Shown here: in pieces, positions 1-64,000 of the stretch
How positions within the stretch are numbered: the stretch's first letter is position 1
Layout of the letters: each line of letters starts with the position of its first letter
Assembly (NCBI GenBank): GCA_963844965.1
Contig: CAWJQC010000006.1
Span: 32,001-96,000 of the forward strand
Length of the DNA stretch: 64,000 nucleotides
Reading direction: 5' to 3'
DNA from: an uncultured bacterium
GTDB taxonomy: Bacteria > Patescibacteriota > Minisyncoccia > UBA6257 > 2-01-FULL-56-20
Notes under the pieces: model-generated
The model's input: the letters and a program-made list of their open reading frames with translations, nothing else
Told to the model about the DNA's origin: nothing
The model's database searches: none
Translations under genes and position numbers: made by a program

Positions 1-27
1 ATATTCTGAAAATTGATTGCTCCGCAA

Positions 28-531
28 TCAAACGTGCCTATCCGCCACGTTGGACGCCGCGTAACTTTCGGGCTTCGTCTTCGCTTCAAAATTGTTGGCG
101 CGGACCATATTCACCACCTCCTGAATCATCACTTTGGTCGGCCCATTTTCGCCAACGTCAACGTGTATCTCAAAACCAAACTTGGGCAGAGGAAACTTAT
201 TAAGTTCCAGAAGAACGTCCTTCGCGATATCCAGCGAAATCAAAACTTCTTTTATAATCCGGTCACGGAGCGTGTGCAGTTTGTCATGGCTCACCCTGCG
301 CCAAAAATACCGTCCGCCGTTTCCCACCCGATGCACAACGACCGCGGTGACAAAATCGGCCTTGTTGTTCTCGTAAAGCTCGGAGTCCGTCCCGATCGTA
401 ACTTTGTAATACCTGCCGGAATCGGCACGCATGAAGTTCACAATTTCCCGCACGACTTCGGCGGCGGTCAGTTTCAAGCCGAGTGAACTATATAAAAATT
501 CGGGCATCCCATACACTATAAGACCGACCAC
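28..531 (-). CDS. RNase H-fold DUF458/YkuK-like protein (167 aa)
   Basis: Minus-strand ORF with 'KVTIGTDSE...FVTAVVVHRVGNGGRYFW' pattern typical of the YkuK/DUF458 family. The overlapping plus ORF 13..486 looks like antisense noise. Confidence 0.45.
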   Translation of the reverse strand: MVGLIVYGMPEFLYSSLGLKLTAAEVVREIVNFMRADSGRYYKVTIGTDSELYENNKADFVTAVVVHRVGNGGRYFWRRVSHDKLHTLRDRIIKEVLISLDIAKDVLLELNKFPLPKFGFEIHVDVGENGPTKVMIQEVVNMVRANNFEAKTKPESYAASNVADRHV

Positions 532-534
532 TGT

Positions 535-1110
535 TTTTTGTCAATCACCGCGGGCTAAAGCCCGCGGCTTGTGTTCGGCTCCTGTTCCCACTGGTTTCTG
601 ATATATTCTCTCATCGCTTTTTCGTTTTGACGGCCAACGGTTTCGGCAAAGTAACCATCCTGCCACAAGCTGTCTCCCCAGAGGAATTCTTCCAGCTCGG
701 GAAATTCTTTTCTGACAGCCCTGGACGTACCGCCTTTGAGATAAAACACCGCTTTGGCAACCGTCAGGGTAGCAGGAATTTGAAGCAATAGATGGACATG
801 GTCGGGCATTATCTGCGCTTCATGGATGAACCATTTATTCATCTTGGCGGCTTGAAAGAACAATGTCTTGAGTCGCCCGACCATGTCCCCTCGCAGTATC
901 GAGCGGCGGTACTTTGGGCAGAAAACAACGTGGTACAAACATCGCGTATAGCTGTGGTTGCTTGGCCAGAATCCAGAGGGCATTATCTTCATTATCGCAC
1001 CGGCAGAAACCAGTGGGAACAGGCAAATAAGCCCTCCGCCCCTCGCTTCGCTCGGGGCTACGGGGTCGCCTTATCCTCGGCCTAAAGGCCGGGGCTTGCG
1101 GCGGAGCGGG
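535..1110 (-). mobile_element. IS200/IS605-family element (TnpA only) with terminal hairpins
   Basis: Encodes a Y1 HUH transposase. A perfect hairpin 'ccgcgggctaaagcccgcgg' lies at 548-571 just beyond the tnpA stop, and palindromes 'cggcctaaaggccg' occur around 1075-1095. The boundaries are approximate. Confidence 0.55.
555..992 (-). CDS. tnpA: IS200-type transposase TnpA (HUH Y1 transposase, 145 aa)
   Basis: Typical IS200 TnpA size with the 'HVHLL' HuH motif and conserved Tyr region 'YHVVFCPKYRR'. Confidence 0.8.
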   Translation of the reverse strand: MKIMPSGFWPSNHSYTRCLYHVVFCPKYRRSILRGDMVGRLKTLFFQAAKMNKWFIHEAQIMPDHVHLLLQIPATLTVAKAVFYLKGGTSRAVRKEFPELEEFLWGDSLWQDGYFAETVGRQNEKAMREYIRNQWEQEPNTSRGL

Positions 1111-1299
1111 TCAAACCTCCGCGTCTATACGAGAGCGCAAAACGCACCGCAGCTACCGCTCGCGCAATAGATGCGGCTTCGGTTGAATCATAGCCAATCA
1201 GTAAAACTTTGATTTCAAAAGATGCCCCCGCATAGGCACGGCGGCTAAACAAAAAATGTAGCGCAAGATAAACGGTTCTCTGCGCACAAATCAATATTC

Positions 1300-4200
1300 C
1301 TAATTCTGTACGGTCACCGTCAGATAATCCGACGCCTGGAAATTGCCGGCGGCATCATACGCCATAAGGTAAATAACGTGCGGACTATTGTCCTCTTTTG
1401 TCGTATCCCAGGAGAAACTATAAGGAGGCAACGTCTTGCTGTCTTTGAGCATCGCATCCACATAAAACTCAACTTTGGTAACTCCTACATTATCTGACGC
1501 ATTAGCAGATACTGTAACCACGCCCGACAGCGTGGAATTGTCGGCTGGACTCGTAACCGTTATCGTCGGCGGAATCGTGTCAAGCGGCGGGGGAGAAATA
1601 CTCACGTTGTTGGTCGGCGAAGTCCCGACGTTGCCGGCGGTATCGTAGGCCTTCGCGTAAAACGGATAAGGACCACCGCTCGGAAAGCCAGAGACGTTAA
1701 AGTTGGCGGCATAAGGGGACGAGGAAGCGAAAGAAATCAAAATGCCTTTGATGTAAAACCCCACCTTCGTCACGCCGCCATTCTTCATATAGTCCTCCTG
1801 CACCCAGCCGCTGGGACCGGAATCAAAATTAACATTCCACCACCAGGAAGCGTTGCTGTAAACCGGTCCGCCCACCACCGTCCCCTGCGCTCCGCCCATA
1901 TCCCACGCACTAGCGGTAAATTGAAGAGTATTGCTGTTCACCGTAGAGCCGTCTGCGGGAGAGGTCAGAGTAACCGTCGGCGGTACGGTATCCACGGTAT
2001 ACGTCTGCGTGCCGACGGGAGTTCCCGCAGCGCAGGTAGAAGGAGCTGACGTTACGGCAATGTTGGTAGCGCTGGACGTCAGTATCACCCGCTGGCCTAT
2101 TGTGAATTTTGTGGAAGGCGGCGGTGCAGTCGTCACGATGCTTACCGGCGTTGACGCGGACGAATTATTTCCGGCTGCGTCAAATGCGGAAACAGCATAA
2201 GTGTAACATGCCGAGCCGCTAACACTATTATCCGCATATGACGGGGTTGACGAAACGGTGGCGATAACAGAACCGTTGCGCATTATCTTATATCCAGCCA
2301 CGGCAATATTGTCGCTTGAAGGACTCCAGGTGAGATTGATCCGCGTCAACGAGACGACCTGGGCTACGAGACCGGTCGGCGTCGTGGGCGGAGTTCTGTC
2401 TATGCCGAACGTATTTGTCGTGGACGATGAGTTGTTGAATATATCGGTCGCTACCGCTTTAACGGTATGAATTCCCTCGGCGGTCCCGGAGGTATTCCAC
2501 GAATATGAATAAGGGGGCACTGTGGGGCTGGCGACAAGATTGCCATCAATGTAGATATCCACCTCTGAAACGGCGGTGTTGTCGGTTGCCGTCACGTAAA
2601 CGCTTGCCGTACCTCCCGGAATGAAAGAATTATTCTTCGGCGAGTTAATCACGACCGTCGGCGGAGTTGTATCCGCCGTCGGCAACGGCCCGTAATTGTA
2701 AAAACCGAGATCGTCAAACCAGGCGCTGCCGACGCCATCAGTGTCTTCGTCCGTAACAAGAAGGAAGCGCACGCTTTTCGCAGTCCAGGGAGCGGTAAAG
2801 TGATTGGAAAAATTGGTCCAACCTCCGCTACCCAGTATGCCGCCGACATAATCCACGCGCACTAGATTCCCCTGAGGATAAATCGAACTCATGGATGATA
2901 GAAGGGGGTAATAGGGCGTAGAACTTGAGGACCAAAGCAGGTAAATCCTCGCGCCAGAACCACCGACGCCACTTGCTTTTATCCATCCCGACGCCGTGTA
3001 GGAGGCTCCCGGAATTATATTCGTCACGTCTTGAGATACCATCTGCAGACCGGTACTCAGAACATCAATCTCTTCTGAGTGAGTTCCACCGTGGAAATCG
3101 GATGTCGTAACCGACCTGCCAGGAAAAGCCGAATCAGACCAAGCGGAACCGCCCAACTCAAAACCCGGGTCAATCAAAAGATTTTCGGAAATTCTCTCCA
3201 AGTAATTCTCGGCGACCCAACCTTCCGCTCCGGAGTCAAAACTTACCTCCCACCAGAAATAAGTGTCAGAATATTCTGAGCCGCCGATAACCGTCCCCAC
3301 AGAGCCCTCGGGTTCAACGGCAAGTGACGGCGCGAAAGTTGACGGCAGCGAACGGACATTCACCGAACTCATGGCCATGACGCGGTCGCCTATGGAAAAT
3401 TTGGTGCTCGGCGGAGGATTTTTCACGCCCACGATTACGGGCGGCGATGTGCCAAGATTATTAGAAGCGTCGTGGGCGATAGCGTTTAAAGTATGGCTAG
3501 CATTATTGGTAGCCAGATTCGTATCCCACAAAAACGTGTAGAACAAGCTTTTCACCGGCGAGCTCGTAACTGCCGGGCCGATGGCCGCGCCGTCAGCGAG
3601 AAGATTAATGTCCGCAACCGCGACGTTATCCGTGGCGCTCACGGACACTCTCGCAACGCCAGATACCGTCTGGCCGTTGAGCGGATAGGAAATGCGCGCG
3701 ACTGGCGGAGTTGTATCGGGATTATTGGTAGTCACGACAACGGGCAGGGAAGACGTCCCGTTTCCCGCGCCGTCATAAGCCACGGCAACAAGCGTATGGG
3801 TAGCATTCAATGTGCTTGAAGTATCCCAAACGAAAGAATATGGGAGTTGGGTGTCAGCACCCTTATACGTGCCGTCAACGTACAAGTAAACCCTGGCGAC
3901 GCCGACGTTGTCGGTGGCGTTAACTAAAACATTAAAAGTTCCCGATATGATCTCGCTGCTTGTGGGAGAAACTATGGAAACAACCGGCGGAGTCGTGTCC
4001 GGCGGCGGAACATATTTCTTCAGTGAATCTTCCGGACTCCAGCCGCTCGGGTCGGAATCATATTTTATGAACCACCAACCCTGGCCGTTCACGTAAACCG
4101 GACTGCTTGTTGATATAAAACCCAAAGTTCCCGAGGAATGCGTACCCAGCAGTTGTCCGAAAACCGACGGCCCCGAGCTTATTGTGCTCGACGGAGTGAT

Positions 4201-6153
4201 ATCCGCATAGACATTTGTGGTGGTTGTGGAAACCTGAACCCGGTCGCCGGCATTGAACTTTGAACTGTTGTTGATGTTAACGGTTACTGTCGGCGACGCG
4301 TAAGAATTTCCGGCGGAGTCATAGGCCTTTACGACAATGTCTTCTTTGCCATTAGCGAAGTTGAGCGTACTGATGGAGAACGAATAGGGCGGCGAATAAC
4401 CAACGAAATACACGCTTCCGCCCCAATAAAGCTCGACTCTGCTTATAGAGCCGCCGCCGGAAACTGTGGCTGTAATCGTTATGTCTCCCGAAACGGTCGC
4501 ACCATTAGTCGGCGAGGTGATATTTACGGTCGGTCCTCCGGTTACGGCGTTTGCCAAATAATTTTCTACGCTCCAGCCGGATGGACCGGAATCATAATTC
4601 ACATCCCACCACCAGTAGTTATCATAAAAATAGGAAATGCCGGTAATAGTTCCCTGCGCGCCGCTTGGCTGCGTACCCAATATGGTGCTCGATACCATCG
4701 GCAGAGTATGTATGTTCAAGTTGGCGGTGGTCTTGACGCGGTTACCGGCGGCGAATTTACTTGAAGAGGCGTTGAGCTCGCTCGCGGCAATTTTTATCAA
4801 GTAACCCTCGACGCTCCATCCCGAAACAGCGTCATCGTACGTCACTTGCCACCAATTATACGAGTTGGCATTAATGGGACCGCCGCTTACTATCCCCTGC
4901 GCTCCCGCGCTCTCCGTACCGACAATAGCGGCGGAAAGCGACTGACCAGCCCTGACGTTCAAATTCACCGTCGCTTGCACCTTATCGCCTATGGAAAATT
5001 TATCGGAAATAACAGCCTTGGCTAAACCCGACTCGTAGCACCACCCCGTAACCGCATCATTGAAAGTCACCTTCCACCAAATATAGCCATCGGCGGGCGT
5101 GGGACCACCGCTTATAGTGCCGCGCGCTCCCGCCTTTTCCGTCCCCACAGCCACGCCCACGGTCGTGGGAGTTGACAGAACACTCAAGTCCGAGTTTGTT
5201 TGCACAATGTCGCCCATTGAAAATTTATTGCTCGTGGTCGGCGCGATACTCACAAGATACTCCTCTATACTCCAGCCGCTTGTCGCATTATCGTCATACT
5301 TCACGTGCCACCAGACAAAACTGTCGGAACTCGTCGGGCCGCCGATAATACTGCCGAGAGAATTCGGCGCCTCTACCCAACCAATGGTGGATGAAAGCGA
5401 GGGGTCGGAACGAACATTCAGATTAGTTGTCGTCCGCACGCGGTCGCCCATTGAAAACGCCACGTAGGTACTCGTAGCCGTGACGGATTCCGTAATTTTC
5501 ACCAAATAATCCTCAACGCTCCACCCCGAGATGCCGTCATCATATATCACTTGCCACCAGGCATAGCCATCAGCGGCAACAGGGCCGCCCATAATGTGGC
5601 CGAGCGTCCCCGAAGCCTCAGACGTCACAATCGTGCCGGAAAGCGAAGGCGTTGAGCGCACATTCAAACTCTCCGTTGTTTGCACGCGATCGTTCTTTGA
5701 AAATTTCACGGAAACCGCCATTGTCGTCGCACTGACGGGCTCGGACCAAGCCGAGACATTTCCCGCGGAATCATAAGCGGCAATCACGTACGTGTACGTG
5801 GTGGCGGGCAGAAGACCTGTGTCAGCATACGTCGTTCCGACTATGCCACTTATGGGAGGAGGCGTACTGTCTCTCAGAATCGCGTAACCAGCCACTCCAA
5901 TATTGTCGGTTGCTGCATCCCAGCTGAGGTCAATTTCTGTGGTCGAAGCTTCCACTACCTTGAAATTAGTGGGGGTGGACGGCGGCGTAACATCTCTTGT
6001 GCTTGTGGCTTGCGCGTGCGCCGTGGCAAGAGAACAAAAAAGTGGGAATATGAAAAACAAAACAAAAACTCCGCACGTAAATAGCCGGAGGTTCTTTGCG
6101 CACCGCTTGTACGTCTTTAGAATAACCGCCGAGATAAAGAGAGTACTTGGCAT
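1300..6153 (-). CDS. Giant secreted or surface protein with FN3, bacterial SH3 and Ig-like repeats (1617 aa)
   Basis: N-terminal hydrophobic signal/anchor. FN3-like 'LSWDAATDNIGVAGY' modules are present. About seven repeats of 'NLNVRS.PSLS..I......G..G.I.GGP....GY.WW.V.YDDG.SGW' look like SH3b domains. Ig-like Big domains 'VSATDNVAV' are also present. Confidence 0.8.
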   Translation of the reverse strand: MPSTLFISAVILKTYKRCAKNLRLFTCGVFVLFFIFPLFCSLATAHAQATSTRDVTPPSTPTNFKVVEASTTEIDLSWDAATDNIGVAGYAILRDSTPPPISGIVGTTYADTGLLPATTYTYVIAAYDSAGNVSAWSEPVSATTMAVSVKFSKNDRVQTTESLNVRSTPSLSGTIVTSEASGTLGHIMGGPVAADGYAWWQVIYDDGISGWSVEDYLVKITESVTATSTYVAFSMGDRVRTTTNLNVRSDPSLSSTIGWVEAPNSLGSIIGGPTSSDSFVWWHVKYDDNATSGWSIEEYLVSIAPTTSNKFSMGDIVQTNSDLSVLSTPTTVGVAVGTEKAGARGTISGGPTPADGYIWWKVTFNDAVTGWCYESGLAKAVISDKFSIGDKVQATVNLNVRAGQSLSAAIVGTESAGAQGIVSGGPINANSYNWWQVTYDDAVSGWSVEGYLIKIAASELNASSSKFAAGNRVKTTANLNIHTLPMVSSTILGTQPSGAQGTITGISYFYDNYWWWDVNYDSGPSGWSVENYLANAVTGGPTVNITSPTNGATVSGDITITATVSGGGSISRVELYWGGSVYFVGYSPPYSFSISTLNFANGKEDIVVKAYDSAGNSYASPTVTVNINNSSKFNAGDRVQVSTTTTNVYADITPSSTISSGPSVFGQLLGTHSSGTLGFISTSSPVYVNGQGWWFIKYDSDPSGWSPEDSLKKYVPPPDTTPPVVSIVSPTSSEIISGTFNVLVNATDNVGVARVYLYVDGTYKGADTQLPYSFVWDTSSTLNATHTLVAVAYDGAGNGTSSLPVVVTTNNPDTTPPVARISYPLNGQTVSGVARVSVSATDNVAVADINLLADGAAIGPAVTSSPVKSLFYTFLWDTNLATNNASHTLNAIAHDASNNLGTSPPVIVGVKNPPPSTKFSIGDRVMAMSSVNVRSLPSTFAPSLAVEPEGSVGTVIGGSEYSDTYFWWEVSFDSGAEGWVAENYLERISENLLIDPGFELGGSAWSDSAFPGRSVTTSDFHGGTHSEEIDVLSTGLQMVSQDVTNIIPGASYTASGWIKASGVGGSGARIYLLWSSSSTPYYPLLSSMSSIYPQGNLVRVDYVGGILGSGGWTNFSNHFTAPWTAKSVRFLLVTDEDTDGVGSAWFDDLGFYNYGPLPTADTTPPTVVINSPKNNSFIPGGTASVYVTATDNTAVSEVDIYIDGNLVASPTVPPYSYSWNTSGTAEGIHTVKAVATDIFNNSSSTTNTFGIDRTPPTTPTGLVAQVVSLTRINLTWSPSSDNIAVAGYKIMRNGSVIATVSSTPSYADNSVSGSACYTYAVSAFDAAGNNSSASTPVSIVTTAPPPSTKFTIGQRVILTSSATNIAVTSAPSTCAAGTPVGTQTYTVDTVPPTVTLTSPADGSTVNSNTLQFTASAWDMGGAQGTVVGGPVYSNASWWWNVNFDSGPSGWVQEDYMKNGGVTKVGFYIKGILISFASSSPYAANFNVSGFPSGGPYPFYAKAYDTAGNVGTSPTNNVSISPPPLDTIPPTITVTSPADNSTLSGVVTVSANASDNVGVTKVEFYVDAMLKDSKTLPPYSFSWDTTKEDNSPHVIYLMAYDAAGNFQASDYLTVTVQN

Positions 6154-6260
6154 GACGGCTTACACACTTATTATAGCAAAATCAACTTGGGCGCCGTTTA
6201 ACAACTGCCGCGCCCGGCTGCGGTATCTAATGACGGAGGTTAAGAATCATATTTTCGCGC

Positions 6261-7745
6261 TCAAACCCAGCCGAGCTTGCCGGTGAGGGTGGCCACGGCG
6301 CCGCGGTTCAGCTTGTCGCCGATTTCGGGAAATTTCTCCAGCTCATCGGCAATAATGTTCTTCACACGGAGAACTTCGGCTTCGTTCCCACCTTCCGCGC
6401 GAACCGTGATATACGGCGACGTATTTGAGGCGCGCACCAATCCCCAACTTTTTTCTCCGACTTGAAAACGGACACCGTCAATCAAGGAGGACTTGAACCT
6501 GCCGCTCAAATCTTTTTGAATCTTGCCGATGATTTCAAATTTTTTCTCGTCGGCGCACGGCAATTTTATCTCCGGCGTGCTCAGGCGCTTGGGTATGCCC
6601 GCGAAGAGAGTGGAAAAGGGCGCACCACTCCGTGACAGGAGTTCAAGCATCTTTCCCGCTCCCCAGAGACCGTCGTCAATTTTAAAATAATCCTCCGTGA
6701 AATAAATATGGCCAGAAGTTTCGCCGCCCAAGATAATATCGTCGTCTTTTCTCAACGTTTCTTTTATCGGCGCGTGCCCCGTGCGGTGCATCAAGGGAAT
6801 GCCGCCATACGAAGGAATCAGCTCCGAAAGAAGTTGCGTACACTTGACGTCGTACAAAATTTTCTTACCGGGATGTCTGCTTAATACATCCTTCGCCAAA
6901 ACAAGAAGTGCTACGTCGCCGGATATAAACTCCCCTTTTTCCGAAATGAAACCGACGCGGTCGCCGTCAGCGTCAAAAGCAATGCCGACATCGGCTTTTT
7001 CCTCTACAACTTTCTTTTGCAAATCAACGAGCGATTCTCTGGCTTCTGGGTCGGGAATATGGTGCGGAAAAGTAGCATCAGGTTCTATGTAAAGGCCGAC
7101 GACGTCGCAGCCCAATGCCCCGAATAGGTCCGGCGCGAAAACTCCGGCGCTGCCATTGCCCGTATCAATCACTACCTTAAACGGCTTTGCGATCTTTATA
7201 TGCTCCAAGAAATACTCGCGGTATGATTTATAGCCGTCAAGCTTTTTAAGTTTTCCTATTTTATCATCCAATAATTTTCCCGACTCAATCATCCCGCGCA
7301 TTTTCTGCAACTCCTCTCCGAAAAGTGGCCAGTTGTCCTTTTTCATCAACTTAAAGCCGTTGAAAAAATAAACGTTGTGGCTGCCGGTCACGTTAACGCC
7401 GCCGTCAAAATGCACATACGCGGTTATAAAATAAACAATAGGAGTAAGCGCCACGCCCAAATCGGTTACATCGCAGCCGGTTTTCCGTACGCCCTCAATG
7501 AACGCTCCCGTAAGCTCGTCAGCAAACGGGCGCAATTCATGCCCGACGACGACATTTTTTCCACCCCCTCTGCGTATGATCGTGCCGTAGGCCTGACCGA
7601 TGGCCCTCGCGGCGTCAAGCGTAAGCGTTACGCCCGGAAACGGTCCGTACCACCTCTCGTATTCTTCCACTATTTTCTTATTAAACTCGCTGCCGGCAAT
7701 TCCGCGGATGTCGTACTCGCGGAAGATTGATTTATTGATTGTCAT
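6261..7745 (-). CDS. Phosphomannomutase/phosphoglucomutase (alpha-D-phosphohexomutase family, 495 aa)
   Basis: Active-site 'TGSHN' and sugar-phosphate-binding 'GGETSGHIYF' motifs. The listed ORF begins 123 codons earlier with low-complexity sequence. The plausible start is the ATG at 7743-7745 (MTINKSIFREYDIRGIAG). Confidence 0.85.
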   Translation of the reverse strand: MTINKSIFREYDIRGIAGSEFNKKIVEEYERWYGPFPGVTLTLDAARAIGQAYGTIIRRGGGKNVVVGHELRPFADELTGAFIEGVRKTGCDVTDLGVALTPIVYFITAYVHFDGGVNVTGSHNVYFFNGFKLMKKDNWPLFGEELQKMRGMIESGKLLDDKIGKLKKLDGYKSYREYFLEHIKIAKPFKVVIDTGNGSAGVFAPDLFGALGCDVVGLYIEPDATFPHHIPDPEARESLVDLQKKVVEEKADVGIAFDADGDRVGFISEKGEFISGDVALLVLAKDVLSRHPGKKILYDVKCTQLLSELIPSYGGIPLMHRTGHAPIKETLRKDDDIILGGETSGHIYFTEDYFKIDDGLWGAGKMLELLSRSGAPFSTLFAGIPKRLSTPEIKLPCADEKKFEIIGKIQKDLSGRFKSSLIDGVRFQVGEKSWGLVRASNTSPYITVRAEGGNEAEVLRVKNIIADELEKFPEIGDKLNRGAVATLTGKLGWV

Positions 7746-7902
7746 GCTTAAATATCTTGTCAAATTCAGTATAACTCCCCCCTTAAATAACAAAAGTGGC
7801 TTTCTTGTGGAGTGTGAAAAAAGTTGTTGCAATTTTATCAGGAATCTGCTTAAGTTAGCGTAGATTTTTCGAGAAGCAATCGGTAATAATCTGGAGGCGA
7901 AA

Positions 7903-8657
7903 ATGCCTAAGCGCAAGTTGCAATTGTTAGTGGATCCAAATAAGTGTCTTGATATATTTGGCGCACTAAACCTCCTCGTCAGTTCACAACCGCTGTCCCT
8001 ACGCGAGCAGGAACTACTTGCAAATCTCATAAAGAATCGCGCCCGAGTACTGGAATCATTGAATCTCTTGGTCAGCCCGATAGTAATGGTACACGTCCTG
8101 CCGGGAGGAATCATGCCCAGAAGGATGACGCCAGGCGCTATTGGTTATGATGTCGGTCTAAGGGCTCTGGTTTCTCCTTGGGACATGGAAGAAGAAACTC
8201 CCCATCTGAGAAAAAAAATTGTTCGGCTTTGATTGCAGAACGTCGGAATACCCGGAAATCATGAAAAGCGTGGCTGAGATAAGAAACGAGAACGACAAAC
8301 CGGAGTTGGTGTACCGACTCCATCCGGGAAAATCGGTGACGGTGGGCGTTGGATTTGTCACCGCAATGCCGTTCCCCATGTTTTACTGGGATACTCCCCG
8401 CAGCGGATTGGCGTCAAAATGGCTCATCACGCTCGGTAATGCTCCGGGGACGGTTGACCCCGATTACCGCGGAGAGGCTGGCGTAATTGTAGTAAATAAC
8501 AGCGATAAAGTTTACGAGCTCAGACACAACATGCGCATCGCCCAAATTATCTTTACTTTCGCGCTGATTCCTAAACTCATACCGGTCGCAAAATACGAAG
8601 TATCTGCCAAAAACCATCCGCGGCGCCGGTGGCTTCGGCTCAACCGGTATGCGATAA
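7903..8657 (+). pseudogene. dut: dUTPase (dut) interrupted by two single-nucleotide frameshifts
   Basis: Motif 1 'PGAIGYDVGLRA' is in frame 1. Motifs 2-4 'PRSGLA', 'GTVDPDYRGE', 'RIAQ' are in frame 2 (ORF 8219..8665). Motif 5 'RGAGGFGSTG' is in frame 3 (8619-8657). The shifts fall in an A8 run at 8211-8218 and an A4 run at 8610-8613. Confidence 0.75.
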
Positions 8658-8726
8658 AAAATTAAGGCGGTCGCCTGAGGCGACCGCTCTTTTGTTTCCA
8701 GTGCCAAATTCTTGACTCCCCTTCCG

Positions 8727-9020
8727 TTATTTTTTCGCCGCCGCCATAAAATCCCTCATCTCCGCGACAAGCTCATCAACTATTCCGTCTCTCATCTCGT
8801 CAAGGTCGGGAATTTTATTTTCCAGAAAAGAATTTATCTTTTCGGCGTCGCCTTCTTCGGTCAGCTTGTCAAACTCCTCCTGGTCTTTTTCGTTCAGCCT
8901 GTCGTAAACACGCAAAACGAGACGCTTCAAAAGCGAGTCCGCAAGTTGCACCATAATCGCATCTTTGTCTTCCTGGGTTAAGTTCTCACCCAGCCCAAGT
9001 TCTTTTATTAAGTCCCTCAT
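8727..9020 (-). CDS. Hypothetical acidic 97 aa protein
   Basis: Clean ORF with no recognised motif. Confidence 0.45.
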   Translation of the reverse strand: MRDLIKELGLGENLTQEDKDAIMVQLADSLLKRLVLRVYDRLNEKDQEEFDKLTEEGDAEKINSFLENKIPDLDEMRDGIVDELVAEMRDFMAAAKK

Positions 9021-9073
9021 TGTTATTTTTTTATTATACCATTACCAGTTATGAAGCCACAACAAATAACCCG

Positions 9074-10057
9074 TTACATGGTCGGCATCGGCACGTTCTT
9101 GTCAACAACGTCACCGACAACCTCTCCCACTGCACACTCCTTGGCAACGCTCCACGGCATTCCCGTCCTCTTTACGGTCTCGCGAAGAGCCGCCTCAAAG
9201 ATCCCTTCTTTGTAATTCTGGACGTCTTCAACCCTCGGACCAATTCCATAGCCATAAGGACCTCCCCAGCCGCCGTAAAGACTGCCGCCTATGCCCATTC
9301 GCCCGCCCATAAAACCGCGGTAGAACATGCCCCCGCCGTATCCTGTGCCATATACTTGCGGCTGTCCAAAATCAATGACCGAAGAAGACGACTTGAGGAA
9401 ATTCTTGGCGCTGTGCAAGAAATGATGACCCAATAATTTTCCCACTTTCATATGTTTTATGGCGTCATAATCCTGGAGTGTCATGCCGACCTTATCCGTT
9501 ACTTTAATCTTATCCAAAATCTCTGTCTGGAGATATTCTACGCGCGCCCTGAAGAGCGGCGTGTTCTCAGTATCGTTCAGCATCGCTTCGTACCAATTTT
9601 TAAGCGCGTGGTTGGATGTTTTCTTGACCAACTTGGCCAATCCATCCACGGTTTGGCTCTGTTCAGAGAAACTGGCGTGCGAAAATTCGCCTTCCATGTG
9701 GTTCTGGATATTGGCCTCAAAGTAAGCGAGAGCTTCGCCGCTCAACTTATGCGCCTCGGCGGATTTCATTTGGTTGGCCACATCAACAATGCTTTGAGAT
9801 TTTGAGAAGACACCGTTCAGATAATTGTCTATCGCGGCCCTCTGTGCCGGCGCGATTCCCCTCACTGCTTCTGCAGCCGCTTCGGCATGCAGAACGGGCG
9901 CGGCTTCGGCTCCCGGCGCCGTCATTTCCGTTTGTGGCGCAACCTCGTGGAACTTCGGCAATAACCTCCATAAGTTCCATTCCTCGCCTATACGTATACG
10001 CAACTCCGGCGCACAACTGGATCTTTCGCAAAATTTCCTATAAGATGGGAGCACCAA
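9074..10057 (-). CDS. Probable C-terminal continuation of the large protein (327 aa ORF, Gly/Tyr-rich tail)
   Basis: Shares the 'H.SFSEQ.Q' motif with the upstream ORF and has a 'GTGYGGGMFYRGFMGGRMGIGGSLYGGWGGPYGYGIG' low-complexity region. Its first ~25 residues are likely out-of-frame read-through. Confidence 0.5.
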   Translation of the reverse strand: MVLPSYRKFCERSSCAPELRIRIGEEWNLWRLLPKFHEVAPQTEMTAPGAEAAPVLHAEAAAEAVRGIAPAQRAAIDNYLNGVFSKSQSIVDVANQMKSAEAHKLSGEALAYFEANIQNHMEGEFSHASFSEQSQTVDGLAKLVKKTSNHALKNWYEAMLNDTENTPLFRARVEYLQTEILDKIKVTDKVGMTLQDYDAIKHMKVGKLLGHHFLHSAKNFLKSSSSVIDFGQPQVYGTGYGGGMFYRGFMGGRMGIGGSLYGGWGGPYGYGIGPRVEDVQNYKEGIFEAALRETVKRTGMPWSVAKECAVGEVVGDVVDKNVPMPTM

Positions 10058-13014
10058 TCCTTAAGCGAGGGGTCTGAAGATCTGACAAGAAAGCGGAGCA
10101 TTCCCTCATACATTTGTTGCTGCTCGGAAAAACTGCCGTGAGTAAACTTGTCTGCGATTTCCTGGATATTCTTATCCTCAAAATATTTCTGGGACGCGCT
10201 GTCCAATGTGTGCGCCGCCTGAAACTTCTCCAGGCTGTTTAAATGGTCATGCCAATCGGTAAATTTACGCGCATACTCAAAATACTGGTCTATTCCCGCC
10301 TTCATATTCGGGGCGTGCGCAATCCGAGCTGCCATTTCGTCGGGAGAAATCGTTCCGACGCCGCTCGCGTGCGCCGCCTCGGCGCCGGTCGGATGCGTCA
10401 CGGGGACTTCCGCTGTCGGATGAGCGCCGACAGCCGCTCCGTGCTCCGCCAATTTTCCGACGATAAGCTGTTTATGACCCGTGGCTTTCAGAAGCCAATC
10501 CGGCACGGGCTTATGCCCCTTCACGAACGCTTTATAAAGATCCTCATTGGTGCCGAAACGCAAATTTTTGGCATAATTGACAACTTCAAAATGTCCGCCT
10601 TGTGCGTCCGGCGTGAAAATAATCTGGTCATGCGCGTGGCTCAGGCCAACTTCGTTTATGGGAACCTTTATGCCGTTTATCTCCACAGTGGAATGCGCCC
10701 AAGCGTGCCTGAACTGTTCCTCATTTAAAGCCCTGCCGACAAACGAATGCGCCGCCTTCCAAATATTTCCTCCTTTCTCAATCGTCGCGACGTTGTGCGA
10801 CTCTTTGGCCACAGCTTCAAGATGCGAAGCTAACTTTGCGCCAGTGGGAATTTCGTGCTTTACGGCTGCGGCTTCCACCGCGAGCTTCGCAGCCGCGCCC
10901 TTATGCACCGCTGCCCCCGCACGCTTTACCCCGCTGTGTTCTTTCTCCCAAGCGGACCTCAGAAAATCGTAAGTGGCGCCCAATCTTTGCTTGAGCTCCA
11001 GCTTGCCAGACAGATAATCAACGGGGTGGATCCCGGTCATATCGGCGACGTTCCTGATAGCCAAGGCGGACGCGCCGGAACCAACCACCAATCCCGCCGC
11101 CCCCGCAAACAACCACCGGCGCTGTTTCAAGCGGCGCTCTTTTTCGCGCAAAGATGCTTCGCTGGATTCAAATTCTTTCAGCATGGCCGCATCCTCGCTT
11201 TTCAAAAACTGCGCCAGTCCTTCGGCAACCTTTCCTTTTTCGATTTTTTCCATAGCCTCGCCAATCTTGGAACCAATTAGGTGCTCGAGCTCCTTGGCGA
11301 TTTTTTGCTCGTGCCCTTTCCGCATGCCCTTCTCCAGGGCTACAGCGAGAGACGCGCCGCTCATCACTCTCAACGCAGCGATGCCTGCCCCACCCGACAA
11401 CGAACCGACCGCGACAGATATCACAACCTTCTTTTTCCAATCTACCTTGCCGTACCAATTCACGAAGTCATAGATCTTTTCTCTATATTTGTGCAGTTTT
11501 TTATTTTCCTCGATCTCCAGTGCCGTCTTCGTGTCGTAAAGCTGCTTGAATTCGCCGACCAGACCGAAGGTGGTAAATTTTTTAATCTCAGCTTCTTTCT
11601 CTTCCGCGGCAAACTCTCCGGCTTTGATTTTCCCATCAGCTTCTTTTTCAAAGAAACTCAATTTGTATTCAAACTCCTGCTTGCGCGCTTCCAAATATTC
11701 TTTTTGCGCCGCTTCCAGTCCTGTTTTCAATTTTTCCGCCTCTGCCCTCTCCTCCGGTTTTTTGCTTCCTTCAAGTTTTTTAATTTTGCGGCTTAGCTCA
11801 GCGTACTTCGCGCGCTCCTCGCCTAGATTTTTCTCTAATGCTTCGTATTTTTTGCGCTCCTCGCGCTCTTCCGGCGTTTCCGGCACTTTTTCTTTTTTGG
11901 CTTTCTCCTTGTCTCCGGCTTTTTCCTTGGCCCGAACTCCTCCCTCGGTCAGAACTGGCTCTTTTTCTGCAACTATTCCTTCTGCCGGTTTGGCCTCCGT
12001 TTTTTGACCGGCTGGTTGACCACCTTCGGACATGGCAACCTTAAGTCTGGCAATCAAATCCTCTGGCCGTCCTTTTTTTACTTCATCCTCAGTTGCCACT
12101 CCCAAAGTCAACAATACATGTTCCAATTTCTTACTTATAAAAGCTGGCACACCGCCCTTGTCCGTCGCGCTCAAAATTTCTCTCGCAATTTGCTTGGCTC
12201 GTTCAGCTTCTTTATCCTCAACAACCACCTGCTTCTGTTCCTTCTTTACAACGCCAGGCGCCCCTTCCTGCGCAAGCGGAACTTCGCCGGCTTCCGTTTC
12301 CGGTCTAGCTTCGGACCTGCTCGCTAACTTTTCCCTAATTATTGCGTACAATTCGTTTGGTGATTTCCCTTGTAATTCCGTGTCGCGGAATCCATAGGCT
12401 CTGAGAATTTCCTCTGCCCGCCTCGGCTGATACGATAAACCAGTATCTATTTCCGACAAAAGGCGGCGCGCGGCTTCGTCTGCCTGCTCTTCCAATGTTT
12501 TCGCCGGCGGCAGCTCAACGGCATATAACTCAGCCGACGGTTTTTCTCCGATTTCCGTCTCCGCAACCGCTTGTTTGACCTCTGCCGGCGCGGTTTCCAC
12601 GGGTGACTTCAGCGCGGTCAAAGCTTCTTTTGAGAATTGCTCCAGCTCTGCTTCGGAGATGCTCCCCTTCTCCTGGAGTTTAGCGGCCTCCTGCATAATT
12701 TCGTCATCGCGCACGTAATAATCTTCTTCGGAGAATTCCTGCTTTCCGTAAAAAGCTTCTGGAGCTCGTTGCGCTGGGAGCGAAGATCTTAACAATTCTG
12801 ATTTCTTCTCGGCTGGCGTAGGCACCACCTCCTGTGCCCGTTCCGTTTCCGACATCACAACTTTTCCGACGCTTTCCGGCACTGGAGCTTCCGCGGCAGG
12901 TTGTGCCGACTCGGCTCCCAAATCTAAATCAAGAATCTTATCGATTCTCTTGGGTCCTTCGGAGGTCGAGACGGCTTTTTTCTTCGCATGTCCCTCACCA
13001 AAAAGTTTTGCCAC
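9988..13014 (-). CDS. Large hypothetical coiled-coil/membrane protein (1008 aa), probably continuing into 9074..10057
   Basis: Long K/E-rich coiled-coil stretches and central hydrophobic helices 'VVISVAVGSLSGGAGIAAL'. The C-terminal 'HGSFSEQQQ' motif is repeated as 'HASFSEQSQ' in the next ORF, and the two ORFs overlap by 70 nt in different frames. Confidence 0.65.
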   Translation of the reverse strand: MAKLFGEGHAKKKAVSTSEGPKRIDKILDLDLGAESAQPAAEAPVPESVGKVVMSETERAQEVVPTPAEKKSELLRSSLPAQRAPEAFYGKQEFSEEDYYVRDDEIMQEAAKLQEKGSISEAELEQFSKEALTALKSPVETAPAEVKQAVAETEIGEKPSAELYAVELPPAKTLEEQADEAARRLLSEIDTGLSYQPRRAEEILRAYGFRDTELQGKSPNELYAIIREKLASRSEARPETEAGEVPLAQEGAPGVVKKEQKQVVVEDKEAERAKQIAREILSATDKGGVPAFISKKLEHVLLTLGVATEDEVKKGRPEDLIARLKVAMSEGGQPAGQKTEAKPAEGIVAEKEPVLTEGGVRAKEKAGDKEKAKKEKVPETPEEREERKKYEALEKNLGEERAKYAELSRKIKKLEGSKKPEERAEAEKLKTGLEAAQKEYLEARKQEFEYKLSFFEKEADGKIKAGEFAAEEKEAEIKKFTTFGLVGEFKQLYDTKTALEIEENKKLHKYREKIYDFVNWYGKVDWKKKVVISVAVGSLSGGAGIAALRVMSGASLAVALEKGMRKGHEQKIAKELEHLIGSKIGEAMEKIEKGKVAEGLAQFLKSEDAAMLKEFESSEASLREKERRLKQRRWLFAGAAGLVVGSGASALAIRNVADMTGIHPVDYLSGKLELKQRLGATYDFLRSAWEKEHSGVKRAGAAVHKGAAAKLAVEAAAVKHEIPTGAKLASHLEAVAKESHNVATIEKGGNIWKAAHSFVGRALNEEQFRHAWAHSTVEINGIKVPINEVGLSHAHDQIIFTPDAQGGHFEVVNYAKNLRFGTNEDLYKAFVKGHKPVPDWLLKATGHKQLIVGKLAEHGAAVGAHPTAEVPVTHPTGAEAAHASGVGTISPDEMAARIAHAPNMKAGIDQYFEYARKFTDWHDHLNSLEKFQAAHTLDSASQKYFEDKNIQEIADKFTHGSFSEQQQMYEGMLRFLVRSSDPSLKDWCSHLIGNFAKDPVVRRSCVYV

Positions 13015-13054
13015 GGCGGCTCCGCCTTTTTAGCCGCAGCTCCCGTCTTCTCAA

Positions 13055-13336
13055 TTAATCTGGCGCCGCTGCCTTTCGCCCGCCTCGCAAATTCAGCGAT
13101 TTGACTTTGCGTCGCGCCGGCATCCTCAGCCGCTGCCCTAACTTCAGTCGCACCATCTTTTGCTTTTTCTCCTGATCCGGAGTAGCCTCCCTGATTCTCC
13201 TTTCAACATCACTAAGAAACTTTTCCAGTCGGCTTTCTTCCTCCAAGGTTTCGGGAGGGCGGGTGCCGCCCGCCTCGGCGGTCCCCGCTTCGTGCTTTCC
13301 TATATTGACTTTAGGTAGAAGAGGTTTTTCTTTCAT
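13055..13336 (-). CDS. Hypothetical 93 aa protein
   Basis: ORF whose ATG overlaps the TGA of the upstream small ORF (ATGA). Confidence 0.4.
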   Translation of the reverse strand: MKEKPLLPKVNIGKHEAGTAEAGGTRPPETLEEESRLEKFLSDVERRIREATPDQEKKQKMVRLKLGQRLRMPARRKVKSLNLRGGRKAAAPD

Positions 13337-13503
13337 TGAATGTTATGCGCCTTTATGCGACGCTTTATATTCTGAAGCTTAAGCTCTTTTATTTCCTCCA
13401 ATATGTCATCAATCTCCTTTTTGTGCTCCTTTTTTAGGGCATCCACTTCCTTTATGAATTCATCAAGTATTTTCTTCAGAGTCGCCAATTTATTATCAGG
13501 CAT
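13333..13503 (-). CDS. Small coiled-coil protein (56 aa, MPDNKLATLKKILDEF...)
   Basis: Not in the ORF track because it is under 60 aa. It is a clean K/E heptad-like ORF translationally coupled (ATGA) to the next gene. Confidence 0.4.
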   Translation of the reverse strand: MPDNKLATLKKILDEFIKEVDALKKEHKKEIDDILEEIKELKLQNIKRRIKAHNIQ

Positions 13504-13765
13504 TGTATGTTAATTATAGCAAATAATAAGGCGAATCTTATGTTTCAATTTATGCTTCAATTATAGCAATTATCCATCAGAATGTCAAGTTCGGCTGGTA
13601 ACACGCGCCAGCCATCTGAAAATCGTTCAAATCATCGCAGATTGTTGTCGTAATTCAATTTTGCCCGCCGAACAAACTCCGCAATGTAAAAACCGCACTT
13701 ATCGGCGGGCGCTAAAGAGAAAATATTTACTTACCGACGGATGTGGAGGTAAAATATAAGTATCA

Positions 13766-15948
13766 ATGGCAAAAAGAAACGGCAAAAAGGAACGTAAAGA
13801 AAAAAACAATAGAAATGACGCGCGGCGCGAACCGCCGCGCGAAGAACGGCTCCATCCCGACACGAAAAAAAGCATCTGGGCGATAACTTTTTTGGGTCTC
13901 GCTGTTATTTTCACCCTGGCCGCCTTCGCTAAAGCGGGACCTTTCGGCGACTTTCTGCACGGAATATTCGCAACGCTTTTCGGAGCCGGCTACTTCATGC
14001 TGCCCCTCGGCCTCACACTCGCCGCGGCCATCCTGCTCCTCACAGAAAGGCAAAGGGTCGTTGGCATTACAACGCTCGGCGCCGCGCTTATAGTTTGCTC
14101 GGCGCTCGGGCTCATAGAACTTGCCTCCGCCGGCAAGGGCGGCTGGCTCGGCCTCGTTTTCGGCTCTCTTAGATTGCCGTTCGGGACAACGGCGGCCGTG
14201 GTATTGAACATCGCGATTCTTGTAATCGGCATCCTCATTACCGTCAATATCCCACTCAAGCTCAGAAGACAGAGGAAAGATCTGGCCGCTGGCGAGGAAG
14301 GGAAAACGCTCGTGGTCACCGGCGAAGAGGCGGATGAACGACAAGAGACAGGCGGCAAAGGACAAGGGACAAGTGGCGAAAAGACAAAGGATGCGGAAAC
14401 CGAAAGAAACGCAAGTAAAGCCGAGATCGTTGAAAACGCCGCGCTCGCCGTGGAACCGAAAAAGGTCAGTCCGCCAAAATTCGCGGACTACATCCCGCCG
14501 CCACTCTCGCTCCTCAAATCCACCGGCGAGAAACCGACGACCGGCGACCTTCTCGCGAACGCCAACGTAATCAAGCGCACGCTTGATTCTTTCGGCATCG
14601 CGGTGGAAATGGGCGAAATAAACGTGGGGCCGGCCGTGACACGCTACACACTGAAACCGGCGGAGGGAATGAAGCTCTCGCGCATTGAGGCGTTGCACAA
14701 TGATCTGGCGCTGGCCTTGGCCGCGCACCCGATAAGAATAGAGGCGCCGATTCCTGGAAAATCTTTGGTTGGGATTGAAGTGCCGAACAAAGCCGCCGCG
14801 CTCGTGCGGCTCGGCAGTTTAATGACCTATCCGGAATTCCAAAAATCCGGTCCCTTGGGCTTCGTCCTCGGCCGCGACGTCTCCGGCAATCCGGTCTTCG
14901 CCGATATAGAAAAGATGCCGCACATGCTCGTCGCCGGCGCGACCGGTTCGGGAAAATCCATTCTGATACATTCGCTTCTTGTATCGCTTTTGTACAAAAA
15001 CTCACCCGCCACGCTTAAACTCATCCTCATAGACCCGAAACGCGTTGAACTTTCGGTTTACGACCATATACCGCATTTAGTGGGTCCCGTAATCATGGAA
15101 AGCAAAAAGGCGCTTGGCGTTTTCCGCTGGGCAATAAACGAAATGGAACGGAGATATGACCTACTTCTCCATGCCGGCAGCCGCGACATCAAAAGCTACA
15201 ACCAAAACGGCGGTAAGGACGAACCGCTCCCCTACCTTCTTATAGTCATAGACGAACTCGCGGATATGATGGCTTCATACGGCCGCGAAGTTGAGGGCTC
15301 AATCGTGCGTTTGGCACAGATGGCGCGGGCGACGGGCTTCATCTCATACTCTCAACGCAAAGGCCGTCGGTTGAAGTTATCACGGGGCTCATCAAGGCGA
15401 ACATCACGTCCCGCGCGGCGCTGCAGGTCGCAAGCCAAGTTGACTCACGGACAATATTGGATATGGGCGGCGCGGAAAAACTTCTGGGCCACGGCGACTT
15501 GCTTTATGTTTCTTCGGAACTTTCAAAACCCAAGAGAATCCAGGGCTCTTACATCACGGAGGAAGAGATAAATAAGGTGGCGGACTTCATACGCGACAAC
15601 AACATCCCGGACATAACCGGAATGACCAGCTTCGCGCCTGCCGCGGATTCGGAGCCAGACGAGAAAGGCGGGGGCGGAATGTTTGATGAATACCTTGAAG
15701 ATGAGGATGACGAACTGTATGATGAGGCGGTTGAAGTCGTGCGCGAGGCGAAAAAAGCATCGGCTTCGCTCCTCCAGCGGCGGCTCAAGGTCGGCTATGC
15801 CCGGGCCGCGCGGCTTCTGGACATTATGGAGGGGCGCGGCATTATCGGGCCGGGCGAAGGCGCGAAACCACGGGATGTTTATTTAGAAAAAATACCTGGA
15901 GGCCATGACGCCACCGGCTACGGAAACGAAGCCGGCGAAGAAGAATGA
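13766..15948 (+). CDS. ftsK: DNA translocase FtsK/SpoIIIE, split by one frameshift near 15334-15340
   Basis: N-terminal TM helices, Walker A 'GATGSGKS', and 'RLAQMARATG' are present. After 'acgggcttc' the canonical 'HLILSTQRPSVEVITGLIKANI...LDMGGAEKLLGHGDLLY' and gamma domain continue in another frame (ORF 15457..15948). The likely cause is a g deleted from a G-run. Confidence 0.85.
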
Positions 15949-16081
15949 AAGGTGTCACAATGAATCCCGTTAGAAGCCGCGATCGCTAAATGCAATATAT
16001 CAATTTTTATAGAATGGATAATTGTTTCCGTAAGTTAATAAATTCTTGTGGGTCGCTGATCGCGAATCTGCTTCTAACGGG

Positions 16082-16771
16082 ATGAACCCCGAAGATAACT
16101 TGGAAAATCTCGATTTTGCGCAATTTTTGCGCGGGCGACTAAAAGAACGTGGATTCAATCTGAAAAAACTTTCGGAAGTTTCCGGTGTCTCCGCAAAGCA
16201 TCTGGAAGCGCTCGCATCCGGCAATTTCCAGCATCTTCCTTCAGCCCCCTACTTCCGCGGATATGTAGCGCGCCTCGGGCAAATTCTGGATTTTGACGGC
16301 GAGTTCTGGTGGAAAAAACTGAGGGAGGCCGAATCGGTAAAGAGTTCGGAAAAAAGCGACGAGCCGTCCGAAAACAGATTCGTGCGCGCGAAGAACAAAA
16401 AAATCGCGGCGTGGATCGCTGCCGCGGCGCTGATGATAATTTTATTTTTCGGATTCGGGCTCGCGAGAATATCCGGCAAGCCAGTCATAAAAATCACAAG
16501 TCCTTCGGGAAATCCGGCAATCGTGGACACCGCTCAAATTGACATCACGGGTACCCTGAAAAACGCGAGCGAACTTTACGTGAACGGCGAACTCGTAAAT
16601 CCGAGCCCGGACGGCTCATGGACCAAAACTGTTCTCTTGGGCGCCGGCGCCAATTCGTTTGAAATCCTCGCCAAAAAATTCCTCGGCGGCGAAACGAAGA
16701 TCGTAGAGCAGATCATTTATGAACCGCCGGCCACAACAACGACTTCAACCGTTGGCTTGAATCTGAGATAG
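16082..16771 (+). CDS. RodZ-like protein (XRE-type HTH, TM helix, C-terminal domain)
   Basis: HTH 'LKKLSEVSGVSAKHLEALASG' followed by a single TM helix 'IAAWIAAAALMIILFFGFGL'. Start chosen at MNPEDN (16082). Confidence 0.55.
   Translation: MNPEDNLENLDFAQFLRGRLKERGFNLKKLSEVSGVSAKHLEALASGNFQHLPSAPYFRGYVARLGQILDFDGEFWWKKLREAESVKSSEKSDEPSENRFVRAKNKKIAAWIAAAALMIILFFGFGLARISGKPVIKITSPSGNPAIVDTAQIDITGTLKNASELYVNGELVNPSPDGSWTKTVLLGAGANSFEILAKKFLGGETKIVEQIIYEPPATTTTSTVGLNLR
16651..16732 (+). repeat. Direct repeat copy 1 (3' end of the RodZ-like gene)
   Basis: Core 16673-16727 'aaaaaattcctcggcggcgaaacgaagatcgtagagcagatcatttatgaacc' recurs at 18576-18630 with about six mismatches. Confidence 0.7.
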
Positions 16772-16796
16772 ACAGCAAATGTGCTAATATAAAATA

Positions 16797-18530
16797 ATGA
16801 AACAGGCGGGGCAACTATTAATATTTTCCATTTTACTACTTTTGGCGGTAGGAAGTTTCGCGCGCGCGCAATCCGCGGACACCATCCCCCCGTCGGTTCC
16901 GACCGGCGTTACCGCGACCGTTCTTCCCGGCTTGCAAGTTCAGGTTTCCTGGACCGCATCAACTGACAATGTCGGCGTCGCCGGGTATTACGTTTACCGG
17001 AACGGCATGCTCATCGGCAGTACCTCAGATCTGACGTTCACCGATAAGGTGCCGTTTCAGGGATTATATTCCTACACCGTTTCCGCTTATGACGCGGCCG
17101 GGAATCTGTCGCCAAACCAATCACTTCCTTCCAGCATCGTAACAGTTGCGAGCGATACGACGCCTCCTTCCGTTCCCGCCAGCCTCGCGGTAACAACGAT
17201 AACCAGTTCATCCATCACCATTTCCTGGGCCGCGTCAACGGATAATGTCGGCGTCGCCGGATATTACGTTTACCGGAACGGCAGCCGGCTCGTCATCTCC
17301 ACATCAAGCGCCCTCACAGCGACAACCTATACCGACTCCGGACTCACTTGGGGCACCACCTACATCTATACCGTCGCCGCTTACGACGCATCGGGAAATA
17401 TTTCCAGTCAGTCAAGTCCGGTCACCGCGACCACAATATCCGACATCTATCCCCCCTCAACCCCGTTCCTTCTCTCAGCCACCACAAAATCGTCCGGCGA
17501 AATTGATATCACCTGGAGTCCTTCAACCGACAATGTCGGTGTGGCGGGATACTATATATACCGAGGCGGAAGTCAGATTGCGGCCGTTTCATCCACCCCA
17601 CTCGCCTACAAAGATACAGGCCTTTCCGCCGGAACCGATTATTCCTATTATATTGCCGCCTACGACGCAGCGGGAAATATTTCTCTGGACAGCAATTCGC
17701 TGGACACGACGACATTTCCTCCGGACACTATACCGCCATCAATGCCGGACGGCTTCACGGCCAAGGCCGTTTCCGCGTCGCAAATTCAGTTGAGCTGGAT
17801 GCCAGCATCGGACAACGTCGGCGTCGCCGGATATCATCTTTATAGAAGCGGCGGCCAACTCCCCAATTCCACCACCACTTTCAGCAGCAACAGCCAAATT
17901 TTAGACACCACATCCACTTCCTACATGGATACCGGCCTCGCTTCCGATACAATATACGTCTACGCGGTAGAGGCCTACGATGCAGCAGGAAATCTTTCGC
18001 CGCAATCCACCGTCACCGCGACGACACTTTCGTCTGGAACGATTGCCCCCACGACTACGTCGCCCGCTGTTACGAGCAATCCCACCGCCGTGAATCCACC
18101 AGCGACAACGGCTCCGACCGTCACGGCCACGGCACCCGCAAATAATGCCGCCGTTTTTACAACAACTTTATATATTGGACTGCGCAGCGATGAAGTGAAA
18201 ACTTTGCAGTCATTTTTAATACAGGAAGGTTATCTCGCGGCGGGAAATGACACGGGATTTTTCGGACAACTGACCCAGAGCGCGGTTCAGAAATTCCAGT
18301 GCGACCAGAACATTGTTTGCTCCGGCGATCCGCAGAGCACCGGCTGGGGATTGGTCGGCGCAAAAACGAGAAGCGCACTGAACGCGCTCTATTCCGCTCC
18401 CACTTCCGCGCAAGCGCCCGCCGCGAGCGGCGGCGCTCCATCAGTGGCACAGCTGCAGGCGCAAATTCAATCGCTTGAAGCGCTATTGCAATCGCTTGAA
18501 GCACAACTCAACAACCAAAACGCGAAATAG
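16797..18530 (+). CDS. Secreted protein with four FN3 domains, a peptidoglycan-binding domain and a coiled-coil tail (577 aa)
   Basis: Signal peptide. The 'W.ASTDNVGVAGYY.YR.G' FN3 module occurs four times. PG_binding_1-like 'LQSFLIQEGYLA...GFFGQLTQSAVQKFQ'. C-terminal 'QLQAQIQSLEALLQSLEAQL'. Confidence 0.8.
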   Translation: MKQAGQLLIFSILLLLAVGSFARAQSADTIPPSVPTGVTATVLPGLQVQVSWTASTDNVGVAGYYVYRNGMLIGSTSDLTFTDKVPFQGLYSYTVSAYDAAGNLSPNQSLPSSIVTVASDTTPPSVPASLAVTTITSSSITISWAASTDNVGVAGYYVYRNGSRLVISTSSALTATTYTDSGLTWGTTYIYTVAAYDASGNISSQSSPVTATTISDIYPPSTPFLLSATTKSSGEIDITWSPSTDNVGVAGYYIYRGGSQIAAVSSTPLAYKDTGLSAGTDYSYYIAAYDAAGNISLDSNSLDTTTFPPDTIPPSMPDGFTAKAVSASQIQLSWMPASDNVGVAGYHLYRSGGQLPNSTTTFSSNSQILDTTSTSYMDTGLASDTIYVYAVEAYDAAGNLSPQSTVTATTLSSGTIAPTTTSPAVTSNPTAVNPPATTAPTVTATAPANNAAVFTTTLYIGLRSDEVKTLQSFLIQEGYLAAGNDTGFFGQLTQSAVQKFQCDQNIVCSGDPQSTGWGLVGAKTRSALNALYSAPTSAQAPAASGGAPSVAQLQAQIQSLEALLQSLEAQLNNQNAK

Positions 18531-18552
18531 CAGGAGTTTCTCGGCTCAAACG

Positions 18553-18635
18553 CAAATTCCCTTGAGATCGGCGCGAAAAAATTCCTCGGCGGCGAAACGA
18601 AAATCATTGAGCAGATTATTTGCGAACCAACGGCG
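18553..18635 (+). repeat. Direct repeat copy 2 (non-coding duplicate of the RodZ-like 3' end)
   Basis: '...gcgaaaaaattcctcggcggcgaaacgaaaatcattgagcagattatttgcgaacc' lies directly after the FN3 gene stop. Confidence 0.7.
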
Positions 18636-18714
18636 ACATCTGCCACACCTTTCGGCCAAAATCCATAACCGCATAATTGTTTGAGAGGGTCGCGGAAGGA
18701 ATGAAAAACTGCCG

Positions 18715-19101
18715 TTACTGCGCGGCAGTTCCTTCTTCGGGGTTTCTGTGTGTCAACTTTTCGCCACACTCTTCGCATTTAAACCAATCGCTACACTTGC
18801 TACCATCCCATTCCAATCCCGGAACTATTATCCCGGAGCGGATTGCCCGCGGGGGGTCGTCGTTGCGTTGGCCAAAATGAACATGGGGTGTTTCTTTTTG
18901 GCACTTGCGGCAAAACAAAACTATAGTCATTTCGGATTTTGGGTCGCCGCCGACCGTCACCGTCTTCGCGTCTATCCTATTCCCGCGGCCTAAGCCACCT
19001 TTCATATATTGGGGCCATTCATCAACTTGCGCAGCAGTGATTTTCGCAAAATTCCAGAAACCTCTCTCTTTTTCATTTTCAAGACTCCTTCTCGTTCCCA
19101 T
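18715..19101 (-). CDS. Hypothetical Zn-ribbon-like protein (128 aa)
   Basis: Paired Cys motifs 'CRKCQKETPH' and 'CEECGEK'. Confidence 0.4.
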   Translation of the reverse strand: MGTRRSLENEKERGFWNFAKITAAQVDEWPQYMKGGLGRGNRIDAKTVTVGGDPKSEMTIVLFCRKCQKETPHVHFGQRNDDPPRAIRSGIIVPGLEWDGSKCSDWFKCEECGEKLTHRNPEEGTAAQ

Positions 19102-19329
19102 TTTGCTACCCCCTTTTCAGACAGATAAATTAACTTCTATTACTGTACACCTATTCAAAGACTTCATCAAGCTGTTGTACGCTGGATTCAAACTCCCACT
19201 TCGTTTGACAACCAAAACCATTGTTGTAAACTCAATACCATATAAATTAAATAAGCTTTTAGGTTTTAGCTGTTAGCTTTTAGGAAAAACCCGAAGGGCA
19301 ACTCAAAGCTAAAAGCTCAATAAATACAC

Positions 19330-20432
19330 ATGGTTCAAGCCGCCGCTCCAAAAAAATCCAAAGAAGGTACGCCGCAAAGTAAAGAAGAAAATCAAAAGCA
19401 GCTAGATAATCTTCTCTCTTCGCTCCAGGAAAAATACGGCGAAGGAGCGATTATGAAATTGGGCGAAGCGCGCAAAGTTGACGTGGCGGTCGTGCCAACC
19501 GGCTCGTTTTCGCTGGATATGGCGCTTGGCGTCGGCGGCTTGCCTCGCGGGAGAATTATTGAAATCTTCGGGCCGGAGATGAGCGGGAAAACCACACTCG
19601 CCTTGAATGTCGTCGCGCAGGCGCAAAAACAAGGCGGTAAAGCGGCTTTCATTGACGCCGAGCATGCCCTGGACCCGGAATATGCCGCTAAGCTCGGCGT
19701 GAAAGTCAATGAACTTTTGATATCGCAACCCGACAACGGCGAAGAAGCGCTGAATATTCTGGAAAGCCTGGTCAGGTCGGAGATGATTTCCGTTGTTGTC
19801 GTGGACTCCGTCGCCGCGCTCACGCCAAAAGCGGAACTTGAAGGAGAGATGGGCGAACAACATGTCGGGCGGCAGGCAAGGATGATGGGCCAAGCCATCA
19901 GAAAGCTGACAGCAATCGCCGCGAAGACGCAAACGATGGTGATTTTTATAAACCAGCTGAGGATGAAAATAGGGATAATGTTCGGCAATCCCGAAACGAC
20001 GCCGGGGGGGATGGCCTTGAAGTTCGCCGCCTCCGTCCGCATTGACGTCCGCCGCATGGCCCAGGTCAAAAAAGGAGAAGAGGTTGTCGGCAACCGCGTC
20101 AAGGCAAAAGTCGTTAAAAACAAAGTCGCGCCGCCGTTCAAGCTCGCGGAGTTTGACATTATGTTCAGCGAAGGAATTTCCTATGAAGCCGATGTGCTGA
20201 ACGCCGGGATAAGATACGGAGTCATCAAAAAATCCGGCGCGAGTTACGGCTTTTCCGCCCAAGGCGGATCCGCCTCTGGCGGAGAGACGATAAAATTGGG
20301 CACGGCTTTGATAATGTCCGCCTGAAGCTGAAAGAGGACAAGAAATTACTGAACGAGATCAAAAAGAAAGTGACGGAGACAGCGAAAACAGGAGTGATAG
20401 CGGCGAAGAGCGAAAAGGGAGAGGAAGAATAA
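19330..20432 (+). CDS. recA: RecA recombinase carrying a 30 bp palindromic in-frame insertion plus a frame change near its C-terminus
   Basis: Walker A '[10 protein letters not shown]' and the L2-region motif '[25 protein letters not shown]' are present. After 'KKSGASYGF' comes the insert '[10 protein letters not shown]'. The acidic C-terminus '[29 protein letters not shown]...EKGEEE*' is then in another frame, ending at 20430-20432. Confidence 0.85.
20254..20283. repeat. Coding-palindrome element copy E1 (in recA)
   Basis: tccgcccaaggcggatccgcctctggcgga, with 13 bp inverted ends 'tccgcc.a.ggcg' and 'cgcct.tggcgga'. It contains GGATCC. Confidence 0.8.
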
Positions 20433-20517
20433 CGCAACCGATAGAAAACAAAAAGAGGCGCAAAAGCGCCTCTTTAGTTTTTATATATCCAGTTCATAAA
20501 TTCTGGCGAAATCGGAA

Positions 20518-20784
20518 CTAATGCAAAAAGTGGTACGGGTATGCATCAGTGGCCGACGTCGGTTTCCTAACCGGCCTCGGATAATAATGTCCGAAGTACC
20601 AACCACCGCGATAGCGATATGTACGAACGTGGTCGTCAGGATGCGCACGCTTGAATGCAATCATCGCCGTAACCGCTTCGGTTTGCGTTTTGTATCGTTC
20701 TTTTCCGTCACATGCGTTTCTTCTAAGCCTGCGCTTGCTGGCCACAACCCCCTCCTTCCTTAGAGAATCAACGTACCGCGACAC
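20518..20784 (-). CDS. Hypothetical small basic protein (88 aa)
   Basis: ORF only. Confidence 0.35.
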   Translation of the reverse strand: MSRYVDSLRKEGVVASKRRLRRNACDGKERYKTQTEAVTAMIAFKRAHPDDHVRTYRYRGGWYFGHYYPRPVRKPTSATDAYPYHFLH

Positions 20785-20834
20785 GCTGGCCTTATCCTAA
20801 ACCACTCTTCCAAAATTAGCAACAGGAGCAAATT

Positions 20835-21909
20835 TTAAAGCCGCGCTATCGCCTGCTTCAGCCCGTCAAGCGAAGTGCTCATCATCAAGTATCCCTGATA
20901 CCAGCCGTAGACAAACGTTGCGCCCGGCTGCGAAAACGCAAGCGCTCGGAAAGACGAATTCGCCGCAGTGACATCTTGAAATCCCACAGCCGAAGGGTCG
21001 CCGGGAGAAACCAAAAAGAAATTTTCAATTTTGGTCGTCATTGCTTCAAGTTTCGCCACGTTGTCCTTAAGAAACAGCCAATTTTCCGCCGGCTTCAATT
21101 TCAAAACATACCCAGGCCAAATGCCGTTCGCGTCTTTGTAGGCAAAAACTGTGGCGTCGGGGTTAAAATGCGCGAGAACATACTGTGGGTCAAGAACGGC
21201 GGTATCCGCGGCGGAAAAAATATCGTTCACGTAGGCATCGGTGCCATCGGCTTTCTTCGCGTCAATTTCAAAAAATGTGGACGTGGGGCGGGCTCCGGCA
21301 AAGATACCCGAGAAGCGCTGCGGGAACGTCTGCAGATCCGAAGCGTTCTGCGCGGCGCTACTCAAAGTCAATGTTAGCGTCTGATCAACCGGCTTGCTGA
21401 ACAAAGTGGCGTGCGTGAAACTTGCGCCGACCGGCTGAGGATTGGTATATTGCTGTGTTTGACCTTGCGTCGCAGCCGGAGCCGACGTTCCGGAAACATT
21501 TCCACCGCCAAAGAATATGCTGTAAGCCAAATATATGATGGCCGCGAGAACTATAAGCGCTACAACGGCCACAAAAACAACGGGCCAGAAACATTTTGGG
21601 TCTTACCTCGCTTTCTTTGTTTTCCGGCGCGCGCTCTTTCTTCGCGACTGCCGCGGCTACATCCCCGCCGCCAAGCGCCGCGAATCTTTCCTCAAGCTGG
21701 TTGACCTCTTTGGACGGCTCTTCCTCACTGGCTATCTCGTCATAAGCCGGCAATTTCGGAGCTTTGACGCTTTTAAATTCCGGCCCTCCCCCAGGGCGAG
21801 ACATCGCCTCAAGATCGCTTTGCATCGTCCGCACCTTTACATCCGGCGGCGGAGGCGGAGCCGAAGGAATTTCGGCTATTCCCAAATTTTCGTTTGAAGT
21901 ATCGGCCAT
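20835..21909 (-). CDS. Hypothetical membrane-anchored protein (N-terminal cytoplasmic region, TM helix, extracellular domain), frameshifted near 21575-21595
   Basis: ORFs 21385..21909 and 20835..21572 overlap. The TM helix 'WPVVFVAVVALIVLAAIIYLAYSIFF' reads through from the upstream frame after an A-run. Confidence 0.5.
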
Positions 21910-22003
21910 TGCAATTTAATTTTAGCACGAAAGAACCACGCAAAAAAATAGTCGGCTCCCGAGAAGCCGACTAAATCCTCAATCTCCAGAAATAAACAGG
22001 GGG

Positions 22004-22867
22004 TCACGCAGCTATGGGATACTCAATTTCCTTAGGCAGCAACCCGACCAAAGCCAAGTCGGACCTAATCTCCCCGATAATATCATCATCGGGACGGCCG
22101 TCATTTACCACAACGGCTTTCTTCAACAGGGCATCCTCTTGACCGGGGAAAATCCTAATTGACCGATTAAAAATTTTGGCGGCCCAAACTGACGATTTGA
22201 CCTGGTAAATTATTCTTCCGACAGATTCGCCAGCTTCCCTCTTGACGCTCCATTTCAAACTAACATCTTCGCCATAGTGGTCGCTGATATCGATCTTGCC
22301 TTTCTTTGGACGATGCCTGCCGGAACGCACGCACTCCATCCACAAAACACCGGGCAGAAGTTCCTTAATTGAAGCAAGAAGCCGCTCCGCCAAACGATGA
22401 AATCTCTCCTCGTTGCGGTCGCCTTTCTCGTTCGCCTTGCGCAAACGCCTTAATACGCCCTTCTTACGAATACGAACCCTTGGAGTGTGAAGAATGTTCC
22501 GATTAGCAGAATGACCATAAGAACTCGGCCTATCTGGTGGCGGCGGCGCAACGACTTTTTCTGGTTCGGTTTGAGGCGGCGATGGTTCGACTCGCAGAGA
22601 TTCCTTTTTTACATCTGCGTTTGGTTTGACGACCATCACGCCGACCAGAACACCCCTCGCGTTGTATCTGCACTGAACTTTTCCGCTTTGTTCCAATACC
22701 CTGATGATAAACGCAGAGCGCCGTCTGCCGGTATTAATCGGCCAACCAAAATTATCGAGAAGCATATCACTCAGGCACTTGAGCGGATTTTTCAAATATT
22801 CGCCGGCATGCGCACTCAAATAAACTAAAACCGCGGCTCGTTCTTTATCCGGAATCGCATACAGCAC
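22004..22867 (-). CDS. Hypothetical protein (287 aa)
   Basis: ORF only. Confidence 0.5.
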   Translation of the reverse strand: MLYAIPDKERAAVLVYLSAHAGEYLKNPLKCLSDMLLDNFGWPINTGRRRSAFIIRVLEQSGKVQCRYNARGVLVGVMVVKPNADVKKESLRVEPSPPQTEPEKVVAPPPPDRPSSYGHSANRNILHTPRVRIRKKGVLRRLRKANEKGDRNEERFHRLAERLLASIKELLPGVLWMECVRSGRHRPKKGKIDISDHYGEDVSLKWSVKREAGESVGRIIYQVKSSVWAAKIFNRSIRIFPGQEDALLKKAVVVNDGRPDDDIIGEIRSDLALVGLLPKEIEYPIAA

Positions 22868-22962
22868 ACGACACCTCCGAAACTATAAGCTACCGACATC
22901 TTATCATAAACTAACTACTGCGTCAAGCCGGCTGGCTGGGCTAGACCGTGCCGTGCCAACCA

Positions 22963-25135
22963 CTATTGCAATTGTTTTATGGACAGCCCGATTCTGCCGT
23001 CTTCGTCGGCACGTATTATCTTTGCGCGGACGAAATCGCCCACCTTAACTACTTCGGTGACAGTTTTAACATAGCCGTTTTTAAGTTCGGAAACGTGGAT
23101 CATCCCGTCGCGACCGCCGCCCAAATCCACTATCGCGCCGAAATCCAGGGTTTTTATAACCGTTCCCTCAATGATGTCGCCGATCTTATATTCTTTGGTA
23201 AGCGCCGTGATTTCCGCGACCGCCGCGTCCGCCTTCGCGACATCCGGCCCGAGACGAACACGCCGCCGTCTTCCTCCACGTCAATACTCGTAAGCCCGTA
23301 TTTCGCGATCAAACCGTTGATCATCTTGCCGCCGGGACCGATAAGCGCGCCGATCTTCGACGGATCGATCTTAAGCTGGCGGATTATCGGGACGTACTTT
23401 GACAACTGCGGCCGCGGCTTGGCGATAACGGATCATCATGTATTTCAAGAATCTCAAGCCGCGCTTTCTTCGCCTGCTCAAGCGCTCTTTCCAGCATTTC
23501 GTGCGTCAAACCGTCAACTTTCACGTCCATCTGCAAGGCGTTCACGCCGTCTTCCGTACCAGCAGCCTTCAGATCCATGTCACCGTGATGGTCTTCCGGA
23601 CCCTGGATGTCGGTCAAAATCTTATATATATCCTTTCCGCCAAAGGCGGATCCGCCTTTGGCGGACATCATTAGCCCCATTGCCGTGCCCGCCGCCGGTT
23701 TTTTTATCGGCACACCAGCGTCCATAAGCGACAGAATGGAAGCGCAAACGGTCGCCATTGACGACGAACCGTTTGAGGACAAAATTTCGGAAACAACGCG
23801 GATCGTGTATGGAAATTCTTCTTTAGGAGGTATAAGGGGCTCAATTGCTTTACGCGCCAAATTGCCGTGGCCGATCTCTCTCCTGCCCGGACCGCGGAAA
23901 GCGCCGATTTCTCCGACCGAATATGGCGGGAAATTGTAATGCAGCATAAAACGCCGCTTGCCGGTCATTTCCATCGTCTCTATGAACTGCTCCTGCCCCG
24001 GAGGAGCGAGTGTCGTTATCCCCAAAGCATGCGTGTTTCCCCGCATGAATAAGGCCGACCCGTGCGTGCGCGGGAAAAGCCCGACTTCGGCGTTAAGTGC
24101 GCGTACTTCATCAAGCCGCCTGCCGTCGGGACGCTTTTCTTTTTCCAAAATATTCTTGTGGACAAGTTCGTTTATCGCTTCCTCAAATAAATAGTCCGCG
24201 TCCTTGAGGATGTGTTCTTCTCCGCCAAAGGCGAATCCCTGCCCGCCGGCAGGCGTGGCGCCTCTGGCGGAAAAATGCTCTTTGACATGCGCGCGCAATT
24301 CCTCGCGCAGTTTCCCAGTGGCGCCCGAAAATTCAACCTTGGTCTGTCTGTATACCGCTTCCTCAAGTTTGTCCGATAAGAATTTTTTAACCATAACCTT
24401 CAGCGGTTCGTCAAATTCGTGCAATATAAGCCCCTCTTTGGGCTTGCCGATCTCCTTTATTATCTTTTTCTGGAATTCTATCAGCTTGTCGTTCTCTTTC
24501 TGCGCCAGCGCGAACGCCGCGAGTATGTCTTTTTCGCCTGCCTCGTCGCCGCCAAGTTCTATCATGTTTATCCTTCCCAAAGAACCGGCGAGGAAGGCAT
24601 CAAACTTCGGTTTCGTTTCTTTTATTTCCGAATTTGTCGGATTGATGGCGAACCTGTCGCCGAACTGCGCCACGCGGACGCCGGCGACGGGACCTCCCCA
24701 GGGAATGTCGGAAATACCGAGCGCGGTTGAAGCGCCCGCGAGTCCCACGAATTCCGGGTCGTTCTCTTCGTCGTAAGCGAGAACGGTCACGACCACCTGG
24801 ATTTCGCGCCTGATGCGCTGGTCAAAAAGCGGGCGGATCGTTCTGTCAACCGTCCGTCCCGCCAAAATCGCGTCTTCTGACGGCCGTGATTCGCGGCGTA
24901 TGAAACGGCTGCCGATTATTTTTCCGGCGGCGTAAAATCTTTCCTCATAATCCACGCGGAGCGGCATATAATCCGCGTCAATGTCCTCTTTGGACATTAC
25001 AACGGTCGTGAGCACCGCCGTCTCGCCGTACTGTGCCAAAACAGCCGCGTTCGCTTGTTCGGCAATCGGCGAAATTTCAAGCGTCAAAGTTTTACCACCG
25101 ACATCGGTGGTGAATTTTTTGCGTGGTATTGGCAT
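22963..25135 (-). CDS. pnp: Polynucleotide phosphorylase (PNPase), split by two frameshifts and carrying two palindromic in-frame inserts
   Basis: The RNase PH core (ORF 23384..25135) has 'SSNGSSSMATVCASILSLMDAGVPI' and 'GPEDHHGDMDLKAAG'. The KH domain 'KIGALIGPGGKMING' is in ORF 23154..23405. The S1 domain '...IGDIIEGTVIKTLDFGAIVDLGGGRDGMIHVSEL...' lies in a third frame and ends at 22963. Shifts occur at about 23407-23416 (gcggccgc) and about 23245-23252 (ccggccc). Confidence 0.85.
23636..23665. repeat. Coding-palindrome element copy E2 (in pnp), a perfect 30 bp palindrome
   Basis: tccgccaaaggcggatccgcctttggcgga equals its own reverse complement and encodes SAKGGSAFGG in the pnp frame. E. 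coli PNPase has no counterpart at this position (...GLVKEGDNYVV...). Confidence 0.85.
24221..24271. repeat. Coding-palindrome element copy E3 (in pnp), 51 bp variant
   Basis: tccgccaaaggcg-aatccctgcccgccggcaggcgtg-gcgcctctggcgga. It has the same 13 bp inverted ends and encodes '...SARGATPAGGQGFAFGGE...' in frame. Confidence 0.7.
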
Positions 25136-25150
25136 AATTCAAAAAATTGT

Positions 25151-25714
25151 TTAATTTGATTTTTTTGACTTAAAATAATTACCGATTTTTGATTCGGCAT
25201 CGTCTAGCAACGCCTCGACGGAAGGAAACAGCTCTTCAATCTCTTCACTCTCGTCGGCCACCCACTCTGCCGGTTTTCCATACATTATCTTTGCCTGCAA
25301 ATGTGACATTCCCTCATGTATTGGGTCGAAAAGCGGTGAAAATTTCCAGAAAAACTCCGATGGCGCATCTTTCCACTTATGATAAATTGCATTATATCGT
25401 TGAACTATGGCATCCAATCGTTTCCTGGCGTAGCTTAAGTACTCTTCCTCCGATTTAAGCATCGCTATCTTTCCTTCTAACGAGGGTGTCTGTTTGACAA
25501 CGGGCGGCGCTACCGAAAGTTCATGCGTCAACTCGCCACTCTTGCCACTGATTTTCGCGGTCTCCGCACCTTCTTCCAAGCGCCTTTGCCATTCTTCAAA
25601 CTCCGCACGTTTTTTATCCTTTCTCTGCCTTTCGGCCCCATACTCCTGCTGAACGGCATTCAATTCATTCACGCTCAAATCATTTTCTTTTTTCCCCGCG
25701 CTTTTCCGTTCCAT
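25151..25714 (-). CDS. Hypothetical protein (187 aa)
   Basis: ORF only. Confidence 0.45.
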   Translation of the reverse strand: MERKSAGKKENDLSVNELNAVQQEYGAERQRKDKKRAEFEEWQRRLEEGAETAKISGKSGELTHELSVAPPVVKQTPSLEGKIAMLKSEEEYLSYARKRLDAIVQRYNAIYHKWKDAPSEFFWKFSPLFDPIHEGMSHLQAKIMYGKPAEWVADESEEIEELFPSVEALLDDAESKIGNYFKSKKSN

Positions 25715-25716
25715 GT

Positions 25717-26343
25717 TTAAATCGAAGCTCTCGTGCGCATTATCGCCCGCGGAATTTCCTCTATATTTATGAATTTGTCAGCGGCTTCCTGAAGTTTAGC
25801 AGACGCGCTGCGCTTGAATGCCGCTACTTCAACAAAACGACCCACGCCCCACTTCAGATAATCAATGAGCGGCAAATGATCTCCGTCGCCGGTGACAAGT
25901 ATTATAACATCAAGAAAAGACGACATACGGATGGCGTCAACCGCCATGCCGACATCCCAGTCCGCTTTTTTATAGCCGTCAGCGTAAATCTGAATATCCT
26001 TTAAACGAAGCTCCAAGCCGGCTTTTTCCAGCGCTTCAAAAAATGCCGCCTCGGATGAAAGCGCGTGCTCGCCGTCCGGACGCAAGACAGGCTGGGGTAC
26101 TACGCGGCGCTCCCCCGTAGGCCTGTGGTAAGGCTCAACTCCTTCGCTCTTCACGACATAGGCCAGGGCACGGATAAGCTGGCGGTCGCCCACGAGATAC
26201 TTAATAAGCTCGCTGTAATTTACGCGGCCGTGATAAAGATTCTTCGCGGAGTGGTAAAGATTTTGAACATCAACGAAAATACCGACGCGCTGATTGGAAT
26301 AACTGGGAGTGGACTTCATGCCTTGAGTATAATGCGAAACCAC
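25717..26343 (-). CDS. NYN-domain (LabA-like/PIN-like) protein
   Basis: 'GIFVDVQNLY', 'DVGMAVDAIR', 'IILVTGDGDHLPL' match NYN/LabA motifs. Confidence 0.7.
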   Translation of the reverse strand: MVSHYTQGMKSTPSYSNQRVGIFVDVQNLYHSAKNLYHGRVNYSELIKYLVGDRQLIRALAYVVKSEGVEPYHRPTGERRVVPQPVLRPDGEHALSSEAAFFEALEKAGLELRLKDIQIYADGYKKADWDVGMAVDAIRMSSFLDVIILVTGDGDHLPLIDYLKWGVGRFVEVAAFKRSASAKLQEAADKFINIEEIPRAIMRTRASI

Positions 26344-26418
26344 GAACTATACATGCGAATTATGCGAAAGGGATTCGCAGCATTCGCATATACATTCGCG
26401 GCATTCGCATTATGTTTT

Positions 26419-26684
26419 TTATTTTTTTAAGTCTAATTTTTTAATAAGCTTTTCGTATTCCTTGGGTTGTTTCTTCTTGAGATACGCCAAAAGCCGGCGC
26501 CTGTGACTCACCATCTTTAGAAGCCCGCGCCTTGAGTGGTGGTCCTTCGGATTTTTCTTCAGATGTTTCGCGAGTTCGTCAATCTGGCGGGAGATTACCG
26601 CGATCTGCACCTGTGCGGAGCCGTGTCTTTTTCGTGCGCCCGATGTTCGCTGATTATTTTGGATTTAACACGCTTGGTAAGCAT
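26419..26684 (-). CDS. rpsO: 30S ribosomal protein S15, with a 1-nt frameshift near 26620
   Basis: '[23 protein letters not shown]' is in ORF 26419..26610. The N-terminus '[21 protein letters not shown]' is in another frame from ATG 26682-26684. The expected 'acgggctcc' reads 'acggctcc'. Confidence 0.8.
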
Positions 26685-27129
26685 TCGGGTATTGCAACTT
26701 CAATCTGTATGTAAATATTATAACCAATTCGTTAAAAATAAACAAAGAAAGTATCGCGCTTATAAAAATAGGGAGGGCTCGCGGGCGCTTTAGTGAATTT
26801 GCCATTGCGCGGCGAGCCCTTCGTACATCGATACACACATAAGGGCTGGGGGGGCGGTTCGAATACTAGCCGCCGCCCTGCCCAATCTGCGCGCCTGCTA
26901 ACTCCGCCGAGGCCGCAGATCTACGCGGGGGCTCGGGCCGAGACCGCACCATTATCGGCCATTCTTACGATAATCCCTGGCCGAAAAACAGTCGGCTGCC
27001 GCTGCCCGCCGCAACTTGGATCCGAATCCAAAGAGCAACTACTTTACCTGCATTATACACGATGGAAAATATTTGTCAAGTGCCAATTTTGTGATAGATG
27101 AAACGCAACTTGTCCCCACACCAACGCCA

Positions 27130-27235
27130 TGTGCCGCGGGAGAGATTCGAACTCTCATAGTCTTACGACTGCTGGCTCATACTCGCCCCGTACCGAGCTT
27201 TGCTCCGGTGCGGGGAAGCCAGTGCGCCACGCACT
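27130..27235 (-). other. tRNA-like fragment (canonical T-arm GAGAG-TTCGAAT-CTCTC, no complete cloverleaf)
   Basis: The minus strand has a perfect T-arm followed by 'CCGCGGCA', but I could not find a matching 5' acceptor strand. Confidence 0.3.
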
Positions 27236-27245
27236 AAATTTTGCC

Positions 27246-27329
27246 GGTGCCGAGGGTGGGATTCGGACCCACAACCCTTTCGGGACAGCGTCCTAAGCGC
27301 TGCGCGTATTCCATTTCCGCCACCTCGGC
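27246..27329 (-). tRNA. tRNA-Leu (anticodon TAG), long variable arm
   Basis: Acceptor GCCGAGG/CCTCGGC. Anticodon stem CAGCG/CGCTG with loop CTTAGGA. Variable arm about 16 nt. T-arm GTGGG-TCCGAAT-CCCAC. Discriminator A followed by CC. Confidence 0.7.
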
Positions 27330-27639
27330 AAAATTTAGTGCGGTGTTCCGCCACCGCGACATTTGCGCGGGGATGAACCTGCCTACCAGCAAGCAGGCCC
27401 GCCAACCTGCCCGCACCGCTCCCATCACTGTTTATCTTAAATCCCGCCATCGTTTTATTCAACAACACGGCAGAATTCCGCAACGCCCATAAAAATGCCG
27501 GTGAGATAAAGCTCCATGGGCTTACCTGCGCTTCGCCGAGGCTGCGGCAAGGCGAGCGCCCGTGGTATCTGGAAGCTTTACCCCGCCCCGACCGCGGTCG
27601 GGGCGGGGTATTCAGCGGGGATTTAATATAAAAAACCAA

Positions 27640-27681
27640 AAGCCCCCTCCGGCGCAAGGCCGAAGGGGGCTTTTTTCTTTT
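27640..27681. terminator. Rho-independent terminator hairpin at the end of the pilin cluster
   Basis: aaaagccccctccggcgcaaggccgaagggggctttttt. Confidence 0.6.
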
Positions 27682-27706
27682 CTGATTTAATCTCTAAATC
27701 AGAAAT

Positions 27707-27892
27707 TTAGCAGCCGGTGAACGAAGCGCCGAGGAAGCTGCCGATGATCAGAGGAACGCCCTTCGCGAGAACGGCGATGACCACGGCGACTACGGCGTAG
27801 ATAAGCGTGCTCGAAGCGCCCTTAACCTTCTCCGGATCGCCAGAGGCAGTCAAATACTTGTAGGCGGCGACGAGTATGAAAACAATCGCCAA
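27707..27892 (-). CDS. T4SS-pilin-like (TrbC/VirB2-like) small protein A (61 aa)
   Basis: Two hydrophobic helices flank 'AAYKYLTASGDPEKVKGASSTLIYAVVAVVIAVLAKGVP'. The family-level resemblance to PF18895-type pilins is inference. Confidence 0.6.
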   Translation of the reverse strand: MAIVFILVAAYKYLTASGDPEKVKGASSTLIYAVVAVVIAVLAKGVPLIIGSFLGASFTGC

Positions 27893-28131
27893 AACGACGA
27901 GAAGCGTGAAAAGCCAGTTGACGGCGGTGCAGATAAGCGCGATAAATCCGGTTAAGCTCGTAACGGTCGTCGGCGCTGTCTGTTGGGTCCCGCCACAAAA
28001 GGCAGGGTCAACCCCAAAACCAGCGATTTTATTGACTTCATGTTAAGAATTCGGTATTGACCGGAATAATGTTTTTTTTCGACCTTTCTCCTTATATAAA
28101 AAGCATAGCACAAACCATGCAACACTACAAC

Positions 28132-28518
28132 CTAAGGACATAACGCTACCGCTGCCGAGTTCGCACCAAAGATATTAAGAACAATCAGCGGTACGGATTT
28201 CGCAAGCAATGCCACCACCAAGCCAACCACGGCGTAGGTAAGCATCTTCGTGGCTTCGCTTACTTTGGTCGGGTCGCCGGAAGAGGTCATATACTTATAC
28301 GCCGCGACAAGCACCAAAAGTATGACCAATGCCATGAGAATGTACCACATCCAGAAAGCAACCTCGCAAATCACATTGTCAATAAGCTGATCTGGAGTGC
28401 TATATGTCGGTACGGGAATTACCGATTGTGCGAAAACCTTATTCGCAGAAAGGAGCAGCAACTGGGATAGAAGCAGAACACCATACCGATATTTCACGGC
28501 TGAAAATAAATTTTTCAT
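28132..28518 (-). CDS. T4SS-pilin-like protein B (128 aa, signal peptide)
   Basis: 'LVAAYKYMTSSGDPTKVSEATKMLTYAVVGLVVALLAKSVPLIV' is paralogous to A. Confidence 0.65.
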   Translation of the reverse strand: MKNLFSAVKYRYGVLLLSQLLLLSANKVFAQSVIPVPTYSTPDQLIDNVICEVAFWMWYILMALVILLVLVAAYKYMTSSGDPTKVSEATKMLTYAVVGLVVALLAKSVPLIVLNIFGANSAAVALCP

Positions 28519-28644
28519 ACAATATTTTTTAACTTTATAACCGGCTGAAACGCTTATTTTCGGCCTTTTACGTTGTCTTTATCATACCACAAACTCCGAG
28601 AATTGCACTGGGGATAAAGGTGCTGCTTAACCTACCGCACCACC

Positions 28645-28992
28645 TCAACAGCCTCCACTGACGCTACTGGCACCGACTATACTGGCGACTATTGACGGGA
28701 CGGACTTCGCGAGAATTGCCACAATGATGCCTGCAGCGGCATAAGCAAGCGTCTTATGCGCCGAACTCACTCTTTCTGCGTTATCGCCGCCGGTAACATA
28801 GAGAAACCCGGCGTAAATTATCATAATCACGGAAAGCGCCATCAGAATGTAAAACATGGCAACGGCGATCGGGCAGAGAATTTTACTGGTAATATCCGAA
28901 ACGCCGCCGCTGAAAGTTATGCCGGAAACGTCGGCATAAGCGCCGCTTACGCCAAAAAGTTTCAGGAAACCGAGAATCAAAACCGGCGACAT
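28645..28992 (-). CDS. T4SS-pilin-like protein C (115 aa)
   Basis: 'YAGFLYVTGGDNAERVSSAHKTLAYAAAGIIVAILAKSVPSIV'. Confidence 0.65.
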   Translation of the reverse strand: MSPVLILGFLKLFGVSGAYADVSGITFSGGVSDITSKILCPIAVAMFYILMALSVIMIIYAGFLYVTGGDNAERVSSAHKTLAYAAAGIIVAILAKSVPSIVASIVGASSVSGGC

Positions 28993-29092
28993 TATGGTCC
29001 TCGTTTTCGGCGAGTTTCACAATGTAATTAACTATTTTCATAGTCCTTTCCTGCCTATTAATTTTAACACACCGGGCAAGTTATAAAACTAT

Positions 29093-30819
29093 TCACCCCC
29101 CGACCCCGAAAATCGCCTGGATAAGGCTGACCACGCCTTTCGCCGCGAGAACCGCCACAAAACCGATGGCCGCGTAAAGAATCGTGTTCCTGCCGTTCTT
29201 GAACTTTTCCGGATTGCCGCCGGCGGTTATTATCTGGAATCCGCCGTAAAGAACCATAATGGCGACTATGGGAACGGCTATCGTGATCAAAAGGTCAATG
29301 ATCTTATTGGCACAATCCGTGATGGTTGAGCACGCGCCCTGGAGAGGATTGGTAAGCGAGCCGCTGAGAGTCACGTTGCTGCCGGGTGATTGACCACTTG
29401 GCGACTGACCGCTGGGTGATTGACCGCTTGGCGACTGACCGCTGGGTGATTGACCGCCAGGCGTGCTCGCAGTCCATTGGCAAGCACCATTACCACCGAA
29501 AGCGCCAACACACGCACTCTGGGTCGTATAAAGCGTGCAGTTGGCGGACTGACAGTTCGCGCCAGTAGTATCTTGGGTACAAGTACCTCCGCTACACGCA
29601 GCAGTGCATGAAGCGACAGTATAAGAACAGCCACCAGTGCTGCAGTAATATGGCGTCACGGCGCTACACGTGCCGCCGCTGGTGCCAGCAGGCGATGTTG
29701 TAACACATTCACCGGTAGTAGTATTGCAGTAGGGGGCGTTACTGTATGCAGCGGCGCACTGACTGTTGCTGCTACACCCAACGCATGCATTATTAACGCA
29801 GATGGGCTGGGTCTCGACCGTGCATTTGGTGCTATCAGTGCCACAGCCGCTCGGCGCGGTCGTAACACATTCACCGGTAGTAGTATCGCAGTAGGGAGCA
29901 TTACTATATGCAGCGGCGCACTGACTATTACTGCTACATGCAGAGCATATATTATTGACGCAGATAGGTGCCGTCTCGCTCGTACAAATACACTACTATC
30001 ACCACTGCAACTGGTCGGCGAGGTTGTGACACATTCACCGGTATTAGTATTGCAGTAAGGAGCATTACTATATGCAGCGGCGCACTGACTATTACTGCTA
30101 CACCCAACGCACGTGCCACTAGAGCCACAGATGGGCTGGGTCTCGCTCGTGCATTGACTGCTATCGGTGCAGCTACCGCCGCCGCTGCATTGATTGGTGC
30201 TCGGCAAGCCGGGCGCCAGACAGCCCGAAGAACCATACCAGCCGCATCCCGCACTACAGCAGGTAGGTTGATCAATGCAATTACTGCAACTGGATAAGTT
30301 ACACGAACTGCCGCCGGTGCTCGCATTGCATACTTGCCCGCCGGCGCAACCACTATCGGAGCTGCAGGAGTTGCCAACGCCGCTACTATTGGCGTTATTT
30401 GACAGACAACTGCCAATCTGGGGGGATGCCACCGCGCAAGTGCAACCGACCCCAGTATAACAATTTCCCGCCGGCGAAGCGGAAGCGCAACTGCAAGTAA
30501 CCCCATCAGAATTAGTATTGCATACCTGGCCACCAGCGCAGCCGGAGTCGGTCGTGCAGTTTCCGCCGCCGTTGGATGGGTTGCAAGACACGGAACAATT
30601 ACTATCGGAGTAAGCGTTGGTTCCACAGCCTGCTGGATCTAAACAATTACCGGCCAGACAGTCATCGTTCGTCATGCAACTCGAACCGCAGGCTTCATAG
30701 AACGTACTGGGACAGGCCTGCGCGTGACTTACAGATGGTCGGCCAAAACCGAAAATAAAAGCGGCGATGACCACAAAAGCGAAAATCAGAAGCCGCTTCT
30801 TCATAATTTTATTATACAT
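29093..30819 (-). CDS. Cysteine-rich tandem-repeat secreted protein fused to a C-terminal T4SS-pilin-like domain (frame breaks inside the repeats)
   Basis: The N-terminal ORF (29656..30819) has a signal peptide and repeated 'S/TDSGCAGGQVCN' Cys modules, then runs out of frame through three ~130 bp DNA repeats. ORF 29093..29659 overlaps it by ATGA. It contains (GQSPS)x5 and ends 'LYGGFQIITAGGNPEKFKNGRNTILYAAIGFVAVLAAKGVVSLI'. Confidence 0.6.
29390..29462. repeat. 15-nt tandem repeat x5 encoding (GQSPS)n
   Basis: ccgctgggtgattga / ccgcttggcgactga units. Confidence 0.75.
29686..30110. repeat. Three tandem ~130 bp repeats inside the Cys-rich gene
   Basis: '...cattcaccggtagtagtattgcagtagggngcnttactntatgcagcggcgcactgact(a/g)tt(a/g)ctgctaca...' recurs three times with indels. 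Confidence 0.7.
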
Positions 30820-30828
30820 TATTTGGCG

Positions 30829-31347
30829 CTATTCGGGCAGAAACTTAGACCATAGTCCTTGCCAGACAGAGCTTTCGTTAACGAAAGCTGGCACCGTCAG
30901 GGCGACTTTCAATAGGCAGGCCTGCGGCTGCGTAATACCCAGGGCGCTGAGAAAATCAGATTCCGCCCGACTGCGCACTTCGTTGAAAGGATTGTTAAGT
31001 ATAGTGATGAGGAAGCTGCTGTCAGCAGGAAAGTAAAGAATGTGGTAATCTCCGGTGCTTCTGAACAAAACATAATCACCCGCTTCTACTCTCACGGCAT
31101 TTTTATAGGGATTTTTTACTTCCACGCTGCCGTTGGGCGTACCGATGGTAATCGTATCTCCCTCGGGGACGGGGATTGGCGGCGGAGGAGGCGTTGGTGA
31201 CGTGGGCGGGGAAATCGGCGGCAAGCCGCCGGGACCGGTACTTCCGGCAGGAGAGGTCTTGTTCCTGACAACCAAAACGACAACTACTCCGACGACTAGC
31301 ACAAGAAAAATTACCGCTATAATAATTATTCTTCTCGTTTTTAACAT
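30829..31347 (-). CDS. Membrane-anchored protein with a Pro-rich linker (172 aa)
   Basis: N-terminal TM helix 'IIIIAVIFLVLVVGVVVVLVV', then 'PISPPTSPTPPPPPIPVPEG'. Confidence 0.5.
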   Translation of the reverse strand: MLKTRRIIIIAVIFLVLVVGVVVVLVVRNKTSPAGSTGPGGLPPISPPTSPTPPPPPIPVPEGDTITIGTPNGSVEVKNPYKNAVRVEAGDYVLFRSTGDYHILYFPADSSFLITILNNPFNEVRSRAESDFLSALGITQPQACLLKVALTVPAFVNESSVWQGLWSKFLPE

Positions 31348-32366
31348 GATAACTTATGAGGACTTGGCGGGGTGAAATTGCATGTGCAGTTCACACTCCA
31401 GTTATCCCATGCCCGGGAATTGGCGGCAAGGGGACAAGCAGCGTTAATATTCGGGCTCGATTTTGTGGCGTCGGTGACACACTTTTTATACAGTGATGTA
31501 TTTACAACCTGACAATGGTAAACATGGTTTGTGCTGTCCCACTGAGCTGCGTGGTTAAAGGCGCTGGGACAGCCATCGCCGTTCACGTCATTTACGGTCA
31601 GGTTGATTTGGAACAGTCCCCACGAGAAAACACTGTTATCTTCCGCGCACTTATCCGACGTGCTCGGCGCCGTAGGATCGCCGCCACTTTCCTTGCTGGC
31701 AATGGAGGAAGCGTCATACGGACCATTACCGATACCGCCGAAACACGAACTGTTGAGGTTGTCTTGTGAAGCATCGCCGCTTGTAAGTGGCGCGCAATTT
31801 CCACTTGAATTGTTGCACGGACTGCCCGGATCGCAACTGCCCGGATAGCAATTTGAGGTTCCTCCGGCATTACTTTGACAATCTGCCTGGCTTGAGTAAT
31901 TAGCTACACACATATTTCCGGCGGCTGATACCTGACACAGTTGGTAAGATGTAGAGCCTCCGCTCGCCGTCGGCGCCGCCACCTGTACCGAAACACCAGG
32001 GAGCAGTAAATTCCAATTTGTCAGATTAGGATTGATGATGTTTAAAATCGTATAAGCTCCGACAAGGAGCAGGAGTCCGACTAATGCACCTTTCACCCAC
32101 TCTTTTCCTTCTGTTTGGCCAGTGGGGTTTCCGGCTGCCAGCGTGTATTTTATCCCGCCATAGACGATAGCTCCGAACGCCAGAATGCCGGCAAGCATCA
32201 TGGCAAATCTATAAAGATAGTCAACGAAGTTCCCCAGGCCGGAGCTGCCAGAAGGTTGACCGGGCAGATTTGTGTAGATAGTGACCTGCGCCCGCGCCAC
32301 CGCGGCGTAAAATAAACAGAAGGAAGCAAAGACCAGTGGACGTAATTTTTTAAACAAGGTTTTCAT
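31341..32366 (-). CDS. T4SS-pilin-like N-terminal domain fused to a Cys-rich lytic-transglycosylase-like (VirB1/SLT-like) domain (341 aa)
   Basis: Pilin-like 'FGAIVYGGIKYTLAAGNPTGQTEGKEWVKGALVGLLLLVGAY'. The C-terminal 'SKESGGDP...SVFSWGLFQIN' matches the SLT catalytic E-S ... GLxQ(I) pattern, with many Cys. Confidence 0.55.
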   Translation of the reverse strand: MKTLFKKLRPLVFASFCLFYAAVARAQVTIYTNLPGQPSGSSGLGNFVDYLYRFAMMLAGILAFGAIVYGGIKYTLAAGNPTGQTEGKEWVKGALVGLLLLVGAYTILNIINPNLTNWNLLLPGVSVQVAAPTASGGSTSYQLCQVSAAGNMCVANYSSQADCQSNAGGTSNCYPGSCDPGSPCNNSSGNCAPLTSGDASQDNLNSSCFGGIGNGPYDASSIASKESGGDPTAPSTSDKCAEDNSVFSWGLFQINLTVNDVNGDGCPSAFNHAAQWDSTNHVYHCQVVNTSLYKKCVTDATKSSPNINAACPLAANSRAWDNWSVNCTCNFTPPSPHKLSC

Positions 32367-32842
32367 TATCCCGAAACAGTGCAGTTAAACGGACCGCCGA
32401 ACCCCTGGATGAAACTTGAAAGGCTGAAAAAGTCCACGAACAATTTCACGATGACAAAGGCGAATATGACTATAAGCAAGCCGATTAAAGCGCCGGTCAG
32501 AATTTTTTTCGCGTTCTCGCGTCGAGCCGGACTGCCGCCGGAGGTAAGATACGTGATGCCGCCCCAAGCAAAGAGAATCGGCGTGAAAACGAAAAGTACG
32601 AGCGTTATGCCGAAATAAATTATGTTCACCATGGTCTGGATAATGTCGCAGACGCTCGTGCAGTATTTTTTCGCGGCTGCCTGTCCGCTGTAAATGCCCG
32701 TGCAGGACACAAGCCCGCCGGTGCCCCAATAACCACCGGGAAATATAGATGGCGTCTGAAGCACGTCGGCGGAAGCCACCAGCGGCGCGGCGAGAACGAT
32801 GACAAAAAACGAAACACAAGAGATTAGTAATAGTCTGCGCAT
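32366..32842 (-). CDS. T4SS-pilin-like protein F (158 aa)
   Basis: 'FTPILFAWGGITYLTSGGSPARRENAKKILTGALIGLLIVIFAFVIV'. Confidence 0.6.
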   Translation of the reverse strand: MRRLLLISCVSFFVIVLAAPLVASADVLQTPSIFPGGYWGTGGLVSCTGIYSGQAAAKKYCTSVCDIIQTMVNIIYFGITLVLFVFTPILFAWGGITYLTSGGSPARRENAKKILTGALIGLLIVIFAFVIVKLFVDFFSLSSFIQGFGGPFNCTVSG

Positions 32843-32894
32843 AATCGGAGAATTAATCTTTAACTTTTCATTTTTTACCTTTTATTTATTCCAG

Positions 32895-34217
32895 TTATTT
32901 CGTCGCGTGCATCAGCGCGGTTACCTGGTCCTGCGCCTGGCTCAGGGCGTGCCACGAATCAAGCTTCCCGACAAGGACGCTCTCTATCGCGCCGTTCATA
33001 ATGCCGTCTATCGCTTCGTCGTCCGCTTCGTACCACGAACGCGCGGTCAGGGCCTGCTTCGCAAAAATTCCCAGGGTCGGATCGTTTTCGTACGAAGCGA
33101 TAGAACTGCGAAGCGCCGGCGGTTCACCGGTGTCGTCCAAATAAGCCTTCGCGGCGTTGGCGTTCGTGGTCGCGTAGATCACAAAATCCCAAGCCCAGCC
33201 CGAAACCTTGGATTGTTTGGAAACCGCGAGTCCCGTGTACCGAGGGAAATTAACGGCCACATTCGCCCCCGTGGGTTGGGGCATGGGAGCAACGGCGAAA
33301 TTCAGGAACGGGCTGCGTCTTTTTATGTCCAACACAGCGCTCATGTAGTCAAAGATCATCGCGGTTTTCCCGTTCACAAAACTGTCAACAGAATTCTGCT
33401 GACTGTCGTTCCATGTGTAATAAGGAGAAGCGACGTTCGCGAATTGCAGGTAAAAGTTAAAAGCGGAAACGCCGGGATCGGTCCCGTCCTCTCTCGCGGA
33501 GGCGAAGGTCGCCCCATAATTGTCCGGAGTGGTCATGCCGGCGCCGTTTTGCATTATCAAAAGCTCCAATATGTCTGTCGCGGCATCCACGCTTTGCTCC
33601 GAACCGCCGATCGCCGCGGCGGCACGCGTAAGCTGCCGGCTTGAACCGACCGTGCGCAACTGCGGCACGATTTTCAAAAAGTCATCCCAGGTCGCCGGCG
33701 GATAAACAATGCCGGCATTGTCAAAATAACTTTTGTTGTAAATCAAGGCAAGCGTATCCAAATAAAAGGGCAGGGCGTAAACCTGACTGCCGGACGCCGA
33801 CGCAAAATCCTGCTCTATCGTGTATGGAAAAAGATTGCGCAACTTCACTATGTCAAATTGGCTCACGGGCGCGGGAAACAGTTTATCTTCCTGCTGCGGC
33901 AGTTCGTGGTTGGTAATTTCCAAAACATCCGGTCCTGTTCCGGCGGCAAGCGCGTTCAAAAGCGAAGTTCTATAGTCCGCGGCGTTGAGCTGCGTGTAAT
34001 CTATCGTCGCGCCGGGACGAAGAACTTTATAACCCTCAATAATCTTGTTGAAAATTCCCCTGCTTTCCGTCCCCCATACCGTCAGCTTGAAATCGGTGCT
34101 TATTATGGTCGGGCGCGAATACTTAACGACAAGAACCACGAGCGTTACCGCGATAGCGACGCCGACGACCGTTATAAAGATTTGATTTCGGGAAAGTTTC
34201 ATCAAAAAAATTTTCAA
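32895..34217 (-). CDS. ABC transporter substrate-binding protein (family 1, sugar-type), membrane-anchored
   Basis: N-terminal anchor followed by a MalE-like fold pattern. No permease or ATPase gene is adjacent. Confidence 0.7.
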   Translation of the reverse strand: MKIFLMKLSRNQIFITVVGVAIAVTLVVLVVKYSRPTIISTDFKLTVWGTESRGIFNKIIEGYKVLRPGATIDYTQLNAADYRTSLLNALAAGTGPDVLEITNHELPQQEDKLFPAPVSQFDIVKLRNLFPYTIEQDFASASGSQVYALPFYLDTLALIYNKSYFDNAGIVYPPATWDDFLKIVPQLRTVGSSRQLTRAAAAIGGSEQSVDAATDILELLIMQNGAGMTTPDNYGATFASAREDGTDPGVSAFNFYLQFANVASPYYTWNDSQQNSVDSFVNGKTAMIFDYMSAVLDIKRRSPFLNFAVAPMPQPTGANVAVNFPRYTGLAVSKQSKVSGWAWDFVIYATTNANAAKAYLDDTGEPPALRSSIASYENDPTLGIFAKQALTARSWYEADDEAIDGIMNGAIESVLVGKLDSWHALSQAQDQVTALMHATK

Positions 34218-34300
34218 TTTCTAATTTTCAATTTTCAATGCTTGAAAATATGGTGCTCGAAATTGTTTGAAAATTGTAAAATTGAAAATTAAAAATTTGA
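34200..34300. repeat. Inverted-repeat hairpin of TTTTCAATTTTCAAT units (downstream of gyrA)
   Basis: aaattttcaatttctaattttcaattttcaat...attgtaaaattgaaaattaaaaattt. Confidence 0.7.
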
Positions 34301-34301
34301 G

Positions 34302-36746
34302 TTATATAATCACTGTTCCCGCCAAACGATCGCCGGCCTTGAGATTCATGATCTTCACTCCTTGCGCCGCGCGGCCGGTAACGCGCACGCTCTCCAGGCT
34401 CGTTCTTATCATCTGGCCTTTTGCCGAGAGAGCGAAAATTTCTTTTTCTTCGCCCGTGACATGCGCCGAAACCAAGGAACCGGTTTTTGGCGTGATCTTC
34501 GCCGTCTTTATACCCGAACCGCCGCGACGCTGGATCTTGTATTCCTTGAGTCCGGTCTGCTTCGCGAAGCCGTTCTCCATGACGACGAGCAGCCTCAAAT
34601 CCTTTATCTTGTCGCCCAATTCCTCAACTTTAATTATATCAAACCCCGCGACAGCGTCTCCTTTTCTCAATCTGACGGCGCGGACGCCGGCCGCGGTCCT
34701 ACCCATCTCGCGCACGTCGCGTTCGTTGAATCTGATAGATTGGCCTAGTTTTGTGGTTAGGATTACCTGGTCTTTGCCGCCCGAGAGGCGCACCCATTTC
34801 AGGGAATCGCCTTTCTTGAGGGCAATAGCGATGATCCCCGTCCGGCGGATATTTTCAAAATCTTCAAGCAACGTCTTCTTTATCAGGCCGTCCTTCGTCG
34901 CCATCACCAAAAAATTCTTCTCCTTGCCTCTGGTCTTTTTCTCCGAATAGCTTATGAGAGCGCTGATATTCTCGTCCGTGGGGATCTCCAGGAAATTATG
35001 GACCGCCCTTCCCTTGGAAGTGCGGCTCGCGACCGGAATTTCGTGCACTTTTGTCTGAAAAACGCGGCCGCGATCCGTAAAGAAAAGCAGATTGTCGTGC
35101 GTATTCGCGCCGAAGAAATGGAGCAGGAAATCCTCTTCGGCGACCTCCGAACCGATCAGCCCCTTTCCGCCACGGCGCTGCGCGCGGAAGGTGTTCGGCG
35201 GCAGTCGCTTGATATAGCCGCCGGCGGAAAAAGTAACTATCACGTCCTCTTCCGGAATTAAATCTTCAACGCTCATGGCTTTGAGCGGAGTCCGCACGAC
35301 TTGGGTGCGCCTGTCGTCGCCGAATTTATTTTTCAAATCCGCTACTTCGTCCTTGATAATTTTCAATATCCGCGCCGGGCTTTTCAAAATCAAATTCAAA
35401 TCTTTTATCAATTCGCGTTTCTCTTTGAGCTCAGCTTCAATCCTGTGGCGCTCTAACGCCGCCAAACTTTGCAATTTCATCTCCAGGATCGCCGTCGCCT
35501 GGATGTCGGATAATTTGAAAATTTTGACCAGATTTCGGTGGGCGTCGTCGCGGTCTTTGGACTTTTTGATAGTCGCTATCACGCGGTCAATGGAGTCGAG
35601 CGCCTTGACCAGTCCTTCCAAAATGTGTGCCCGTTCCTCCGCTCTCTTCAAATCAAACTGCGTCCGTCTGCGGACAATCTGTTTCCTGTAATCCACGTAA
35701 GCCACGACCAAATCTTTAACAGAGAGAAGCTGCGGTTCTATGCCGTTCACGAGAGCGATGACGTTCAGGTGAAAATCTTTCTGCAGATCGGTGTGCTGGT
35801 AAAGCTGGTTCAAAATTTTCTGAGGCGGAACGTCGGACTTAAGCTCAATCACGATGCGCAATCCTTCCCTGTCCGACTCGTCTCGGATATCGCGTATGCC
35901 CTCTATCTTCTTGGCTTCGGCGAACCCCGCGATTTGCTGGATAAGCTCCGATTTGTTGACCTGATAGGGAATTTCCGTGACGACGATATCAAAGTTGCGG
36001 TTCTTCCTCTCAACTATTTCCGCCCGAGCCCGCGTCGTAATTCCTCCTTTGCCCGAAATGTATGCCTGTTTTATGGCTTTCTCGTCGTAAATTATTCCGC
36101 CGGTCGGAAAATCCGGACCTTTGATAAATTCCATTATGTCCTCACTTGAAGCGTCCGGATTGTCGGCAACATGAAGAATGGCGTCGGAAACTTCGCGGAG
36201 ATTGTGCGGGGGGATGTTAGTAGTCATGCCGACGGCTATTCCAACGCTGCCGTTCAGAAGTAAATTTGGAAGTTTAGCGGGCAAAACTTTCGGCTCCTGC
36301 CGCGTTCCGTCATAATTCGGTACCCAGTCAACTGTTTCCTTTTCAATATCCAAAAGCACTTCTTCGGAGATCCTTGAAAGCCTGGACTCCGTATAGCGGT
36401 AGGCAGCCGGAGGATCGCCATCAATTGAACCGAAATTACCCTGCCCCGTGATGAGCGGATAACGCAAAGAAAAATCCTGCGCCATGCGCACTAGGGCATC
36501 GTAAACCGACAGGTCGCCATGCGGGTGATAACGGCCGAGAACGTCGCCAACCACGGTAGCAGATTTCCTATATTTCGCGAGATGGGTGAGGCCGCTGGAC
36601 CACATGGACCACAAAATGCGGCGATGCACCGGCTTCAGGCCGTCCCGCACGTCGGGCAAGGCGCGCGCGACTATAACCGACATCGCGTAGTCAAGATATG
36701 ACTCCCTAAGCTCTTTTGTTATTTCACGAGGCTCGATGTTTAACAT
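34302..36746 (-). CDS. gyrA: DNA gyrase subunit A
   Basis: '[19 protein letters not shown]' and '[29 protein letters not shown]' with catalytic Tyr 'AAYRYTE'. The C-terminal beta-pinwheel repeats are present. Confidence 0.95.
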
Positions 36747-36749
36747 AAG

Positions 36750-36842
36750 TAAGCAATTCTACGATTTTTAATTTTCAATTTTCAATAAAAATTCATCTAC
36801 TGAAAATTGCAAAATTGAGAATTGAAAATTTTATTGCGGCGG
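36750..36842. repeat. Inverted-repeat hairpin of the same TTTTCAATTTTCAAT family (upstream of gyrA)
   Basis: gatttttaattttcaattttcaataaaaattcatctactgaaaattgcaaaattgagaattgaaaatttt. Confidence 0.7.
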
Positions 36843-37241
36843 TTTAATAATGTATTCCCTCGGCGCGTTCAGGATATCACCTAAGGCGCGGAGTTTTCCC
36901 GCGAAAACTTCGTAAAGATTGGCCACGGAACTTTTCAGTGTTTGCCAAAAAGACGCGCCGCCCGGAGAAGCCGCTGAATTCTTTTCCGGCAAAACCTGCC
37001 CAGCCTGCCCCGAATTTTCCTGAGACGAACCGGTCTGCGGTAAGCCGACGGAATCGGTTGGAGGCGCTTGCTCTGAGCTGGCCAAGGGTGGAGCTGACTG
37101 CTGGGAGAAAGCGGCAATGAGATTATTGAAATATGCGAGCCAAACGTATATCACCACAACCATAAGAACGGCGGTTATGACCACAAGCCAGCGCCGTTTT
37201 GCCGGTTCCGAAGCGGATTGAAGTTTTTCCAAAAAATTCAT
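36831..37241 (-). CDS. Hypothetical membrane protein (136 aa)
   Basis: One TM helix 'WLVVITAVLMVVVIYVWLAYF'. Confidence 0.45.
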   Translation of the reverse strand: MNFLEKLQSASEPAKRRWLVVITAVLMVVVIYVWLAYFNNLIAAFSQQSAPPLASSEQAPPTDSVGLPQTGSSQENSGQAGQVLPEKNSAASPGGASFWQTLKSSVANLYEVFAGKLRALGDILNAPREYIIKPPQ

Positions 37242-37253
37242 GAGTGTTATGGT

Positions 37254-37829
37254 TTATGCCCTTAACATCACGACCTTGTCTTTCGTTTCTTCCAAATCCT
37301 TTTTCTTGAAAACCAATTTCTCCACTTCCTCTCCCTTTTGGCCCATCGCTTTCAGAAATTCCGCCGGGTTTTTATAGAAGGTCGGGATGATAAAGCTTGG
37401 TTCAAGCTGTTTCGCGATTTTCGCGGCAACCGCGGCTTCCAGAAAATGCCCGCCGCCGACTGGAAGAATAAGCACATCGGGCTCATCAAGCTTGTCAATG
37501 ATTTCCGCAGAAAGCGGCCGTGAAACGTGGCCAAGCAGGGCAATTTTTATTTCTTCCCAATTCACGAGGTAAACGGTCTTTATAAATTTTTCGGTGGATT
37601 CTTCCAGAACGGGAATCCCCAAAACCTCGATCCCTTTCACCTCGTATTCGCCCGAGAAAGAGATATCGTTTTGCTCCGCAGGATCCTTTTGCGCGCCCAA
37701 AAGCTCCGCAGAGGCCAAAGTACGCAAAATCAAATCCGCCTTGAAACGCGCGTTTTCTGGGTTCACGAGAAGCGACATTTCCCCGCTCTGCAATTTGAAC
37801 GAACCGTTGCCTAAGTAGTTGATGACCAT
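37254..37829 (-). CDS. Metallo-beta-lactamase-fold hydrolase (UPF0173-like)
   Basis: 'MVINYLGNGSFKL' plus Asp/His-rich patterns typical of MBL-fold proteins. Confidence 0.6.
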   Translation of the reverse strand: MVINYLGNGSFKLQSGEMSLLVNPENARFKADLILRTLASAELLGAQKDPAEQNDISFSGEYEVKGIEVLGIPVLEESTEKFIKTVYLVNWEEIKIALLGHVSRPLSAEIIDKLDEPDVLILPVGGGHFLEAAVAAKIAKQLEPSFIIPTFYKNPAEFLKAMGQKGEEVEKLVFKKKDLEETKDKVVMLRA

Positions 37830-37971
37830 GCCATTACTGATAAATTTTAACAGAAATTTGCCGGAATTGCCAGTGCAGAAAAACCATTATTTGACCTCGC
37901 GCGACTCGATGTGGTAGCTTGGGGATAGTTCAATTAACACTAAGTCCCTGATTCGTCTGAAGGAGATTGCG

Positions 37972-38685
37972 ATGGATAAACCCTGCACATTCTGCGACAG
38001 GACACAATTTGAGGAACGGCTTATATACGAAAGCGATAATTTTAATATCATAGCCACGCTGGGACAGATAACCGACGGCGGCTACGTCCTGCTATCTCCA
38101 AAAGCCCATATTCTCTGTTGCGGCGCGTTTGGCAAAATCATTACTAGCGAATCGCTGTTTCTTGCCAAACGCATTTGCCGCGCACTAATCGCGGAATATA
38201 AACTATGCCGGACCAGAAAAACATTATGGCCAGTTATAATGTTCGAACACGGTATCGTAGGCCAGACAATAAAGCATGGCCACATGCATTTTATTCCGGC
38301 GATGATGGATCTTTCCAAAAAAATAAGGGCTGATTTCCCCGCGGCAGAGATTGACACCCTACAATACGCAGCGCACCTTCAGAAACTGTATTCCGAAAAT
38401 CCCGAACCATATCTCTTCTGGACAAACAAAGATGGGCGCGAAAACGTATGCTGGAATCCTCCGGCGCCGCCGCAATATCTGCGCATTCTTGCCGCGAAAG
38501 AACTCGGCCACCCAGAACGCGCCAACTGGCGCACCATGGACCAGGAACTTGACCGCAAACTGTGGCAAGAAACAGTACACCGTTTAAAACCTTATTTCAT
38601 CCGAAGCCCGAAGGGGCTTCATTTTATATTTAATCACAATTTGCCTATTTCTAACGTAATTCGTATAATCGTATTCATAACTTAA
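37972..38685 (+). CDS. HIT-family (histidine triad) protein
   Basis: 'CTFCDR' N-terminus and HxHxHxx 'HGHMHFIP'. Confidence 0.6.
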   Translation: MDKPCTFCDRTQFEERLIYESDNFNIIATLGQITDGGYVLLSPKAHILCCGAFGKIITSESLFLAKRICRALIAEYKLCRTRKTLWPVIMFEHGIVGQTIKHGHMHFIPAMMDLSKKIRADFPAAEIDTLQYAAHLQKLYSENPEPYLFWTNKDGRENVCWNPPAPPQYLRILAAKELGHPERANWRTMDQELDRKLWQETVHRLKPYFIRSPKGLHFIFNHNLPISNVIRIIVFIT

Positions 38686-39792
38686 ATGGCAGACGTAGCG
38701 GAACCAAACAACAAAACGCAGGGAACCATAACCCAGGCCATCAAAAACGAACTTCAGTCGGCCGACTGGCCGAAGGAGGGGATGGTTGTGGAGGCATTAC
38801 TAATCAAGAAACTGCCGCGGCGGGCGTATTTTGATCTGGGTCGCTTCGGCACGGGAATCGTCTACGGCGCTGAAACGCTGAATGCAAAAGAAATTATCCG
38901 CGGACTAAAGACCGGAGACAAACTGCCCGCGAAAATAATCAACATGGACGGAGAGGAAGGATATGTGGAGCTTTCCCTGGCGGAAGCCGGAAAACAAAAA
39001 TTGTGGCAGCAAATAAAGGAACTCGCGGAAGCCGGCGAAGTTGTAAAAGCGAAGATTCAGGGCGCGAACGCCGGCGGTCTCATAGCGACGATCGCCGACA
39101 TAGAACTTCAGACGTTCCTGCCCGTATCCCAGCTTTCGCTTGACCACTACCCGCGCGTGACCGACGCCGACCGCCAGAAGATCGCCGAGGAACTGAAGAA
39201 ATTCATCGGCCAGGAATTGAATGTGAAGATTATTGACGTCAACCCGCGTTCCAACAAAATCATCATCTCCGAGCGCGAGGTTCTCTCCGCGAACGTGAAG
39301 GAACTTCTTTCCAAATACGCAATCGGCCAGATCGTGGACGGCCTCGTCTCGGGCATTGCCGATTTTGGAGTATTCGTTCGCTTCGTGGACAATCCGGAAA
39401 TTGAAGGAATGATCCATATCTCCGAACTTGACCACCGGCTGGTTGACAGCCCGAAGGAGATAGTGAAAATAAACGACCAGCTGAAGGTTAAGATCGTGGA
39501 TATCAAAGAAGGCCGCGTTTTCCTTTCGCTCAAGGCGCTCAAGTCCGACCCCTGGGATAAGGTAAGCGAAATCTACAAAGCCGGCCAGGATATTTCGGGA
39601 AAACTTTACAAACTGAATCCCTTCGGCGCCGTAATCAATCTGGACGGTGGCCTGCAGGGCCTTATCCACGTTTCCGAATTCGGCGGCCAGGATGAAATGA
39701 AAGCCGCGCTCGCGCCCGACGTCTCACATAAATTCATGATTGATTCCATAAAGCCGGAAGAAAAAAGAATAATCCTGAAGGTGAAGAAATAA
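38686..39792 (+). CDS. rpsA: 30S ribosomal protein S1-like (four S1 domains)
   Basis: Repeated 'G.V..I...G.FV....G..G..H.SE' S1 folds. Confidence 0.7.
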   Translation: MADVAEPNNKTQGTITQAIKNELQSADWPKEGMVVEALLIKKLPRRAYFDLGRFGTGIVYGAETLNAKEIIRGLKTGDKLPAKIINMDGEEGYVELSLAEAGKQKLWQQIKELAEAGEVVKAKIQGANAGGLIATIADIELQTFLPVSQLSLDHYPRVTDADRQKIAEELKKFIGQELNVKIIDVNPRSNKIIISEREVLSANVKELLSKYAIGQIVDGLVSGIADFGVFVRFVDNPEIEGMIHISELDHRLVDSPKEIVKINDQLKVKIVDIKEGRVFLSLKALKSDPWDKVSEIYKAGQDISGKLYKLNPFGAVINLDGGLQGLIHVSEFGGQDEMKAALAPDVSHKFMIDSIKPEEKRIILKVKK

Positions 39793-39802
39793 AAAAGGAG
39801 GG

Positions 39803-40039
39803 CTAATGGACGCCCTCGCCTTTTGTTACTATTCGCCTATTACCCCGCTTCTCAAGATGCCAATGATGGCCTGCCTCGCATTCGTAATCCTCAATTGGAC
39901 ACAGACAACCTCTTATCGCTTTGCGCCCGCAACCGGGTTCGGGACAAAGATAATAACTCTTCTTCTTGCTCCATGGCATCAATCTCTCGCCATACTTGTA
40001 TGGAACTCGGCCCTTTGTAACCTTGTCAATCCATCTCAT
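39803..40039 (-). CDS. Small Cys-rich hypothetical protein (78 aa)
   Basis: 'CPEPGCGRKAIRGCLCPIEDYEC'. Confidence 0.35.
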   Translation of the reverse strand: MRWIDKVTKGRVPYKYGERLMPWSKKKSYYLCPEPGCGRKAIRGCLCPIEDYECEAGHHWHLEKRGNRRIVTKGEGVH

Positions 40040-40155
40040 CCAAGCACCTCGCTAAAGGTTTCTGGTATTTAGTATAAACCAACGGCGGCAAAAATAAAAG
40101 CGGCGCTTTACTTTTTCCCAAAATTTTATATTCTATATTCTGTATCCTGCCTTAT

Positions 40156-40230
40156 GCCTGGGTAGCTCAGTGGTAGAGCGCAGCCCCGAAGAGGCTGGCG
40201 TCCGGTGTTCGATTCACCGCCCAGGCACCA
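40156..40230 (+). tRNA. tRNA-Phe (GAA), CCA encoded
   Basis: GCCTGGG acceptor. D-arm TAGCTCAGTGGTAGAGC. Anticodon stem CAGCC/GGCTG with loop CCGAAGA. T-arm CGGTG-TTCGATT-CACCG. Confidence 0.8.
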
Positions 40231-40232
40231 AA

Positions 40233-40260
40233 AGAAAAACCCACGTTTAGTGGGTTTTTC
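40233..40260 (+). terminator. Terminator hairpin after tRNA-Phe
   Basis: aaaaacccacgtttagtgggttttt. Confidence 0.6.
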
Positions 40261-40261
40261 T

Positions 40262-40370
40262 TTTGTTCGGTCGGGCTGCCCGGATTCGAACTGGGACTAA
40301 ATTTTACCCCGTAGCATCCGGCTTTAGTCGGATTGCTTCGGGGCCTCCCACCCCGCACTAAAAATTTACA
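40262..40370. other. tRNA-like or tmRNA-like fragment carrying hairpin element copy 1 (40307..40343)
   Basis: 'GGGCTGCCCGGATTCGAACTGGG' resembles a tmRNA 5' 'GGGGCUG..GGAUUCGAC' motif. It equally resembles the reverse complement of a T-arm plus 3' acceptor. No complete cloverleaf is found on either strand. It is followed by 'ccccgtagcatccggctttagtcggattgcttcgggg'. Confidence 0.3.
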
Positions 40371-40371
40371 T

Positions 40372-40442
40372 TCGGACTGCTGGGAGTCGAACCCAGGCCG
40401 CGTGCTCCCAAAGCACGTATACTACCGCTATACGACAGTCCG
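40372..40442 (-). tRNA. tRNA-Pro (TGG)
   Basis: Acceptor CGGACTG/CAGTCCG. Anticodon stem CGTGC/GCACG with loop TTTGGGA (U33, G37). T-arm CTGGG-TTCGACT-CCCAG. Confidence 0.8.
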
Positions 40443-40628
40443 ATAAATTTTAATCGCTTAGCTCATAAAATCGGTTCATTCGGAGAAAATGAAAACCGAA
40501 TTTTCATTTTCTCCTCACTGCCAATTTTAGTATGGGGCAAGAAGGACTCGTGCTAGCCGTTACACTACAGCCCGTCTCGCGCCCCTTTAACTTATTCGAT
40601 TTTTGATTTAAAATCAATGCGAGCTTCT

Positions 40629-40656
40629 GCCCCTATAGCTCAATATGGATAGACCT
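40629..40656 (+). other. Partial degenerate copy of the tRNA-Arg 5' half
   Basis: 'gcccctatagctcaatatggatagacc' compared with the tRNA-Arg 5' half 'gccctcgtagttcaatggatagaactcc'. Confidence 0.45.
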
Positions 40657-40702
40657 ATCTGCCGGCAGGCGGGGTAGCGCTCTTCCCAGCCCACCATAAT
40701 TT

Positions 40703-40774
40703 GCCCTCGTAGTTCAATGGATAGAACTCCGGACTTCTAAGCCGGATATGGGGGTTCGATTCCTCCCGAGGGCG
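40703..40774 (+). tRNA. tRNA-Arg (TCT)
   Basis: Acceptor GCCCTCG/CGAGGGC. D-stem GTTC/GAAC. Anticodon loop CTTCTAA. T-arm GGGGG-TTCGATT-CCTCC. Confidence 0.75.
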
Positions 40775-40809
40775 CGAAAACAGATATCGACTTTTTCGCA
40801 AAATTAGGT

Positions 40810-41601
40810 ATGAAACTAATCTCCCTGAACATCTGGGGCGGCAAAGTATACGAACCGCTCATAAAATTCGTAAAAGAATCGGCGCCGAGCACCGACATTT
40901 TTTACTTTCAGGAAGTTTTTTTCTCAAAATCAGGCATAAAAGAGAGCCATGGCACACGGGTGAATATATTGGAAGATCTTGCCGCGGTTCTTCCCGATTT
41001 CCGTTCTTTTGTCGCGCCCACGGCGAGCGGTTACGACAACGCAGGCCCCGTGGATTTTGACATAACCGAAGCGAAGGTGGTTTTTCTGAAAAAAAATCCG
41101 GCCTATCTCGCAACGGCCGACGGAAATGTCTTCACCTCGGGAAACTATCGGCGTCTAAGCAGAAACGAAAAAATGGAGAATGTACCGACCAACTTTCAAT
41201 ACCTGCGATTGTCAGCGAATGGCAAAAAATTTGCCATTTTAAACGTCCACGGTGTATCTAGGCCTGGCGACAAGCTTGACACGTCGGAACGCCTCGCGCA
41301 GTCGCAAAAAATAGTGGACTTCCTGCGCGGCGAAGACGGCGCGAAAATTATCTGCGGCGATTTCAACTTACTGCCGCAAACGAAAAGCATCGCGATGATT
41401 GAGAACGCGGGGATGATAAATCTGATAAAAAAATTCAATATTGAGCTTACGCGCAGCCGACTGTCCCCATTCTTCGGCAAGCCCGATTTTCAAAAATTCG
41501 CCGATTACGCGTTTGTCTCGCGGGACGTCAATGTGATAAACTTCACCGTCCCGGACATTCCGGTTTCCGACCACCTTCCGCTTGTGCTGGAGTTTTCATA
41601 G
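40810..41601 (+). CDS. Endonuclease/exonuclease/phosphatase (EEP) family protein
   Basis: 'LNIWGG', 'ICGDFNL', 'SDHLPLVLEF' motifs. Confidence 0.75.
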   Translation: MKLISLNIWGGKVYEPLIKFVKESAPSTDIFYFQEVFFSKSGIKESHGTRVNILEDLAAVLPDFRSFVAPTASGYDNAGPVDFDITEAKVVFLKKNPAYLATADGNVFTSGNYRRLSRNEKMENVPTNFQYLRLSANGKKFAILNVHGVSRPGDKLDTSERLAQSQKIVDFLRGEDGAKIICGDFNLLPQTKSIAMIENAGMINLIKKFNIELTRSRLSPFFGKPDFQKFADYAFVSRDVNVINFTVPDIPVSDHLPLVLEFS

Positions 41602-41750
41602 AATATATAATGCGAATAGGGCGCGGAAAGCGCGCTTAGGGCCGACGCCCCGACTAAAACAGCGCGGGGGTCGGCCTCCCGACGCCGACCAATGTCGGGC
41701 GTCGGGACTCAATGGCGGGGCGACTCGTTTATTCACCCCGTTAGATTTAT

Positions 41751-41821
41751 GGGCACTTAGCTCAGTGGCAGAGCGACTCGCTTACACCGAGTAGGTCGGA
41801 GGTTCAATCCCTCCAGTGCCC
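41751..41821 (+). tRNA. tRNA-Val (TAC)
   Basis: GGGCACT acceptor. Anticodon stem ACTCG/CGAGT with loop CTTACAC. T-arm GGAGG-TTCAATC-CCTCC. Confidence 0.85.
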
Positions 41822-41872
41822 ACTAAAAAATCTAATGGGGCAAGCCGAGAAGGCTGCAGGTCCGATTCCTGC

Positions 41873-41976
41873 GTCGCCCACAGTGGCAGAGCGACCGCCT
41901 TACACGCGGTAGGTCGTAGGCTCGCCCCGTAGCAAACCGAAGGTTTTGCTTCGGGGTTCAATCCCTACAGCGCGCA
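41873..41976 (+). other. 5'-truncated tRNA-Val(TAC)-like pseudo-copy with a 36-nt hairpin insertion (41921..41956) between the T-stem and T-loop
   Basis: 'CAGTGGCAGAGCGACCGCCTTACACGCGGTAGGTCGTAGG[ctcgccccgtagcaaaccgaaggttttgcttcgggg]TTCAATCCCTACAGCGCGCA'. No matching 5' acceptor or D-stem is present. Confidence 0.55.
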
Positions 41977-42025
41977 CAAAAACAAAAACGTCCAACTGGG
42001 CCGTTTTTATTTTTGTGCGCTTCAG
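41977..42025 (+). terminator. Long inverted-repeat terminator
   Basis: gcgcacaaaaacaaaaacg...cgtttttatttttgtgcgc. Confidence 0.6.
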
Positions 42026-42133
42026 AACCCTCGGTTCTGAATAATCTCCGACACGGGAGGAACCTCATACTTTCTCGCGCCAATTTCTGAAGAAATTGGC
42101 GGCGCAAGGATTAATCAATATAATAACTAGAAT

Positions 42134-43072
42134 ATGCTCAAAGTCGGCATTTTAGGAGGCGGGCCGTCGGTGGAGCACAAAGTGTCGCTCGCAAGCGCGA
42201 GAAATGTCTACGAGTCCACTGACCGGACGAAATACGAACCGCATCTTCTGATTCTTCGGCGCGACAAAAAATTGTTTTCGGGCAAAAAAGAGCTGCCGTT
42301 CCCGCACGGGCTGAAGCAGTTTGACATCGTATTCAATGCGCTTCACGGAATGTTCGGCGAAGACGGCAAATTGCAGAAAATTTTTGATCGCACGGGCATT
42401 AAATATACCGGCTCCGGCAGCCGCGCCTCCGCGCTCGGCATGGACAAGTGGCGAAGCAAAAAACTATTCGGAAAAGTCGGCTTAGCGGTACCACAATCAA
42501 AACTGATTACGAGCCGGAAACATTCCAACATTCTGCAGAATATTAGAATATTTCCCGTTGTTTTAAAACCCAGGAATGGCGGCTCATCTGTCGGTGTTTG
42601 CATAACGCATTCGCCGGAAGAATTAAAAAGAAAAGTGGATCGGATTCTCGAGAGCGATGACGCCCTTGTTGAACAATACCTGCCAGGCAGAGAATTCGCG
42701 GGTGGCGTTTTGAAATACAACGACGAACTGCGGCCGTTTCCCATCGTGGAAATAAAACCGAAAGCAAAATACAAATTTTTTGACTATGAAGCAAAATACA
42801 AAACGGGCGCGAGCGAAGAAATAGTTCCGGCCCGCATCGATACCGCACTCGCGCGAAAAATCCAAAAAGCCGCGCTCTTGGCCCACAAAGTTATCGGCGC
42901 TAAAACATATTCCCGAAGCGATTTCATCATGCACAACGGAAAAATTTATATTCTTGAAATCAATACCCTGCCCGGCCTAACGAAAAATTCTCTCGTTCCG
43001 AAAGCCGCGCGTGCTACGGGAATTCCCTTCACGAAATTTATAAGCATCGTCATTGATTCTGCTTTAAAATAA
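42134..43072 (+). CDS. ddl: D-alanine--D-alanine ligase
   Basis: ATP-grasp protein with C-terminal 'EINTLPGLT'. Confidence 0.85.
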   Translation: MLKVGILGGGPSVEHKVSLASARNVYESTDRTKYEPHLLILRRDKKLFSGKKELPFPHGLKQFDIVFNALHGMFGEDGKLQKIFDRTGIKYTGSGSRASALGMDKWRSKKLFGKVGLAVPQSKLITSRKHSNILQNIRIFPVVLKPRNGGSSVGVCITHSPEELKRKVDRILESDDALVEQYLPGREFAGGVLKYNDELRPFPIVEIKPKAKYKFFDYEAKYKTGASEEIVPARIDTALARKIQKAALLAHKVIGAKTYSRSDFIMHNGKIYILEINTLPGLTKNSLVPKAARATGIPFTKFISIVIDSALK

Positions 43073-43108
43073 AATGCGCATTTTTCTATAATCGGTTAAG
43101 ATGAGATT

Positions 43109-43546
43109 ATGCAAGTTATTGCGGAAAATCGGCGGGCTAGGTTTGACTACACGATAACTGAAACCCTTGAAGCCGGCATTGAACTTCTGGGCCACGAAGT
43201 GAAAAGCGCGAAAGCTGGCCGGCTAAATCTGGCCGGAAGTTACGTGATTGTCCGCGCGGGCGAGGCCTGGCTCATAAATTCGCAAATCCCGCCCTACCAG
43301 CCGAAAAATACTGCGGCGGATTACGACCCTTCGCGCTCGCGGCGGCTCTTGCTGCAAAAGGATGAGATTGCGAAACTTGCCGGCGCGTTCAAGGCAAAGC
43401 AATTTCTGATTCCCCTCCACGCCTACATAAAAAATAATTTCATAAAAATAGAACTCGGCCTCGGAAAATCCAGAAAGAAATCCGACAAACGGGAAATTTT
43501 GAAGAAACGCGCCGCCGAAAAGGAAATAAAACAACTTGCCCCGTAG
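43109..43546 (+). CDS. smpB: SsrA-binding protein SmpB
   Basis: 'IAENRRARFDYTITETLEAGIELLGHEVKSAKAGRLNL'. Confidence 0.85.
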   Translation: MQVIAENRRARFDYTITETLEAGIELLGHEVKSAKAGRLNLAGSYVIVRAGEAWLINSQIPPYQPKNTAADYDPSRSRRLLLQKDEIAKLAGAFKAKQFLIPLHAYIKNNFIKIELGLGKSRKKSDKREILKKRAAEKEIKQLAP

Positions 43547-43612
43547 TCCCAACTATGGGGTTAGCGGTTTCCACGCACAAAAACAAAGAAGTGGTATAAC
43601 GCCCGAAACACA

Positions 43613-44257
43613 ATGAGCAGCAAAGCCATCGTTTTTCTCGTTTTAACGTTTGTGGCAGTTGTTTTGATTAACTGGTTGATCACCGGTCTTAGAAACCTCT
43701 CGCTTAACTATGCACCAGCCAATTATGGGAATAGCGGCCTCACGGAAATCGATTTCAACTTCTTTTCCAAAAAAGAAAGCCGCAACTACATAACGCAGGG
43801 ATACGGCTCCACGTATTTCTCGTTCCTTAATTACGCCGGACATTGGCACAACGGCATAGATATCGCCGCCAATTACGGCGCGCCGGTTCTGGCCGCGGCT
43901 TCGGGTGATGTTATAGCCACCGGCAATCAGGACAATTTCTGCTACAAACGCGGCTTCGGAAAATTTGTCGCCGTAAAATCCGATAACCTCGGCCTCGTCA
44001 CTTTCTACGCCCACCTGGGAACGATTGACGTAAAAACCGGGCAAGAAATAAAAAAGAGCGGCCGAATCGGAACGGTCGGCGCGACCGGCTACGAAACGGG
44101 CACGCATCTCCACTTCTCCGTCTTCAGCGCGAGCAGCTTCAGGATGGAAAATAAAAACGGCTGCGGGCCGGACCCTGTCGGCCAAGATTTGGACCCGTTG
44201 CAATACATAAATAAATTCATAATGTCTATCGCGCCAGTGCTACAGGTAAATTCTTAA
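43613..44257 (+). CDS. M23-family peptidase (LytM-like)
   Basis: 'HWHNGIDIAA...GDVIATG...FYAHL...GATGYETGTHLHFSV'. Confidence 0.75.
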   Translation: MSSKAIVFLVLTFVAVVLINWLITGLRNLSLNYAPANYGNSGLTEIDFNFFSKKESRNYITQGYGSTYFSFLNYAGHWHNGIDIAANYGAPVLAAASGDVIATGNQDNFCYKRGFGKFVAVKSDNLGLVTFYAHLGTIDVKTGQEIKKSGRIGTVGATGYETGTHLHFSVFSASSFRMENKNGCGPDPVGQDLDPLQYINKFIMSIAPVLQVNS

Positions 44258-44564
44258 ATCAAAACTCTGATTGCGCACAATATTCGTATACTTGCGCCCG
44301 TAGGTAATCCACGCTAAAATCACAGAGGCATAAAAAGCGGTACGATTCATGGGTGGAAAGGAGGCCTGAATCGCTTGCGGAAAATAGAATGGTGGAGGAG
44401 GGTGATGATGGGACGAATCCCTAGGAAAAAGAGAGCATAAGAAGTGAAGGAGGTGATCCAGATTCTAGAAGGACGTTGACGGCGTCCTTCGATCCCGCGT
44501 AACCCCAACAAGGCACGCGGGAATTTTATTTTTGAAATGAGACGTTGATTATATAATTCTTAAA

Positions 44565-45068
44565 ATGATTTTAGCTACACACGCCATAGCCGGAGCCGCC
44601 ATTGGGCGGCTGACTAAAAATCCCCTGATCGCCTTTGCGCTCGGTTTCATGAGCCACTTCGTTTTGGACGCTATCCCGCACTGGCAATATGAACTCAAAT
44701 CAAGGATATCAAGCGAAGATATAATGGCGGAAGACATGACGTTAAACGCCAAATTCATCCGCGACATATTTTTCGTCGCCCTAGATCTTGCTATCGGAAT
44801 ATTTGTGTCCCTTCTCGTCTTCGGCGGATGGGGCGCATTCATAAATCCGCCGGCGCCGATTATCGCCGGCATAGCGGGCGGCGTCCTTCCAGACGCCCTG
44901 CAATTCGTTTTCTGGAAATTCAGGCATGAACCGCTTACTACGCTCCAAAAATTCCACTCCTGGGCCCATGCCAAAGGAAGTTTCGGCTATAAATCAAAAC
45001 TCGGGATTGCATTGCAGGTCGCTATCGCGGCGGTAATTATATCCGCTTCGTTGACCGTGGTTCGTTAA
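44565..45068 (+). CDS. Membrane-bound metal-dependent hydrolase-like protein (YdjM/DUF457-like)
   Basis: 'HAIAGAAIG...HFVLDAIPHW' pattern. Confidence 0.5.
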   Translation: MILATHAIAGAAIGRLTKNPLIAFALGFMSHFVLDAIPHWQYELKSRISSEDIMAEDMTLNAKFIRDIFFVALDLAIGIFVSLLVFGGWGAFINPPAPIIAGIAGGVLPDALQFVFWKFRHEPLTTLQKFHSWAHAKGSFGYKSKLGIALQVAIAAVIISASLTVVR

Positions 45069-45114
45069 GATTCCAAGTATTCCCATTCCGCTTCAACCAG
45101 CTTAAACTAAAAGT

Positions 45115-45663
45115 ATGCGCACGATTTACTTCATAACCGGCAGTGAGGGAAAATTCAGGGAGGTGGAACATTTTTTGCGCGCGAAAAACATAAAGATAAA
45201 ACGGATTAAGCTGAGTCTGGACGAAATTCAGGAACTGGACGCGGAAAAAATAATCAGGCACAAGGCGCGCGAGGCGGCAAGTAAAATAAGCGACGACTTC
45301 ATCCTTGAAGACACCTCGCTCTATATAAACGGACTGGGCGGACTGCCCGGCCCATTGATCAGATGGTTCCTGCAAGAATTAGGCAATGAAGGAATAAATT
45401 GGTTGGCGTCGCGGGTCGGCAACGGCAAAGCCCGCGCGGAAACTATTCTGGCATGCGCCAGAGGTGGCCGCGTTTTCTATTTCAAGGGCGCTACGAACGG
45501 AAAAGTTGTCAAACCAAAAGGCAGGAATGATTTCGGCTGGGGGCCACTCTTCAAACCGAACGGCGCGCGCGAAACTTTCGGTGAGATGTCGGGAGACGAA
45601 AAAAATAAATGGAGTATGAGAATCAAAGCCGTTAAAAAATTAGCGGAATTTCTCGGCAGGTAA
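45115..45663 (+). CDS. rdgB: Non-canonical purine NTP pyrophosphatase (RdgB/HAM1)
   Basis: 'FITGSEGKFREVE', 'FGWGPLFKPNGARETFGEMSGDEKNKWSMR'. Confidence 0.8.
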   Translation: MRTIYFITGSEGKFREVEHFLRAKNIKIKRIKLSLDEIQELDAEKIIRHKAREAASKISDDFILEDTSLYINGLGGLPGPLIRWFLQELGNEGINWLASRVGNGKARAETILACARGGRVFYFKGATNGKVVKPKGRNDFGWGPLFKPNGARETFGEMSGDEKNKWSMRIKAVKKLAEFLGR

Positions 45664-45667
45664 ATCA

Positions 45668-46405
45668 ATGGAGCATGCTTTTTTGGAAATAGGCCACAGG
45701 GGCATGCCCGGCTGGCCAAGAAAAGGAGAAAACACGATGAGATCCTTTCGGCTGGCGCTAGCAAAAGGAGCCGACGCGCTTGAGTTTGACGTCCGCAAAA
45801 CCAAAGACGGTCAACTCGTCGTAATCCATGATTCAACAATTGACCGGACAACTGACGGCCACGGCAATGTCCACGATCTTTCTTACGGCGAACTTATGAA
45901 ATTTGACGCGGGATTCGGCGAGCGCATCCCCCGCCTCGCCGACATGCTTGATGAATTCGGCGGGAAGTGCCTCCTTAATATTGAACTCAAAGAACAAGGT
46001 ATAGAAAAAGCCGTCAAAAGTGAAATCCTCGGCCACGGGCTGCAAAAGCTTCCGTACGTCAAGTCAGTCATCGTTTCCGCTTTTGACGCGGACGACAACG
46101 CTCCCAGCGCAAACTCTTCGTGGGAACAACTCAAAGTATTCGCGCCGGAAATTCCCATCGCCTTAATCGCACGAATGTCAAAAATAGAACGGCTGGGAGA
46201 CGAAGTATTTGTGCGAATCGCGAAGGAATACCGCGCCAAGGCAATCGTCCCAATGGCCGATGCCGCAACGACTGCGCTCGTGGAGCTGGCGCACGAAGAG
46301 GGACTGCTCGTTTACACGGGTACGATTAACAACGCCGACGAAGCGGAACTCTTCCGCAAAATGGGGGTTGATGGCATCTTTTCGGATTGCGTGGAACGTT
46401 TGTGA
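45668..46405 (+). CDS. Glycerophosphoryl diester phosphodiesterase family protein
   Basis: 'LEIGHRG...ENTMRSFRLALAKGADALEFDVRKTKDGQLVVIHDSTIDRTTDGHG'. Confidence 0.8.
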   Translation: MEHAFLEIGHRGMPGWPRKGENTMRSFRLALAKGADALEFDVRKTKDGQLVVIHDSTIDRTTDGHGNVHDLSYGELMKFDAGFGERIPRLADMLDEFGGKCLLNIELKEQGIEKAVKSEILGHGLQKLPYVKSVIVSAFDADDNAPSANSSWEQLKVFAPEIPIALIARMSKIERLGDEVFVRIAKEYRAKAIVPMADAATTALVELAHEEGLLVYTGTINNADEAELFRKMGVDGIFSDCVERL

Positions 46406-46470
46406 CACTTGCCTTTTTGTTAAAATTAGATTATAATCGTAGCGACGATTACGGTTTGATGTTTTGACAT

Positions 46471-46787
46471 GGGGATGATCGGCTTCGATAAGGATAAGTC
46501 CTGAACTGGCAAGCCAAGAGCTAACTTGTAAATCTGGCAAAAAATCAATAACTGCCAACTCAAAAGTTGCAGCTCCAGCATTCGCTTACGCGTAACGTTG
46601 GACATCGGCTGATCCGGGCTTCTTGGGTTAATACCGGTGTTATATAAGGAAGCTCGTTCCGAGTTGACGATTCTACGCTCGGCACTAAACACAGAATCAT
46701 TTCTGTCTAGTTTAACTGGACTACGCTTGTAGAAGGTTTAAGCGATTTTATCCTTACACGGCGGTTCAATTCCGCCCATCTCCACTA
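46471..46787 (+). ncRNA. ssrA: tmRNA (ssrA), tag ORF 46554..46592 (ANSKVAAPAFAYA*)
   Basis: 5' 'GGGGATGATCGGCTTCGATAAGG' matches the tmRNA consensus GGGGxxG....GGxUUCGA. The 3' T-arm is GGCGG-TTCAATT-CCGCC. The 3' strand CATCTCC pairs with GGGGATG, including a G3-U70 pair. The internal frame starts at a GCC resume codon and ends at TAA. Confidence 0.8.
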
Positions 46788-46960
46788 AAACAAAAATACT
46801 CGCTCCTTGTGAGCGGGTGTTTTTGTTTCTTGTAAAATGGTCTGGCGGAATTGAACGAGGGGTGGGCCGGAGGGGAAACTCGGTGTCCCCTCCGTGTAGG
46901 AAATTACTCAAAACCGAGGGTTGTGAGAGAGCGAGTTGCTGTATAGCGACTCGCGACGTG

Positions 46961-46980
46961 AAATTCCGCCCATCTCCACA
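46961..46980 (+). repeat. Direct repeat of the tmRNA 3' end, about 180 bp downstream of ssrA
   Basis: 'aattccgcccatctccac' is identical to tmRNA positions 46767-46784. Confidence 0.7.
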
Positions 46981-47186
46981 TAACCAGAATTGAACTTTAG
47001 AAAACCCTCCAGAAGGGTTGAAAAATCTAGCCCGACCCTGATTTTTTCTTGGTTTTCCATTTTGCGTTTTTGAAACAGTATCACGCGAGGGAGTGAATAT
47101 AAAAAAAACCGACACCTATTAGTGCCGGTTGTAAAGGATAGGTTTCTTTAGACAGTGATTCGACGGCTTTTTGCCGTTTTTTTTCG

Positions 47187-47969
47187 TTAAGCCGCAATCT
47201 TCTCGGCAAACACGGACGGCGGCATCTTGAGGGCGGAGTGGATCCGCGTGTGGTTGTACTGCCACAAGGTGCTGTAGATCTCCGCCACGAGCTCGCCGAA
47301 GGTCCCGAACCGGTTGGGATCACCGAGGTCAATCTTGAACTTGTCATAGAACGATTCCTGGTAGCCGTTTTCCCATGGGGCACCGGGCCGCGACCGCGAG
47401 ATCGTGATGCCACAGTCCCCCAGTGTATCGGTGAACGCTCGTGCCTTGTACTCGCTGCCGTTGTCCGAATGGAAGATGACCGGATGCGGATGGTGGAAAA
47501 GCGCGTTGGCCAGGGTCTGTATCGTGAGGGGCGATCCTTTCCGCAACGCCACATGGACGCCCATCAATCGTCTCGTGAAAAGATCGAGTATCGTGGACAC
47601 GTACACTTTCTTGCCGCGATACAGGAACTCCGTGAAATCGGTTGCCCAGACGTGGTTCGCGTACGAGGGCATGATGGCAAGTAAGAGGTTCGGAAAGGCC
47701 CGCGATGCCTTTGATTTCCGGTATTTCCTGCCTCGCCTCCGGTACGGCCTTATGCCGAAGATTCGCATGACGCGCTGCGCTCGCGGACGGCTCACGCCCA
47801 GAGCTTGTCCCAAGCGCCGGGAACCGTATGCCGGATGGCGCTGCAATTCTTCTTCCATGCGGATCTTGAGCGCCCAATCTTTCTTGTCCTGCCGTGATAC
47901 GTAGTAGAGCGATGCCCGCGAGACGCCCATGGCCCGCGCCATGGCGGACTTGTTCCGCTTTTCCGTCAA
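47187..47969 (-). CDS. IS3 transposase OrfB (rve integrase core, DDE)
   Basis: 'HSDNGSEY' integrase-core motif. It has a TTG start and is normally made as an OrfAB fusion. Confidence 0.8.
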   Translation of the reverse strand: MTEKRNKSAMARAMGVSRASLYYVSRQDKKDWALKIRMEEELQRHPAYGSRRLGQALGVSRPRAQRVMRIFGIRPYRRRGRKYRKSKASRAFPNLLLAIMPSYANHVWATDFTEFLYRGKKVYVSTILDLFTRRLMGVHVALRKGSPLTIQTLANALFHHPHPVIFHSDNGSEYKARAFTDTLGDCGITISRSRPGAPWENGYQESFYDKFKIDLGDPNRFGTFGELVAEIYSTLWQYNHTRIHSALKMPPSVFAEKIAA

Positions 47970-48229
47970 TTCTTTTTTTGGGCCTGGGAGAGCTTCACGG
48001 TGAGCTCGCCCACCACTTCAAACAGCTCCCTGTTCTGCTTCTGGAGACGGCTGAACTCGCCCCAGGAAGGGACGCCCGATGCTCCTGCGCCTAGCCAATT
48101 GTAGATGGTGGACTCGTGCAAACCGTGGTCCTTCGCAGCCTGCGCTACGGGGACTCCTTCTTCCTTCACCCGGCGGAGGATGTCCGCCTTCACTTCCTTC
48201 GCAATCCGATGCCCTTTTTTGTTGCTCAT
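47966..48229 (-). CDS. IS3 transposase OrfA (HTH)
   Basis: 'GVPVAQAAKDHGLHESTIYNW' HTH. It ends '...AQKKN*' across the A7G site. Confidence 0.75.
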   Translation of the reverse strand: MSNKKGHRIAKEVKADILRRVKEEGVPVAQAAKDHGLHESTIYNWLGAGASGVPSWGEFSRLQKQNRELFEVVGELTVKLSQAQKKN

Positions 48230-48257
48230 GACACAATGGTAGTTTGTTTCGACCTTT

Positions 48258-48467
48258 GTGTCTAAATTATCCTATCCGGGTCAAAGCTTCAAGATTCGCC
48301 CACCGGTCTTTATACCAATTTATAATAACAGCAATAAATTACACAAACAGTTATCAGAACTCTCCAAGGAGGCTCATAAAAACTATTCCAATGAAAAAGT
48401 TATTGCCGAAATCGACCAAGAGATAAACGAAGTTTACTTGAAAGTTTGCCAGCAAGAAAATAAATAG
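48258..48467 (+). CDS. Small AT-rich hypothetical ORF (69 aa) upstream of the recombinase
   Basis: ORF only. It partly overlaps the IS right end. Confidence 0.25.
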   Translation: MSKLSYPGQSFKIRPPVFIPIYNNSNKLHKQLSELSKEAHKNYSNEKVIAEIDQEINEVYLKVCQQENK

Positions 48468-48529
48468 CAATGAAAATACTCTTATAACTCTTCGAAGAAA
48501 TGATGGGGATACTTAATTTAAACTAAGCC

Positions 48530-50041
48530 ATGAAAGCAATAATCTTATCTCGCGTATCAACGAAAGAGCAGGCCGATGAGGGGCAATCCATACCAGCGCA
48601 AACGGGACGGCTCACTGAATACGTTAATAAAAAACAACTTGATCATTGGAAGGTTTTTGAGATCGCCGAAAGTTCTACGCACGATACAAGGAAAAAGTTT
48701 GATAAGGTTTTGGAGCTTATTAAGAAATCGCACGAGCCGCTTGCGCTTGTGGTTGAAACCGTTGACCGGCTGCAGCGGAGCTTTAAGGAAAGCGTTATTT
48801 TGGACGATCTGCGCAAAGAAGGCAAAGTTGAAATCCACTTTGTCCGCGAGGGCTTGATATTAACGAAGGATTCGAACAGCGCCCAGCTTTTACAATGGGA
48901 TATGGGCGTGATGTTTGCCCGCAGCTACGTTTTGCAATTAAGCGATAACGTGAAGCGCAGCAATGAGCAGAAACTGAAGAACGGCGAATGGATAAGCAAA
49001 GCGCCGATAGGTTATCGAAATATCAGGGATGAAAACGACAAGCCGGATATAGAAGTTGACCCCGAAGCATCGCCTTTTATCGTCAAGGTTTTCGAGCGCT
49101 ACGCCACTGGCAATTACTCGATGATTACGTTGGCCAAACAGATGCGCGAAGAAGGTTTTACCGGAAAACAACACGGCAATCCGATCACCGTTAGCCAGAT
49201 AGAGCGCATACTTAAAAATTCTTTTTACTACGGCGTTATGGAGGTTCACGGCAAACAATATCAGCACCGCTACCCACCGCTTATCTCAATGCACCTGTTT
49301 TTGAAATGCCGCAAGGTTATAGAAAGTTGGAATAAAAAACCGTTTCAACACGCCGCGAGGCCATTTATCTTTCGAGGTATCCTATCGTGTGCAACCTGCG
49401 GTTGCGCCATTACCGCAGAAATGGCAAAGGGCAAGTATATTTATTATCATTGCACGAATTTCAGGGGTATATGCGAGAAGGTATACGTGCCCGAAAAAGA
49501 CCTTTTAAAGCCCATAAAACGCTATCTGCGCAAGTTTGTGCTGCCGCAGGAAGGAATTGACTACGTTGTCGGTAAACTACGCACAACGACAGAAATCGAG
49601 CAGGAATACCACAATCAGGCGATGGCTACCCTAAAAGCCGAATATGACCGCTACGAGGCCAGAATCAGCAAAATGACCGATGACAAATACGACGGCAGTA
49701 TTACGCCCGAAATCTACGACAAAAAATTGAAAGAGTATAAGGCAAAGCAGGCCGACTTATTGAATCAGATGCAGGATCACAGCAAAGCCGACGAGCAGCA
49801 TCACCTTACGGCTACGAAATTACTTGATGTTTGCAAACGCGCCGATTCAATCTTCGAAAGTTCTGAACCGGCTGAAAAACGGCAATTTTTGAATTTCGTA
49901 TTTCAGAACTCGACGCTAAACCGAAATAAGCCAATGTTTATGCTGAAACCCGTGTTTGCGGGCATAGTAAAAGCGCACGAAACTCATAAATGGGGTGCCT
50001 ATCGGGATTCGAACCCGAGCCGAGAGTGCCACAGACTCTAG
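48530..50041 (+). CDS. Large serine recombinase (resolvase N-domain, recombinase domain, zinc ribbon)
   Basis: 'AIILSRVSTKEQ' catalytic Ser region and a Cys cluster 'CATCGCAITAE...YYHC'. The last ~17 codons run antisense through tRNA-His. Confidence 0.85.
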   Translation: MKAIILSRVSTKEQADEGQSIPAQTGRLTEYVNKKQLDHWKVFEIAESSTHDTRKKFDKVLELIKKSHEPLALVVETVDRLQRSFKESVILDDLRKEGKVEIHFVREGLILTKDSNSAQLLQWDMGVMFARSYVLQLSDNVKRSNEQKLKNGEWISKAPIGYRNIRDENDKPDIEVDPEASPFIVKVFERYATGNYSMITLAKQMREEGFTGKQHGNPITVSQIERILKNSFYYGVMEVHGKQYQHRYPPLISMHLFLKCRKVIESWNKKPFQHAARPFIFRGILSCATCGCAITAEMAKGKYIYYHCTNFRGICEKVYVPEKDLLKPIKRYLRKFVLPQEGIDYVVGKLRTTTEIEQEYHNQAMATLKAEYDRYEARISKMTDDKYDGSITPEIYDKKLKEYKAKQADLLNQMQDHSKADEQHHLTATKLLDVCKRADSIFESSEPAEKRQFLNFVFQNSTLNRNKPMFMLKPVFAGIVKAHETHKWGAYRDSNPSRECHRL

Positions 50042-50064
50042 TGCTGCCGTTACACCATAGGCAC
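49990..50064 (-). tRNA. tRNA-His (GTG) with encoded G-1 and CCA
   Basis: 8-bp acceptor GGTGCCTA/TAGGCACC. Anticodon stem AGAGT/ACTCT with loop CTGTGGC. T-arm CTCGG-GTTCGAAT-CCCGA. Confidence 0.8.
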
Positions 50065-50162
50065 CATTATTCCTACACTTGAAAATTTACCCGAATTCCG
50101 CATATTTTTCAAGTAAGCTGGGAAAGTTTCTGGGGCTTTGCTATAATGAATTCCAACTGAAT

Positions 50163-50858
50163 ATGTCCGTCATTTTGACGAACCTTGGGCTTCTGGCGAG
50201 CCAAAACATGTTTTTGGCTTATTTCATTATATATATCGCCACGATTTTTTTGGGTAACATTTCCGCCTTTGCCGCGTTCTGGGTAGTGTTCCACGGAGTT
50301 CTGGGATTCTGGGGCGTCCCGCTTCTTATACTCACGATTTTCGCGGCCGATATTAGCGGCGATCTCCTGTGGTATTCATTGGGTCGCGCACTTCGCGACA
50401 CACGCTTCGGCAACTTCGTAAAAAATCATCTGCGGCACCACGAAAAAATAGAACGCTCCGTGCAAAAGAACGGCGCGGGCTGGATAATCATGGCGAAGTT
50501 TCTATACGCTTCCGCCTTCCCTGTGATATTTCTAATCGGCTGGACGAGAATAAAATTCAAAAAGTTTTTCAAGACATCGCTTTTGTCGGTCGCGATTTGG
50601 CTGCCGATCCTCGCCGGCCTCGCCTACGGACTATTCTCCGGCCTCTCGCCCCTTGGCGCCGTAAGCATTTTCAAACACTTTGAACTCATCCTCTTAATCG
50701 GCTTGGTGATTTTCTTCGTGGCCGATTACTTCATTGCCAAACTCGCCAGAAAAATTCTCGGCAGGAAGCTGGGCATTCTGAATGGCAATGGCAACGGTAA
50801 TAATCAATGTCCTGAAGCAAAATCAGGCGTAAATCCTAGGAGCGCCGATTGCACTTGA
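50163..50858 (+). CDS. DedA/SNARE-associated family membrane protein
   Basis: Multi-TM protein with a 'VPLLILTIFAADISGDLLWYSLGR' DedA-like region. Start chosen at MSVILTNLG. The listed ORF starts at 50079. Confidence 0.55.
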   Translation: MSVILTNLGLLASQNMFLAYFIIYIATIFLGNISAFAAFWVVFHGVLGFWGVPLLILTIFAADISGDLLWYSLGRALRDTRFGNFVKNHLRHHEKIERSVQKNGAGWIIMAKFLYASAFPVIFLIGWTRIKFKKFFKTSLLSVAIWLPILAGLAYGLFSGLSPLGAVSIFKHFELILLIGLVIFFVADYFIAKLARKILGRKLGILNGNGNGNNQCPEAKSGVNPRSADCT

Positions 50859-50985
50859 CTTTTATTAAAATGTAGTCTATCATATGGACAGCCTGGGCCA
50901 ACGGTCAATCTCAATTAATCAACAGAAAAACCGAACCTGAGGCGTAACTTTGATAATGTAACAACGCAGAGGAGAGAGGTATGAG

Positions 50986-51648
50986 ATGAGATTCAAACTA
51001 TCTTCGGTTGGCGGCGAGTATGCCAGCGTCTTTGAATTGACACACGGCGATCGGCAAATGTTGATTCTTAATCTGCGGACATTTCATAAACTTCCTGAAA
51101 ATATTCCGGTTGGTGCTTCAACCGTAGTAGCCGGCATCGCGATCCCCCATTTCGGGAAAGTGGTGAAGACTGGGAGGAAACCAATCGTTTCTCATGGTGA
51201 GCGGATGCTCCCGGTCGGCAGTGAATGTTATGTTTTTTCTCCTGCCTCGTCGGGCTTTCTGACCGCGATGTTGGCCGCTGCGGCCGCCTCCGAATCGCCA
51301 GATTCATCGTTCACTGTCCATCCGGTGATGATGCGGCAAGTTCCAAATGGAAACGGGAACGGCAATCATAAAGCCATTAAGCACGCCCTGACGGAAGCAT
51401 TCGGAACTTGTTCCGAAGGATGGGGCGGCAACTTCCATATTTTCATCTGGGGAAAGATTGACGAGCCCGTCGCGCTACTTGTCCTTTGTAAGGAAGAATT
51501 TGAAGAGGAAGCGGCGCTACTGGTAGCTACTAAGGCCGCCGCGGGCGCGCTAACCCCCCTCATTGAGTCCTCCGAGTTTGAAGACTTGAAGGAAAAACGG
51601 GGATTAACGGCGTACAACCGTGGTCCCCTCTGCCTTCTGGGGGACTAA
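50986..51648 (+). CDS. Hypothetical protein (220 aa)
   Basis: ORF preceded by a GGAGAG RBS. Confidence 0.5.
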   Translation: MRFKLSSVGGEYASVFELTHGDRQMLILNLRTFHKLPENIPVGASTVVAGIAIPHFGKVVKTGRKPIVSHGERMLPVGSECYVFSPASSGFLTAMLAAAAASESPDSSFTVHPVMMRQVPNGNGNGNHKAIKHALTEAFGTCSEGWGGNFHIFIWGKIDEPVALLVLCKEEFEEEAALLVATKAAAGALTPLIESSEFEDLKEKRGLTAYNRGPLCLLGD

Positions 51649-51689
51649 AATCAGAGGTTAAAGTTTAAACGTACCGAGGCCTGTCCGCA

Positions 51690-51718
51690 CTTGACAGGCC
51701 TTTTTGTTTGCTGTATAA
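51690..51718 (+). promoter_or_regulatory. Sigma70-like promoter (TTGACA-17-TATAAT) overlapping the terminator hairpin of the previous gene
   Basis: cttgacaggcctttttgtttgctgtataatg. The upstream 'aggcctgtccgcacttgacaggcct' forms a hairpin followed by a T-run. Confidence 0.55.
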
Positions 51719-51799
51719 TGTACACAGATTTAGTTAGACGTGGAATCCCAGCAACGGGATCACCACAAATTTGATAGCCAATACAAGGAGGGCCTAACC

Positions 51800-53801
51800 A
51801 TGGCCAGTAATGTAAAGAAAGCATTTGAGGAAGCTGGAATTGATGTTCCCGAAGTTCCCACCTCCGGCATCGCCGGAACGGAAACGACGGTACCACCTTC
51901 TGCTCCGGCGGACGCAACTGCAACCGCTACAACACCGGCACCTTCCGTACCAGCAGCTACCGACACCACACCAACTGCCGACAAACAACCAGTTGTTCTT
52001 TCTTTCGGCAGAGTTGACCGGGAAGCCGCTGCCAAACTCCGCGAGCAGAAGAAGACGGAATTGGAAGCAATCCCGTCCTTCGTCGCGGAACTCGTTGTCT
52101 TGCTCAAGAACCCCCGCGAAGAGACCATACTGTCTATGACCGACGGCACCGAGCGTTCGCTCACCCTCGAAGAATTCGAGGCATACATCGCCACCGTCGT
52201 AAACGGGACCCAGCATCGCGGCGTCCGCCAATCGTTTACAACTGCCGTCGTGGAACAGATGTTGGGGCAATTTCCACCGTCTGATCATCTGTTCGGCGTC
52301 GCGTTCACGAGGGTTTCAACAGCGCTAACAGATACCGACGGAAGGGGCTTTTTCTTCGAAGTAGAGAAGGATTGGGCCCTGAAGAACCCCGGCAACGTAA
52401 TCTGGATGTACAGGAGCGACGGGAGCGGCAAGGCGCCGTTCGCCTCGGTCGCACCGGACTCCACTCGTCTCATGATTGCCACCAAAAAGTGGCTGGACGA
52501 GATTGAGCGGGCGGAGAAATCCCGCATCAAAACCGGGACCAAGCCGTTCCTAGAAGCGTTTTACCAGGGCGGGGAAACCGCTTTCTTCCTCAAGAAGAAG
52601 GAGATTCCCCGCAGGGACGGCGGCACTATAATCCGAAAGGCCGGTCACTTCCGCATTCACATCGAAGACGGCAAAAACGGGAGAATCCGCCCAGTGGAGG
52701 CACTGGAATCGCCTCACCACGACCTGTTTGAGGAAATGACCTCTCGCAGGGAGTGGGTATCAATCGGCGTCCTAGCGCCGGAAATCGTCGGCGCCGACCC
52801 GGAAAATAGGCAGAAAATGATCGCCGCCTATTTCCGGGACGTGGAGAACTATGAGCAGCGCAAGCGGTTCATCCGTTTCGCGCACATCATAATCGATGGC
52901 TACATCGACGCCCTGGCATCCGAGAAGAAGGCGGCCGAGGCGCACGAAGGTGGCCGAGAAGCCGGTACCTGCGGCCAAAACTGCCGAAACCAAACCCACC
53001 GGAGAGCACCGTGATTCGGCAAAAGCCGATTACATGAAGCTCGAGGAGCTGAAGCGGAGGGGGGGATACATTTCCTCGCGAAGCTTCATGCTCGACCGCA
53101 AGCCGGGCGTGGCTCTCTTCTCCGCGAAAACGGAGGAGAAGCCATCTCGCCACAAGAACAATCGTGGCGAGATGGTTGTTATCCCTGCGCTCATGGTGCG
53201 GGACAGCAGCGGCAAGAAAGTCGCCGTCTACCACAGGCTCGGTGCCGCGCTGGAACAGAACGAGAAAGGGGAGATTCGCATGATTGATTGCATCCCCTCT
53301 AACGCAAAACTTTTCGCTCCGCTCAAGGAATTTATCACCCCGGGCGAGAAGTTTGCGAATATTCCGGAGCCAGCCGCTGCCGCTCTGCGGAAGTTCTACG
53401 GCCACGAAGCTGGAGACAAGTGGAAGGACAGCTTGCGGGAAAAGCGGGCGGCACAAGCGGCACAAAATGCCGCTGGCCAGCCAGCAACTACCCCCACCCC
53501 TCCACCCGAAGCCGCGCCATCACCTGCCGCCGACAATACAATCAACACGACTGCGGCGGACGAAACAGCGGCGACGGAAGCCAATACCGCTACGGGGGAG
53601 GCTAGCCCGACCATGGAGGAGGCCCGGGAGCCACAACCGGAAGTGGGATCTGCCGAAGTTGCTCTGACACCGCCGGTGGAAGCCACCGAGGTGATGTCGG
53701 GCAACGACACGTTGTCTGCGGCGCCGATAAAACTCGACGAAGGACGAAGGCGCCGTCGGGACAATAACCGCCGGCACCAGCAGCGCGGTCTGGCGGCGTA
53801 A
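51800..53801 (+). CDS. Hypothetical ~670 aa protein (Thr/Pro/Ala-rich linkers), apparently frameshifted near 52940-52950
   Basis: ORFs 51740..53014 and 52896..53801 overlap. Both turn to low-complexity read-through at 'gaaggtggccgagaagccg', so a single-nucleotide shift would join '...AEAHE' to 'VAEKPVPAAKTAETKP...'. Confidence 0.5.
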
Positions 53802-53938
53802 GTAGCTTTTTCCGCTAGAGCTCCTATGGAGTTTTAGCACAACCCGTGTGGTTTTCCGAGTGCAAACTCGGAAAACCCACGGGTCTTTTATTTGTCCAAG
53901 TGAAGAAAAAGACGGGGAATGGTTGGGGTAGCTTTGAC

Positions 53939-53969
53939 TTGACAGGTTGGAAATAAGTATGCTATAATA
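53939..53969 (+). promoter_or_regulatory. Putative promoter (TTGACA-19-TATAAT) upstream of the NUDIX gene
   Basis: ttgacaggttggaaataagtatgctataat. It shares the 'cttgacagg' start with the 51690 promoter. Confidence 0.4.
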
Positions 53970-54040
53970 CCAAGCAGTGGGTAGCTGACGGAATTGCTTC
54001 CGCTGGCGGCCGACAAATTCATCAGCAAAGGAGGTGGCCC

Positions 54041-54670
54041 ATGGCCGCCAAAGGAATACGATCATCGGAAGCGATGCGTGTGTTGGAAGCGGACGACCCG
54101 CTTCCCTGGGAAACCTTTTCCCGAGTCGTTCGCTTACTGATTATTGACACGAAGCTGGACGATGCCGGGAAACCCCTTCTGGATAAAAGCGGCTGGCCCG
54201 TGGAGGAGGTGTACTTCGCCTACAACTCCTCCGACCAGACCGGTCATCGCCCGGCCGGTTACGGCCTGCCCGGGGGGCGCGCCAAGAAAAGGGAGGGGTC
54301 TCTAGACGCTCTTGAACGAGAGGTCTCCGAGGAAGTTCCGTACCCAATCTTGGGCGAACCGATCTTCCTCCTGTCCTATCGTAAGTCAATCGGAGGGCAG
54401 AGGATCGAGAAGGTTGACCTATACTTGGCGAAAGTGGACCGGACCAACACTCACGCTCTTAAAAAGGGCAGCGAGGTCGGCGACGGCCGCTTCTGGGATA
54501 AAAGGGAAATATGGAGTCAGCCCGTAGTTGACACCCGGCCTGACGCACAGGAAGCGGAAGAATCTCCGGAAAGCAAAAGAAGGGGATTCTACAAGTCGCA
54601 CCTTGACTTGTGTCGGCTCGGCCTCAAAAAACGGGGCGAGCTAATAGAGGAGGGAATTATTAGGCCCTGA
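54041..54670 (+). CDS. NUDIX hydrolase
   Basis: Nudix box-like 'GLPGGRAKKREGSLDALEREVSEEV'. Confidence 0.65.
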   Translation: MAAKGIRSSEAMRVLEADDPLPWETFSRVVRLLIIDTKLDDAGKPLLDKSGWPVEEVYFAYNSSDQTGHRPAGYGLPGGRAKKREGSLDALEREVSEEVPYPILGEPIFLLSYRKSIGGQRIEKVDLYLAKVDRTNTHALKKGSEVGDGRFWDKREIWSQPVVDTRPDAQEAEESPESKRRGFYKSHLDLCRLGLKKRGELIEEGIIRP

Positions 54671-54799
54671 CAACTTTCTCCGCGCGCAAGCTCGTGAGCT
54701 TGCGCGCGGAGAACGAACTTTTTTATAATGACGGGAAACAATTTACGTTTTAAGATACTTGCTTAAAACGTTTTTTCATACTAAAATACTTCATTAGGA

Positions 54800-55075
54800 A
54801 TGACCGACGAGCTTATAAAACAATTGAAGGACGCGGGGTTCCCGCTCCACAAGGAAGCGGGCGCAACGCGGCCGCCCACGCTATCCGAACTTATCGCGGC
54901 GTGCAGCAAAGGTTTTTGGAGCTTGCGCCGGACGCCGGAGGACAAATGGCTCGCCTCCGGCCATTTTTCCGCGAAAGAAGGCCAAATTCCTTACTATGAA
55001 TCGGTCGCGTATGACGAACCGGAGGTAGCGGTCGCGGAACTGTACTTGGCAATAAAGCTGTATGAATCAGAGTAA
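54800..55075 (+). CDS. Hypothetical 91 aa protein
   Basis: ORF only. Confidence 0.4.
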   Translation: MTDELIKQLKDAGFPLHKEAGATRPPTLSELIAACSKGFWSLRRTPEDKWLASGHFSAKEGQIPYYESVAYDEPEVAVAELYLAIKLYESE

Positions 55076-55511
55076 GTGCGGAAACGAACCCACTCAACAA
55101 ACTTGGGGCAGGATGGAAGCTTCGCGCGGCCACGCCGTAGCCGTACTTATAATTACGCCGCAGGGGATACCACTGATACGCGATCCCAAAAAACCTCCGC
55201 CGGTTTTTTGGAAAGCGCCGGGAGGACGCAGCGACGCGAGCGAAACGGCAAAAAGCGCCGCGGTGCGCGAGGTGCGCGAAGAAATCGGCGCGAAACTTTC
55301 CGAAAATGACCTCGCGATTGTTTCCGAAGAAGACAGAGATTCGCACATTCTCACGCTCTTTGCGGCCAAACTTCCGTCTTTGCCCGCTATAAAAGACCGT
55401 GGCGACGAAGGCGAAGAGATCCGCATATTTTCTCCGAGCGAAATTCTTGCCATGCACGATTTCTTCCCAAATCACAGGAAAGTATATGAAAAAACACTCA
55501 AGGCTCTATAG
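55062..55511 (+). CDS. NUDIX hydrolase
   Basis: 'APGGRSDASETAKSAAVREVREEIG' Nudix box. An alternative start is at 55113 (MEASRG). Confidence 0.7.
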   Translation: MNQSKCGNEPTQQTWGRMEASRGHAVAVLIITPQGIPLIRDPKKPPPVFWKAPGGRSDASETAKSAAVREVREEIGAKLSENDLAIVSEEDRDSHILTLFAAKLPSLPAIKDRGDEGEEIRIFSPSEILAMHDFFPNHRKVYEKTLKAL

Positions 55512-55659
55512 AACCTCCATCAGCGTGCACAACGCCAGCCCGCTATGCTAAAATTAATAAATAACCGCGCCGCAAGCGGCGGGGTATTCGCGGGCAGATA
55601 ACAAATTATACACAAATCAGCGTCTATCATTTAAATTAACCAACTTATTAAAAATAACC

Positions 55660-57492
55660 GTGTCCAATTTCGTTAAAAACATAATCTGGGCGATAATCGC
55701 CCTTCTTGTGATTTCGGTCATATTCTCGCTGTTCATAGAACCACAAAAGCAACCGGCAACGCTAAGCTTGAGCCAACTTGCGACCAAAATAAACGCCGGC
55801 GAAATCACAAAAATAGACGTGAACGGCGACGACCTGAACGTAACCCTGAAGGACGGAACGCAAGCGACTTCAAAAAAGGAAGCGGAACTCGGAATTACGG
55901 AAACGTTGAAAAATCTCGGCGTGGATCCCGCGGCGCTCGATAAAATTAACATCGCGATAGTCAGCCAGTCCGGCTGGCAGTTTTGGGCCGGGATTTTGAT
56001 ACCGACATTGCTTCCGCTCATCGCCATCGGCGTAATTTTCTGGCTGATGTTTCGCCAGGCGAGAACTGGAGTAAATCAAGCGTTCAGTTTCGGCCGCTCC
56101 AATCTCCGCCTCTCAACGTTCAGGGACAAAGTCACGTTCAAAGACGTCGCCGGCCTGAAGGAGACGAAGGAAGAATTGATAGAAATCGTGGACTTCCTCA
56201 AAAACCCGAAAAAGTTTTTGGATTTGGGAGCGCGCATCCCGCGCGGAATACTTTTGATGGGGCTACCGGGAACCGGAAAAACGCTGATAGCGCGCGCGGT
56301 CGCCGGCGAGAGCAATGTGCCGTTCTTTTTCATCTCGGCGTCGGAGTTCGTGGAAATGTTCGTGGGAGTGGGCGCGAGCCGCACCAGAGACGCTTTCATG
56401 ACTGCGAAGCGCGCGGCACCGTCAATTCTCTTCATTGACGAAATAGACGCCGTGGGACGCCAGCGCGGCGCGGGCCTCGGCGGCGGCAACGACGAGCGCG
56501 AGCAAACCCTTAACCAGATCCTCGTTGAGCTGGATGGTTTTGACCGCGACACGCGCGTGATAGTTCTTGCCGCCACGAACCGCCCGGACATTCTTGACCC
56601 GGCGCTCCTCCGGCCCGGACGCTTTGACAGACGCGTTGTGCTTGATTTGCCGGATATAAACGACAGGGAAGCGATCCTCCACATCCACGCACAGGGCAAG
56701 GTGCTGGACAAAAACGTTGACTTAAGAAAAGTGGCGGTGCGCACTCCGGGATTTTCCGGTGCCGACTTGGCGAATCTCATGAATGAGAGCGCGCTACTCG
56801 CGGCCCGCAGAGGTAAAAAAGCGGCCGGACAAGACGAGCTTTATGAGGCCGTAGAGAAAGTAATTCTCGGACCGGAGCGCAGAAGCCGCGTCATTTCGGA
56901 GAAAGAAAAGAAAATCACGGCTTTTCACGAAGGCGGACACGCGCTCGTGGCGGCATCCCTAAAGGATGCCGATCCGGTGCACAAAGTTTCCATCGTCAGC
57001 CGCGGTTTTGCCGGCGGCTACACCATGAATATGCCCAACGAGGAACAACGCCTGAAAACCAAAAAGCAGTTCCTCGCGAACATGACCATGATGCTCGGCG
57101 GCTACGCTTCCGAAAAGCTCGTTTTCGGCGATGTATCCACCGGCGCTTCAAGCGACCTACGCGAGGCCTCGGAACTTGCCCGCAGGCTCGTGACAAAATA
57201 CGGCATGAGCGAATCGCTGGGTCCGCAAACATTCGGTAAAACCGAGGAATTGATATTCCTGGGACGCGAAATCGCCACCGAAAAAAATTACTCGGAGGAT
57301 ACGGCGAAAAAGATAGACGGAGAAGTGGAGAAATTCATTGAACGCGCGCACAAAACCGCCCAGAAGATTTTACGGAAACACAAGAACGCCCTGGAGAAAG
57401 TGGCGAAAACGCTTATGGAAAAAGAAACGCTGGAACAGGAGGACTTCTACGCGCTTTTGAAGCCATTCAGAATAAAACCGATTGGGGTGTGA
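55660..57492 (+). CDS. ftsH: ATP-dependent zinc metalloprotease FtsH
   Basis: N-terminal TM helices. AAA+ Walker A 'GLPGTGKT', Walker B 'ILFIDEIDA', SRH, and zinc-binding 'HEGGHAL'. Confidence 0.95.
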
Positions 57493-57500
57493 TAGCAATT

Positions 57501-57530
57501 GAAAAACCGCCACTCGTGGCGGTTTTTCAA
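57501..57530. terminator. Bidirectional terminator hairpin
   Basis: gaaaaaccgccactcgtggcggtttttc. Confidence 0.6.
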
Positions 57531-57533
57531 CTT

Positions 57534-57608
57534 TGGTGCGCGCGCCTGGATTCGAACCAGGAACCTGCCGTGTATAAGACGGATGCTCTGCCGTTGAGCT
57601 ACGCGCGC
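57534..57608 (-). tRNA. tRNA-Ile (TAT anticodon), CCA encoded
   Basis: Acceptor GCGCGCG/CGCGCGC. D-stem GCTC/GAGC. Anticodon stem TCCGT/ACGGC (27:43 U.C) with loop CTTATAC. T-arm CCTGG-TTCGAAT-CCAGG. Confidence 0.6.
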
Positions 57609-57835
57609 TTCCTTTCCCCTATTCCCATTTTACAAAATAGACTCTGGTTTTGTAAGTCCTACGCGCCGCTTTTTGTTTTTAGGAAGCTGTCGGAGGCGAC
57701 GCAAGCTTGGTTCCGCTGAAAGCGGATTGCGCCGCCGACCTGCCTGCCAGGCAGGGATGCAGAGCCGATTCGCCGCTGGAGCGAATCGAGCTCGATTCTC
57801 AAAAACAAAAACCGGCGCGGTTACAAAACGAGGGT

Positions 57836-58423
57836 CTACTTGCTTACTATCTTGTCAAATCTGTCCATCGCTTGCCCAGCCTGGTCGTTGAAATTATTTA
57901 TGGCTTGGACTTCGGCGTTGATCTGGTCCACTAAAAGCGCGACTGTTTTGCTGTCGTAGGTCTTGCCGGTGAAATTGCTGCGCAAGGCGTCCAGAAGCTG
58001 GCCCAGGTAGCCGCTGTAATTTATGAGGCGGGAGAGAAGCGCCAGGCGATTGGAAATTGATTCAAGCGCGGCCTGTCTGGCATCAAGCGAATCTATATCG
58101 GAGAGCGCCTTTGTCATTTCCTCCACCTGACCCGAGAGCTCCACGGCCTGGTCGCGTATCTCCTGGCTTTGCTTCACGACGTCGGTGGATAAATTCAGGG
58201 CCTCGGTATAATTTCCCTGCATGTCGTATTCGTCTATTTTTGCCAAGTCAAGCGTTGACTGATTGGAAAGGTTAACGATATTTTGGGATATGAGCGCCCC
58301 CTTCATCCGCGCGTCGGTGAAGGCCTGCGGCACACCACCCGAATTCCACAAAAAATGCACGGCTGTGTAACCACCGCCTACGAGCAGAACAAAAACAATA
58401 AGCAATATTGTTCTCCGAGACAT
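57836..58423 (-). CDS. Hypothetical membrane-anchored coiled-coil protein (195 aa)
   Basis: N-terminal TM helix, remainder helical and Q/A/L-rich. Confidence 0.5.
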   Translation of the reverse strand: MSRRTILLIVFVLLVGGGYTAVHFLWNSGGVPQAFTDARMKGALISQNIVNLSNQSTLDLAKIDEYDMQGNYTEALNLSTDVVKQSQEIRDQAVELSGQVEEMTKALSDIDSLDARQAALESISNRLALLSRLINYSGYLGQLLDALRSNFTGKTYDSKTVALLVDQINAEVQAINNFNDQAGQAMDRFDKIVSK

Positions 58424-58758
58424 CTGAAAAATGTTTCCGTTTAATTCCTTTTAGCAGATTCCGCGGAAAAAATCAATAACCGCCACTTGAGAATATACGC
58501 CTTGGAATGTAAAATGAAGTTGGTCGGAACTGCGAACTGGCGCGATTATTACATAACTAATACGACAGAAAACATCCGTTCGGTTCGGCTCGCGGCAATT
58601 AACATTTAACGCACAAGCGGGCCCCGCACCGAGCCGGGCACTTCGTTTTCTACAACGTCGGTGGTAAGATATTGTAACCACACCAAATTCAAAACTTGGC
58701 ATCGGCAGTTTTTTTCAGGAAAATGTAAAAGTGTTGCGGTGCCCGATCTGGTGACGGG

Positions 58759-58797
58759 GCGGGTGTAGCACGGCGGTTAGTGCGGACCTTCCAAGCC
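58759..58797 (+). other. tRNA 5'-half-like fragment (acceptor GCGGGTG + D-arm) upstream of tRNA-Gly
   Basis: 'GCGGGTG TA GCAC GGCGGTTA GTGC G GACCTTCCAAG' has a perfect D-stem and a CTTCCAA-like anticodon remnant. Confidence 0.45.
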
Positions 58798-58829
58798 CCG
58801 CACCAAAGAAGGACTTGGTGAGTCATCTT

Positions 58830-58900
58830 GCGGGCGTAGTATAGCGGCAATACGTCACCCTTCCAAGGTGAAGTCGTGGGTTCAACTCCCATCGCCCGCT
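58830..58900 (+). tRNA. tRNA-Gly (TCC)
   Basis: Acceptor GCGGGCG/CGCCCGC. Anticodon stem TCACC/GGTGA with loop CTTCCAA. T-arm GTGGG-TTCAACT-CCCAT. Confidence 0.85.
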
Positions 58901-58944
58901 CACAAAACGCAAGCAGTCCTTCTTATGGTGACAGGGCAAGCAAC

Positions 58945-58977
58945 ATACGGCGGTTCGACTCCGCTCACCCGCTCAGA
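58945..58977 (+). other. tRNA 3'-half-like fragment (T-arm + acceptor CACCCGC) downstream of tRNA-Gly
   Basis: 'AC GGCGG TTCGACT CCGCT CACCCGC TCA'. Its acceptor strand is exactly complementary to GCGGGTG in the upstream fragment. Confidence 0.45.
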
Positions 58978-59010
58978 AGAAGGGGGTTGGGGGATAATTA
59001 CCACGCAAAC

Positions 59011-59481
59011 ATGATTAGGTGCACATTTGAAAACGGCAGTGAGGCCTTCATGCGGCACACCGTAGTAGACACCATCGTGCTTAAGGACGGCAAGGTCCTT
59101 TTGGTCAAGAGAGCAAAAAAATTTCTTGAGGGCGGCAAATGGGCGCTTGTCGGAGGATTTATGGAAAAGAACTAAACTATCAAGGAGGCGGTGGCGCGGG
59201 AGGTCCTTGAAGAGACGGGGTATGAGGTGGGCGGCATTACCCTGTTCCGCATAATCGATAATCCCAATCATCCGGGCGAGGACAGGCAAAATGTTTGTTT
59301 TGTCCACTACTGCAACGCCCTCAAAAAAACCGGCGCGCCGGATTTGGAAAATGATGAACAACGGTGGTTTTCTTTTTCAGAACTGCCGCCCAAAGACGAA
59401 ATGGCCTTTGATCACCTGGAAGATATTTGCCTCTATCGGGAGTACACCGAGAAACCCCTCATTTTACCGAGAATCGGATAA
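59011..59481 (+). pseudogene. NUDIX hydrolase with an in-frame TAA at the conserved Nudix-box Glu codon
   Basis: 'GGFMEKN*TIKEAVAREVLEETGY' spans ORFs 58876..59175 and 59191..59481 in the same frame. The TAA (59173-59175) sits where GX5EX7REUXEEXGU expects GAA. Confidence 0.6.
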
Positions 59482-59545
59482 TGTTTTCTGCTATAATCTA
59501 TAAATAAAGAAGTTAACGAAAACGAAAGTCGCCAAACAAACTACC

Positions 59546-60041
59546 ATGGACATATTCGCTTCGGTTAAGGACGTTATGATAAAGAAGGTGGTAACCGCCG
59601 CGTCTGACACGCCGCTGATTGAGGCCGTAAACCGCATGCTGGCCAACAAGTATCTCCGGGCTTCCTGTGGTTGATAAGAACAACAAAGTTATCGGGATTG
59701 TCACTGAATACGACATAACGACGAAAGGATCTCTCGCGAATCTAACGACGTATGTGAGGCTTCTGCAAGAGTCGCGTGTGTACAAGCACGGACACGAGGA
59801 AGATTCTATTTTGGGCAGCATAAAAAGGGTGCTAAGCGCAACCGTGGGCCAAGTAATGAATCCCGAGCCGTTGGTCTTGAAACAAGATGCCTCCATCAAT
59901 CAGGCGGTGCAGACATTTGTTGAACACCACAGCGTAAACCCGATACCGATCGTTGACGACGCCGGCAAGCTGGTCGGCGTTTTAAGCAGGCACGACCTCA
60001 TAAAACTTTTTTATATTTCATCCGTTCGTCCCGGCAAGTAG
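59546..60041 (+). CDS. CBS-domain pair protein, frameshifted near 59655
   Basis: 'MDIFASVKDVMIKKVVTAASDTPLIEAVNRMLANK' then shifts (tatctccggg) into 'SGLPVVDKNNKVIGIVTEYDI...' with a second CBS 'VNPIPIVDDAGKLVGVLSRHDL'. Confidence 0.6.
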
Positions 60042-60353
60042 ATCCGAAATACAGCATGGCTAAAAAATAAGGCCCTTCCGCAAGGGAAGGGACCTATTGA
60101 GTGTGGCGCGTTTGCGCCGAAGAGTTTGCCCGGCAATACGCTGGGCGTATTAGTGCGAACTTTTCAGTTGTCAGTGAGCCTAATTTAATGATAGCCAAAC
60201 CCGTTAACCCGTCAAACCCCGCCCTGTGGATAACTTTTTATATCATAAATCAGTCATTAATTAACGAGTTAAAGAGCTAACGAGTTGAAAAACACAATCC
60301 AACCAACCCGTGAACTCGTTAACGCGTTAACTCATTAATCAAAAATTTATAAC

Positions 60354-61088
60354 TTACCCGTTCTCGCTCGTCGGGGCTTTTTCAACTTTGAGCGTGCCGT
60401 CATCCTCAACCGTCACAAAAAAGAAAATGTTGGAGTTGCCGCCAGTTGTAAGCGTAAATTGGGTATCATCTTCCGAAACGACGAATACCACCTCCTGATT
60501 GTCATAACTTTCCTGTGGGCCAAGCTGCGCACCGCCACTCGTGGAAAATTGAAATTGTAAGGTGTCCGGCGGCGTCATATCCCCTTCCTCGTTGAGGAGA
60601 CGGCGGATTGTGAGCCCGACATCTTTATAGTCATTGGTCGGATTGGAAATTTTCAGATATAAAGTCAAAGCATCAACAACTTCGTCCGCTTTTCTGTATG
60701 CCCCGCTTGAAGCGTTGAAAACCGGCAAATTACCAACCATTCTTTCGCCCAAGGTAACACCCATAAGAGAAAAATTCACTTCGTCTTCGGTCCAAGAAAC
60801 AGGATAAGGATAAGCGAAATACGCCGATTTCACGGATGACGTCGCAGCCTGCGCCGGAGTGGAGGTCACGACCTGCGTCGTAGAAGATGCCGTCTGGGGT
60901 GCATTTGCGGCCGGCGCCGATTCCTGATTCTCGGCTGTCTCCCCGACGGTTATATTTTCAACCGTCCGGCCTCTTACAAATAAAATTATAATAACGCCCA
61001 GAAGCAGAATGACGGCGATGGATAAAATACGTATGAGTATTTTCTGCCCGTGAACCTTGTTTTCGTCCATAATTATTGATTCTACCAA
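60354..61088 (-). CDS. Hypothetical membrane-anchored extracellular protein (244 aa)
   Basis: TM helix 'ILIRILSIAVILLLGVIIILFV' followed by a Thr/Ala-rich linker. Confidence 0.5.
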   Translation of the reverse strand: MVESIIMDENKVHGQKILIRILSIAVILLLGVIIILFVRGRTVENITVGETAENQESAPAANAPQTASSTTQVVTSTPAQAATSSVKSAYFAYPYPVSWTEDEVNFSLMGVTLGERMVGNLPVFNASSGAYRKADEVVDALTLYLKISNPTNDYKDVGLTIRRLLNEEGDMTPPDTLQFQFSTSGGAQLGPQESYDNQEVVFVVSEDDTQFTLTTGGNSNIFFFVTVEDDGTLKVEKAPTSENG

Positions 61089-61103
61089 AATGGCTAATCA
61101 GCT

Positions 61104-62315
61104 TCAAATTTTCACCCTAAAGAAGTTTTTCTTGCCGATCTTCACGATTTCGCCGCCCTCTAAATCCAACCATTCGGCCGAATCTTTCTTGACAACGCCA
61201 CCAATCTCAACCGCGCCCTGCTCAATCAAACGGCGCGCTTCGCTCTTGCTTTTCGCAGCACCCGAAGCGAGGACGATATCCAAAACAGCCGCACTGCTTT
61301 TTATTTTCAGTTCCGGCAAATTTGCCGGCATTTCTTTTTTGGAGAAAACTTCTATAAATTTTTCACGCGCGGCGGCAGCGGTTTCTTTTCCGTAAATCGT
61401 CTCAACAACAACCTCGGCGATATCCAATTTCGCGTCGCGCGGATTCAATTTCCCGGAAGCAACGCCCTTGCGTAATTTTTCCAAATCGGCAAGCGGCATC
61501 TCCGTGCAAAACTCGGCGACGGGGAACATGGAAACGTCGTCAAACGCCATAACCTTGCCGAAGATATCTTCGGGCGCGTCATCAAGATTTATCATTCCGC
61601 CCTCGCTCTTGTTCATCAGTTTTTTTCCGGTCTTCGGATGCTCGAGTAGTTTTGTCGTGAGGACGAACTTTTCTTTGTTCTTGTAGATTTTCATCAGGTT
61701 GCGGCCGACAAGCATATTGAAGGTCTGGTCTGTGCCGCCGATTTCCATATCCACGTCAAGCGCGACGGAATCGTATCCCTGCATCAAGGGATAAGAAAAT
61801 TCGCTGACGGCAATCGGTTTGCCGGCCTTCAGCCGCTCGCTGAACATATCGCGTTCAATCATTTGCTGAACGGTAACGTTCGCGGAGAGTTTGAGCCAGT
61901 CGGCGAGGTTCATTTTGGCCAGCCACTTGGAATTAAAGGCGGTTTTCGCGGCGTTTTCGCCGCCAAATCTGATGATTTTGCCGACCTGCTCCCTAAATGT
62001 CCTCATATTTTCGGCAACCTCTTTTTCAGTAAGTGCTTTCCTCGTCGCAAGTTTGTCCGTCGGGTCGCCGATGCGGGCGGTGAAATCGCCGATGAGGAAT
62101 ATTATCTCATGTCCGAGCGCCTGCAGTCTCTTTAGAACCAAAAGGTTTGTGAGCTGGCCCAAATGCAAATGCGGGCCGGTAGGGTCAACGCCAAGATAAA
62201 CGCGGAGTTTCTTGCCAGAAAGCAAAACCTTCTCCGGCGCCTCCCGCGATGGGTATACTTTATCAACCGAACGCTCAAGGACTTCCTTTATTTTTTCCTC
62301 GGCGGTTCTCATCAC
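61104..62315 (-). CDS. tyrS: Tyrosine--tRNA ligase
   Basis: 'HLGQL' (HIGH-class) and 'KMSKS'-like 'KLMNKSEGG' motifs, with a C-terminal S4-like domain. Confidence 0.9.
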   Translation of the reverse strand: MMRTAEEKIKEVLERSVDKVYPSREAPEKVLLSGKKLRVYLGVDPTGPHLHLGQLTNLLVLKRLQALGHEIIFLIGDFTARIGDPTDKLATRKALTEKEVAENMRTFREQVGKIIRFGGENAAKTAFNSKWLAKMNLADWLKLSANVTVQQMIERDMFSERLKAGKPIAVSEFSYPLMQGYDSVALDVDMEIGGTDQTFNMLVGRNLMKIYKNKEKFVLTTKLLEHPKTGKKLMNKSEGGMINLDDAPEDIFGKVMAFDDVSMFPVAEFCTEMPLADLEKLRKGVASGKLNPRDAKLDIAEVVVETIYGKETAAAAREKFIEVFSKKEMPANLPELKIKSSAAVLDIVLASGAAKSKSEARRLIEQGAVEIGGVVKKDSAEWLDLEGGEIVKIGKKNFFRVKI

Positions 62316-62359
62316 AAAAACTTTACCACGAAACCGCTTTTTATTAAAATCTAACTTAT

Positions 62360-63217
62360 ATGGGCATACTACTTGCTGTTACCGCGTTGTTTTCGTGGGG
62401 CCTCGGCGATTTTCTCATCCAACGAAGCACAAGAAGGTTCGGCGATTGGGTGGCGCTATTTTACATCGCGGCTTTTGGGACCATTATCCTATTCCCTTTC
62501 GCCTATCCAAATCTTAGGACCGCTCTTGAAAACCATCCAACTTTGTTGCTGGTTGCCTGCCTTGTTCTTTTACTTGCCGCCCTGTTTGATTTTGAAGCAA
62601 TGCGCATTGGCAAGATCTCCGTAGTGGAACCGATTTACGCTTTCGAAATACCCATCGCTGCATTCCTAGCAGCATATTTCATTAAAGAGCTGCTTACGCC
62701 AGAACAGATCTTTTTCACGGCAACTTTAATAGCGGGCATCTTTCTTGTTTCTGTTCGCTCGTTTTCCTACCTCAAAAATATTCACCTTGAAAAGGGTGTG
62801 TGGTACGCCGCCGTCGGCACTATTGGCTTGGGAGCATCCAGCTTTCTTTTCGGCTTGGGGTCGCGAGAAACAAGCCCTCTTGTGATCAACTGGTTCACGG
62901 ACGCCTTTCTCACAATAGCGACCGTTTTTTATTTGGCGGCTACTTCTCGGCTCGGAGAAATCAGATCCGGTTTTAGGAACAACAAGCGGCTGATCCTGAA
63001 TGTCAGCTTCTTTGACAAGCTCGCGTGGGTTACGTTTTCTTATGCGACGCTTTTTATCCCCATCGCGGTCGTGACCGGCATCAGCGAGGGATATATCGCT
63101 TTCGCGGCGGGATTGGGACTGTTATTCAACAAGGAAAGGCTCCGACTTCACCAGTGGATCGGCCTCATTCTCGCAACGATTTCCGTGATACTCCTTGCAT
63201 TCGTCACCGTGGGATAG
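62360..63217 (+). CDS. EamA/DMT-family transporter
   Basis: Ten predicted TM helices in two EamA-like halves. Confidence 0.7.
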   Translation: MGILLAVTALFSWGLGDFLIQRSTRRFGDWVALFYIAAFGTIILFPFAYPNLRTALENHPTLLLVACLVLLLAALFDFEAMRIGKISVVEPIYAFEIPIAAFLAAYFIKELLTPEQIFFTATLIAGIFLVSVRSFSYLKNIHLEKGVWYAAVGTIGLGASSFLFGLGSRETSPLVINWFTDAFLTIATVFYLAATSRLGEIRSGFRNNKRLILNVSFFDKLAWVTFSYATLFIPIAVVTGISEGYIAFAAGLGLLFNKERLRLHQWIGLILATISVILLAFVTVG

Positions 63218-63325
63218 GTGTAAAACCACTTTGAACTCCTGATAATCTAGCGATGACCCACAGAAAGTAAACACACCGCCGAAAGGGCGGCACGGACGTA
63301 GCGGAGAGCGCGCGGAAATGGGATT

Positions 63326-63925
63326 CTATTTATGATTCTTGATAATCTGGTCAATGATGCCGTATTCTCTGGCCTCTTCCGCTGAAAGCCAAAAGTCGCG
63401 GTCGGTGTCTTTCTCTATTTTCGCGAGCGGCTGGCCGGTATGCTTTGCCAAAAGCTGGTTGATCTTCTCCTTGGTCTTGATGATCTGTTTTGCCGCGATT
63501 TCCACCTCCACTGCCTGCCCTTCGGCCCCGCCCATAACCTGGTGCAAAAGCACTTCGGAATTCGGCAGAGCCAAACGCTTGCCCTTCTCGCCGGCGGCCA
63601 AAAGGAACGCTCCCATGGAGGCCGCGATGCCCACACACATCGTCGCCACGTCCGGCTTCACATATTGCATTGAATCGTAGATTGCCATCCCGGCCGTAAC
63701 CGAGCCACCCGGAGAATTGATGTAAATCTGGATATCTTTCTTCGGGTCCTCGTGCTCCAAAAACAAGAGCTGGGCGATCACCGTGTTCGCCACCGGATCA
63801 GTGATTGGCCCGCCCAAGAAGATAATGCGTTCTTTGAGCAGGCGCGAATAAATATCATAAGCCCGCTCGCCGAATTGCGATTTCTCTATGACCGTCGGGA
63901 TTAAATATTGATCGAATTCATCCAT
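63326..63925 (-). CDS. clpP: ATP-dependent Clp protease proteolytic subunit
   Basis: '[16 protein letters not shown]', catalytic '[11 protein letters not shown]' Ser, and the His/Asp region. Confidence 0.9.
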
Positions 63926-64000
63926 AGTTGTAATTATAAAGGTTTTTAAAATTTAAATCAATTTCCAAAAACCGCCGAATCATCAAATTCGGCGGTTTTG

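Follow-up and report, generated by a model that had tools for sequence, protein, structure and literature searches.

One-base frameshifts in conserved genes of a CPR contig: probably consensus errors for the most part, with a minority that may be genuine

Introduction

The stretch of DNA analysed here (64,000 nucleotides, hereafter the window) is metagenome-assembled, Paceibacteria-type CPR DNA with a GC content of 0.51, in which about 10 of about 60 genes are interrupted, core genes among them. The question raised by this locus is whether the breaks record a genome in decay or a consensus sequence with residual errors. A sequence-only reading had listed ten single-nucleotide frameshifts, placed them mostly at homopolymers and preferred homopolymer sequencing error to genuine pseudogenisation as their cause. 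We mapped the breaks against homologues, compared them with other read sets of the same strain, and weighed the possible causes.

Results

Inventory of the lesions

The interrupted genes are as follows.

7903–8654, + strand: dut (dUTPase, about 250 aa once repaired), two +1 lesions seen in the sequence, the ORFs and Pfam
13766–15948, + strand: ftsK, one base missing at 15334–15337 (GGG, intact GGGG) and an adjacent C>T at 15339
19330–20432, + strand: recA, one base missing at 20304–20305 (CACGG-CTTT), last ~40 aa replaced
20835–21909, − strand: conserved membrane protein (357 aa once repaired), one extra base within about 21578–21604, in a CCC/AAAA/TTT/CCC stretch
22966–25135, − strand: pnp (PNPase, 724 aa once repaired), two missing bases
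26419–26683, − strand: rpsO (S15, 88 aa once repaired), one G missing at 26621–26622
29093–30819, − strand: Cys-rich repeat protein with a terminal T4SS-pilin domain, base missing at about 29983–29992 (gene strand GTATTTGTACG)
51800–53801, + strand: hypothetical protein (about 670 aa once joined), one extra base at about 52930–52960
59011–59481, + strand: Nudix hydrolase gene, in-frame TAA at 59173–59175
59546–60041, + strand: CBS-pair protein (164 aa once repaired), one extra base at about 59650–59651, no homopolymer

All ten frameshifts of the sequence-only reading are present in the sequence, as is evident from tblastn junctions, split Pfam families and three-frame views. Its coordinates hold for the most part; two were 20–25 nt off, since the recA lesion, placed near 20285, lies at 20304–20305, and the second pnp lesion, placed at 23410, lies at 23431–23437 (about 25 nt away). 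The site given as A4 at 8610 in dut is a run of A5 at 8609–8613, which should be A4. Two lesions were absent from that list, namely the missing base in the T4SS-pilin-like gene and the in-frame TAA in the Nudix gene. Overall, about 11 one-base indels in 64 kb, or one per ~6 kb, break nine genes. All 11 frameshifts are 1-nt: dut A8, dut A5 and those of the membrane, hypothetical and CBS proteins shift by +1 base, and those of ftsK, recA, pnp (both), rpsO and the T4SS-pilin-like gene by −1. The pair 54800–55075 and 55062–55511, considered as a further frameshift, was rejected, being two separate genes. All tRNAs and the tmRNA in the window have normal scores.

Junctions, where consecutive query segments fall in different frames, were mapped by tblastn with the ORFs of 80 syntenic Patescibacteria loci, which came from a scan of genome contigs with recA. 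They lie at 15334–15340 in ftsK (111 junctions), 26619–26631 in rpsO (37 junctions), 23200–23253 (68) and 23417–23444 (103) in pnp, 20257–20296 in recA, and 21578–21751 in the membrane protein gene, whose homologues match the N- and C-terminal parts in frames −2 and −3. According to Pfam, FtsK_SpoIIIE and FtsK_gamma are in different frames, the RNase_PH, KH and S1 domains of pnp are split over three, positions 51–113 of the dUTPase profile fall in the second dut piece, the rpsO piece carries S15 profile positions 21–80 only, and the CBS family is split, the three-frame view of this gene reading MLANK|ISGLPVVD.

In pnp, three HSPs in frames −1, −3 and −2 have 71–88% identity to homologues; the first lesion (23246–23250) reads GGGCC on the gene strand, where an added C restores GGGCCC, and the second overlaps GATC. 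The three-frame view of the membrane protein gene shows a TM helix that carries on in the other frame. The repeat units CTSET.PIC...CSSNSQCAAAYSNAPYC of the Cys-rich protein likewise continue in the other frame, into the ORF at 29093–29659, and its C-terminal piece matches PF18895 T4SS_pilin. For the hypothetical protein, the coding-frame track switches at 52940, and the sole distant homologue, P0258 (567 aa), is colinear with ORF1 (residues 86–347) and then ORF2 (398–510).

The earlier observation that conserved motifs carry on in the other frame was borne out, with homologue identity equal on both sides of the breaks (65/71% in ftsK, 74/76% in rpsO, 71/78/82% by segment in pnp) and invariant residues kept. 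Repaired dut aligns with 9 homologues across LRKK|LFGF and AK|TIRGAGGFGSTG with every invariant residue in place, the homologues reading LRKTLF in one frame, and the repaired recA tail matches the homologue consensus. Decay was looked for in the broken genes as extra stops, deletions and lost conserved residues, and none was seen.

Intact alleles in other read sets

The same strain (at least 99.9% nucleotide identity) was found in the Logan assemblies of two runs, SRR18214601 and ERR10755942, of which SRR18214601 covers just 2.1 kb of the window. An ERR10755942 contig (L085) carries an intact ftsK of 727 aa (P0125) and differs from the window over 13284–16061 by one indel and two SNPs in 2779 bp (G4 versus G3, a neighbouring SNP and one further SNP); both the deletion and the C>T are inside a GGGCTC site of the intact allele. 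A contig of SRR18214601 (L084) encodes exactly the repaired RpsO protein (P0121), and its one difference from window positions 26070–27120, in 1052 bp, is the rpsO run, G3 versus G2: the gene strand of the window reads ACGG-CTCC, and the intact form ACGGGCTCC contains GGGCTC. Since other reads from this strain yield intact alleles, the ftsK and rpsO breaks are specific to this assembly, so that 2 of the 11 frameshifts are directly contradicted by other data.

Both pnp lesion sites fall outside the Logan contigs, the dut A5 site falls outside the contigs of both runs, and ERR10755942 contig L087 ends exactly at 59649, adjoining the CBS lesion. In all, six lesion sites lie beyond the contigs of the two runs. 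Independent DNA over the membrane protein lesion was not found. The genome-contig scan with recA returned relatives at 69–89% amino acid identity only and no second assembly of the species. The strain is absent from the JGI metagenome contigs, since scans with a pnp 30-mer and the dut A7/A8 site gave 0 matches. A chimeric protein query (pnp, CBS, Nudix, membrane, hypothetical, pilin and dut C-terminal segments) gave a list swamped by pnp homologues; because near-identical proteins were absent from this list, independent versions of the queried sites were not found. Exact look-up in the protein collection of repaired recA, dut, pnp (2 variants), membrane, CBS and Nudix proteins found none of them, look-ups of neighbouring genes turned up nothing, and a literature search on the two run accessions gave no match. 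We infer that both pnp lesions, those of the membrane, pilin-like, hypothetical and CBS proteins, and dut A5 belong to the same class of error as the contradicted ones.

Lesions shared with other assemblies

The first dut lesion, A8 at 8211–8218 where A7 is expected, is reproduced in the Logan contigs of both ERR10755942 and SRR18214601, that is, in three assemblies including the window. For this reason it is the lesion least likely to be an assembly error, and it may be a real mutation. It is also the sole lesion in a long homopolymer. Within dut, the one isolated SNP between the window and a Logan contig (8302) is synonymous once the frame is repaired. A search with full-length repaired dut gave a best match of 65% identity and no near-identical intact dut.

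The recA lesion, which replaces part of the RecA C-terminal domain, is identical in ERR10755942 contig L086 (P0123), the only one of the other runs to carry it, and a search with the recA C-terminus found no intact near-identical recA. This lesion is best read as a shared systematic error. The Nudix lesion is a substitution rather than an indel and the only in-frame stop of the set; its TAA occupies the first Glu of the Nudix box GX5EX7REUXEEXGU (GAA>TAA). Contig L087 of ERR10755942 is identical to the window including the TAA (0 differences over 2009 bp), no second run has the TAA, and two further Nudix genes are present in the window. The TAA is perhaps a real mutation. It should be noted that sharing a lesion with ERR10755942 is not independent confirmation, because the same chemistry or even the same reads may underlie both; should ERR10755942 instead consist of accurate short reads, the majority of the lesions tested would have to be real.

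Sequence context of the lesions

The claim that the lesions are mostly at homopolymers proved weak: the notable runs are A8 and A5 only, and the rest are in runs of 1–4 bases, which are ubiquitous, so that 9 of 11 lesions lie in runs of at most 4. Only 1 of 173 long runs (A/T ≥6, G/C ≥5) coincides with a lesion, and some 130 long runs within coding sequence keep the frame, e.g., A8 at 41089 and G7 at 20004 and 53059. The error rate thus does not rise with homopolymer length as classically predicted. With so few long homopolymers affected, the platform evidently resolves runs of up to 8, and its errors would be context-specific.

Three of the six deletions restore GRGCYC (simulation P = 0.003, for a motif chosen post hoc), and the rpsO and recA lesions have in common the context CACGG-CT, found at only 6 places in the window. 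An unbiased enrichment scan of 3–5-mers in the lesion contexts gave nothing that survives multiple testing, and most intact motif copies in the window (34 GRGCYC, 148 GATC) are error-free. A systematic deletion at every ACGGGCT was rejected, as 11 intact copies remain. Events that combine an indel with a neighbouring substitution occur in ftsK and at 5366–5368.

Nanopore base-calling is systematically wrong at methylated motifs. Three of the five differences between ERR10755942 and the window are inside GGCGCC or GATC (P ~ 10−4), and 5 of 14 ERR10755942 contig ends are at these motifs; at all three motif differences, it is the window that keeps the ORF or conserved residue. ERR10755942 therefore looks like nanopore reads of methylated DNA and does not make a clean control. 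Motif-linked artefacts are absent from SRR18214601.

Discussion

Taken together, the data suggest that sequencing error is probably the main cause of the breaks, in the form of residual one-base errors of an unpolished or low-coverage long-read consensus, while a minority may be genuine. The intact alleles, the undecayed downstream frames and the implausibility of such a burst of broken genes all argue for technical error at most sites; the burst of about 10 broken genes among about 60 is implausible because the intact relatives are only ~0.02% diverged. The platform behind the window is most likely nanopore. The lesions fall in short G/C runs and partly at contexts that resemble methylated restriction–modification motifs (GRGCYC, GATC and also CACGGGCT), and nanopore base-calling at such candidate methylated contexts could lead to systematic one-base consensus errors. 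Of the explanation offered by the sequence-only reading, technical error thus stands for most sites, and homopolymer length as its driver falls away. Genuine pseudogenisation, its stated alternative, may apply to a minority of sites (dut, perhaps the Nudix TAA, and recA with lower likelihood) and is very unlikely for most. Against the error reading, it should be mentioned that dut A8, the recA lesion and the Nudix TAA are reproduced elsewhere and that dut and pnp carry two lesions each, as real pseudogenes do.

These last observations bear on how much of the set might be real. It is plausible, if not quite probable, that most lesions are errors and some are real mutations at the population level, in functions that are dispensable, reflecting recent gene decay in a CPR lineage; within that same possibility, the genuine subset would consist of dut (replication slippage from A7 to A8, perhaps followed by a second hit at A5), the Nudix paralogue (through GAA>TAA) and possibly the C-terminal tail of recA. 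The three assemblies that show the A8 draw on at least two read sets, of which SRR18214601 is artefact-free at the motifs and corrects rpsO; the TAA and the recA lesion recur identically in ERR10755942 contigs; the window holds two other Nudix genes; dut is hit twice; and the platform resolved other A7–A8 runs correctly. The functions concerned (dut, the Nudix paralogue and the recA tail) are dispensable in model bacteria, which also counts in favour. However, ERR10755942 resembles the same error-prone chemistry and may be the contig's own source reads, the recA lesion has the context of the proven rpsO error, decay is nil downstream of any lesion, and SRR18214601 covers only its 2.1 kb. Extending genuine pseudogenisation to all or most lesions, as in a reductive and drifting genome, would suit the small genomes and host-dependent lifestyles of CPR bacteria, the number of lesions with two genes hit twice, and the three lesions common to another assembly, but is very unlikely: ftsK and rpsO are intact in almost identical DNA, there are no large deletions, conserved residues are kept, the Nudix TAA is the only in-frame stop, and the lesions appear specific to sequence context. 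Moreover, if rpsO, pnp, ftsK and recA had all been lost within ~0.02% divergence, more than 100 fresh knock-outs would be expected per genome.

Unlikely to a marked degree is a chimeric consensus, in which the assembler threaded minor frameshifted alleles truly present in co-existing strains. Some microdiversity is evident from SNPs that separate the window from the Logan contigs (8302, 14745, 20056), and one contig breaks at 59649, right at the CBS lesion; yet a population is expected to carry frameshift alleles of essential genes at very low frequency, indels and isolated SNPs occur at about 1:1, a ratio far above natural variation, and two of the apparent SNPs adjoin indels or sit in motifs, like base-calling artefacts. 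Programmed recoding, by ribosomal frameshifting or transcriptional slippage that restores the frames, is barely credible as a general explanation. RNA polymerase slippage or a +1 slip of tRNA-Lys could restore the frame on poly(A) runs, and the dut A8 site (AGA AAA AAA A TTG) is reproducible in three assemblies, but the other sites need both shift directions and lack slippery heptamers (e.g., the sites ACG|GCT and GAT|CCG), share no motif, and lie in genes whose homologues specify these proteins from a single frame; in dut, A5 would have to be corrected as well, and the sole canonical programmed site in the window is the A7G of an IS3 element. Confined to dut, the idea is a long shot: A8 would be genuine and fixed in the CPR population, functional dUTPase would be made only from A7-slipped transcripts or by +1 ribosomal slippage on AAA-A, and an assembly error would account for A5, 400 nt further on.

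The main value of consensus error as the preferred reading lies in quality control, as about one gene in six on the contig would be mis-called through one-base errors, and gene content, pseudogene counts and claims of 'reductive evolution' drawn from this MAG would be inflated. Two cautions follow, namely that homopolymer length is not a reliable guide to errors here, and that a second assembly from the same chemistry is not independent evidence, ERR10755942 having motif-specific errors of its own. Lesions in dut (A8), recA or the Nudix gene (TAA) that prove real would represent ordinary recent gene decay or, for dut, a modestly interesting dependence on slippage, which, if true, would make dut a housekeeping gene that relies on slippage in a free-environment CPR bacterium whose genome is not AT-rich.

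Comparison with known systems

Pseudogenes are known from reductive genomes such as those of Mycobacterium leprae and recent insect symbionts. The window resembles these in that conserved genes of a host-dependent lineage with a small genome carry frameshifts and, in one case, a nonsense codon, with two lesions each in two genes; unlike them, it shows no accompanying decay, intact alleles occur in near-identical strains, core genes are affected and the lesions appear context-specific. Frameshifts in poly(A) tracts of endosymbionts, reportedly described by Tamas et al. 2008, are said to be rescued by transcriptional slippage on tracts of A9–A10 or longer. The dut lesion similarly adds one base to an A run, recurs across assemblies and leaves the frame beyond it perfectly preserved, but the run is shorter (A8), the genome is not AT-rich (GC 0.51), and the gene has a second lesion.

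GATC and GRGCYC are examples of bacterial restriction–modification motifs (PMC11649196). No methyltransferase was identified in the window and the GRGCYC link is post hoc, unlike nanopore errors tied to established methylation motifs; in common with such errors, the window lesions restore GRGCYC or overlap GATC, and the ERR10755942 contigs depart from the window mainly within the palindromes GGCGCC and GATC. Frameshifting consensus indels are documented in nanopore MAGs, especially below ~40x coverage (PMC9262707). As in the nanopore-only genomes and MAGs of Sereika et al. 2022 (PMC9262707), one-base indels fragment the calls of otherwise intact conserved genes and are fixed in accurate reads of the same organism, and the density of about one per 6 kb fits a low-coverage bin. 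The classical form of these indels is tied to long homopolymers, whereas here the long runs are almost all correct; the pattern of lesions in runs of 1–4 bases fits newer chemistry or methylation-related errors better than the old homopolymer compression, on a platform that we infer.

Position and sign of the frameshifts

We queried the window by tblastn with every translated ORF from 80 syntenic loci. Single homologues match neighbouring window segments in differing frames with contiguous query coordinates; the split families were confirmed by Pfam, and the site and sign of each shift were fixed from three-frame views.

One-base frameshifts in the window, with tblastn junctions
dut: one base extra at each of two sites, A8 8211–8218 and A5 8609–8613
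ftsK: one base missing, 15334–15337 (GACGGGCTTC); junction 15334–15340 (111 junctions)
recA: one base missing, 20304–20305 (CACGGCTTT); junction 20257–20296
Membrane protein (20835–21909, minus strand): one base extra, ~21578–21604; junction 21578–21751
pnp: one base missing at each of two sites, 23246–23250 and 23431–23437; junctions 23200–23253 (68 junctions) and 23417–23444 (103 junctions)
rpsO: one base missing, 26621–26622; junction 26619–26631 (37 junctions)
Hypothetical (51800–53801, plus strand): one base extra, ~52930–52960
CBS gene (59546–60041, plus strand): one base extra, ~59650

Both ORFs of the hypothetical align in order with the sole homologue found, a distant protein of 567 aa, and dut with its frame restored in silico aligns through both junctions with nine homologues, none of the invariant residues being lost, motif V RGAGGFGSTG included. 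The tblastn, Pfam, three-frame and homologue-alignment evidence thus establishes that all ten frameshifts of the sequence-only reading exist, with its positions for recA (20285) and one pnp site (23410) being off by 20–25 nt.

A crude codon-usage frame tracker, together with sequence inspection, yielded two additional lesions:

29093–30819, minus strand: Cys-rich tandem-repeat protein gene, one base missing at ~29983–29992
59011–59481, plus strand: Nudix hydrolase gene, in-frame TAA at 59173–59175 (GAA>TAA), exactly in place of the Nudix box's first conserved Glu

The Cys-rich repeats continue in a different frame, which leads to a terminal T4SS_pilin domain; this gene stands first in a row of pilin paralogues at 27707–29659. 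About 10 of the ~60 genes in the window are broken.

Homopolymer runs

The shifts had been attributed to homopolymer error, which the run counts do not support: one of 173 long runs (A/T ≥6, G/C ≥5; ~130 within coding DNA) coincides with a lesion, the A8 of dut, and nine of the 11 frameshifts fall in runs of 1–4 bases, an uninformative run length. The A8 at 41089 and the G7 runs at 20004 (inside recA) and 53059 are in frame despite their length. The pattern is not that of a length-dependent homopolymer error process.

Comparison with assemblies of the same strain

Exact-protein look-ups led to Logan assemblies of two sequencing runs with the same strain, SRR18214601 and ERR10755942, nine contigs of which span 19.2 kb of the window at 99.9–100% identity. 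At rpsO, contig L084 (SRR18214601) has ACGGGCTCC versus ACGG-CTCC in the window, one base apart over 1052 bp, and its product is exactly the repaired S15 (P0121); at ftsK, L085 (ERR10755942) has GGGGCTCC versus GGG-CTTC and encodes an intact 727-aa FtsK (P0125). The recA lesion is also borne by L086 (ERR10755942; protein P0123, 331 aa), and L087 from the same run equals the window over 2009 bp, Nudix TAA included, with its end at 59649 coinciding exactly with the CBS lesion. The dut A5, both pnp, membrane protein, pilin and hypothetical sites lie outside these contigs, and further searches found no near-identical intact version of any of them.

Over 18.2 kb, five differences separate the ERR10755942 contigs from the window, three of them inside palindromes:

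5366–5368, GGCGCC: Logan indel plus substitution that at once terminates the 1617-aa ORF; SH3-repeat pattern intact in the window
14745, GGCGCC (motif 14743): Logan GGTGCC, changing the conserved Ala of FtsK RIEAPIPGK to Val
55185, GATC (motif 55182): Logan GATACC, breaking a Nudix gene; window copy intact with a full Pfam match

The window has the sensible version in all three. Since GGCGCC and GATC with 2 nt on each side occupy 2.3% of the window, finding three of five differences there has P ~ 1e-4. Five of the 14 contig ends of this run also lie at these motifs, at GGCGCC (8625, motif 8622; 9913, motif 9915) and at GATC (16061, motif 16058; 20354, motif 20357; 25883, motif 25878). When methylated DNA is read by nanopore, indels paired with substitutions arise at particular motifs, and assembly graphs break at palindromes of the restriction-modification type. 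Examples of such motifs are given in PMC11649196. The clustering of differences and contig ends, as expected from methylated DNA, suggests that ERR10755942 should be treated as nanopore-like data, and also that GGCGCC and GATC carry methylation in this organism; the run possibly supplied the reads from which the window contig was built. Its agreement on recA and the Nudix TAA, which the window shares with it alone, is therefore not platform-independent confirmation. In the 2.1 kb covered by SRR18214601, no motif-linked behaviour was seen.

Sequence context of the lesions

The rpsO and recA lesions have CACGG-CT in common. This 7-mer occurs only six times, counting both strands, and CACGGGCT remains intact in three copies. 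The rpsO lesion is window-specific, so the recA lesion in this shared context probably stems from the same systematic error. A deletion at every ACGGGCT was ruled out, the motif not being universally affected. Repair restores GRGCYC in three of six deletions, re-forming GGGCTC in rpsO and ftsK, as the Logan sequence confirms for both genes, and GGGCCC in pnp; a simulation gave P = 0.003 for this motif, which was chosen post hoc. The missing G and an adjacent C>T in ftsK both fall within the GGGCTC site; of the two pnp lesions, the second overlaps a GATC. No k-mer reached significance in an unbiased scan of the lesion contexts before repair.

Gene content of the window

GC content is ~0.51 along the entire window, and recA and its neighbours have 69–89% aa identity to Patescibacteria MAGs (Paceibacterota, Parcubacteria, 'Liptonbacteria'), with conserved gene order. 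The gene set is typical for CPR bacteria: ftsK, recA, pnp, rpsO, gyrA, ftsH, tyrS, clpP, smpB and ddl, together with the T4SS-pilin paralogue row, the 1617-aa surface protein, nine tRNAs and a tmRNA. Further features are as follows:

555–992: IS200-type tnpA (Y1_Tnp)
7903–8070, plus strand: N-terminal extension of dut, ~55 aa, accompanied by an insert between motifs I and II; both in some Patescibacteria homologues only (P0001, P0003)
18537–18665, plus strand: short stretch like the C-terminal ~30–40 aa of the protein family encoded at 16046–16771, directly 3' of the fn3/PG_binding gene 16797–18530
46471–50064: in order, tmRNA gene, IS3 element, 503-aa large serine recombinase (48530–50041), tRNA-His (49991–50064, minus strand)
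47187–48271, minus strand: IS3-family element, orfA (HTH_Tnp_1) and orfB (rve) overlapping at CCC AAA AAA G
47972–47979, minus strand: its A7G, a natural programmed −1 frameshift site and no error
58905–58975, plus strand: second tRNA-like 3' half (GGTTCGACTCCGCTCACCCGCTCA) abutting tRNA-Gly (58830–58901) on its 3' side, with no call by ARAGORN or Rfam

The 18537–18665 stretch may be a gene remnant or duplication scar, and 46471–50064 may represent a small mobile element that has integrated.

Origin of the lesions

Were most lesions real pseudogenes, each genome would by extrapolation carry over 100 fresh knock-outs, rpsO, pnp, ftsK and recA among them. We do not favour this reading: intact ftsK and rpsO are known in otherwise almost identical DNA, identity to homologues is equal before and after each shift, the conserved residues are all retained, and frameshifts and isolated SNPs between assemblies stand at ~1:1. 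Programmed recoding is likewise not favoured, as shifts are needed in both directions at sites with neither slippery heptamers nor a common motif, and the A7G at the IS3 orfA/orfB overlap is the sole canonical programmed site in the window.

Sequencing error, as first proposed, is the likely explanation for most sites, by a mechanism other than homopolymer length, and a minority of lesions may be true. The pseudogene alternative perhaps survives for dut A8 and the Nudix TAA. The A8 is as in the window in contigs of both runs (L082, L083). Recurring in SRR18214601 as well as ERR10755942, on a platform that otherwise resolves A7–A8 runs, it is of all the lesions the strongest candidate for a true A7>A8 slippage event. 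A true nonsense mutation may also underlie the Nudix TAA, which is a substitution rather than an indel and is present in two assemblies. Both dut and this Nudix gene are plausibly dispensable.

Taken together, the finding is a matter of data quality and of low biological interest. Consensus indels in nanopore MAGs are known to result in frameshifted gene calls, with bins below ~40x coverage needing polishing (PMC9262707).

What the first reader, a model, noticed from the sequence alone, without database searches (positions are those of the whole stretch)
16651..18635. FN3/PG-binding gene bracketed by ~80 bp direct repeats derived from the rodZ-like 3' end
The last ~25 codons of the RodZ-like gene (16651-16732) are duplicated, about 88% identical, immediately after the stop of the FN3 gene (18553-18635). 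The 1.8 kb surface-protein gene therefore sits between direct repeats, as if inserted by duplication of the target or by cassette-like recombination.
Basis: seen in the sequence. Interest (0 to 1): 0.55.

Follow-up and report, generated by a model that had tools for sequence, protein, structure and literature searches.

The report
Orphaned gene tail behind relocated surface-protein gene
The repeat is real: it is the dead, left-behind end of a RodZ-like gene, pushed downstream when a cell-surface protein gene was recombined into a normally fixed gene neighbourhood in a few uncultivated Patescibacteria. This is an old scar of ordinary recombination, not an active mobile cassette.

Summary
Read as protein, copy 2 (18537-18668) is the last ~43 codons plus stop of a RodZ-like gene, with no start codon and with changes at family-invariant residues, so it is a pseudogene fragment.

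About 45 related Patescibacteria loci keep ftsK, RodZ-like and recA together. The FN3/PG-binding gene sits between RodZ-like and recA only in the window, L004 and L049, plus a deletion relic in L003. Its orthologues elsewhere lie in other contexts, such as dnaE-NUDIX-FN3-rplJ or after a tRNA.

L004 is about as diverged from the window as any near relative, yet it shares the same FN3-stop/remnant junction. The event is therefore old. No transposase or integrase was found, and the repeat is not a short target-site duplication.

The remnant's far end (…PFGQNP*) is a different allelic type from copy 1. It matches the live RodZ-like tail of sister lineages L041/L055 and continues into the same downstream gene, orf128.

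Best reading: recombination-mediated insertion (single crossover or homology-facilitated illegitimate recombination) that displaced the old 3' end. One point is unexplained: the remnant is more conserved than neutral sites. Interest is modest.

The parts
13766..15948 (+). ftsK, the left anchor of the conserved ftsK-RodZ-like-recA neighbourhood. In this assembly it is split by a 1-nt frame change near 15334.
   Evidence: tblastn against the intact L003 FtsK hits two frames, 13766-15358 and 15334-15945. Synteny holds in about 40 loci.
16082..16771 (+). RodZ-like gene, 229 aa: N-terminal HTH_25, one hydrophobic segment, and a C-terminal Glucodextran_B-like Ig domain ending in the family-invariant KFLGGET motif.
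   Evidence: Pfam HTH_25 E 1.1e-8 and Glucodextran_B E 1e-7. 59 homologue clusters were found. Invariant columns are listed in alignment A1.
16634..16771 (+). Repeat copy 1: the live last ~45 codons plus stop of the RodZ-like gene (nucleotide-level repeat 16648-16735). Its tail is the 'near-clade' type, …EQIIYEPPATTTTSTVGLNLR*.
   Evidence: Over the last 40 codons it is closest to the L003 tail (80.7%) and to copy 1 of L004 (77.0%).
16777..16793 (+). Conserved promoter-like motif AAATGTGCTAATATAAA just before the FN3 ATG. It travels with the FN3 gene in all contexts.
   Evidence: The same motif precedes FN3 in L004, L049 and L053, and it precedes the FN3 relic in L003. A promoter-like site is called at 16769-16798. 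Promoter function is inferred.
16797..18530 (+). FN3/PG-binding gene, 577 aa: signal peptide, four FN3 repeats, PG_binding_1 and a C-terminal coiled coil. Its native stop is TAG 18528-18530.
   Evidence: Pfam fn3 E 8.8e-27 and PG_binding_1 E 3.8e-8. Orthologues end at the same coiled coil in L004, L050, L051, L053 and L054.
18531..18536 (+). Junction filler CAGGAG between the FN3 stop and the remnant. It has no RodZ-like homology and is shared with L004 (TAG-CACAGGA…).
   Evidence: Direct comparison of the sequences and the alignment.
18537..18668 (+). Repeat copy 2: an orphaned RodZ-like 3' end of 43 codons plus TAA, reading FLGSNANSLEIGAKKFLGGETKIIEQIICEPTATSATPFGQNP*. It is a pseudogene fragment. 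The nucleotide-level repeat is 18551-18638.
   Evidence: It has no in-frame ATG/GTG/TTG start. It changes invariant residues L185 to F and Y213 to C. Its far end is 35/39 nt identical to the live L041 tail.
18709..18739 (+). Terminator-like hairpin (CTGCCG…CGGCAG followed by a T-rich run) downstream of the remnant. It probably terminates FN3, and orf128 from the other side.
   Evidence: Terminator-like call at 18717-18729. The same hairpin follows the live RodZ-like gene in L041. Function is inferred.
18715..19101 (-). orf128, a small protein with two CxxC pairs and no known family. It follows the remnant exactly as it follows the live RodZ-like tail in L041 and L055.
   Evidence: No Pfam hit. 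Only 2 clusters exist in 5.8 billion proteins. The order is colinear with L041 and L055.
19330..20325 (+). recA, the right anchor of the conserved neighbourhood, with a promoter-like site at 19205-19232.
   Evidence: The promoter motif TTGACAA-N-TAAACT is also seen in L003, L004 and L006.

Best explanation
The downstream repeat is the displaced, now non-coding 3' end of a RodZ-like gene.

In an ancestor of a small Patescibacteria clade (the window, L004, L049, L003 and probably more), the FN3/PG-binding gene was recombined into the otherwise fixed ftsK-RodZ-like-recA locus. It came with its own short promoter and, on its left, a RodZ-like 3' end. The left crossover used homology inside the RodZ-like gene. 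The right end was joined illegitimately about 130 nt before the resident gene's stop.

This is the geometry produced either by single-crossover (Campbell-type) integration of a circularised fragment or by homology-facilitated illegitimate recombination of a linear fragment. The RodZ-like gene stayed intact with the incoming tail (copy 1). The old tail (copy 2) was left behind the FN3 stop, still attached to its original terminator and to orf128-recA.

Copy 2 is now part of the FN3 3' untranslated region and is decaying. Relatives have since lost part or all of the structure: L004 lost the remnant's far end and orf128, L049 and L003 lost the FN3 3' end, and L003 lost almost all of FN3.

What is shown: the anatomy, the synteny, the shared junction, the different allelic types of the two copies and the pseudogene character of copy 2. 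What is inferred: the recombination mechanism, the direction of the event, and whether the remnant's far end plus orf128 is ancestral or was later overwritten by recombination with an L041-like lineage.
For: (1) Copy 2 is a RodZ-like tail in sequence, frame and stop position. It has no start codon and it changes invariant residues (L185F, Y213C). The L004 remnant carries further non-conservative changes.

(2) ftsK-RodZ-like-recA is conserved in about 45 loci. FN3 lies between RodZ-like and recA only in the window/L001, L004 (=L005/L008) and L049.

(3) L003 keeps a deletion relic of FN3. L003 8974-9010 matches the L049 FN3 promoter and start 31/37, and L003 9024-9065 matches window 18350-18391 33/42. 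In each case 0 of 300 shuffles reached the score.

(4) FN3 orthologues at 52-59% identity sit elsewhere: dnaE-NUDIX-x-FN3-rplJ-rplL in L050-L052, and after a tRNA in L053. The gene was therefore relocated.

(5) The FN3-stop/remnant junction (AAATAG + CA(C)AGGA + rodZ-like CTCGGC…) is shared by the window and L004. The FtsK tree puts both in one clade with L003, L007 and L049, with L041 as sister.

(6) The two copies are of different types. Over 40 codons W2 is 66.7% identical to W1 but 79.7% to L041 and 77.2% to L055. W1 is 80.7% identical to L003. Window 18554-19170 is colinear with L041 from the RodZ-like tail through orf128 (78.5% nt), and with L055.

(7) The native FN3 stop lies right after the coiled coil in all intact orthologues, so the remnant was never part of FN3.

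(8) A donor-type arrangement, RodZ-like followed by FN3 with no remnant, exists in L049.

(9) Single crossover of circularised fragments has been shown experimentally to create duplications of 109-950 bp of the homologous segment (PMC3240628). An anchor-plus-illegitimate-join insertion that shifts an old 3' end downstream has been proposed for T6SS and Rhs loci (PMC5361080).
Against: The event is too old to identify donor and recipient, and no intermediate is available.

The remnants are more conserved than neutral sites. W2 vs the L004 remnant is 71/95 identical, against 257/516 at four-fold sites of ftsK, rodZ and FN3 in the same genome pair; the 33-nt core differs at only 2 positions. W2's far end is 35/39 identical to L041, although recA four-fold identity between the two is 56%. 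A purely neutral old relic should have decayed more. This requires later recombination or gene conversion (plausible, because L041 and L055 are mosaic at exactly this point) or some function.

The near part of W2 cannot be assigned to either allelic type.

The NUDIX genes next to FN3 in L049 and L051 are only 29% identical, so a block transfer from the dnaE-rplJ locus is not shown.
Confidence: 0.62

Rival explanations
1. Purely local origin. A tandem duplication inside one genome, covering the RodZ-like tail (with or without FN3), was followed by deletions. Copy 2 was once identical to copy 1, and all differences are later decay.
For: Direct repeats 1.9 kb apart on the same strand, with an exact 26-nt core. 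The near part of W2 is as close to near-clade tails (28/45 to L003 and to copy 1 of L004) as to L041 (25/45).
Against: W2's far end (…ATSATPFGQNP*) cannot be aligned with W1's (…ATTTTSTVGLNLR*) but is 35/39 nt identical to L041 and is followed by the same orf128. Over 40 codons W2 is 67% identical to W1 but 80% to L041. None of about 45 loci shows a tandem FN3 or a second complete RodZ-like gene. The model needs at least two steps.
Confidence: 0.15
2. The remnant is kept because it does something. It could be a C-terminal extension of FN3 made by read-through of the in-frame TAG. It could be a cis element (RNA or DNA) in the FN3 3' UTR. Or it could be a recombination substrate that lets the cell delete FN3 or swap RodZ-like tails.
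For: In the window the remnant is in frame with FN3 and open for 45 codons. The remnants of the window and L004 are 75% identical against 50% at four-fold sites, and the 33-nt core is almost invariant. L041 and L055 show that the conserved tail is a recurrent recombination junction: RodZ-like body 61% nt identical, but tail 88% and orf128 94%. The 26-nt exact core is near the minimal length reported for RecA-dependent recombination in E. coli (my own knowledge, not tested here).
Against: In L004 the remnant is in the +1 frame relative to FN3 and is degenerate after the core. The FN3 stop is the native one in all orthologues. TAG ends 8 of 35 long ORFs here, so it is an ordinary stop. Both remnants change invariant residues. 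The remnant covers only about the last third of the Ig-like domain. There is no RNA structure signal (z -0.23 and -0.22) and no Rfam hit. Live genes show no outlying synonymous-site conservation at the core. L049 and L003 have no remnant at all.
Confidence: 0.1
3. FN3 is the cargo of a degenerate site-specific integrative element or integron-like cassette that targets the 3' end of the RodZ-like gene. The two repeats would then be attL and attR.
For: The geometry resembles elements that integrate into gene 3' ends and bring a replacement end: an intact gene, the cargo, then the displaced end (my own knowledge of phage and ICE integration). The calls show only the geometry itself.
Against: No integrase, recombinase or transposase family was found in the RodZ-like, FN3 or orf128 products or in ten flanking ORFs, or in the called genes of L004, L049, L003 and L041. 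The 'element' is a single housekeeping-type envelope gene whose orthologues are chromosomal elsewhere. The repeats are about 80% identical and about 130 bp long rather than a short identical core. The repeat finder lists no inverted repeat at the ends of the FN3 gene. Only two copies exist.
Confidence: 0.03
4. Assembly artefact: a chimeric join or collapsed repeat in a metagenome contig.
For: The window carries many frame-broken genes (ftsK, recA, pnp, rpsO and others), so its base-level quality is doubtful. The Logan contig L001 starts at 16669, 4 nt before the exact core.
Against: L001 independently spans copy 1 (partial), FN3, the remnant, orf128 and recA with 1 mismatch in 3686 nt. L004, from another sample and lineage, has RodZ-like, FN3, the remnant and the recA start with the same junction. 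A chimeric join at the conserved tail would not create a junction between the FN3 stop and the middle of a RodZ-like tail.
Confidence: 0.02

Closest known systems
Single-crossover (Campbell-type) insertion-duplication of a circularised fragment, and homology-facilitated illegitimate recombination (HFIR) during natural transformation
   Same: Foreign DNA is inserted next to a homologous anchor. The single-crossover route duplicates the homologous segment as direct repeats flanking the insert; 109-950 bp was observed experimentally (PMC3240628), and the duplication here is about 130 bp. One junction has no homology, here the CAGGAG filler after the FN3 stop. No dedicated recombinase is needed.
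   Different: Classical HFIR usually yields an insertion plus a deletion, not a duplication. The event here is ancient and only inferred from comparative anatomy. Competence of these bacteria and the form of the donor DNA are unknown.
C-terminal displacement with 'orphan' 3' ends in Rhs, CDI and T6SS effector loci
   Same: A conserved stretch acts as the recombination anchor. A new 3' part plus a downstream gene arrives, and the old 3' end is shifted downstream, where it persists as an orphan retaining part of the conserved region (PMC5361080 and the work cited there). Here the conserved KFLGGET region is followed by a hypervariable tail, and L041 and L055 show recombination at this junction.
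   Different: No toxin or immunity pair is involved. The intervening gene is an FN3/PG-binding envelope protein with its own promoter. There is only one orphan, not an array. The displaced piece is about 43 codons, mostly a structural beta-strand region plus a low-complexity tail.
Integrative elements that insert into the 3' end of a gene and carry a replacement end (attL/attR direct repeats)
   Same: The order is the same: an intact gene with a replaced end, the cargo, then the displaced original end as a direct repeat.
   Different: No integrase was found. The cargo is one core-type gene. The repeats are long and only about 80% identical. There is no sign of mobility.
RodZ (bacterial cell-shape protein: HTH, transmembrane segment, C-terminal domain)
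   Same: An N-terminal HTH_25 domain and one hydrophobic segment, with an extracytoplasmic C-terminal domain. JGI names some homologues 'cytoskeletal protein RodZ'.
   Different: The C-terminal domain hits Glucodextran_B (Ig-like), not the DUF4115 domain of canonical RodZ. The gene neighbourhood is ftsK-recA. Any link to MreB was not tested.

Membership tests
Transposon / IS insertion with target-site duplication | Short (about 2-15 bp), initially identical target-site duplication directly flanking the element | tested here: not met
   The repeat is 88 nt at nucleotide level and about 130 nt at protein level, 80-82% identical, and made of two different allelic types.
Transposon / IS insertion with target-site duplication | Terminal inverted repeats and a transposase | tested here: not met
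   The repeat finder lists no inverted repeat pairing the two ends of the FN3 gene. Pfam finds only fn3 / Ig-like families and PG_binding_1 in the cargo and no transposase in the neighbours scanned.
Site-specific integrative element (att duplication at a gene 3' end) | Tyrosine or serine recombinase encoded in or next to the element | tested here: not met
   No recombinase family was found in the RodZ-like, FN3 or orf128 products, in ten flanking ORFs, or in the called genes of L003, L004 and L049. Not every small ORF in the window was scanned.
Site-specific integrative element (att duplication at a gene 3' end) | The same element or att core recurs at the same target in otherwise unrelated genomes, or is variably present among close strains | tested here: inconclusive
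   Presence varies among lineages that are about 76% identical in ftsK nucleotides. The shared junction with L004 and the relic in L003 point to one old event followed by losses. No strain-level data are available.
Integron gene cassette | An attC-type imperfect inverted repeat at the 3' end of the cassette and a nearby IntI/attI | tested here: not met
   The sequence after the FN3 stop is a RodZ-like coding remnant with no significant fold (z -0.23). No integrase was found.
Single-crossover insertion-duplication / HFIR product | The insert is flanked by a direct duplication of the homologous anchor (about 100 bp or more) | tested here: met
   16634-16771 and 18537-18668 flank FN3 as direct repeats. 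The size is within the 109-950 bp range seen experimentally (PMC3240628).
Single-crossover insertion-duplication / HFIR product | One junction is illegitimate (no homology), and the insert was already adjacent to the anchor in a plausible donor | tested here: met
   The CAGGAG filler lies between the native FN3 stop and the remnant and is shared with L004. L049 has RodZ-like followed by NUDIX and FN3 with no remnant.
Single-crossover insertion-duplication / HFIR product | Direct observation of the event (donor, recipient, circular or linear intermediate) | not testable with these tools
   The event predates the split between the window and L004. No reads or experiments are available.
Rhs/CDI/T6SS-type C-terminal displacement | A conserved anchor region followed by a variable C-terminus, with the displaced orphan retaining part of the conserved region | tested here: met
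   The KFLGGETKIVEQIIY block is the most conserved part of the family and is followed by a hypervariable tail. The orphan retains this block.
Rhs/CDI/T6SS-type C-terminal displacement | The variable C-terminus is a toxin paired with a downstream immunity gene | tested here: not met
   The tail is a low-complexity T/S/A/P stretch. The intervening gene is a secreted FN3/PG_binding_1 protein.
RodZ | N-terminal cytoplasmic HTH (Pfam HTH_25) | tested here: met
   HTH_25 E 1.1e-8, 35.3 bits against a cut-off of 24.6.
RodZ | C-terminal DUF4115 domain | tested here: not met
   No DUF4115 hit at E <= 0.01. The C-terminal domain matches Glucodextran_B (E 1e-7).
RodZ | Interaction with MreB / role in rod shape | not testable with these tools
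   No experiment is possible. The presence of mreB in this genome was not examined.

The most novel reading that the evidence does not exclude
The orphan tail might not be a passive scar. It could be a maintained recombination substrate. On this reading, the near-invariant 26-33-nt core shared by the live RodZ-like tail and the orphan lets RecA (encoded next door) swap the hypervariable C-terminal tail, or delete and re-acquire the FN3 gene and neighbouring small genes. That would make the RodZ-like/recA junction a recombination-driven variable locus for envelope proteins in Patescibacteria, working like Rhs/CDI C-terminal displacement but without toxins.

The evidence does not exclude this. 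The remnants are more conserved than four-fold sites. L041 and L055 are mosaic exactly at this core. The gene content between RodZ-like and recA differs in almost every near-clade lineage: FN3, NUDIX+FN3, orf128, a 252-aa gene, a Cys-rich mini-ORF, or nothing.
Probability: 0.07. Interest if true: 0.6.

Novelty: new member of a known kind. Interest (0 to 1): 0.3.

Why it matters
The finding gives a clean, datable example of how a gene moves into a strongly conserved neighbourhood in the tiny, recombination-poor-looking genomes of Patescibacteria without any mobile-element machinery. It leaves a displaced gene end as a footprint. It also flags the RodZ-like/recA junction as a small hotspot of gene turnover and allelic mosaicism in these bacteria. 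For annotation, it warns that the sequence after the FN3 gene is a pseudogene fragment, not a regulatory repeat or a small gene. It does not reveal a new kind of system.

Tried and rejected
(1) Stop-codon read-through of FN3 into the in-frame remnant. Rejected because L004 has the remnant in the +1 frame, the FN3 stop is native in all orthologues, and TAG is a normal stop here. The frame in the window is also unreliable because of its many frame-broken genes.

(2) Structured RNA or a known RNA family in the remnant. Fold z-scores are -0.23 and -0.22, and Rfam gave nothing relevant.

(3) A nucleotide-level element embedded in the live RodZ-like tail. Synonymous codon identity at KKFLGGETK is 0.64 against 0.49 overall, but several other windows are equal or higher, and it is not among the top windows in the 31-sequence set.

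(4) A repeat present after many genes. Only 2 copies exist at DNA and at protein level.

(5) Block translocation of NUDIX+FN3 from the dnaE-rplJ locus. The two NUDIX proteins are only 29% identical over 75 aa, so this is not shown. The window holds no dnaE, rplJ or NUDIX region for comparison.

(6) A breakpoint inside recA between L041-like and near-clade-like parts. The sliding-window identities give no clear signal.

(7) A clear mosaic breakpoint inside W2. The far end is clearly L041/L055-type, but the near 45 nt cannot be assigned (29/45 to the L004 remnant, 28/45 to L003, 25/45 to L041).

(8) A relic of the terminator or intergenic sequence after the L004 remnant. The similarity is not significant (260/500 and 57/500 shuffles reach the score).

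(9) Relics of FN3 in the L006, L007 and L009 spacers. None were found.

(10) The exact-protein look-up of the RodZ-like product returned nothing, although the same sequence is in the homologue database as P0001.

(11) Naming the source organism. No name is on record. Relatives are labelled Patescibacteria, Paceibacterota and, for one MAG, Saccharibacteria.


Full report
OBSERVATION. The repeat exists. The repeat finder reports 16648-16735 and 18551-18638 as an ungapped 88-nt direct repeat, 72/88 identical. An exact 26-mer (16673-16698 = 18576-18601) occurs only at these two places in the window even with 3 mismatches allowed; none was expected in 100 shuffles. Translated, the second copy reads QEFLGSNANSLEIGAKKFLGGETKIIEQIICEPTATSATPFGQNP*. 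The live RodZ-like tail reads …TVLLGAGANSFEILAKKFLGGETKIVEQIIYEPPATTTTSTVGLNLR*. The protein-level match (18537-18647, 73% over 37 aa, E 7e-14) is the only second copy in the window. It begins 6 nt after the FN3 stop codon. An independent Logan contig (L001) covers 16669-20354 with one mismatch, so the arrangement is not an assembly artefact.

THE GENES. The 229-aa 'RodZ-like' protein has an HTH_25 domain, one hydrophobic segment and a Glucodextran_B-type Ig-like domain (residues 134-211); it has no DUF4115 hit. It belongs to a family of at least 59 clusters, all from uncultivated Patescibacteria/Paceibacterota-type bacteria. The block KFLGGETKIVEQIIY is the most conserved part of the family and is followed by a hypervariable low-complexity tail. 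The repeat covers only the last third of the Ig-like domain plus that tail, so it cannot be a folding unit. The 577-aa gene between the repeats has a signal peptide, four FN3 repeats, a PG_binding_1 domain and a C-terminal coiled coil.

I collected about 45 loci that encode a RodZ-like protein. In essentially all of them the order is ftsK, RodZ-like, recA, with recA usually 100-700 nt downstream. An FN3 gene lies between RodZ-like and recA only in three cases. The first is the window. The second is L004 (=L005/L008; RodZ-like 73% and FN3 63-66% identical). The third is L049, which has RodZ-like, NUDIX, FN3 and recA, with FN3 69-71% identical. L003 (RodZ-like 72%) lacks the gene but keeps a relic of it: the FN3 promoter and first codons (31/37 nt identical to L049), fused to the last codons of the PG-binding domain (33/42 nt identical to window 18350-18391). 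Neither score was reached in 300 shuffles. FN3 orthologues at 52-59% identity lie in quite different places: dnaE-NUDIX-x-FN3-rplJ-rplL in L050-L052, and after a tRNA in L053. L053 comes from the same sample as the FN3-less L007. FN3 is thus a relocated chromosomal gene that reached the RodZ-like/recA junction in one small clade. An FtsK tree groups the window, L003, L004, L007 and L049, with L041 as sister.

AGE OF THE STRUCTURE. L004 also has a RodZ-like tail remnant directly after its FN3 stop (…GFLGPSTNSFKISAKKFLGGETKKVKQIIYGSLLYN*). The junction is the same as in the window: AAATAG, a CA(C)AGGA filler, then RodZ-like CTCGGC…. In L004 the remnant is in the +1 frame relative to FN3 and is degenerate after the core; recA follows directly. 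Between these two genomes, four-fold sites of ftsK, rodZ and FN3 are only 50% identical (257/516). The rearrangement therefore happened once and long ago. It is not a recent or strain-variable insertion.

WHAT COPY 2 IS. Window 18554-19170 is colinear with L041 6558-7150 at 78.5% nt. That stretch of L041 covers the live RodZ-like tail (…EQIIYQPAATSAIPFGQNP*), the terminator hairpin and the minus-strand orf128. The same holds for L055 (…AAPFGQNP*). orf128 has only two clusters among 5.8 billion proteins, and both lie downstream of a RodZ-like tail. Over the last 40 codons W2 is 79.7% and 77.2% identical to L041 and L055, but only 66.7% identical to W1. W1 is closest to L003 (80.7%) and to copy 1 of L004 (77.0%). 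After the Tyr codon, W2 and L041 share 35 of 39 nt in a stretch that cannot be aligned among other lineages. Copy 2 is therefore the 3' end of a RodZ-like gene of another allelic type, still attached to its native downstream context. It has no in-frame start codon and it changes the invariant residues L185 and Y213. The L004 remnant changes further conserved residues. All intact FN3 orthologues stop right after the coiled coil, so the remnant was never part of the FN3 reading frame.

MECHANISM (INFERRED). An intact gene with one tail, then the insert, then a displaced tail of another type is what results when DNA carrying [RodZ-like 3' part + FN3] recombines into a resident RodZ-like gene. One crossover is homologous and the other join is illegitimate. 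L049 shows that RodZ-like-FN3 neighbourhoods without a remnant exist and could have been the donor type. Single crossover of circularised fragments is known to give duplications of 109-950 bp of the homologous segment, whereas classical HFIR gives an insertion plus a deletion (PMC3240628). The same anchor-plus-illegitimate-join logic has been proposed for displaced 3' ends in T6SS and Rhs loci (PMC5361080). I found no sign of a dedicated mobility system. No recombinase or transposase family was detected in the genes of the region or in ten flanking ORFs, and the repeat finder lists no inverted repeat at the ends of the FN3 gene.

LATER HISTORY. After the event, L004 lost the remnant's far end and orf128. 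L049 and L003 share a premature stop after …NAL and lost everything from there to the recA promoter. L003 then lost nearly all of FN3. L006 and L007 have no trace of it.

WHAT REMAINS UNEXPLAINED. The remnants are better conserved than a long-dead sequence should be. W2 and the L004 remnant are 71/95 identical, against 50% at four-fold sites, and the 33-nt core differs at 2 positions. W2's far end is 90% identical to L041. Between the window and L041, orf128 has pS 0.44 (four-fold identity 27/36) and the tail has pS 0.36, against ftsK pS 0.70, orf245 pS 0.82 and recA pS 0.56. One explanation is later homologous recombination with relatives, using the conserved core as the crossover point. L041 and L055 are themselves mosaic there: RodZ-like body 61% nt identical, tail 88%, orf128 94%, recA 5' end 88%. 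I could not place a breakpoint inside W2 or inside recA. Tests for a function of the remnant were negative. There is no RNA fold signal, no Rfam hit and no outlying synonymous conservation at the core in live genes. The frame relative to FN3 is not conserved, and L049 and L003 have no remnant.

VERDICT. It is wrong in flavour: this is not a target-site duplication or an active cassette, but an old recombination scar whose second copy is an orphaned tail of another allelic type. It is a new example of a known kind of event, so interest is modest. The residual conservation of the remnant, and the gene turnover at this junction, keep a small probability for a more interesting recombination-hotspot reading.

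CAVEAT ON SEQUENCE QUALITY. Several genes in the window are frame-broken relative to intact orthologues: ftsK, recA, pnp, rpsO and a 328-aa gene. The recA break is also present in L001. Statements about exact reading frames in the window, including 'in frame with FN3', should therefore be treated with caution.

Noticed in passing
window 13766-15948 (ftsK, ~15334); 19330-20325 (recA, ~20303); 22966-25129 (pnp, two breaks near 23214-23253 and 23414-23432); 26452-26684 (rpsO); 20841-21909: At least six frame breaks occur in genes that are intact in relatives. The ftsK and recA breaks both look like a missing base in a short C or G run next to ACGG. The recA break is also present in the independent Logan contig L001. 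These are either systematic homopolymer errors or real gene decay.
   Followed up: partly
window 15965-16081: A 117-bp element with perfect 12-14-nt terminal inverted repeats (CCCGTTAGAAGC) is inserted exactly at the RodZ-like start. ATGA is duplicated, so the old start (ATGAATCCCG, 15961) and the new start (ATGAACCCCG, 16082) both remain. It forms a strong DNA hairpin (z -4.6). In L004 the ftsK stop and the RodZ-like ATG are 2 nt apart. No other copy occurs in the window or in the 55 loci. It looks like a MITE.
   Followed up: partly
window 19237-19334: A ~95-nt insert with a 36-nt imperfect inverted repeat lies between the conserved recA promoter (19205-19232) and the recA ATG. In L003, L004 and L006 the ATG follows the promoter within about 20 nt.
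   Followed up: no
window 20254-20283: A palindromic 30-nt stretch (TCCGCCCAAGGCGGATCCGCCTCTGGCGGA) lies inside recA. It adds …[10 protein letters not shown]…, which is absent from RecA of relatives.
   Followed up: no
window 18715-19101 (-); L041 6713-7084; L055: orf128 is a small protein with two CxxC pairs and no Pfam family. Only two clusters exist in 5.8 billion proteins, and both sit convergent to a RodZ-like tail. It is a lineage-restricted orphan gene.
   Followed up: partly
L041 vs L055 (RodZ-like body vs flanks): The RodZ-like body is only 61% nt identical between two lineages whose tail (88%), orf128 (94%) and recA 5' end (88%) are much closer. The N-terminal and middle part of this protein is hypervariable or is exchanged by recombination.
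   Followed up: partly
L003 ~8762-8905: A 47-aa Cys-rich mini-ORF (MAKTKRRARASSAIATKSTRCACTRGTCKCRTCACRCSNGKCRCVCK) lies between the RodZ-like gene and the FN3 relic.
   Followed up: no
window 16777-16793; L004, L049, L053, L003 relic: The conserved motif AATGTGCTAATAT(A/T)AAA ends only 3-10 nt before the FN3 ATG in every context. This suggests an extended -10 promoter and a leaderless or very short-leader mRNA.
   Followed up: no
L002 3393-4391 (-): A 332-aa ORF with reverse-transcriptase motifs (…YIRYADDFVF…) lies just downstream of recA in the most distant genome locus. It was not scanned against Pfam.
   Followed up: no
window 1300-6153 (-), 31341-32366 (-): A 1617-aa surface protein has six Big_7 repeats plus SH3_3 and fn3 domains. 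A protein with a T4SS_pilin domain lies further on. The region is rich in envelope and surface genes.
   Followed up: no

Follow-up and report, generated by a model that had tools for sequence, protein, structure and literature searches.

Miniature stem-loop DNA elements found in frame in recA, pnp and unrelated genes of uncultivated bacteria

In-frame selfish DNA has so far been regarded as a curiosity of Rickettsia. A review considers its presence elsewhere merely "conceivable" and describes the Rickettsia palindromic elements (RPEs) as about 100-150 bp long and confined to that genus (PMC10969869). By the review's account of Ogata et al. 2000, RPEs are palindromic, lie in frame in unrelated housekeeping genes where they encode a peptide compatible with folding, and are also found between genes. 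REP and REPIN sequences are presented in PMC3116915 and PMC3733652 as GC-rich imperfect palindromes of 20-40 nt that propagate as a doublet, code for no transposase and are mobilised by RAYT; PMC3733652 places REPs outside genes and gives them a GTAG or CGTC tag. MITEs had a median length of 104 bp in PMC11602168. PARCELs are coding DNA with dyad symmetry and occur sporadically among distant microbes, as 25-residue tandem repeats that form whole membrane-protein ORFs. The small repeats of cyanobacteria and the GC clusters or double-hairpin elements of mitochondria are a few tens of bases long, often form hairpins, show nesting and rarely lie in coding sequence. We know of no mechanism for either group, and of none among them that crosses phyla or is built from codon-multiple modules. 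Elhai et al. reportedly described the very small dispersed repeats of cyanobacteria in 2008.

The original prediction, made on a stretch of 64,000 nucleotides of a patescibacterial contig (the window), placed three short palindromes within essential genes, once in recA and twice in pnp, and the sequences and ORFs agree with this placement (Table 1). The three copies (E1, E2 and E3 of an element called E here) were found to share their 13-nt inverted termini, and all have lengths that are multiples of three and are read in one common element frame, which includes the peptide SARGATPAGGQGFAFGG encoded by E3. E2 is, as had been proposed, a perfect palindrome over its 30 nt with GGATCC at the centre, and its peptide SAKGGSAFGG lies just 5' of the TDIQGxEDxxGDMD motif of PNPase. 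The 15-nt unit TCCGCCNNNGGCGGA occurs five times at up to one mismatch where 0.38 occurrences are expected (none of 100 shuffles matches this), and the 30-mer occurs twice at up to three mismatches where 0.00 are expected; the three copies are confirmed as real and well above chance. The residues that they encode are extra relative to most orthologues and to the solved PNPase and RecA structures. As an example, PNPase structure 5xex is gapped in the alignment at the position of E2. The ten residues from E1 fall in a beta-hairpin loop of the RecA C-terminal domain, and the suggested loop location is borne out by the P0154 model, which places the equivalent recA peptide between strands 301-305 and 316-321.

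Table 1. Coordinates of the elements, their host genes and a transposase gene in the window
Feature	Position	Strand	Description or basis
IS200/IS605 Y1 transposase gene	555-992		Profile scores: IS200-type 130.8 bits
recA, host of E1	19330..20432	+	ORF, translation, RecA homologues
E1, 30-nt double hairpin in recA	20254..20283	+	Sequence TCCGCCCAAGGCGGATCCGCCTCTGGCGGA
pnp (polynucleotide phosphorylase), host of E2 and E3	22963..25135	-	ORF, translation
E2, 30 nt, two hairpins, in pnp	23636..23665	-	Sequence TCCGCCAAAGGCGGATCCGCCTTTGGCGGA
E3, 51-nt three-hairpin variant in pnp	24221..24271	-	Arms of E and a central CCTGCC...GGCAGG hairpin

The description as a palindrome holds for E2, but the family is more accurately seen as a tandem pair of 15-nt stem-loops, TCCGCC-RRA-GGCGGA. 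Under the two-hairpin scheme, 16 cells with double changes were observed compared with 4.2 +/- 1.6 in shuffles (none of 500 reached 16), whereas a one-hairpin scheme gave four compared with 3.4, a value reached by 209 of the 500 shuffles. A single long hairpin or cruciform was rejected, as its covariation is no better than that of shuffles and perfect palindromes account for just 24 of 123 copies among the matches listed. The compensatory changes keep the hairpins and therefore the folded single strand, of DNA or possibly of RNA, would matter for propagation or maintenance of the element.

The arms of the element form terminal inverted repeats of 13-15 nt. E3 has the termini expected of a family copy but belongs to a distinct three-hairpin subfamily, in which E is joined by an extra 21-nt hairpin to give 51 nt, and its DNA is predicted to fold into nested hairpins at -20.4 kcal/mol. 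This form is recurrent: at least 120 metagenome matches to a partial pattern (left arm and central hairpin) were found, and the 26 unique elements with both arms exact among the matches listed are each exactly 51 nt long. Nested and decayed copies of E were also observed, and the loops are variable. At the three sites no match to Rfam was found, and the only matches were sub-threshold, terminator-like and located after recA.

Alignment with orthologues upheld the claim that the encoded residues are additions, with precise absences of 30, 30 and 51 nt in close relatives. The closest recA (locus L124) lacks exactly 30 nt at TTT^GAG, where the caret marks the insertion point, and pnp of locus L121 lacks exactly 30 nt at ATG^AAA (the E2 site) and exactly 51 nt at TTTT^GAT (the E3 site). 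The E1 site of recA is filled with almost identical DNA in five further lineages, and pnp of locus L122 has a 60-nt nested variant at the E2 site. A clean insertion with unchanged flanks was also observed in a GH57 gene of Omnitrophota, where NINKAF^KNK becomes NINKAF-SAKGGSASGG-KNK. None of these four empty/filled comparisons (the three window sites and the GH57 gene) shows a target-site duplication. In L124, the closest relative, the E2 site contains a different insert, which is not a copy of E and did not recur in the fetched loci.

The element, which begins with TCCG, is inserted at the midpoint of an nTn^nAn site. Among the matches listed, T was observed at position -2 in 81% of 246 half-sites, with alike biases in intergenic (88%) and coding (85%) copies, and both flanks have the consensus tTt. 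The three empty sites already have this T in each of their six half-sites. A palindromic target of this two-sided kind speaks for double-strand, dimeric recognition rather than for a one-sided target of the Y1 type.

Conservation of E as DNA and not as a peptide, which the original prediction had claimed, is supported by the orthologous copies, which keep their codons despite synonymous divergence elsewhere in the gene. In recA, codon identity is 86% inside E and 41% outside it (Fisher p = 4e-18, calculated on pairs that are not independent). The same peptide on divergent, non-palindromic DNA might have been seen in orthologues, and the opposite was found. In addition, loop codon 1 ends in A in 94% of half-sites among the matches listed, though its third position is synonymous. 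A flexible Gly/Ser/Ala loop (SAxGGSAxGG) selected for protein function, with the likeness in DNA secondary, is thus largely refuted and we consider it very improbable. It would agree with the location of the inserts in loops and beta-turns and with the enrichment of K/E/R and Ser among the loop codons of coding copies (among the matches listed). However, the identical 30 nt are also found between genes, in the other two frames and in unrelated proteins, synonymous positions are conserved, the DNA shows compensatory changes, and copies outside genes have the identical flank bias.

Further copies were found elsewhere, as had been anticipated. A scan of species genomes gave at least 126 copies of the exact 30-nt core in at least 120 loci, in genes and between genes. 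Among the matches listed, all of these loci belong to MAGs and most are Patescibacteria by record title, with others in Omnitrophota, Kiritimatiellae, Planctomycetes, Ignavibacteria and further groups. Within this set 57 of 126 copies (~45%) lie in long ORFs and the remainder outside them; the SAxGGSAxGG frame is used by 49 of the 57 coding copies under a looser classification and the SAxGG frame by 39 of 42 under a stricter one, and loops with TGA were observed in intergenic copies only. Host genes include those for RpoB, RpoC, DnaE, DnaG, UvrB, PheT, HsdR, Mfd, a Mur ligase and aminoacyl-tRNA synthetases. The element was absent from 5,426 E. coli genomes. A phage or plasmid vector was rejected, with two matches in 2.9 million viral contigs and none among the PLSDB plasmids. 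As E is almost absent from phage contigs and plasmids, horizontal transfer does not readily account for stems that are identical across phyla.

Both host genes in the window are broken. In recA, alignment with L122 and L124 shows that one nucleotide is missing at about 20305, downstream of E1, and an independent Logan contig, L125, has the same frameshift. The pnp gene is disrupted by indels of 1 nt near 23449, 23435 and 23251. These changes lie near the elements and none is inside them. Searches of the literature by sequence, peptide and topic returned only cloning primers and linkers and no account of this element. Gene-breaking indels, primer-like matches and the resemblance to a synthetic GGATCC linker could indicate an artefact of assembly, sequencing or cloning, such as a BamHI-site linker (an engineered origin had been raised at the outset), a chimeric join or a long-read error. 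We regard this as exceedingly improbable, as the element was observed in independent MEGAHIT, SPAdes, JGI, Logan and long-read assemblies from different samples, in frame both at shared and at differing sites, with variable loops, with diverged and nested copies, and with clean boundaries against orthologues.

Filled recA alleles are patchily distributed, which speaks for mobility: a tree built from 120 RecA sequences has them in at least six separate positions, with empty relatives beside each. All of them have an altered flank that reads E-[V/T/A]-I-K in place of x-x-E-K, and the filled pnp alleles have the common flank K-D-[I/T]-Y. By their sequences, these common flanks would fit recombinational spread of alleles, or an old constrained insertion, better than repeated fresh insertion. 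The copies could accordingly be old and mostly static, kept by selection on a nucleic-acid hairpin (a DNA structure, for example, or an mRNA structure with an effect on stability or a slowing effect on translation) and passed between lineages only within filled alleles, through uptake of DNA followed by homologous recombination, with no dedicated transposition machinery today. Such static insertions would account for flank changes that were never seen in empty alleles, for copies that stay near consensus with hairpin-preserving changes only in lineages whose synonymous sites are saturated, and for the lack of transposase linkage; genes of the T4SS-pilin type are also present at the loci, which may reflect a capacity for DNA uptake. 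They fail, however, to account for more than 100 different insertion sites, some in unrelated genes and others intergenic, in different phyla, and they leave the conserved TTT^AAA-type target and the nested copies unexplained. The insertion in the Omnitrophota GH57 gene has unchanged flanks, and the hairpin has no known function and no Rfam family match. We therefore consider a static origin rather unlikely.

The clean insertions at many sites agree with the proposal of a miniature, RPE-like in-frame element, and E is probably a non-autonomous, miniature mobile DNA element of GC-rich stem-loop modules that is tolerated in translation. That it is selfish and mobile, with active transposition, is suggested by its distribution. 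Our best guess for the enzyme that moves it, a tentative one that we hold to be doubtful, is a hairpin-recognising, single-strand transposase of the HUH/Y1 type acting in trans. The presence of an IS200/IS605 Y1 transposase gene in the window counts in favour of a mobile element. This gene scored 38.6 bits against the RAYT model, under the cut-off of 80, and is flanked by hairpins other than E. Only two Y1 transposase genes were found in about 0.95 Mb of E-bearing DNA, both with end hairpins unlike E. Linkage of Y1 genes to E was rejected, as tblastn with the TnpA of the window returned one other copy (in L066) with unrelated hairpins. Canonical IS200/IS605 ends, such as those of IS608, have an arrangement of guide and cleavage sites that E is too short to hold. 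An autonomous parent would have an ORF between two E termini, and no such arrangement was observed in the 0.95 Mb. A DDE (rve) transposase and a serine recombinase in the window were weighed and set aside, the former because enzymes of this type generate target duplications and E has none.

Comparison with the described systems shows partial likeness to several of them. E resembles RPEs in its in-frame insertion in unrelated protein genes (49 of the 57 coding copies in one frame, among the matches listed), and is set apart by size, build and hosts, with 30 or 51 nt, hairpin modules of 15 and 21 nt, and a range of many phyla. Like REP/REPIN sequences it is a short GC-rich imperfect palindrome that occurs as a doublet and keeps its hairpins. 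Unlike them, it has TTT/AAA flanks without a GTAG or CGTC tag, lies inside ORFs in ~45% of copies among the matches listed, is accompanied by no RAYT gene in the window (where the sole Y1 gene is IS200-type) and crosses phyla, whereas REP families are lineage-specific. MITEs are also non-autonomous with terminal inverted repeats, but E is far smaller and makes no target-site duplication. No parent IS with matching ends was found in the 0.95 Mb. The lack of target duplication and the end hairpins are shared with elements derived from IS200/IS605, but the hairpins of E differ from those of both IS200 copies and its target is symmetrical and not one-sided. Compared with PARCELs, E forms single short inserts in housekeeping genes. 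The hosts and sequences of the cyanobacterial and organellar repeats also differ from those of E.

In the mechanism that we propose, each module spans whole codons, with the 15-nt unit doubled in the 30-nt form and a 21-nt hairpin added in the 51-nt form. New copies would enter the centre of a short AT palindrome (optimum TTT^AAA, minimum nTn^nAn) without target duplication. The sequence is stop-free in all frames, and the quasi-palindrome encodes Ser-Ala-x-Gly-Gly twice in either orientation; therefore copies in surface loops in the SAxGG frame would be tolerated and persist in essential genes. Such tolerance may suit gene-dense genomes with little intergenic space, and homologous recombination probably also spreads filled alleles laterally. 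E and its 51-nt relative may be, although we put the chance at somewhat below even, the smallest known translation-adapted mobile elements: a cross-phylum family of codon-multiple, stop-free hairpins with a benign peptide in both directions, which spreads without duplication into TTT^AAA-like sites and acts in gene-dense, uncultivated bacteria as a general supply of loop inserts for essential proteins.

E is much like an RPE, but it is far smaller and far more widely spread. It would account for some of the odd loop insertions, rich in Gly and Ser, that trouble alignments and phylogenies of CPR proteins, and would show, as a natural catalogue, which loops of essential enzymes tolerate an insertion. 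It also raises the mechanistic question of which enzyme would move a 30-nt double hairpin without target duplication, and it would mean that standard repeat and MITE finders overlook an entire size class of mobile DNA.

Three copies of the short hairpin element E were found in the window, one within recA and two within pnp. The original prediction had described them as in-frame coding palindromes, and their positions, the shared 13-nt ends and the perfect palindrome of E2 were all confirmed in the window sequence. With up to one mismatch, the window contains five copies of the 15-nt unit TCCGCCNNNGGCGGA (0.38 expected), and with up to three mismatches the 30-mer occurs twice (0.00 expected). 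E1, E2 and E3 are translated in one common element frame and their peptides include SARGATPAGGQGFAFGG. The PNPase and RecA homologues place the host organism in the Patescibacteria, near Paceibacteria/Liptonbacteria. Single-base indels were observed to disrupt recA (~20305) and pnp (~23449, 23435 and 23251) of the window, and the recA deletion (GGCAC-GGC) recurs in L125, a Logan contig assembled independently from run ERR10755942. These indels may be systematic sequencing errors or real frameshifts, and the elements themselves are unaffected by them. Near rpsO-NYN-pnp-recA, small genes that encode T4SS_pilin domains were seen to cluster, both in the window and around the relative contigs L121 and L122.

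Copies of E and other features located in the window
Feature	Position	Location or strand	Details
E1	20254-20283	in recA, +	30 nt, TCCGCCCAAGGCGGATCCGCCTCTGGCGGA
E2	23636-23665	in pnp, -	perfect palindrome, TCCGCCAAAGGCGGATCCGCCTTTGGCGGA
E3	24221-24271	in pnp, -	51 nt; 13-nt ends as in E1 and E2
IS200/IS605 Y1 transposase gene	555-992	-	145 aa; Pfam Y1_Tnp E-value = 9e-39; NCBIfam transpos_IS200 130.8 bits
rve-type DDE transposase	47187-47969	-	adjoins large serine recombinase
Large serine recombinase	48530-50041	+	
T4SS_pilin-domain small-gene clusters	27163-32366		

The nearest PNPase relatives (80-83% identical) carry neither of the pnp inserts. In the DNA of L121 the empty E2 site reads ...ATGATG|AAAGAT... 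against ATGATG[30 nt]AAGGAT in the window, and the empty E3 site reads ...AATTTT|GATGAG... against CATTTT[51 nt]GAAGAA. The nearest recA, that of L124 (protein 92% identical), reads TCGTTT|GAGAAC at the E1 site, against GGCTTT[30 nt]GAGACG in the window. No duplication of target bases was observed in these three empty/filled comparisons. The 30-nt insertions of recA and pnp and the 51-nt insertion of pnp, for which the original prediction had proposed alignment with orthologues, are cleanly absent from these relatives. In alignments to solved structures, E2 falls in a gap directly before the conserved TDIQGxEDxxGDMD segment of PNPase, and E3 in an earlier variable, gapped stretch; E1 follows the ...AWYSY strand in the C-terminal domain of RecA. 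In the AlphaFold model of P0154, an intact filled RecA (mean pLDDT 70.7), the ten E residues 305-314 are located between strands 301-305 and 316-321.

Other inserts were also noticed at the two PNPase sites. The pnp gene of L124, the closest relative (3333-5537, - strand), has a different insert of ~36 residues (TQTNAERTQTDADKIPRESALSSPRLSSGEAGQRKSAPVRF) exactly at the E2 loop, with related versions in the homologues P0006 and P0011, and the E2 loop seems to act as a hotspot for inserts of several types. Many PNPase orthologues have 3-5 additional residues exactly at the E3 site (e.g. SAAG, GATK, LAEGA), which may be remnants of decayed elements, and the pnp DNA of L122 at this site (CTTGCCGAAGGCGCT) is similar to the left arm of E.

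The claim that E is a DNA element rather than a conserved peptide motif was borne out by recA. Six recA alleles from lineages with 70-90% identical proteins hold E at one site with almost identical DNA, and the few differences preserve the hairpin (T16C with A30G in L122; GCC>TCC with GGC>GGA in L131). At conserved amino acids, codon identity is 86% inside E and 41% elsewhere in recA (Fisher p = 4e-18, with non-independent pairs), which is the opposite of the outcome that the original prediction had named as counting against it, one peptide encoded by divergent DNA.

Further copies, for which the original prediction had proposed a search, were found well outside the window. Scanning the pattern TCCGCCNNNGGCGGATCCGCCNNNGGCGGA against a single genome from each of 185,579 species gave at least 120 loci with at least 126 copies of the exact E core; by chance, 24 fixed bases are estimated to give well below one match. 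Among the matches listed, all 120 loci are of MAG origin and ~70 belong by record title to many classes of Patescibacteria; the other labels, as written in the records, are Omnitrophota (~10), Kiritimatiellae, Verrucomicrobiota, Lentisphaerae, Planctomycetes, Ignavibacteria, Chloroflexota and 'Gammaproteobacteria'. Viral contigs are nearly free of E (2 matches), and no copies were found in PLSDB plasmids or in E. coli genomes.

Among the listed copies, 57 of 126 are located within open frames (at least 40 codons on either side) and 49 of these 57 are read in the frame that encodes SAxGGSAxGG. With stricter criteria, 39 of the listed copies take this frame and 3 a different one, with 20 more that are clearly intergenic. 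The host proteins include DnaG, class II aminoacyl-tRNA synthetase, PheT, UvrB, amylase, DnaE, HsdR, ArsA, RpoC, RpoB, E2 acyltransferase, solute-binding protein, GH57, PolX, Mur ligase and Mfd. As an example, most of 120 orthologues of the Omnitrophota GH57 protein read NINKAF-KNKDIL and a few read NINKAF-SAKGGSASGG-KNKDIL, and clean presence/absence is therefore also found outside CPR.

Several copies were observed beside or within other repeats. In the Kiritimatiellae MAG contig L005 (4569-4752 and 6390-6572; also L002 and L050), E lies within a ~185-nt intergenic repeat that also holds a palindromic sequence of the GTCATTCCGAGCGTAGAAGAGGAATC... type, and a decayed copy follows the repeat at ~4770-4815. 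Intergenic E is found inside the loop of CCCCCTTT...AAGGGGG hairpins in L120 (6170-6291 and 7163-7284), L075, L074 and L114, with an uninterrupted hairpin of this type (ATCCCCCTTTACCAAAGGGGGCG) nearby, an arrangement that suggests nested insertion at a TTT^ position. Short tandem repeats of 7-8 nt (e.g. AAATCTT, AAGATTG, AAAGTC, CTACAGC) stand on either side of E in L036, L059, L060, L061, L102, L118 and L003.

The consensus over 246 half-sites is t-T-t | TCCGCC R R A GGCGGA, where position -2 is T in 81% and the third loop position is A in 94% of the half-sites. A perfect palindrome is seen in just 24 of 123 copies, and the two loops within a copy are mostly non-complementary. Diverged copies show paired changes inside each 15-nt unit (e.g. 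TCAGCC...GGCTGA, CTCGCC...GGCGAG, CCCTCC...GGAGGG), and under a two-hairpin structure 16 double-change cells are counted, compared with 4.2 +/- 1.6 in shuffles (0/500). A single long hairpin was rejected, as it gives 4 double-change cells against 3.4 in shuffles (209/500). As single-stranded DNA, E1 folds into two hairpins (-12.5 kcal/mol), E2 into one long hairpin (-16.9) and E3 into nested hairpins (-20.4 kcal/mol).

E3 is one member of a recurrent 51-nt form and is not singular. A metagenome scan for an E arm followed by a CCTGCC...GGCAGG hairpin found at least 26 unique elements with both exact arms, each exactly 51 nt among the matches listed, with the consensus TCCGCC-RRA-GGCGGATC-CCTGCC-CGTCC-GGCAGG-CGGG-CGCC-TYY-GGCGGA or its reverse complement. 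Their T/A flanks are as in the 30-nt E, and L130 has the 51-nt form in its recA, at the site of E1. With a basic unit of 15 nt and an added module of 21 nt, each size class consists of whole codons. L122 has a second E nested within the first, after GGATC.

The T-rich left and A-rich right flanks are equally strong in intergenic and coding copies (T at -2 in 88% vs 85%), and therefore this bias does not stem from the proteins. T is already present at -2 in 6/6 half-sites of the three empty sites, which makes it a target preference and not part of the element. The favoured target is TTT^AAA, cut mid-site. The residue preceding coding copies is most often Phe (18/39) and the following residue most often Lys (22/39). 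In one of the three codon phases TTTAAA would include the stop codon TAA, so only the other two can accommodate it; this limit adds to the frame bias but falls short of 39 vs 3, and selection against frames rich in Pro and Arg would also be needed.

Filled recA alleles are dispersed over the RecA tree, each beside empty relatives, a pattern that calls for gain or loss on repeated occasions, or for lateral transfer. Every one of them has the altered flank E-[V/T/A]-I-K in place of x-x-E-K, and the filled pnp alleles have a flank signature in common too. We take these shared flanks as evidence either that recombination of filled alleles between lineages accounts for at least some of the spread at any one site, or that the flank adapts after insertion. 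An insertion mechanism is still needed for more than 100 unrelated sites with a common target motif.

Enzymes of the IS200/IS605 Y1 class act on single-strand hairpins and leave no target duplication. The Y1 transposase of the window scores below the cut-off of the RAYT model, and its gene is flanked (~540-570 and 1070-1095) by the GC-rich hairpins CGGCCTTTAGGCCG and CCGCGGGCTTTAGCCCGCGG, which have TTTA loops and no match to E. Only one other Y1 gene was found in 0.95 Mb of E-bearing loci, and the symmetrical target of E does not fit this class. Since the Y1 hairpins differ, a single further Y1 gene was found and the target is symmetrical, we regard the Y1 class, a candidate for hairpin elements, as possible rather than probable for E. 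The adjacent DDE transposase and serine recombinase of the window may mark a further mobile element or an island that has integrated.

Like the Rickettsia palindromic elements (RPEs), E resides in frame inside housekeeping genes, but it is outside their size and host range. It is also a doublet of short GC hairpins, as in REPINs, but its in-gene location, the lack of a GTAG/CGTC tag and the absence of a cognate RAYT from the window show that it is not a REP. E lacks defining features of both RPE and REPIN. Nor does it look like a MITE, since target duplication is lacking; in the 0.95 Mb of E-bearing loci, no parent IS with the ends of E was found. No description of E was found in the literature; the median element size in a 2024 MITE census was 104 bp (PMC11602168), and a 30-nt element would probably be missed at that scale. 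Judging from the comparative patterns, E is likely to be a mobile hairpin element that is tolerated in translation.

Follow-up and report, generated by a model that had tools for sequence, protein, structure and literature searches.

Two hairpins in the 64,000-nt stretch of DNA that we analysed (here called the window) probably belong to a family of DNA insertion elements, palindromic and very short, that is dispersed in Patescibacteria, and would represent a tolerated selfish element and not an intron. The element is inserted DNA that some relatives have and others lack, and it occupies intergenic DNA, remnants of RNA genes and, in-frame, essential protein genes. Both window copies lie within outer tRNA genes, one tRNA-Pro (Pro') and one tRNA-Val (Val'), each of which is interrupted by a larger insertion with an intact cognate tRNA and is probably disabled (Table 1). 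The inner tRNA would supply the function, and the outer pieces could therefore carry hairpins at no cost.

The sequence CCCCGTAGCA...TGCTTCGGGG is present exactly twice in the window, at 40307–40343 and 41925–41956, both on the plus strand, in agreement with the initial annotation, which had reported two related hairpins in these places. A search with the pattern CCCCGTAGCA N8-30 TGCTTCGGGG returned no further match, and none of 100 shuffled sequences contained any (chance expectation, 0). Upon folding, each gives one hairpin whose base stem has 10 bp and whose T.T mismatch is conserved; the fold energy is −23.5 kcal/mol (z −5.7) for the first copy and −16.8 kcal/mol (z −3.5) for the second. 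With two exact copies and some six hairpins of a broader CCCC...GGGG class, the copy number per 64 kb is low, unlike that of classical REPs, which counts against a selfish element. Rfam, at gathering thresholds and at E ≤ 10 over 39900–42200, assigned neither hairpin to a family, a match to CRISPR-DR36 (E = 4.6) being due to chance. The window ORFs neighbouring the tRNA composites encode S1, an EEP nuclease, Ddl and SmpB, and a related hairpin is found at the end of smpB (43535–43560).

Pro' was rebuilt by removing both of its insertions, 40303–40343 and 40351–40541. Joining 40542–40574, 40344–40350 and 40271–40302 gives a 72-nt tRNA-Pro(UGG) that is identical at 71/72 positions to the gene of a syntenic relative, L005, in which tRNA-Pro is uninterrupted (7899–7971), the hairpin element is absent and the Ddl protein is 68% identical to that of the window. 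The element interrupts the 3' strand of the Pro' anticodon stem, at GGAGG^ATTTAGT on the minus strand, and the same site is filled in L116/L133, L135 and L025. The initial annotation had placed this hairpin beside an orphan T-arm or tmRNA-like motif; it does adjoin a T arm and acceptor (40271–40302, minus strand), which are those of the tRNA-Pro remnant and not tmRNA-like, while the hairpin itself sits in the anticodon stem. The larger, 191-nt insertion has ends built like the small hairpin, with a 4-nt tag, a CCCC...GGGG clamp and long paired arms, and homologous insertions are present in L133 and L135. A metagenome scan with a strict Pro-composite pattern gave no match; a relaxed pattern gave 11 loci, among which the tRNA-Pro nests were those of L133 and L135 only.

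In Val', which had been described as a second tRNA-Val(TAC)-like copy and which follows tRNA-Val from 41881, the element exactly separates the 5' strand of the T-stem from the T-loop (after position 53), as claimed. Neither ARAGORN nor Rfam made a call on Val' as it stands, and scoring with and without the insert showed that ARAGORN recognizes a tRNA-Val only after the element is removed. The same position 53/54 site is filled, by hairpins with different tips, in L002 (7885–7921) and in a Saccharibacteria locus, L064; alignment with these two reveals a compensatory T-stem change around the hairpin site. The pieces at 41630–41731 probably belong to the 5' part of Val', an assignment made by inspection and less certain than that of the Pro' pieces; GCGCGCTTAG with two hairpins, as at the window Val' 5' end, recurs in L005 (9573–9650). 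The arms of the tRNA-carrying insertion at 41732–41844 pair as a 13-bp helix, and the arrangement has a homologue in L002 (7380–7950).

Leu and Arg tRNA nests are also present in the window, and nesting reaches up to three layers in L002; ARAGORN recognizes a tRNA-Val in level B of L002 once its own pieces are joined, and the rebuilt outer gene of L135 is likewise ARAGORN-valid. A small GIY-YIG ORF is located within the L005 Val nest, and such ORFs also lie beside tRNA or tmRNA genes in several loci.

Table 1. Components of the nested tRNA-Pro and tRNA-Val loci, in window coordinates.
Feature	Position	Strand	Composition or basis
Pro' 3' piece	40271–40302	−	Anticodon-stem end, variable loop, T arm CCCAG/TTCGAAT/CCGGG, acceptor CAGCCCG, discriminator A
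Hairpin element, copy 1	40303–40343	+	Tag TTTA + 37-nt hairpin CCCCGTAGCATCCGGCTTTAGTCGGATTGCTTCGGGG
Pro' anticodon-loop/stem piece TGGGAGG	40344–40350	−	Left between two insertions; alignment
191-nt insertion in Pro' anticodon loop (TT^TGGGA)	40351–40541	−	CTTG + CCCCATACTAAAATT ... intact tRNA-Pro ... AAATTTTTAGTGCGGGG
Intact inner tRNA-Pro(UGG)	40371–40443	−	ARAGORN; Rfam 59.5 bits
Pro' 5' piece	40542–40574	−	CGGGCTG TA GTGT AACGGCTA GCAC G AGTCC TT
Probable Val' 5' end GCGCGCT TA G	41630–41639	+	Acceptor strand complementary to AGCGCGC at 41969–41975
Two further hairpin insertions after Val' 5' end	41640–41707	+	Sequence reading
Decayed D arm and anticodon-stem 5' strand after hairpin pair	41708–41731	+	Sequence reading
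tRNA-carrying insertion in Val anticodon loop	41732–41844	+	TTCA + CCCCGTTAGATTTAT, tRNA-Val, TAAAAAATCTAATGGGG + CAAG
Intact tRNA-Val(TAC)	41751–41823	+	ARAGORN, Rfam
Further tRNA-Val remnant, 3' half	41845–41880	+	C CGAGA AGGCT GCAGG TCCGATT CCTGC GTCGCCC A; sequence and fold
Val' D-loop to T-stem 5' strand	41881–41920	+	CAGTGGCA GAGC G ACCGC CTTACAC GCGGT AGGTC GTAGG
Hairpin element, copy 2	41921–41956 (36 nt)	+	Tag CTCG + 32-nt hairpin CCCCGTAGCAAACCGAAGGTTTTGCTTCGGGG
Val' T-loop TTCAATC, T-stem 3' strand CCTAC, acceptor AGCGCGC, discriminator A	41957–41976	+	Sequence reading

The same hairpin family occurs at no fewer than 119 loci in species-representative genomes (one per species), mostly of Patescibacteria; matches in high-GC genomes mostly lack the hairpin interior. 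Each copy consists of a 4-nt tag and an imperfect hairpin of 29–41 nt, for a total of 33–45 bp. The commonest tags are CCTG (41 copies), CTTG (20) and TTTA (19), with CTCG in the Val' copy. The clamp, CCCCG-T-AGC / GCT-T-CGGGG, encloses a variable, self-complementary tip with compensatory changes: 75% of the 72 distinct inner segments leave five or fewer nucleotides unpaired, compared with 11% after shuffling. We used this count of unpaired nucleotides as the hairpin criterion, a more lenient filter being passed by 59% of shuffled interiors. GTAG is invariant at hairpin nucleotides 5–8, inside the stem after CCCC and the 4-nt tag, an invariance that is partly imposed by the search pattern.

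The wider search thus bears out the initial proposal of a small mobile hairpin, with copies far beyond two, in more than 100 places in other genomes, and none in the uninterrupted L005 tRNA-Pro. The accompanying proposal that T-arms are its targets does not hold: of 60 Patescibacteria loci, only about one in four has a tRNA gene within ∼150 nt of the hairpin, many copies reside in coding genes, and within tRNA remnants the D arm and anticodon stem are hit as well as the T arm. Both orientations are found on tRNA sense strands, the tag preceding the hairpin (5') in the Val' T arm and following it (3') in the Pro' and L002 D-loop copies. Hairpins at one tRNA site are more alike than copies elsewhere, and most copies are solitary. 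At the Pro' anticodon-stem and Val' T-arm sites, whose empty state is readable at nucleotide resolution, there is no target duplication. AT-rich intergenic copies have flanking repeats.

In protein genes, Pfam-confirmed cases place the hairpin inside rpoB, argS, rtcB, secF and the genes for a Mur ligase, homoserine dehydrogenase and a GT4 protein. Alignment of RtcB from locus L044 to PDB 1uc2 shows a clean 12-residue insert (36 nt = 32+4); this site was read at the protein level only, and the 36 nt are accounted for by hairpin and tag, with no room for a target duplication. About one quarter of hairpin-forming copies (21–25 of ∼92–99) fall within long ORFs, where the tag is 3' of the hairpin and one orientation prevails 21:1 (23:2 by a second method). 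A length divisible by three (3n) is seen in 18 of 21 coding-sequence copies, two of the three exceptions being tRNA contexts misread as ORFs, and in an independent sample in all four coding-sequence copies, as against 4 of 13 outside ORFs. Non-ORF copies are also 3n in 47 of 70 cases, and this bias arises in part because master copies of 29 and 32 nt dominate everywhere. Strand-directed insertion was considered as the cause of the orientation bias in coding sequence and rejected: when intergenic copies are compared with the ORFs beside them, the bias is only weak (28:14 for downstream ORFs, 28:26 for upstream ones), and selection is therefore the likelier cause.

These observations are consistent with a mechanism in which the element stays in the transcript and would be read in proteins as a hydrophilic loop of 11–15 residues (for example PEAEQARYGAG or PKQSKLATGQ), and it is this that favours a tolerated selfish element over an intron. 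The element would move as DNA, probably in the form of a hairpin, single-stranded or cruciform, on which a putative trans-acting enzyme acts. A tblastn search with E. coli RayT against the window and all loci (∼976 kb) gave noise only (E ≥ 0.55), and no linked transposase was seen; the single query and the ∼8 kb covered on each occasion around a copy make the test a weak one, and it weighs weakly against a selfish element. Two loci were considered as REPtrons and rejected: in L081 an inverted hairpin pair brackets rpsS and not a transposase, and in L069 two direct hairpin copies, with ∼45 nt of homologous flank, bracket a toxin–antitoxin cassette. A scan of viral contigs gave only two matches, with no sign of a phage vector.

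The repeated nesting suggests that tRNA-carrying elements have arrived one after another, each replacing the resident tRNA gene. The recurrence of sites in distant lineages and the well-paired outer stems are not predicted by a neutral view of junk in a pseudogene, and may reflect site-specific homing, transfer of whole composites or retained function. We entertain, tentatively, a bolder form of the argument, in which the tRNA-carrying, hairpin-ended insertions are selfish replacement elements that insert by homing in the anticodon loop of the cognate resident gene and, round after round, build Russian-doll nests across Patescibacteria, the hairpins being their cargo-less relatives from the same mobility system, which also enter protein genes in-frame. 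Such a replacement element would disable the resident tRNA gene while supplying a new copy.

Alternatively, the hairpin could be a structural signal used by the host, either an attC-type integron recombination site for cassettes or an RNA processing or termination hairpin, kept for its role in the tRNA composites. The direct pair around the L069 cassette fits such a role, as do the smpB-end hairpin, the greater likeness of hairpins at one tRNA site and the hairpin-like arms of the tRNA-carrying insertions, which have the same tag and clamp. In L002, moreover, the Val and Pro nests have cross-matched helix arms, and the orientation of the Pro nest is opposite to that in the window, suggesting recombination at the elements. 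Against this, in-frame copies in rpoB, argS and rtcB could not serve as terminators or cassette sites without harm, the window copies have no adjoining integrase or recombinase, and most copies stand alone; we consider a host signal unlikely.

A non-canonical tRNA intron had been the other initial reading of the window hairpins. Stated generally, both hairpins and tRNA-carrying insertions would be RNA-level intervening sequences, excised by an endonuclease at the CCCC/GGGG-clamped helix and rejoined by an RtcB-type ligase, leaving the outer tRNAs and mRNAs functional. At least one Patescibacteria genome with the hairpin (L044) does encode RtcB, essential genes carry insertions, the outer tRNA halves have near-perfect stems, a compensatory T-stem change is seen around the Val' hairpin, and Pro' matches at 71/72 positions the gene of a relative whose Ddl is so much more diverged. 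Nevertheless, coding copies are nearly all 3n and in one orientation, neither of which would be needed if they were excised, and the side of the hairpin that bears the tag differs between sense strands (5' in Val'; 3' in Pro' and coding sequences), so that no single RNA splice geometry fits. Inspection for the hBHBh' motif, in which a 4-bp helix between the intron 5' end and exon 2 separates two 3-nt bulges, showed that the tags CTCG, CTTG or TTTA find no complementary sequence beyond the hairpin, whether in Val' (TTCAATC), Pro' (TGGGAGG / ATTTAGT) or RtcB, and a bulge-helix-bulge cannot form. Furthermore, a second, larger insertion brings a replacement tRNA, and the outer genes of L002, L116 and L133 have additional T-loop and D-loop insertions, with some partner halves missing. 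Splicing at the RNA level is thus improbable, and the specific proposal that the outer genes still function through an undescribed bacterial hairpin-splicing pathway is highly improbable.

The view that the partial tRNAs are att-site duplications from integrase-mediated integration of islands, with the hairpins incidental, has the classical signature of an intact tRNA followed by a direct cognate 3' fragment in its favour (window Val; L064) and is otherwise largely refuted, because 5' fragments are present, the intact gene lies inside a split gene and not at an island end, the pieces are 5–190 nt apart with no integrase or island, the breaks fall in the anticodon loop or D arm with hairpin-type ends, and hairpins of the family are also found well away from tRNAs.

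If the hairpins are tolerated selfish insertions, Patescibacteria, which have some of the smallest bacterial genomes, appear to accommodate a minute palindromic parasite in rpoB, rtcB and argS, a second and independent case, after Rickettsia, of selfish DNA in protein-coding genes, at one third the size. In practical terms, interrupted tRNA genes are missed or mis-called by tRNA finders, gene callers output proteins with unexplained inserts of 11–15 residues, and the elements mark points of recombination and rearrangement. We believe that the nested tRNA genes matter more than the hairpins, in that they suggest repeated overwriting by incoming cognate copies in this phylum; tRNA gene turnover, and any homing mechanism, become testable by comparative genomics and RT-PCR. 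Replacement elements, if real, would be a previously undescribed type of bacterial mobile element, acting like a gene drive at tRNA loci. Neither the hairpin element nor the nesting of tRNA genes in CPR bacteria was described in the literature that we searched.

Several known systems share some of these features. The archaeal bulge-helix-bulge tRNA introns, with split and permuted tRNA genes, likewise involve short hairpin interruptions, including in the T arm and D arm, genes in pieces and RtcB in the lineage. In our case, however, the host is bacterial (tmRNA, SmpB, Ddl), the same element is found in-frame in proteins and in either orientation, and a complete replacement tRNA is enclosed. 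Homing endonucleases may be associated with tRNA cassettes, as is T4 SegB in a tRNA cluster; there too a selfish unit brings along a cognate tRNA gene, which displaces the resident allele, whereas the window nests have no endonuclease gene and the resident gene is split and kept, not replaced. Group I introns interrupt tRNA genes of Patescibacteria (PMC13011429), and thus share both the phylum and the interruption of tRNA genes; the hairpins differ in being 32–37 nt long, in having no catalytic core and in using sites outside the anticodon loop. Consistent with this, the Rfam group I model (RF00028, Intron_gpI) had no match at E ≤ 10 over 39900–42200. It does recognize introns in the tRNA-Phe genes of L005, L002 and L116, those of L005 and L002 being in the neighbouring tRNA-Phe.

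The comparison points to intragenic REP elements and Rickettsia palindromic elements (RPE), the latter reportedly described by Ogata et al. in 2000, as the closest known systems. An RPE is also a selfish palindrome in a reduced genome, present in-frame in essential genes and in RNA genes and tolerated as an extra surface peptide; size and host set it apart, RPE-1 being 100–150 bp and confined to Rickettsia, whereas the present element is 33–45 bp, presumably unrelated in sequence, spread across the superphylum and accompanied by nested tRNAs. An established precedent exists in RPEs and in GTAG-tagged REPs within genes, the latter mobilised by RAYT (HUH Y1) transposases (Di Nocera et al., 2013; PMC3733652). 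As in the REP/RAYT system, the unit is a GC-rich imperfect palindrome of 20–40 bp with a variable tip, patchily distributed across genomes, and some copies lie inside replication, repair and tRNA synthetase genes (PMC3733652). Here, by contrast, no RAYT-like ORF was found near ∼100 copies in the weak, single-query E. coli RayT test, and copies are apparently few per genome and mostly solitary, without BIME-like clusters, where REPs are abundant, chiefly extragenic and often arranged as BIME pairs. The element differs further in that GTAG, which in REPs (as GTAG or GTGG) ends the palindrome and is the RAYT cleavage site, here lies near one end but within the stem, preceded by the CCCC clamp; in addition, there is a 4-nt YYTR tag, about a quarter of copies are in long ORFs, and the host phylum is Patescibacteria.

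The host of the window is a bacterium of the Patescibacteria (CPR) that encodes tmRNA, smpB, gyrA and ddl, and its nearest named Ddl relatives are from Liptonbacteria, Paceibacterota and Wolfebacteria. Within the window there are exactly two occurrences of CCCCGTAGCA...TGCTTCGGGG, 40307-40343 and 41925-41956, each on the + strand, as compared with no matches in shuffled sequence; the two hairpins reported in the initial annotation were thereby confirmed. Folding gave a single hairpin for each copy, with a 10-bp base stem carrying a conserved T.T mismatch and with different tips. The accompanying description of a tRNA-Val-like copy also proved accurate: CTCG plus a 32-nt hairpin (41921-41956) lies precisely between GTAGG, the 5' strand of the T-stem, and TTCAATC of the T-loop.

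Syntenic relatives were found by way of Ddl. In one of them, L005, the same place holds a tRNA-Pro(UGG) without interruption (acceptor CGGGCUG/CAGCCCG), while in the window this gene (Pro') is split (Table). Joining its three pieces gave 72 nt that ARAGORN called as tRNA-Pro(UGG), one base different from the L005 gene (71/72 identical). The Val-like copy (Val') gave no ARAGORN call with the hairpin retained; it was called as tRNA-Val when CTCG and the hairpin were removed and a 5' end was supplied, consisting of the GCGCGCTTAG piece (41630-41639) and two bases added by hand. Neither of the two sites that can be read at single-nucleotide resolution shows a target duplication. The element, tag and hairpin together, is an insertion.

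Table. Hairpins, insertions and tRNA pieces in the window
Feature	Position	Strand	Remarks
Outer tRNA-Pro (Pro'), same gene as in L005, three pieces	40542-40574, 40344-40350, 40271-40302	-	two insertions between pieces
41-nt hairpin element (TTTA + hairpin)	40303-40343		in anticodon-stem 3' strand of Pro'
191-nt insertion	40351-40541		in anticodon loop of Pro'; holds intact tRNA-Pro (ARAGORN call)
Pro insertion, make-up		-	CTTG CCCCATACTAAAATT...[tRNA-Pro]...AAATTTTTAGTGCGGGG
Val insertion, make-up			TTCA CCCCGTTAGATTTAT [tRNA-Val] TAAAAAATCTAATGGGG CAAG
Leu nest, tRNA-Leu(TAG)	27246-27329	-	within 27140-27420, inside split Leu' pieces
Leu nest, inverted arms around tRNA-Leu			GCACTAAATTT / AAATTTAGTGC
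Leu' T arm and acceptor	~27133-27165
Leu nest, related hairpin	27182-27215		ctcg+CCCCGTACCGAGCTTTGCTCCGGTGCGGGG
Arg' 5' half	~40632-40702		GCCCCTA TA GCTC AATATGGATAGA ... GCGCT CTTC
Two more adjacent hairpins	41640-41707 (L005: 9584-9650)		GGCCGACGCCCCGA...TCGGGGGTCGGCC and TCCCGACG...CGTCGGGA; inserted after G10 of Val' 5' piece; conserved in window and L005
Tag + CCCC...GGGG hairpin	43535-43560		cttg+CCCCGTAGTCCCAACTATGGGG; overlaps smpB end
Tag + CCCC...GGGG hairpin	27577-27608		ttta+CCCCGCCCCGACCGCGGTCGGGGCGGGG; non-coding stretch past Leu nest

When one genome per species was scanned with the pattern CCCCGTAGC N9-32 TGCTTCGGGG, at least 119 loci were returned. Among the matches listed, Patescibacteria are in the majority, the carriers including Saccharibacteria and Nealson-, Nomura-, Wolfe-, Kaiser-, Falkow-, Azam- and Jorgensenbacteria, with a few loci in other phyla; high-GC genomes also contributed chance matches with unpaired interiors. 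The real copies among these matches carry the tags CCTG (41), CTTG (20) and TTTA (19) and the upstream consensus T-G-C-Y-T-G, and the 72 distinct interiors listed keep their self-complementarity, 75% having five or fewer unpaired nt as compared with 11% of shuffled ones. Dispersal of the family across a phylum, together with its nature as an insertion, supports the original proposal of a small mobile hairpin. The T-arm targeting proposed with it was not borne out, because a tRNA gene was present within ~150 nt of the hairpin at only about one in four of 60 Patescibacteria loci and many copies lie inside protein genes.

Patescibacteria are not the only carriers of the family: a longer variant, CCCCGTAGCGTGACGCAGCGCAGCGAAGTCTCTGCTTCGGGG, is present in four identical 42-nt copies on 4 kb of a Bacteroidetes contig (L018, 1816-5632), and single copies are on Vermiphilus, Elusimicrobia, Melioribacteraceae and Lithacetigena contigs. 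In AT-rich contexts (L033, L041, L073, L084, L112, L114, L123) the hairpin has short tandem repeats (7-8 nt) of one and the same unit on either side, as in ttcactgttcactgCCTG[HP]ttcactg; these flanks, not seen at the RtcB (below), Pro' or T-arm sites, may have arisen by target duplication, may be footprints left when the element went in and out repeatedly, or may reflect a preferred target. A composite, GGCGGAATTTTTA[hairpin]CNCCCCACACCCCC..TTCCGCC, recurs in L031, L042 (two copies), L058, L068, L088 and L125-L134. It is closed by a long-range helix, matched no Rfam family and could represent a further structured RNA, or an element, that habitually bears the hairpin. At L069 (1467-2190), a toxin-antitoxin pair (88 and 90 aa) just downstream of fusA stands between two direct hairpin copies, each with ~45 nt of homologous sequence after it, and it looks as if this cassette was inserted at the hairpin.

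Many hairpins among the matches listed lie within long ORFs. Interrupted genes confirmed by Pfam encode RpoB, Mur ligase, ArgRS, RtcB, SecF, homoserine dehydrogenase and a GT4 glycosyltransferase, and DnaE has a copy near its N-terminus. Alignment of RtcB from L044 with Pyrococcus RtcB revealed a single clean 12-residue insertion, that is, 36 nt made up exactly of a 32-nt hairpin and a 4-nt tag, leaving no room for a target duplication. The copies lie in frame in these genes. All three reading frames are used, and the coding strand nearly always reads CCCCGAAGCA...GCTACGGGG+CARG (21:1; 23:2 by a second method). Length is a multiple of three in 18 of 21 coding-sequence copies, two of the three exceptions being tRNA contexts misread as ORFs, and in 4/4 coding-sequence as compared with 4/13 non-ORF copies of independent related hairpins not picked by the search pattern. 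The orientation bias of intergenic copies relative to neighbouring genes is small, so selection on the encoded peptide, rather than a property of insertion, appears to lie behind the bias in coding sequence. The multiple-of-three lengths, the nearly uniform orientation and the in-frame position in real genes argue that the element would stay in the mRNA and be translated.

The larger insertions have ends built like the mini hairpin, with a 4-nt tag, a CCCC...GGGG clamp and long paired arms, and hold an intact tRNA with the anticodon of the gene they interrupt. The Pro composite, including the hairpin at GGAGG^ATTTAGT, is also present in L116/L133, L135 (CGG in outer and inner genes alike) and the Saccharibacteria locus L025. 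The Val' T-arm hairpin recurs in L002, the second syntenic relative, and in the Saccharibacteria locus L064, and the T-stem around it shows a compensatory change (GTAGG/CCTAC versus GGAGG/CCTCC). In L002, one intact tRNA-Val is ringed by three layers of tRNA-Val pieces, with further hairpins in D-loops; valid tRNAs could be rebuilt from its level-B pieces and from the outer pieces of L135. Besides Pro and Val, the window has a Leu and an Arg nest (Table). The Arg' 5' half, which contains a small extra hairpin and breaks off inside the anticodon loop, directly precedes an intact tRNA-Arg(TCT) (40703-40775); no 3' half was seen downstream in the window, and the Arg nest of L002 is fuller, with a hairpin in the T-loop. 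In L002, helix arms of the Val nest (e.g. TTCACCCCTCACCTTTT) have their complements in the Pro nest 1.2 kb away (6000-6480 versus 7380-7950), and that Pro nest has the opposite orientation to its counterparts in the window and L005; together this suggests rearrangement through recombination between these elements.

We infer that the hairpin would move at the DNA level through a hairpin-recognising enzyme acting in trans, and that the outer tRNA genes would be disabled, their function being supplied by the inner copy, such that nests would record serial replacement. A tblastn search of the window and loci (~976 kb) with E. coli RayT, a weak test with a single query, found no RAYT-like ORF. Small GIY-YIG ORFs were found within or next to tRNA nests, or next to tRNA or tmRNA genes, in L005 (9600-9923, 107 aa, separating the Val' 5' piece from the intact tRNA-Val), L035 (3322-3552, between two tRNA-Ile(GAT) copies), L089 (1924-2118), L106 (2963-3184), L110 and L133; they may offer a homing-endonuclease lead on nest formation, rather than evidence. 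The outer tRNA-Pro matches a functional gene at 71/72 positions, yet the Ddl of that genome is only 68% identical. This points either to a recent split or to selection that still acts on the gene. This identity, and occupation of the Pro' and Val' T-arm sites in distant classes too, strain the view of junk in a pseudogene. Both points would be reconciled if homing were site-specific, or if the composite were transferred as a whole through recombination in the tRNA gene, which is a tentative possibility.

That the hairpin is instead a non-canonical tRNA intron, as alternatively proposed, is improbable, even though the lineage has RtcB and preservation of the outer tRNA halves is surprisingly good: an excised element would need no frame constraint in coding sequence; the asymmetric tag, read on the sense strand, is 5' of the hairpin in Val' and 3' in Pro', the L002 D-loop copies and all coding sequences, so that no single RNA-level recognition geometry fits both orientations found in RNA genes; the tag has no complementary partner downstream from which, by inspection, an archaeal bulge-helix-bulge could be drawn; and Rfam found no group I core in the hairpins (39900-42200). 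Of the first interpretation, mobility is what stands.

Group I introns in Patescibacteria tRNAs are already known (PMC13011429) and occur next door in the relatives, in tRNA-Phe(GAA) of L005 (7589-7826, Rfam 73 bits) and L002 (4228-4462, 68 bits), the window tRNA-Phe (40156-40230) being intronless; they are nevertheless a different thing from the hairpin element. The literature searched, with incomplete coverage, yielded no description of the hairpin family or of CPR nested tRNA genes, which is absence of evidence only. Among described kinds, intragenic GTAG-tagged REPs and Rickettsia RPEs come closest (PMC3733652). The element behaves like REPs, but differs from them in copy number, extragenic location and RAYT association; it works like RPEs, but is unrelated in size and host. 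It is a REP/RPE-like intragenic palindrome in an unusual and, as it appears, so far undescribed nested-tRNA context.
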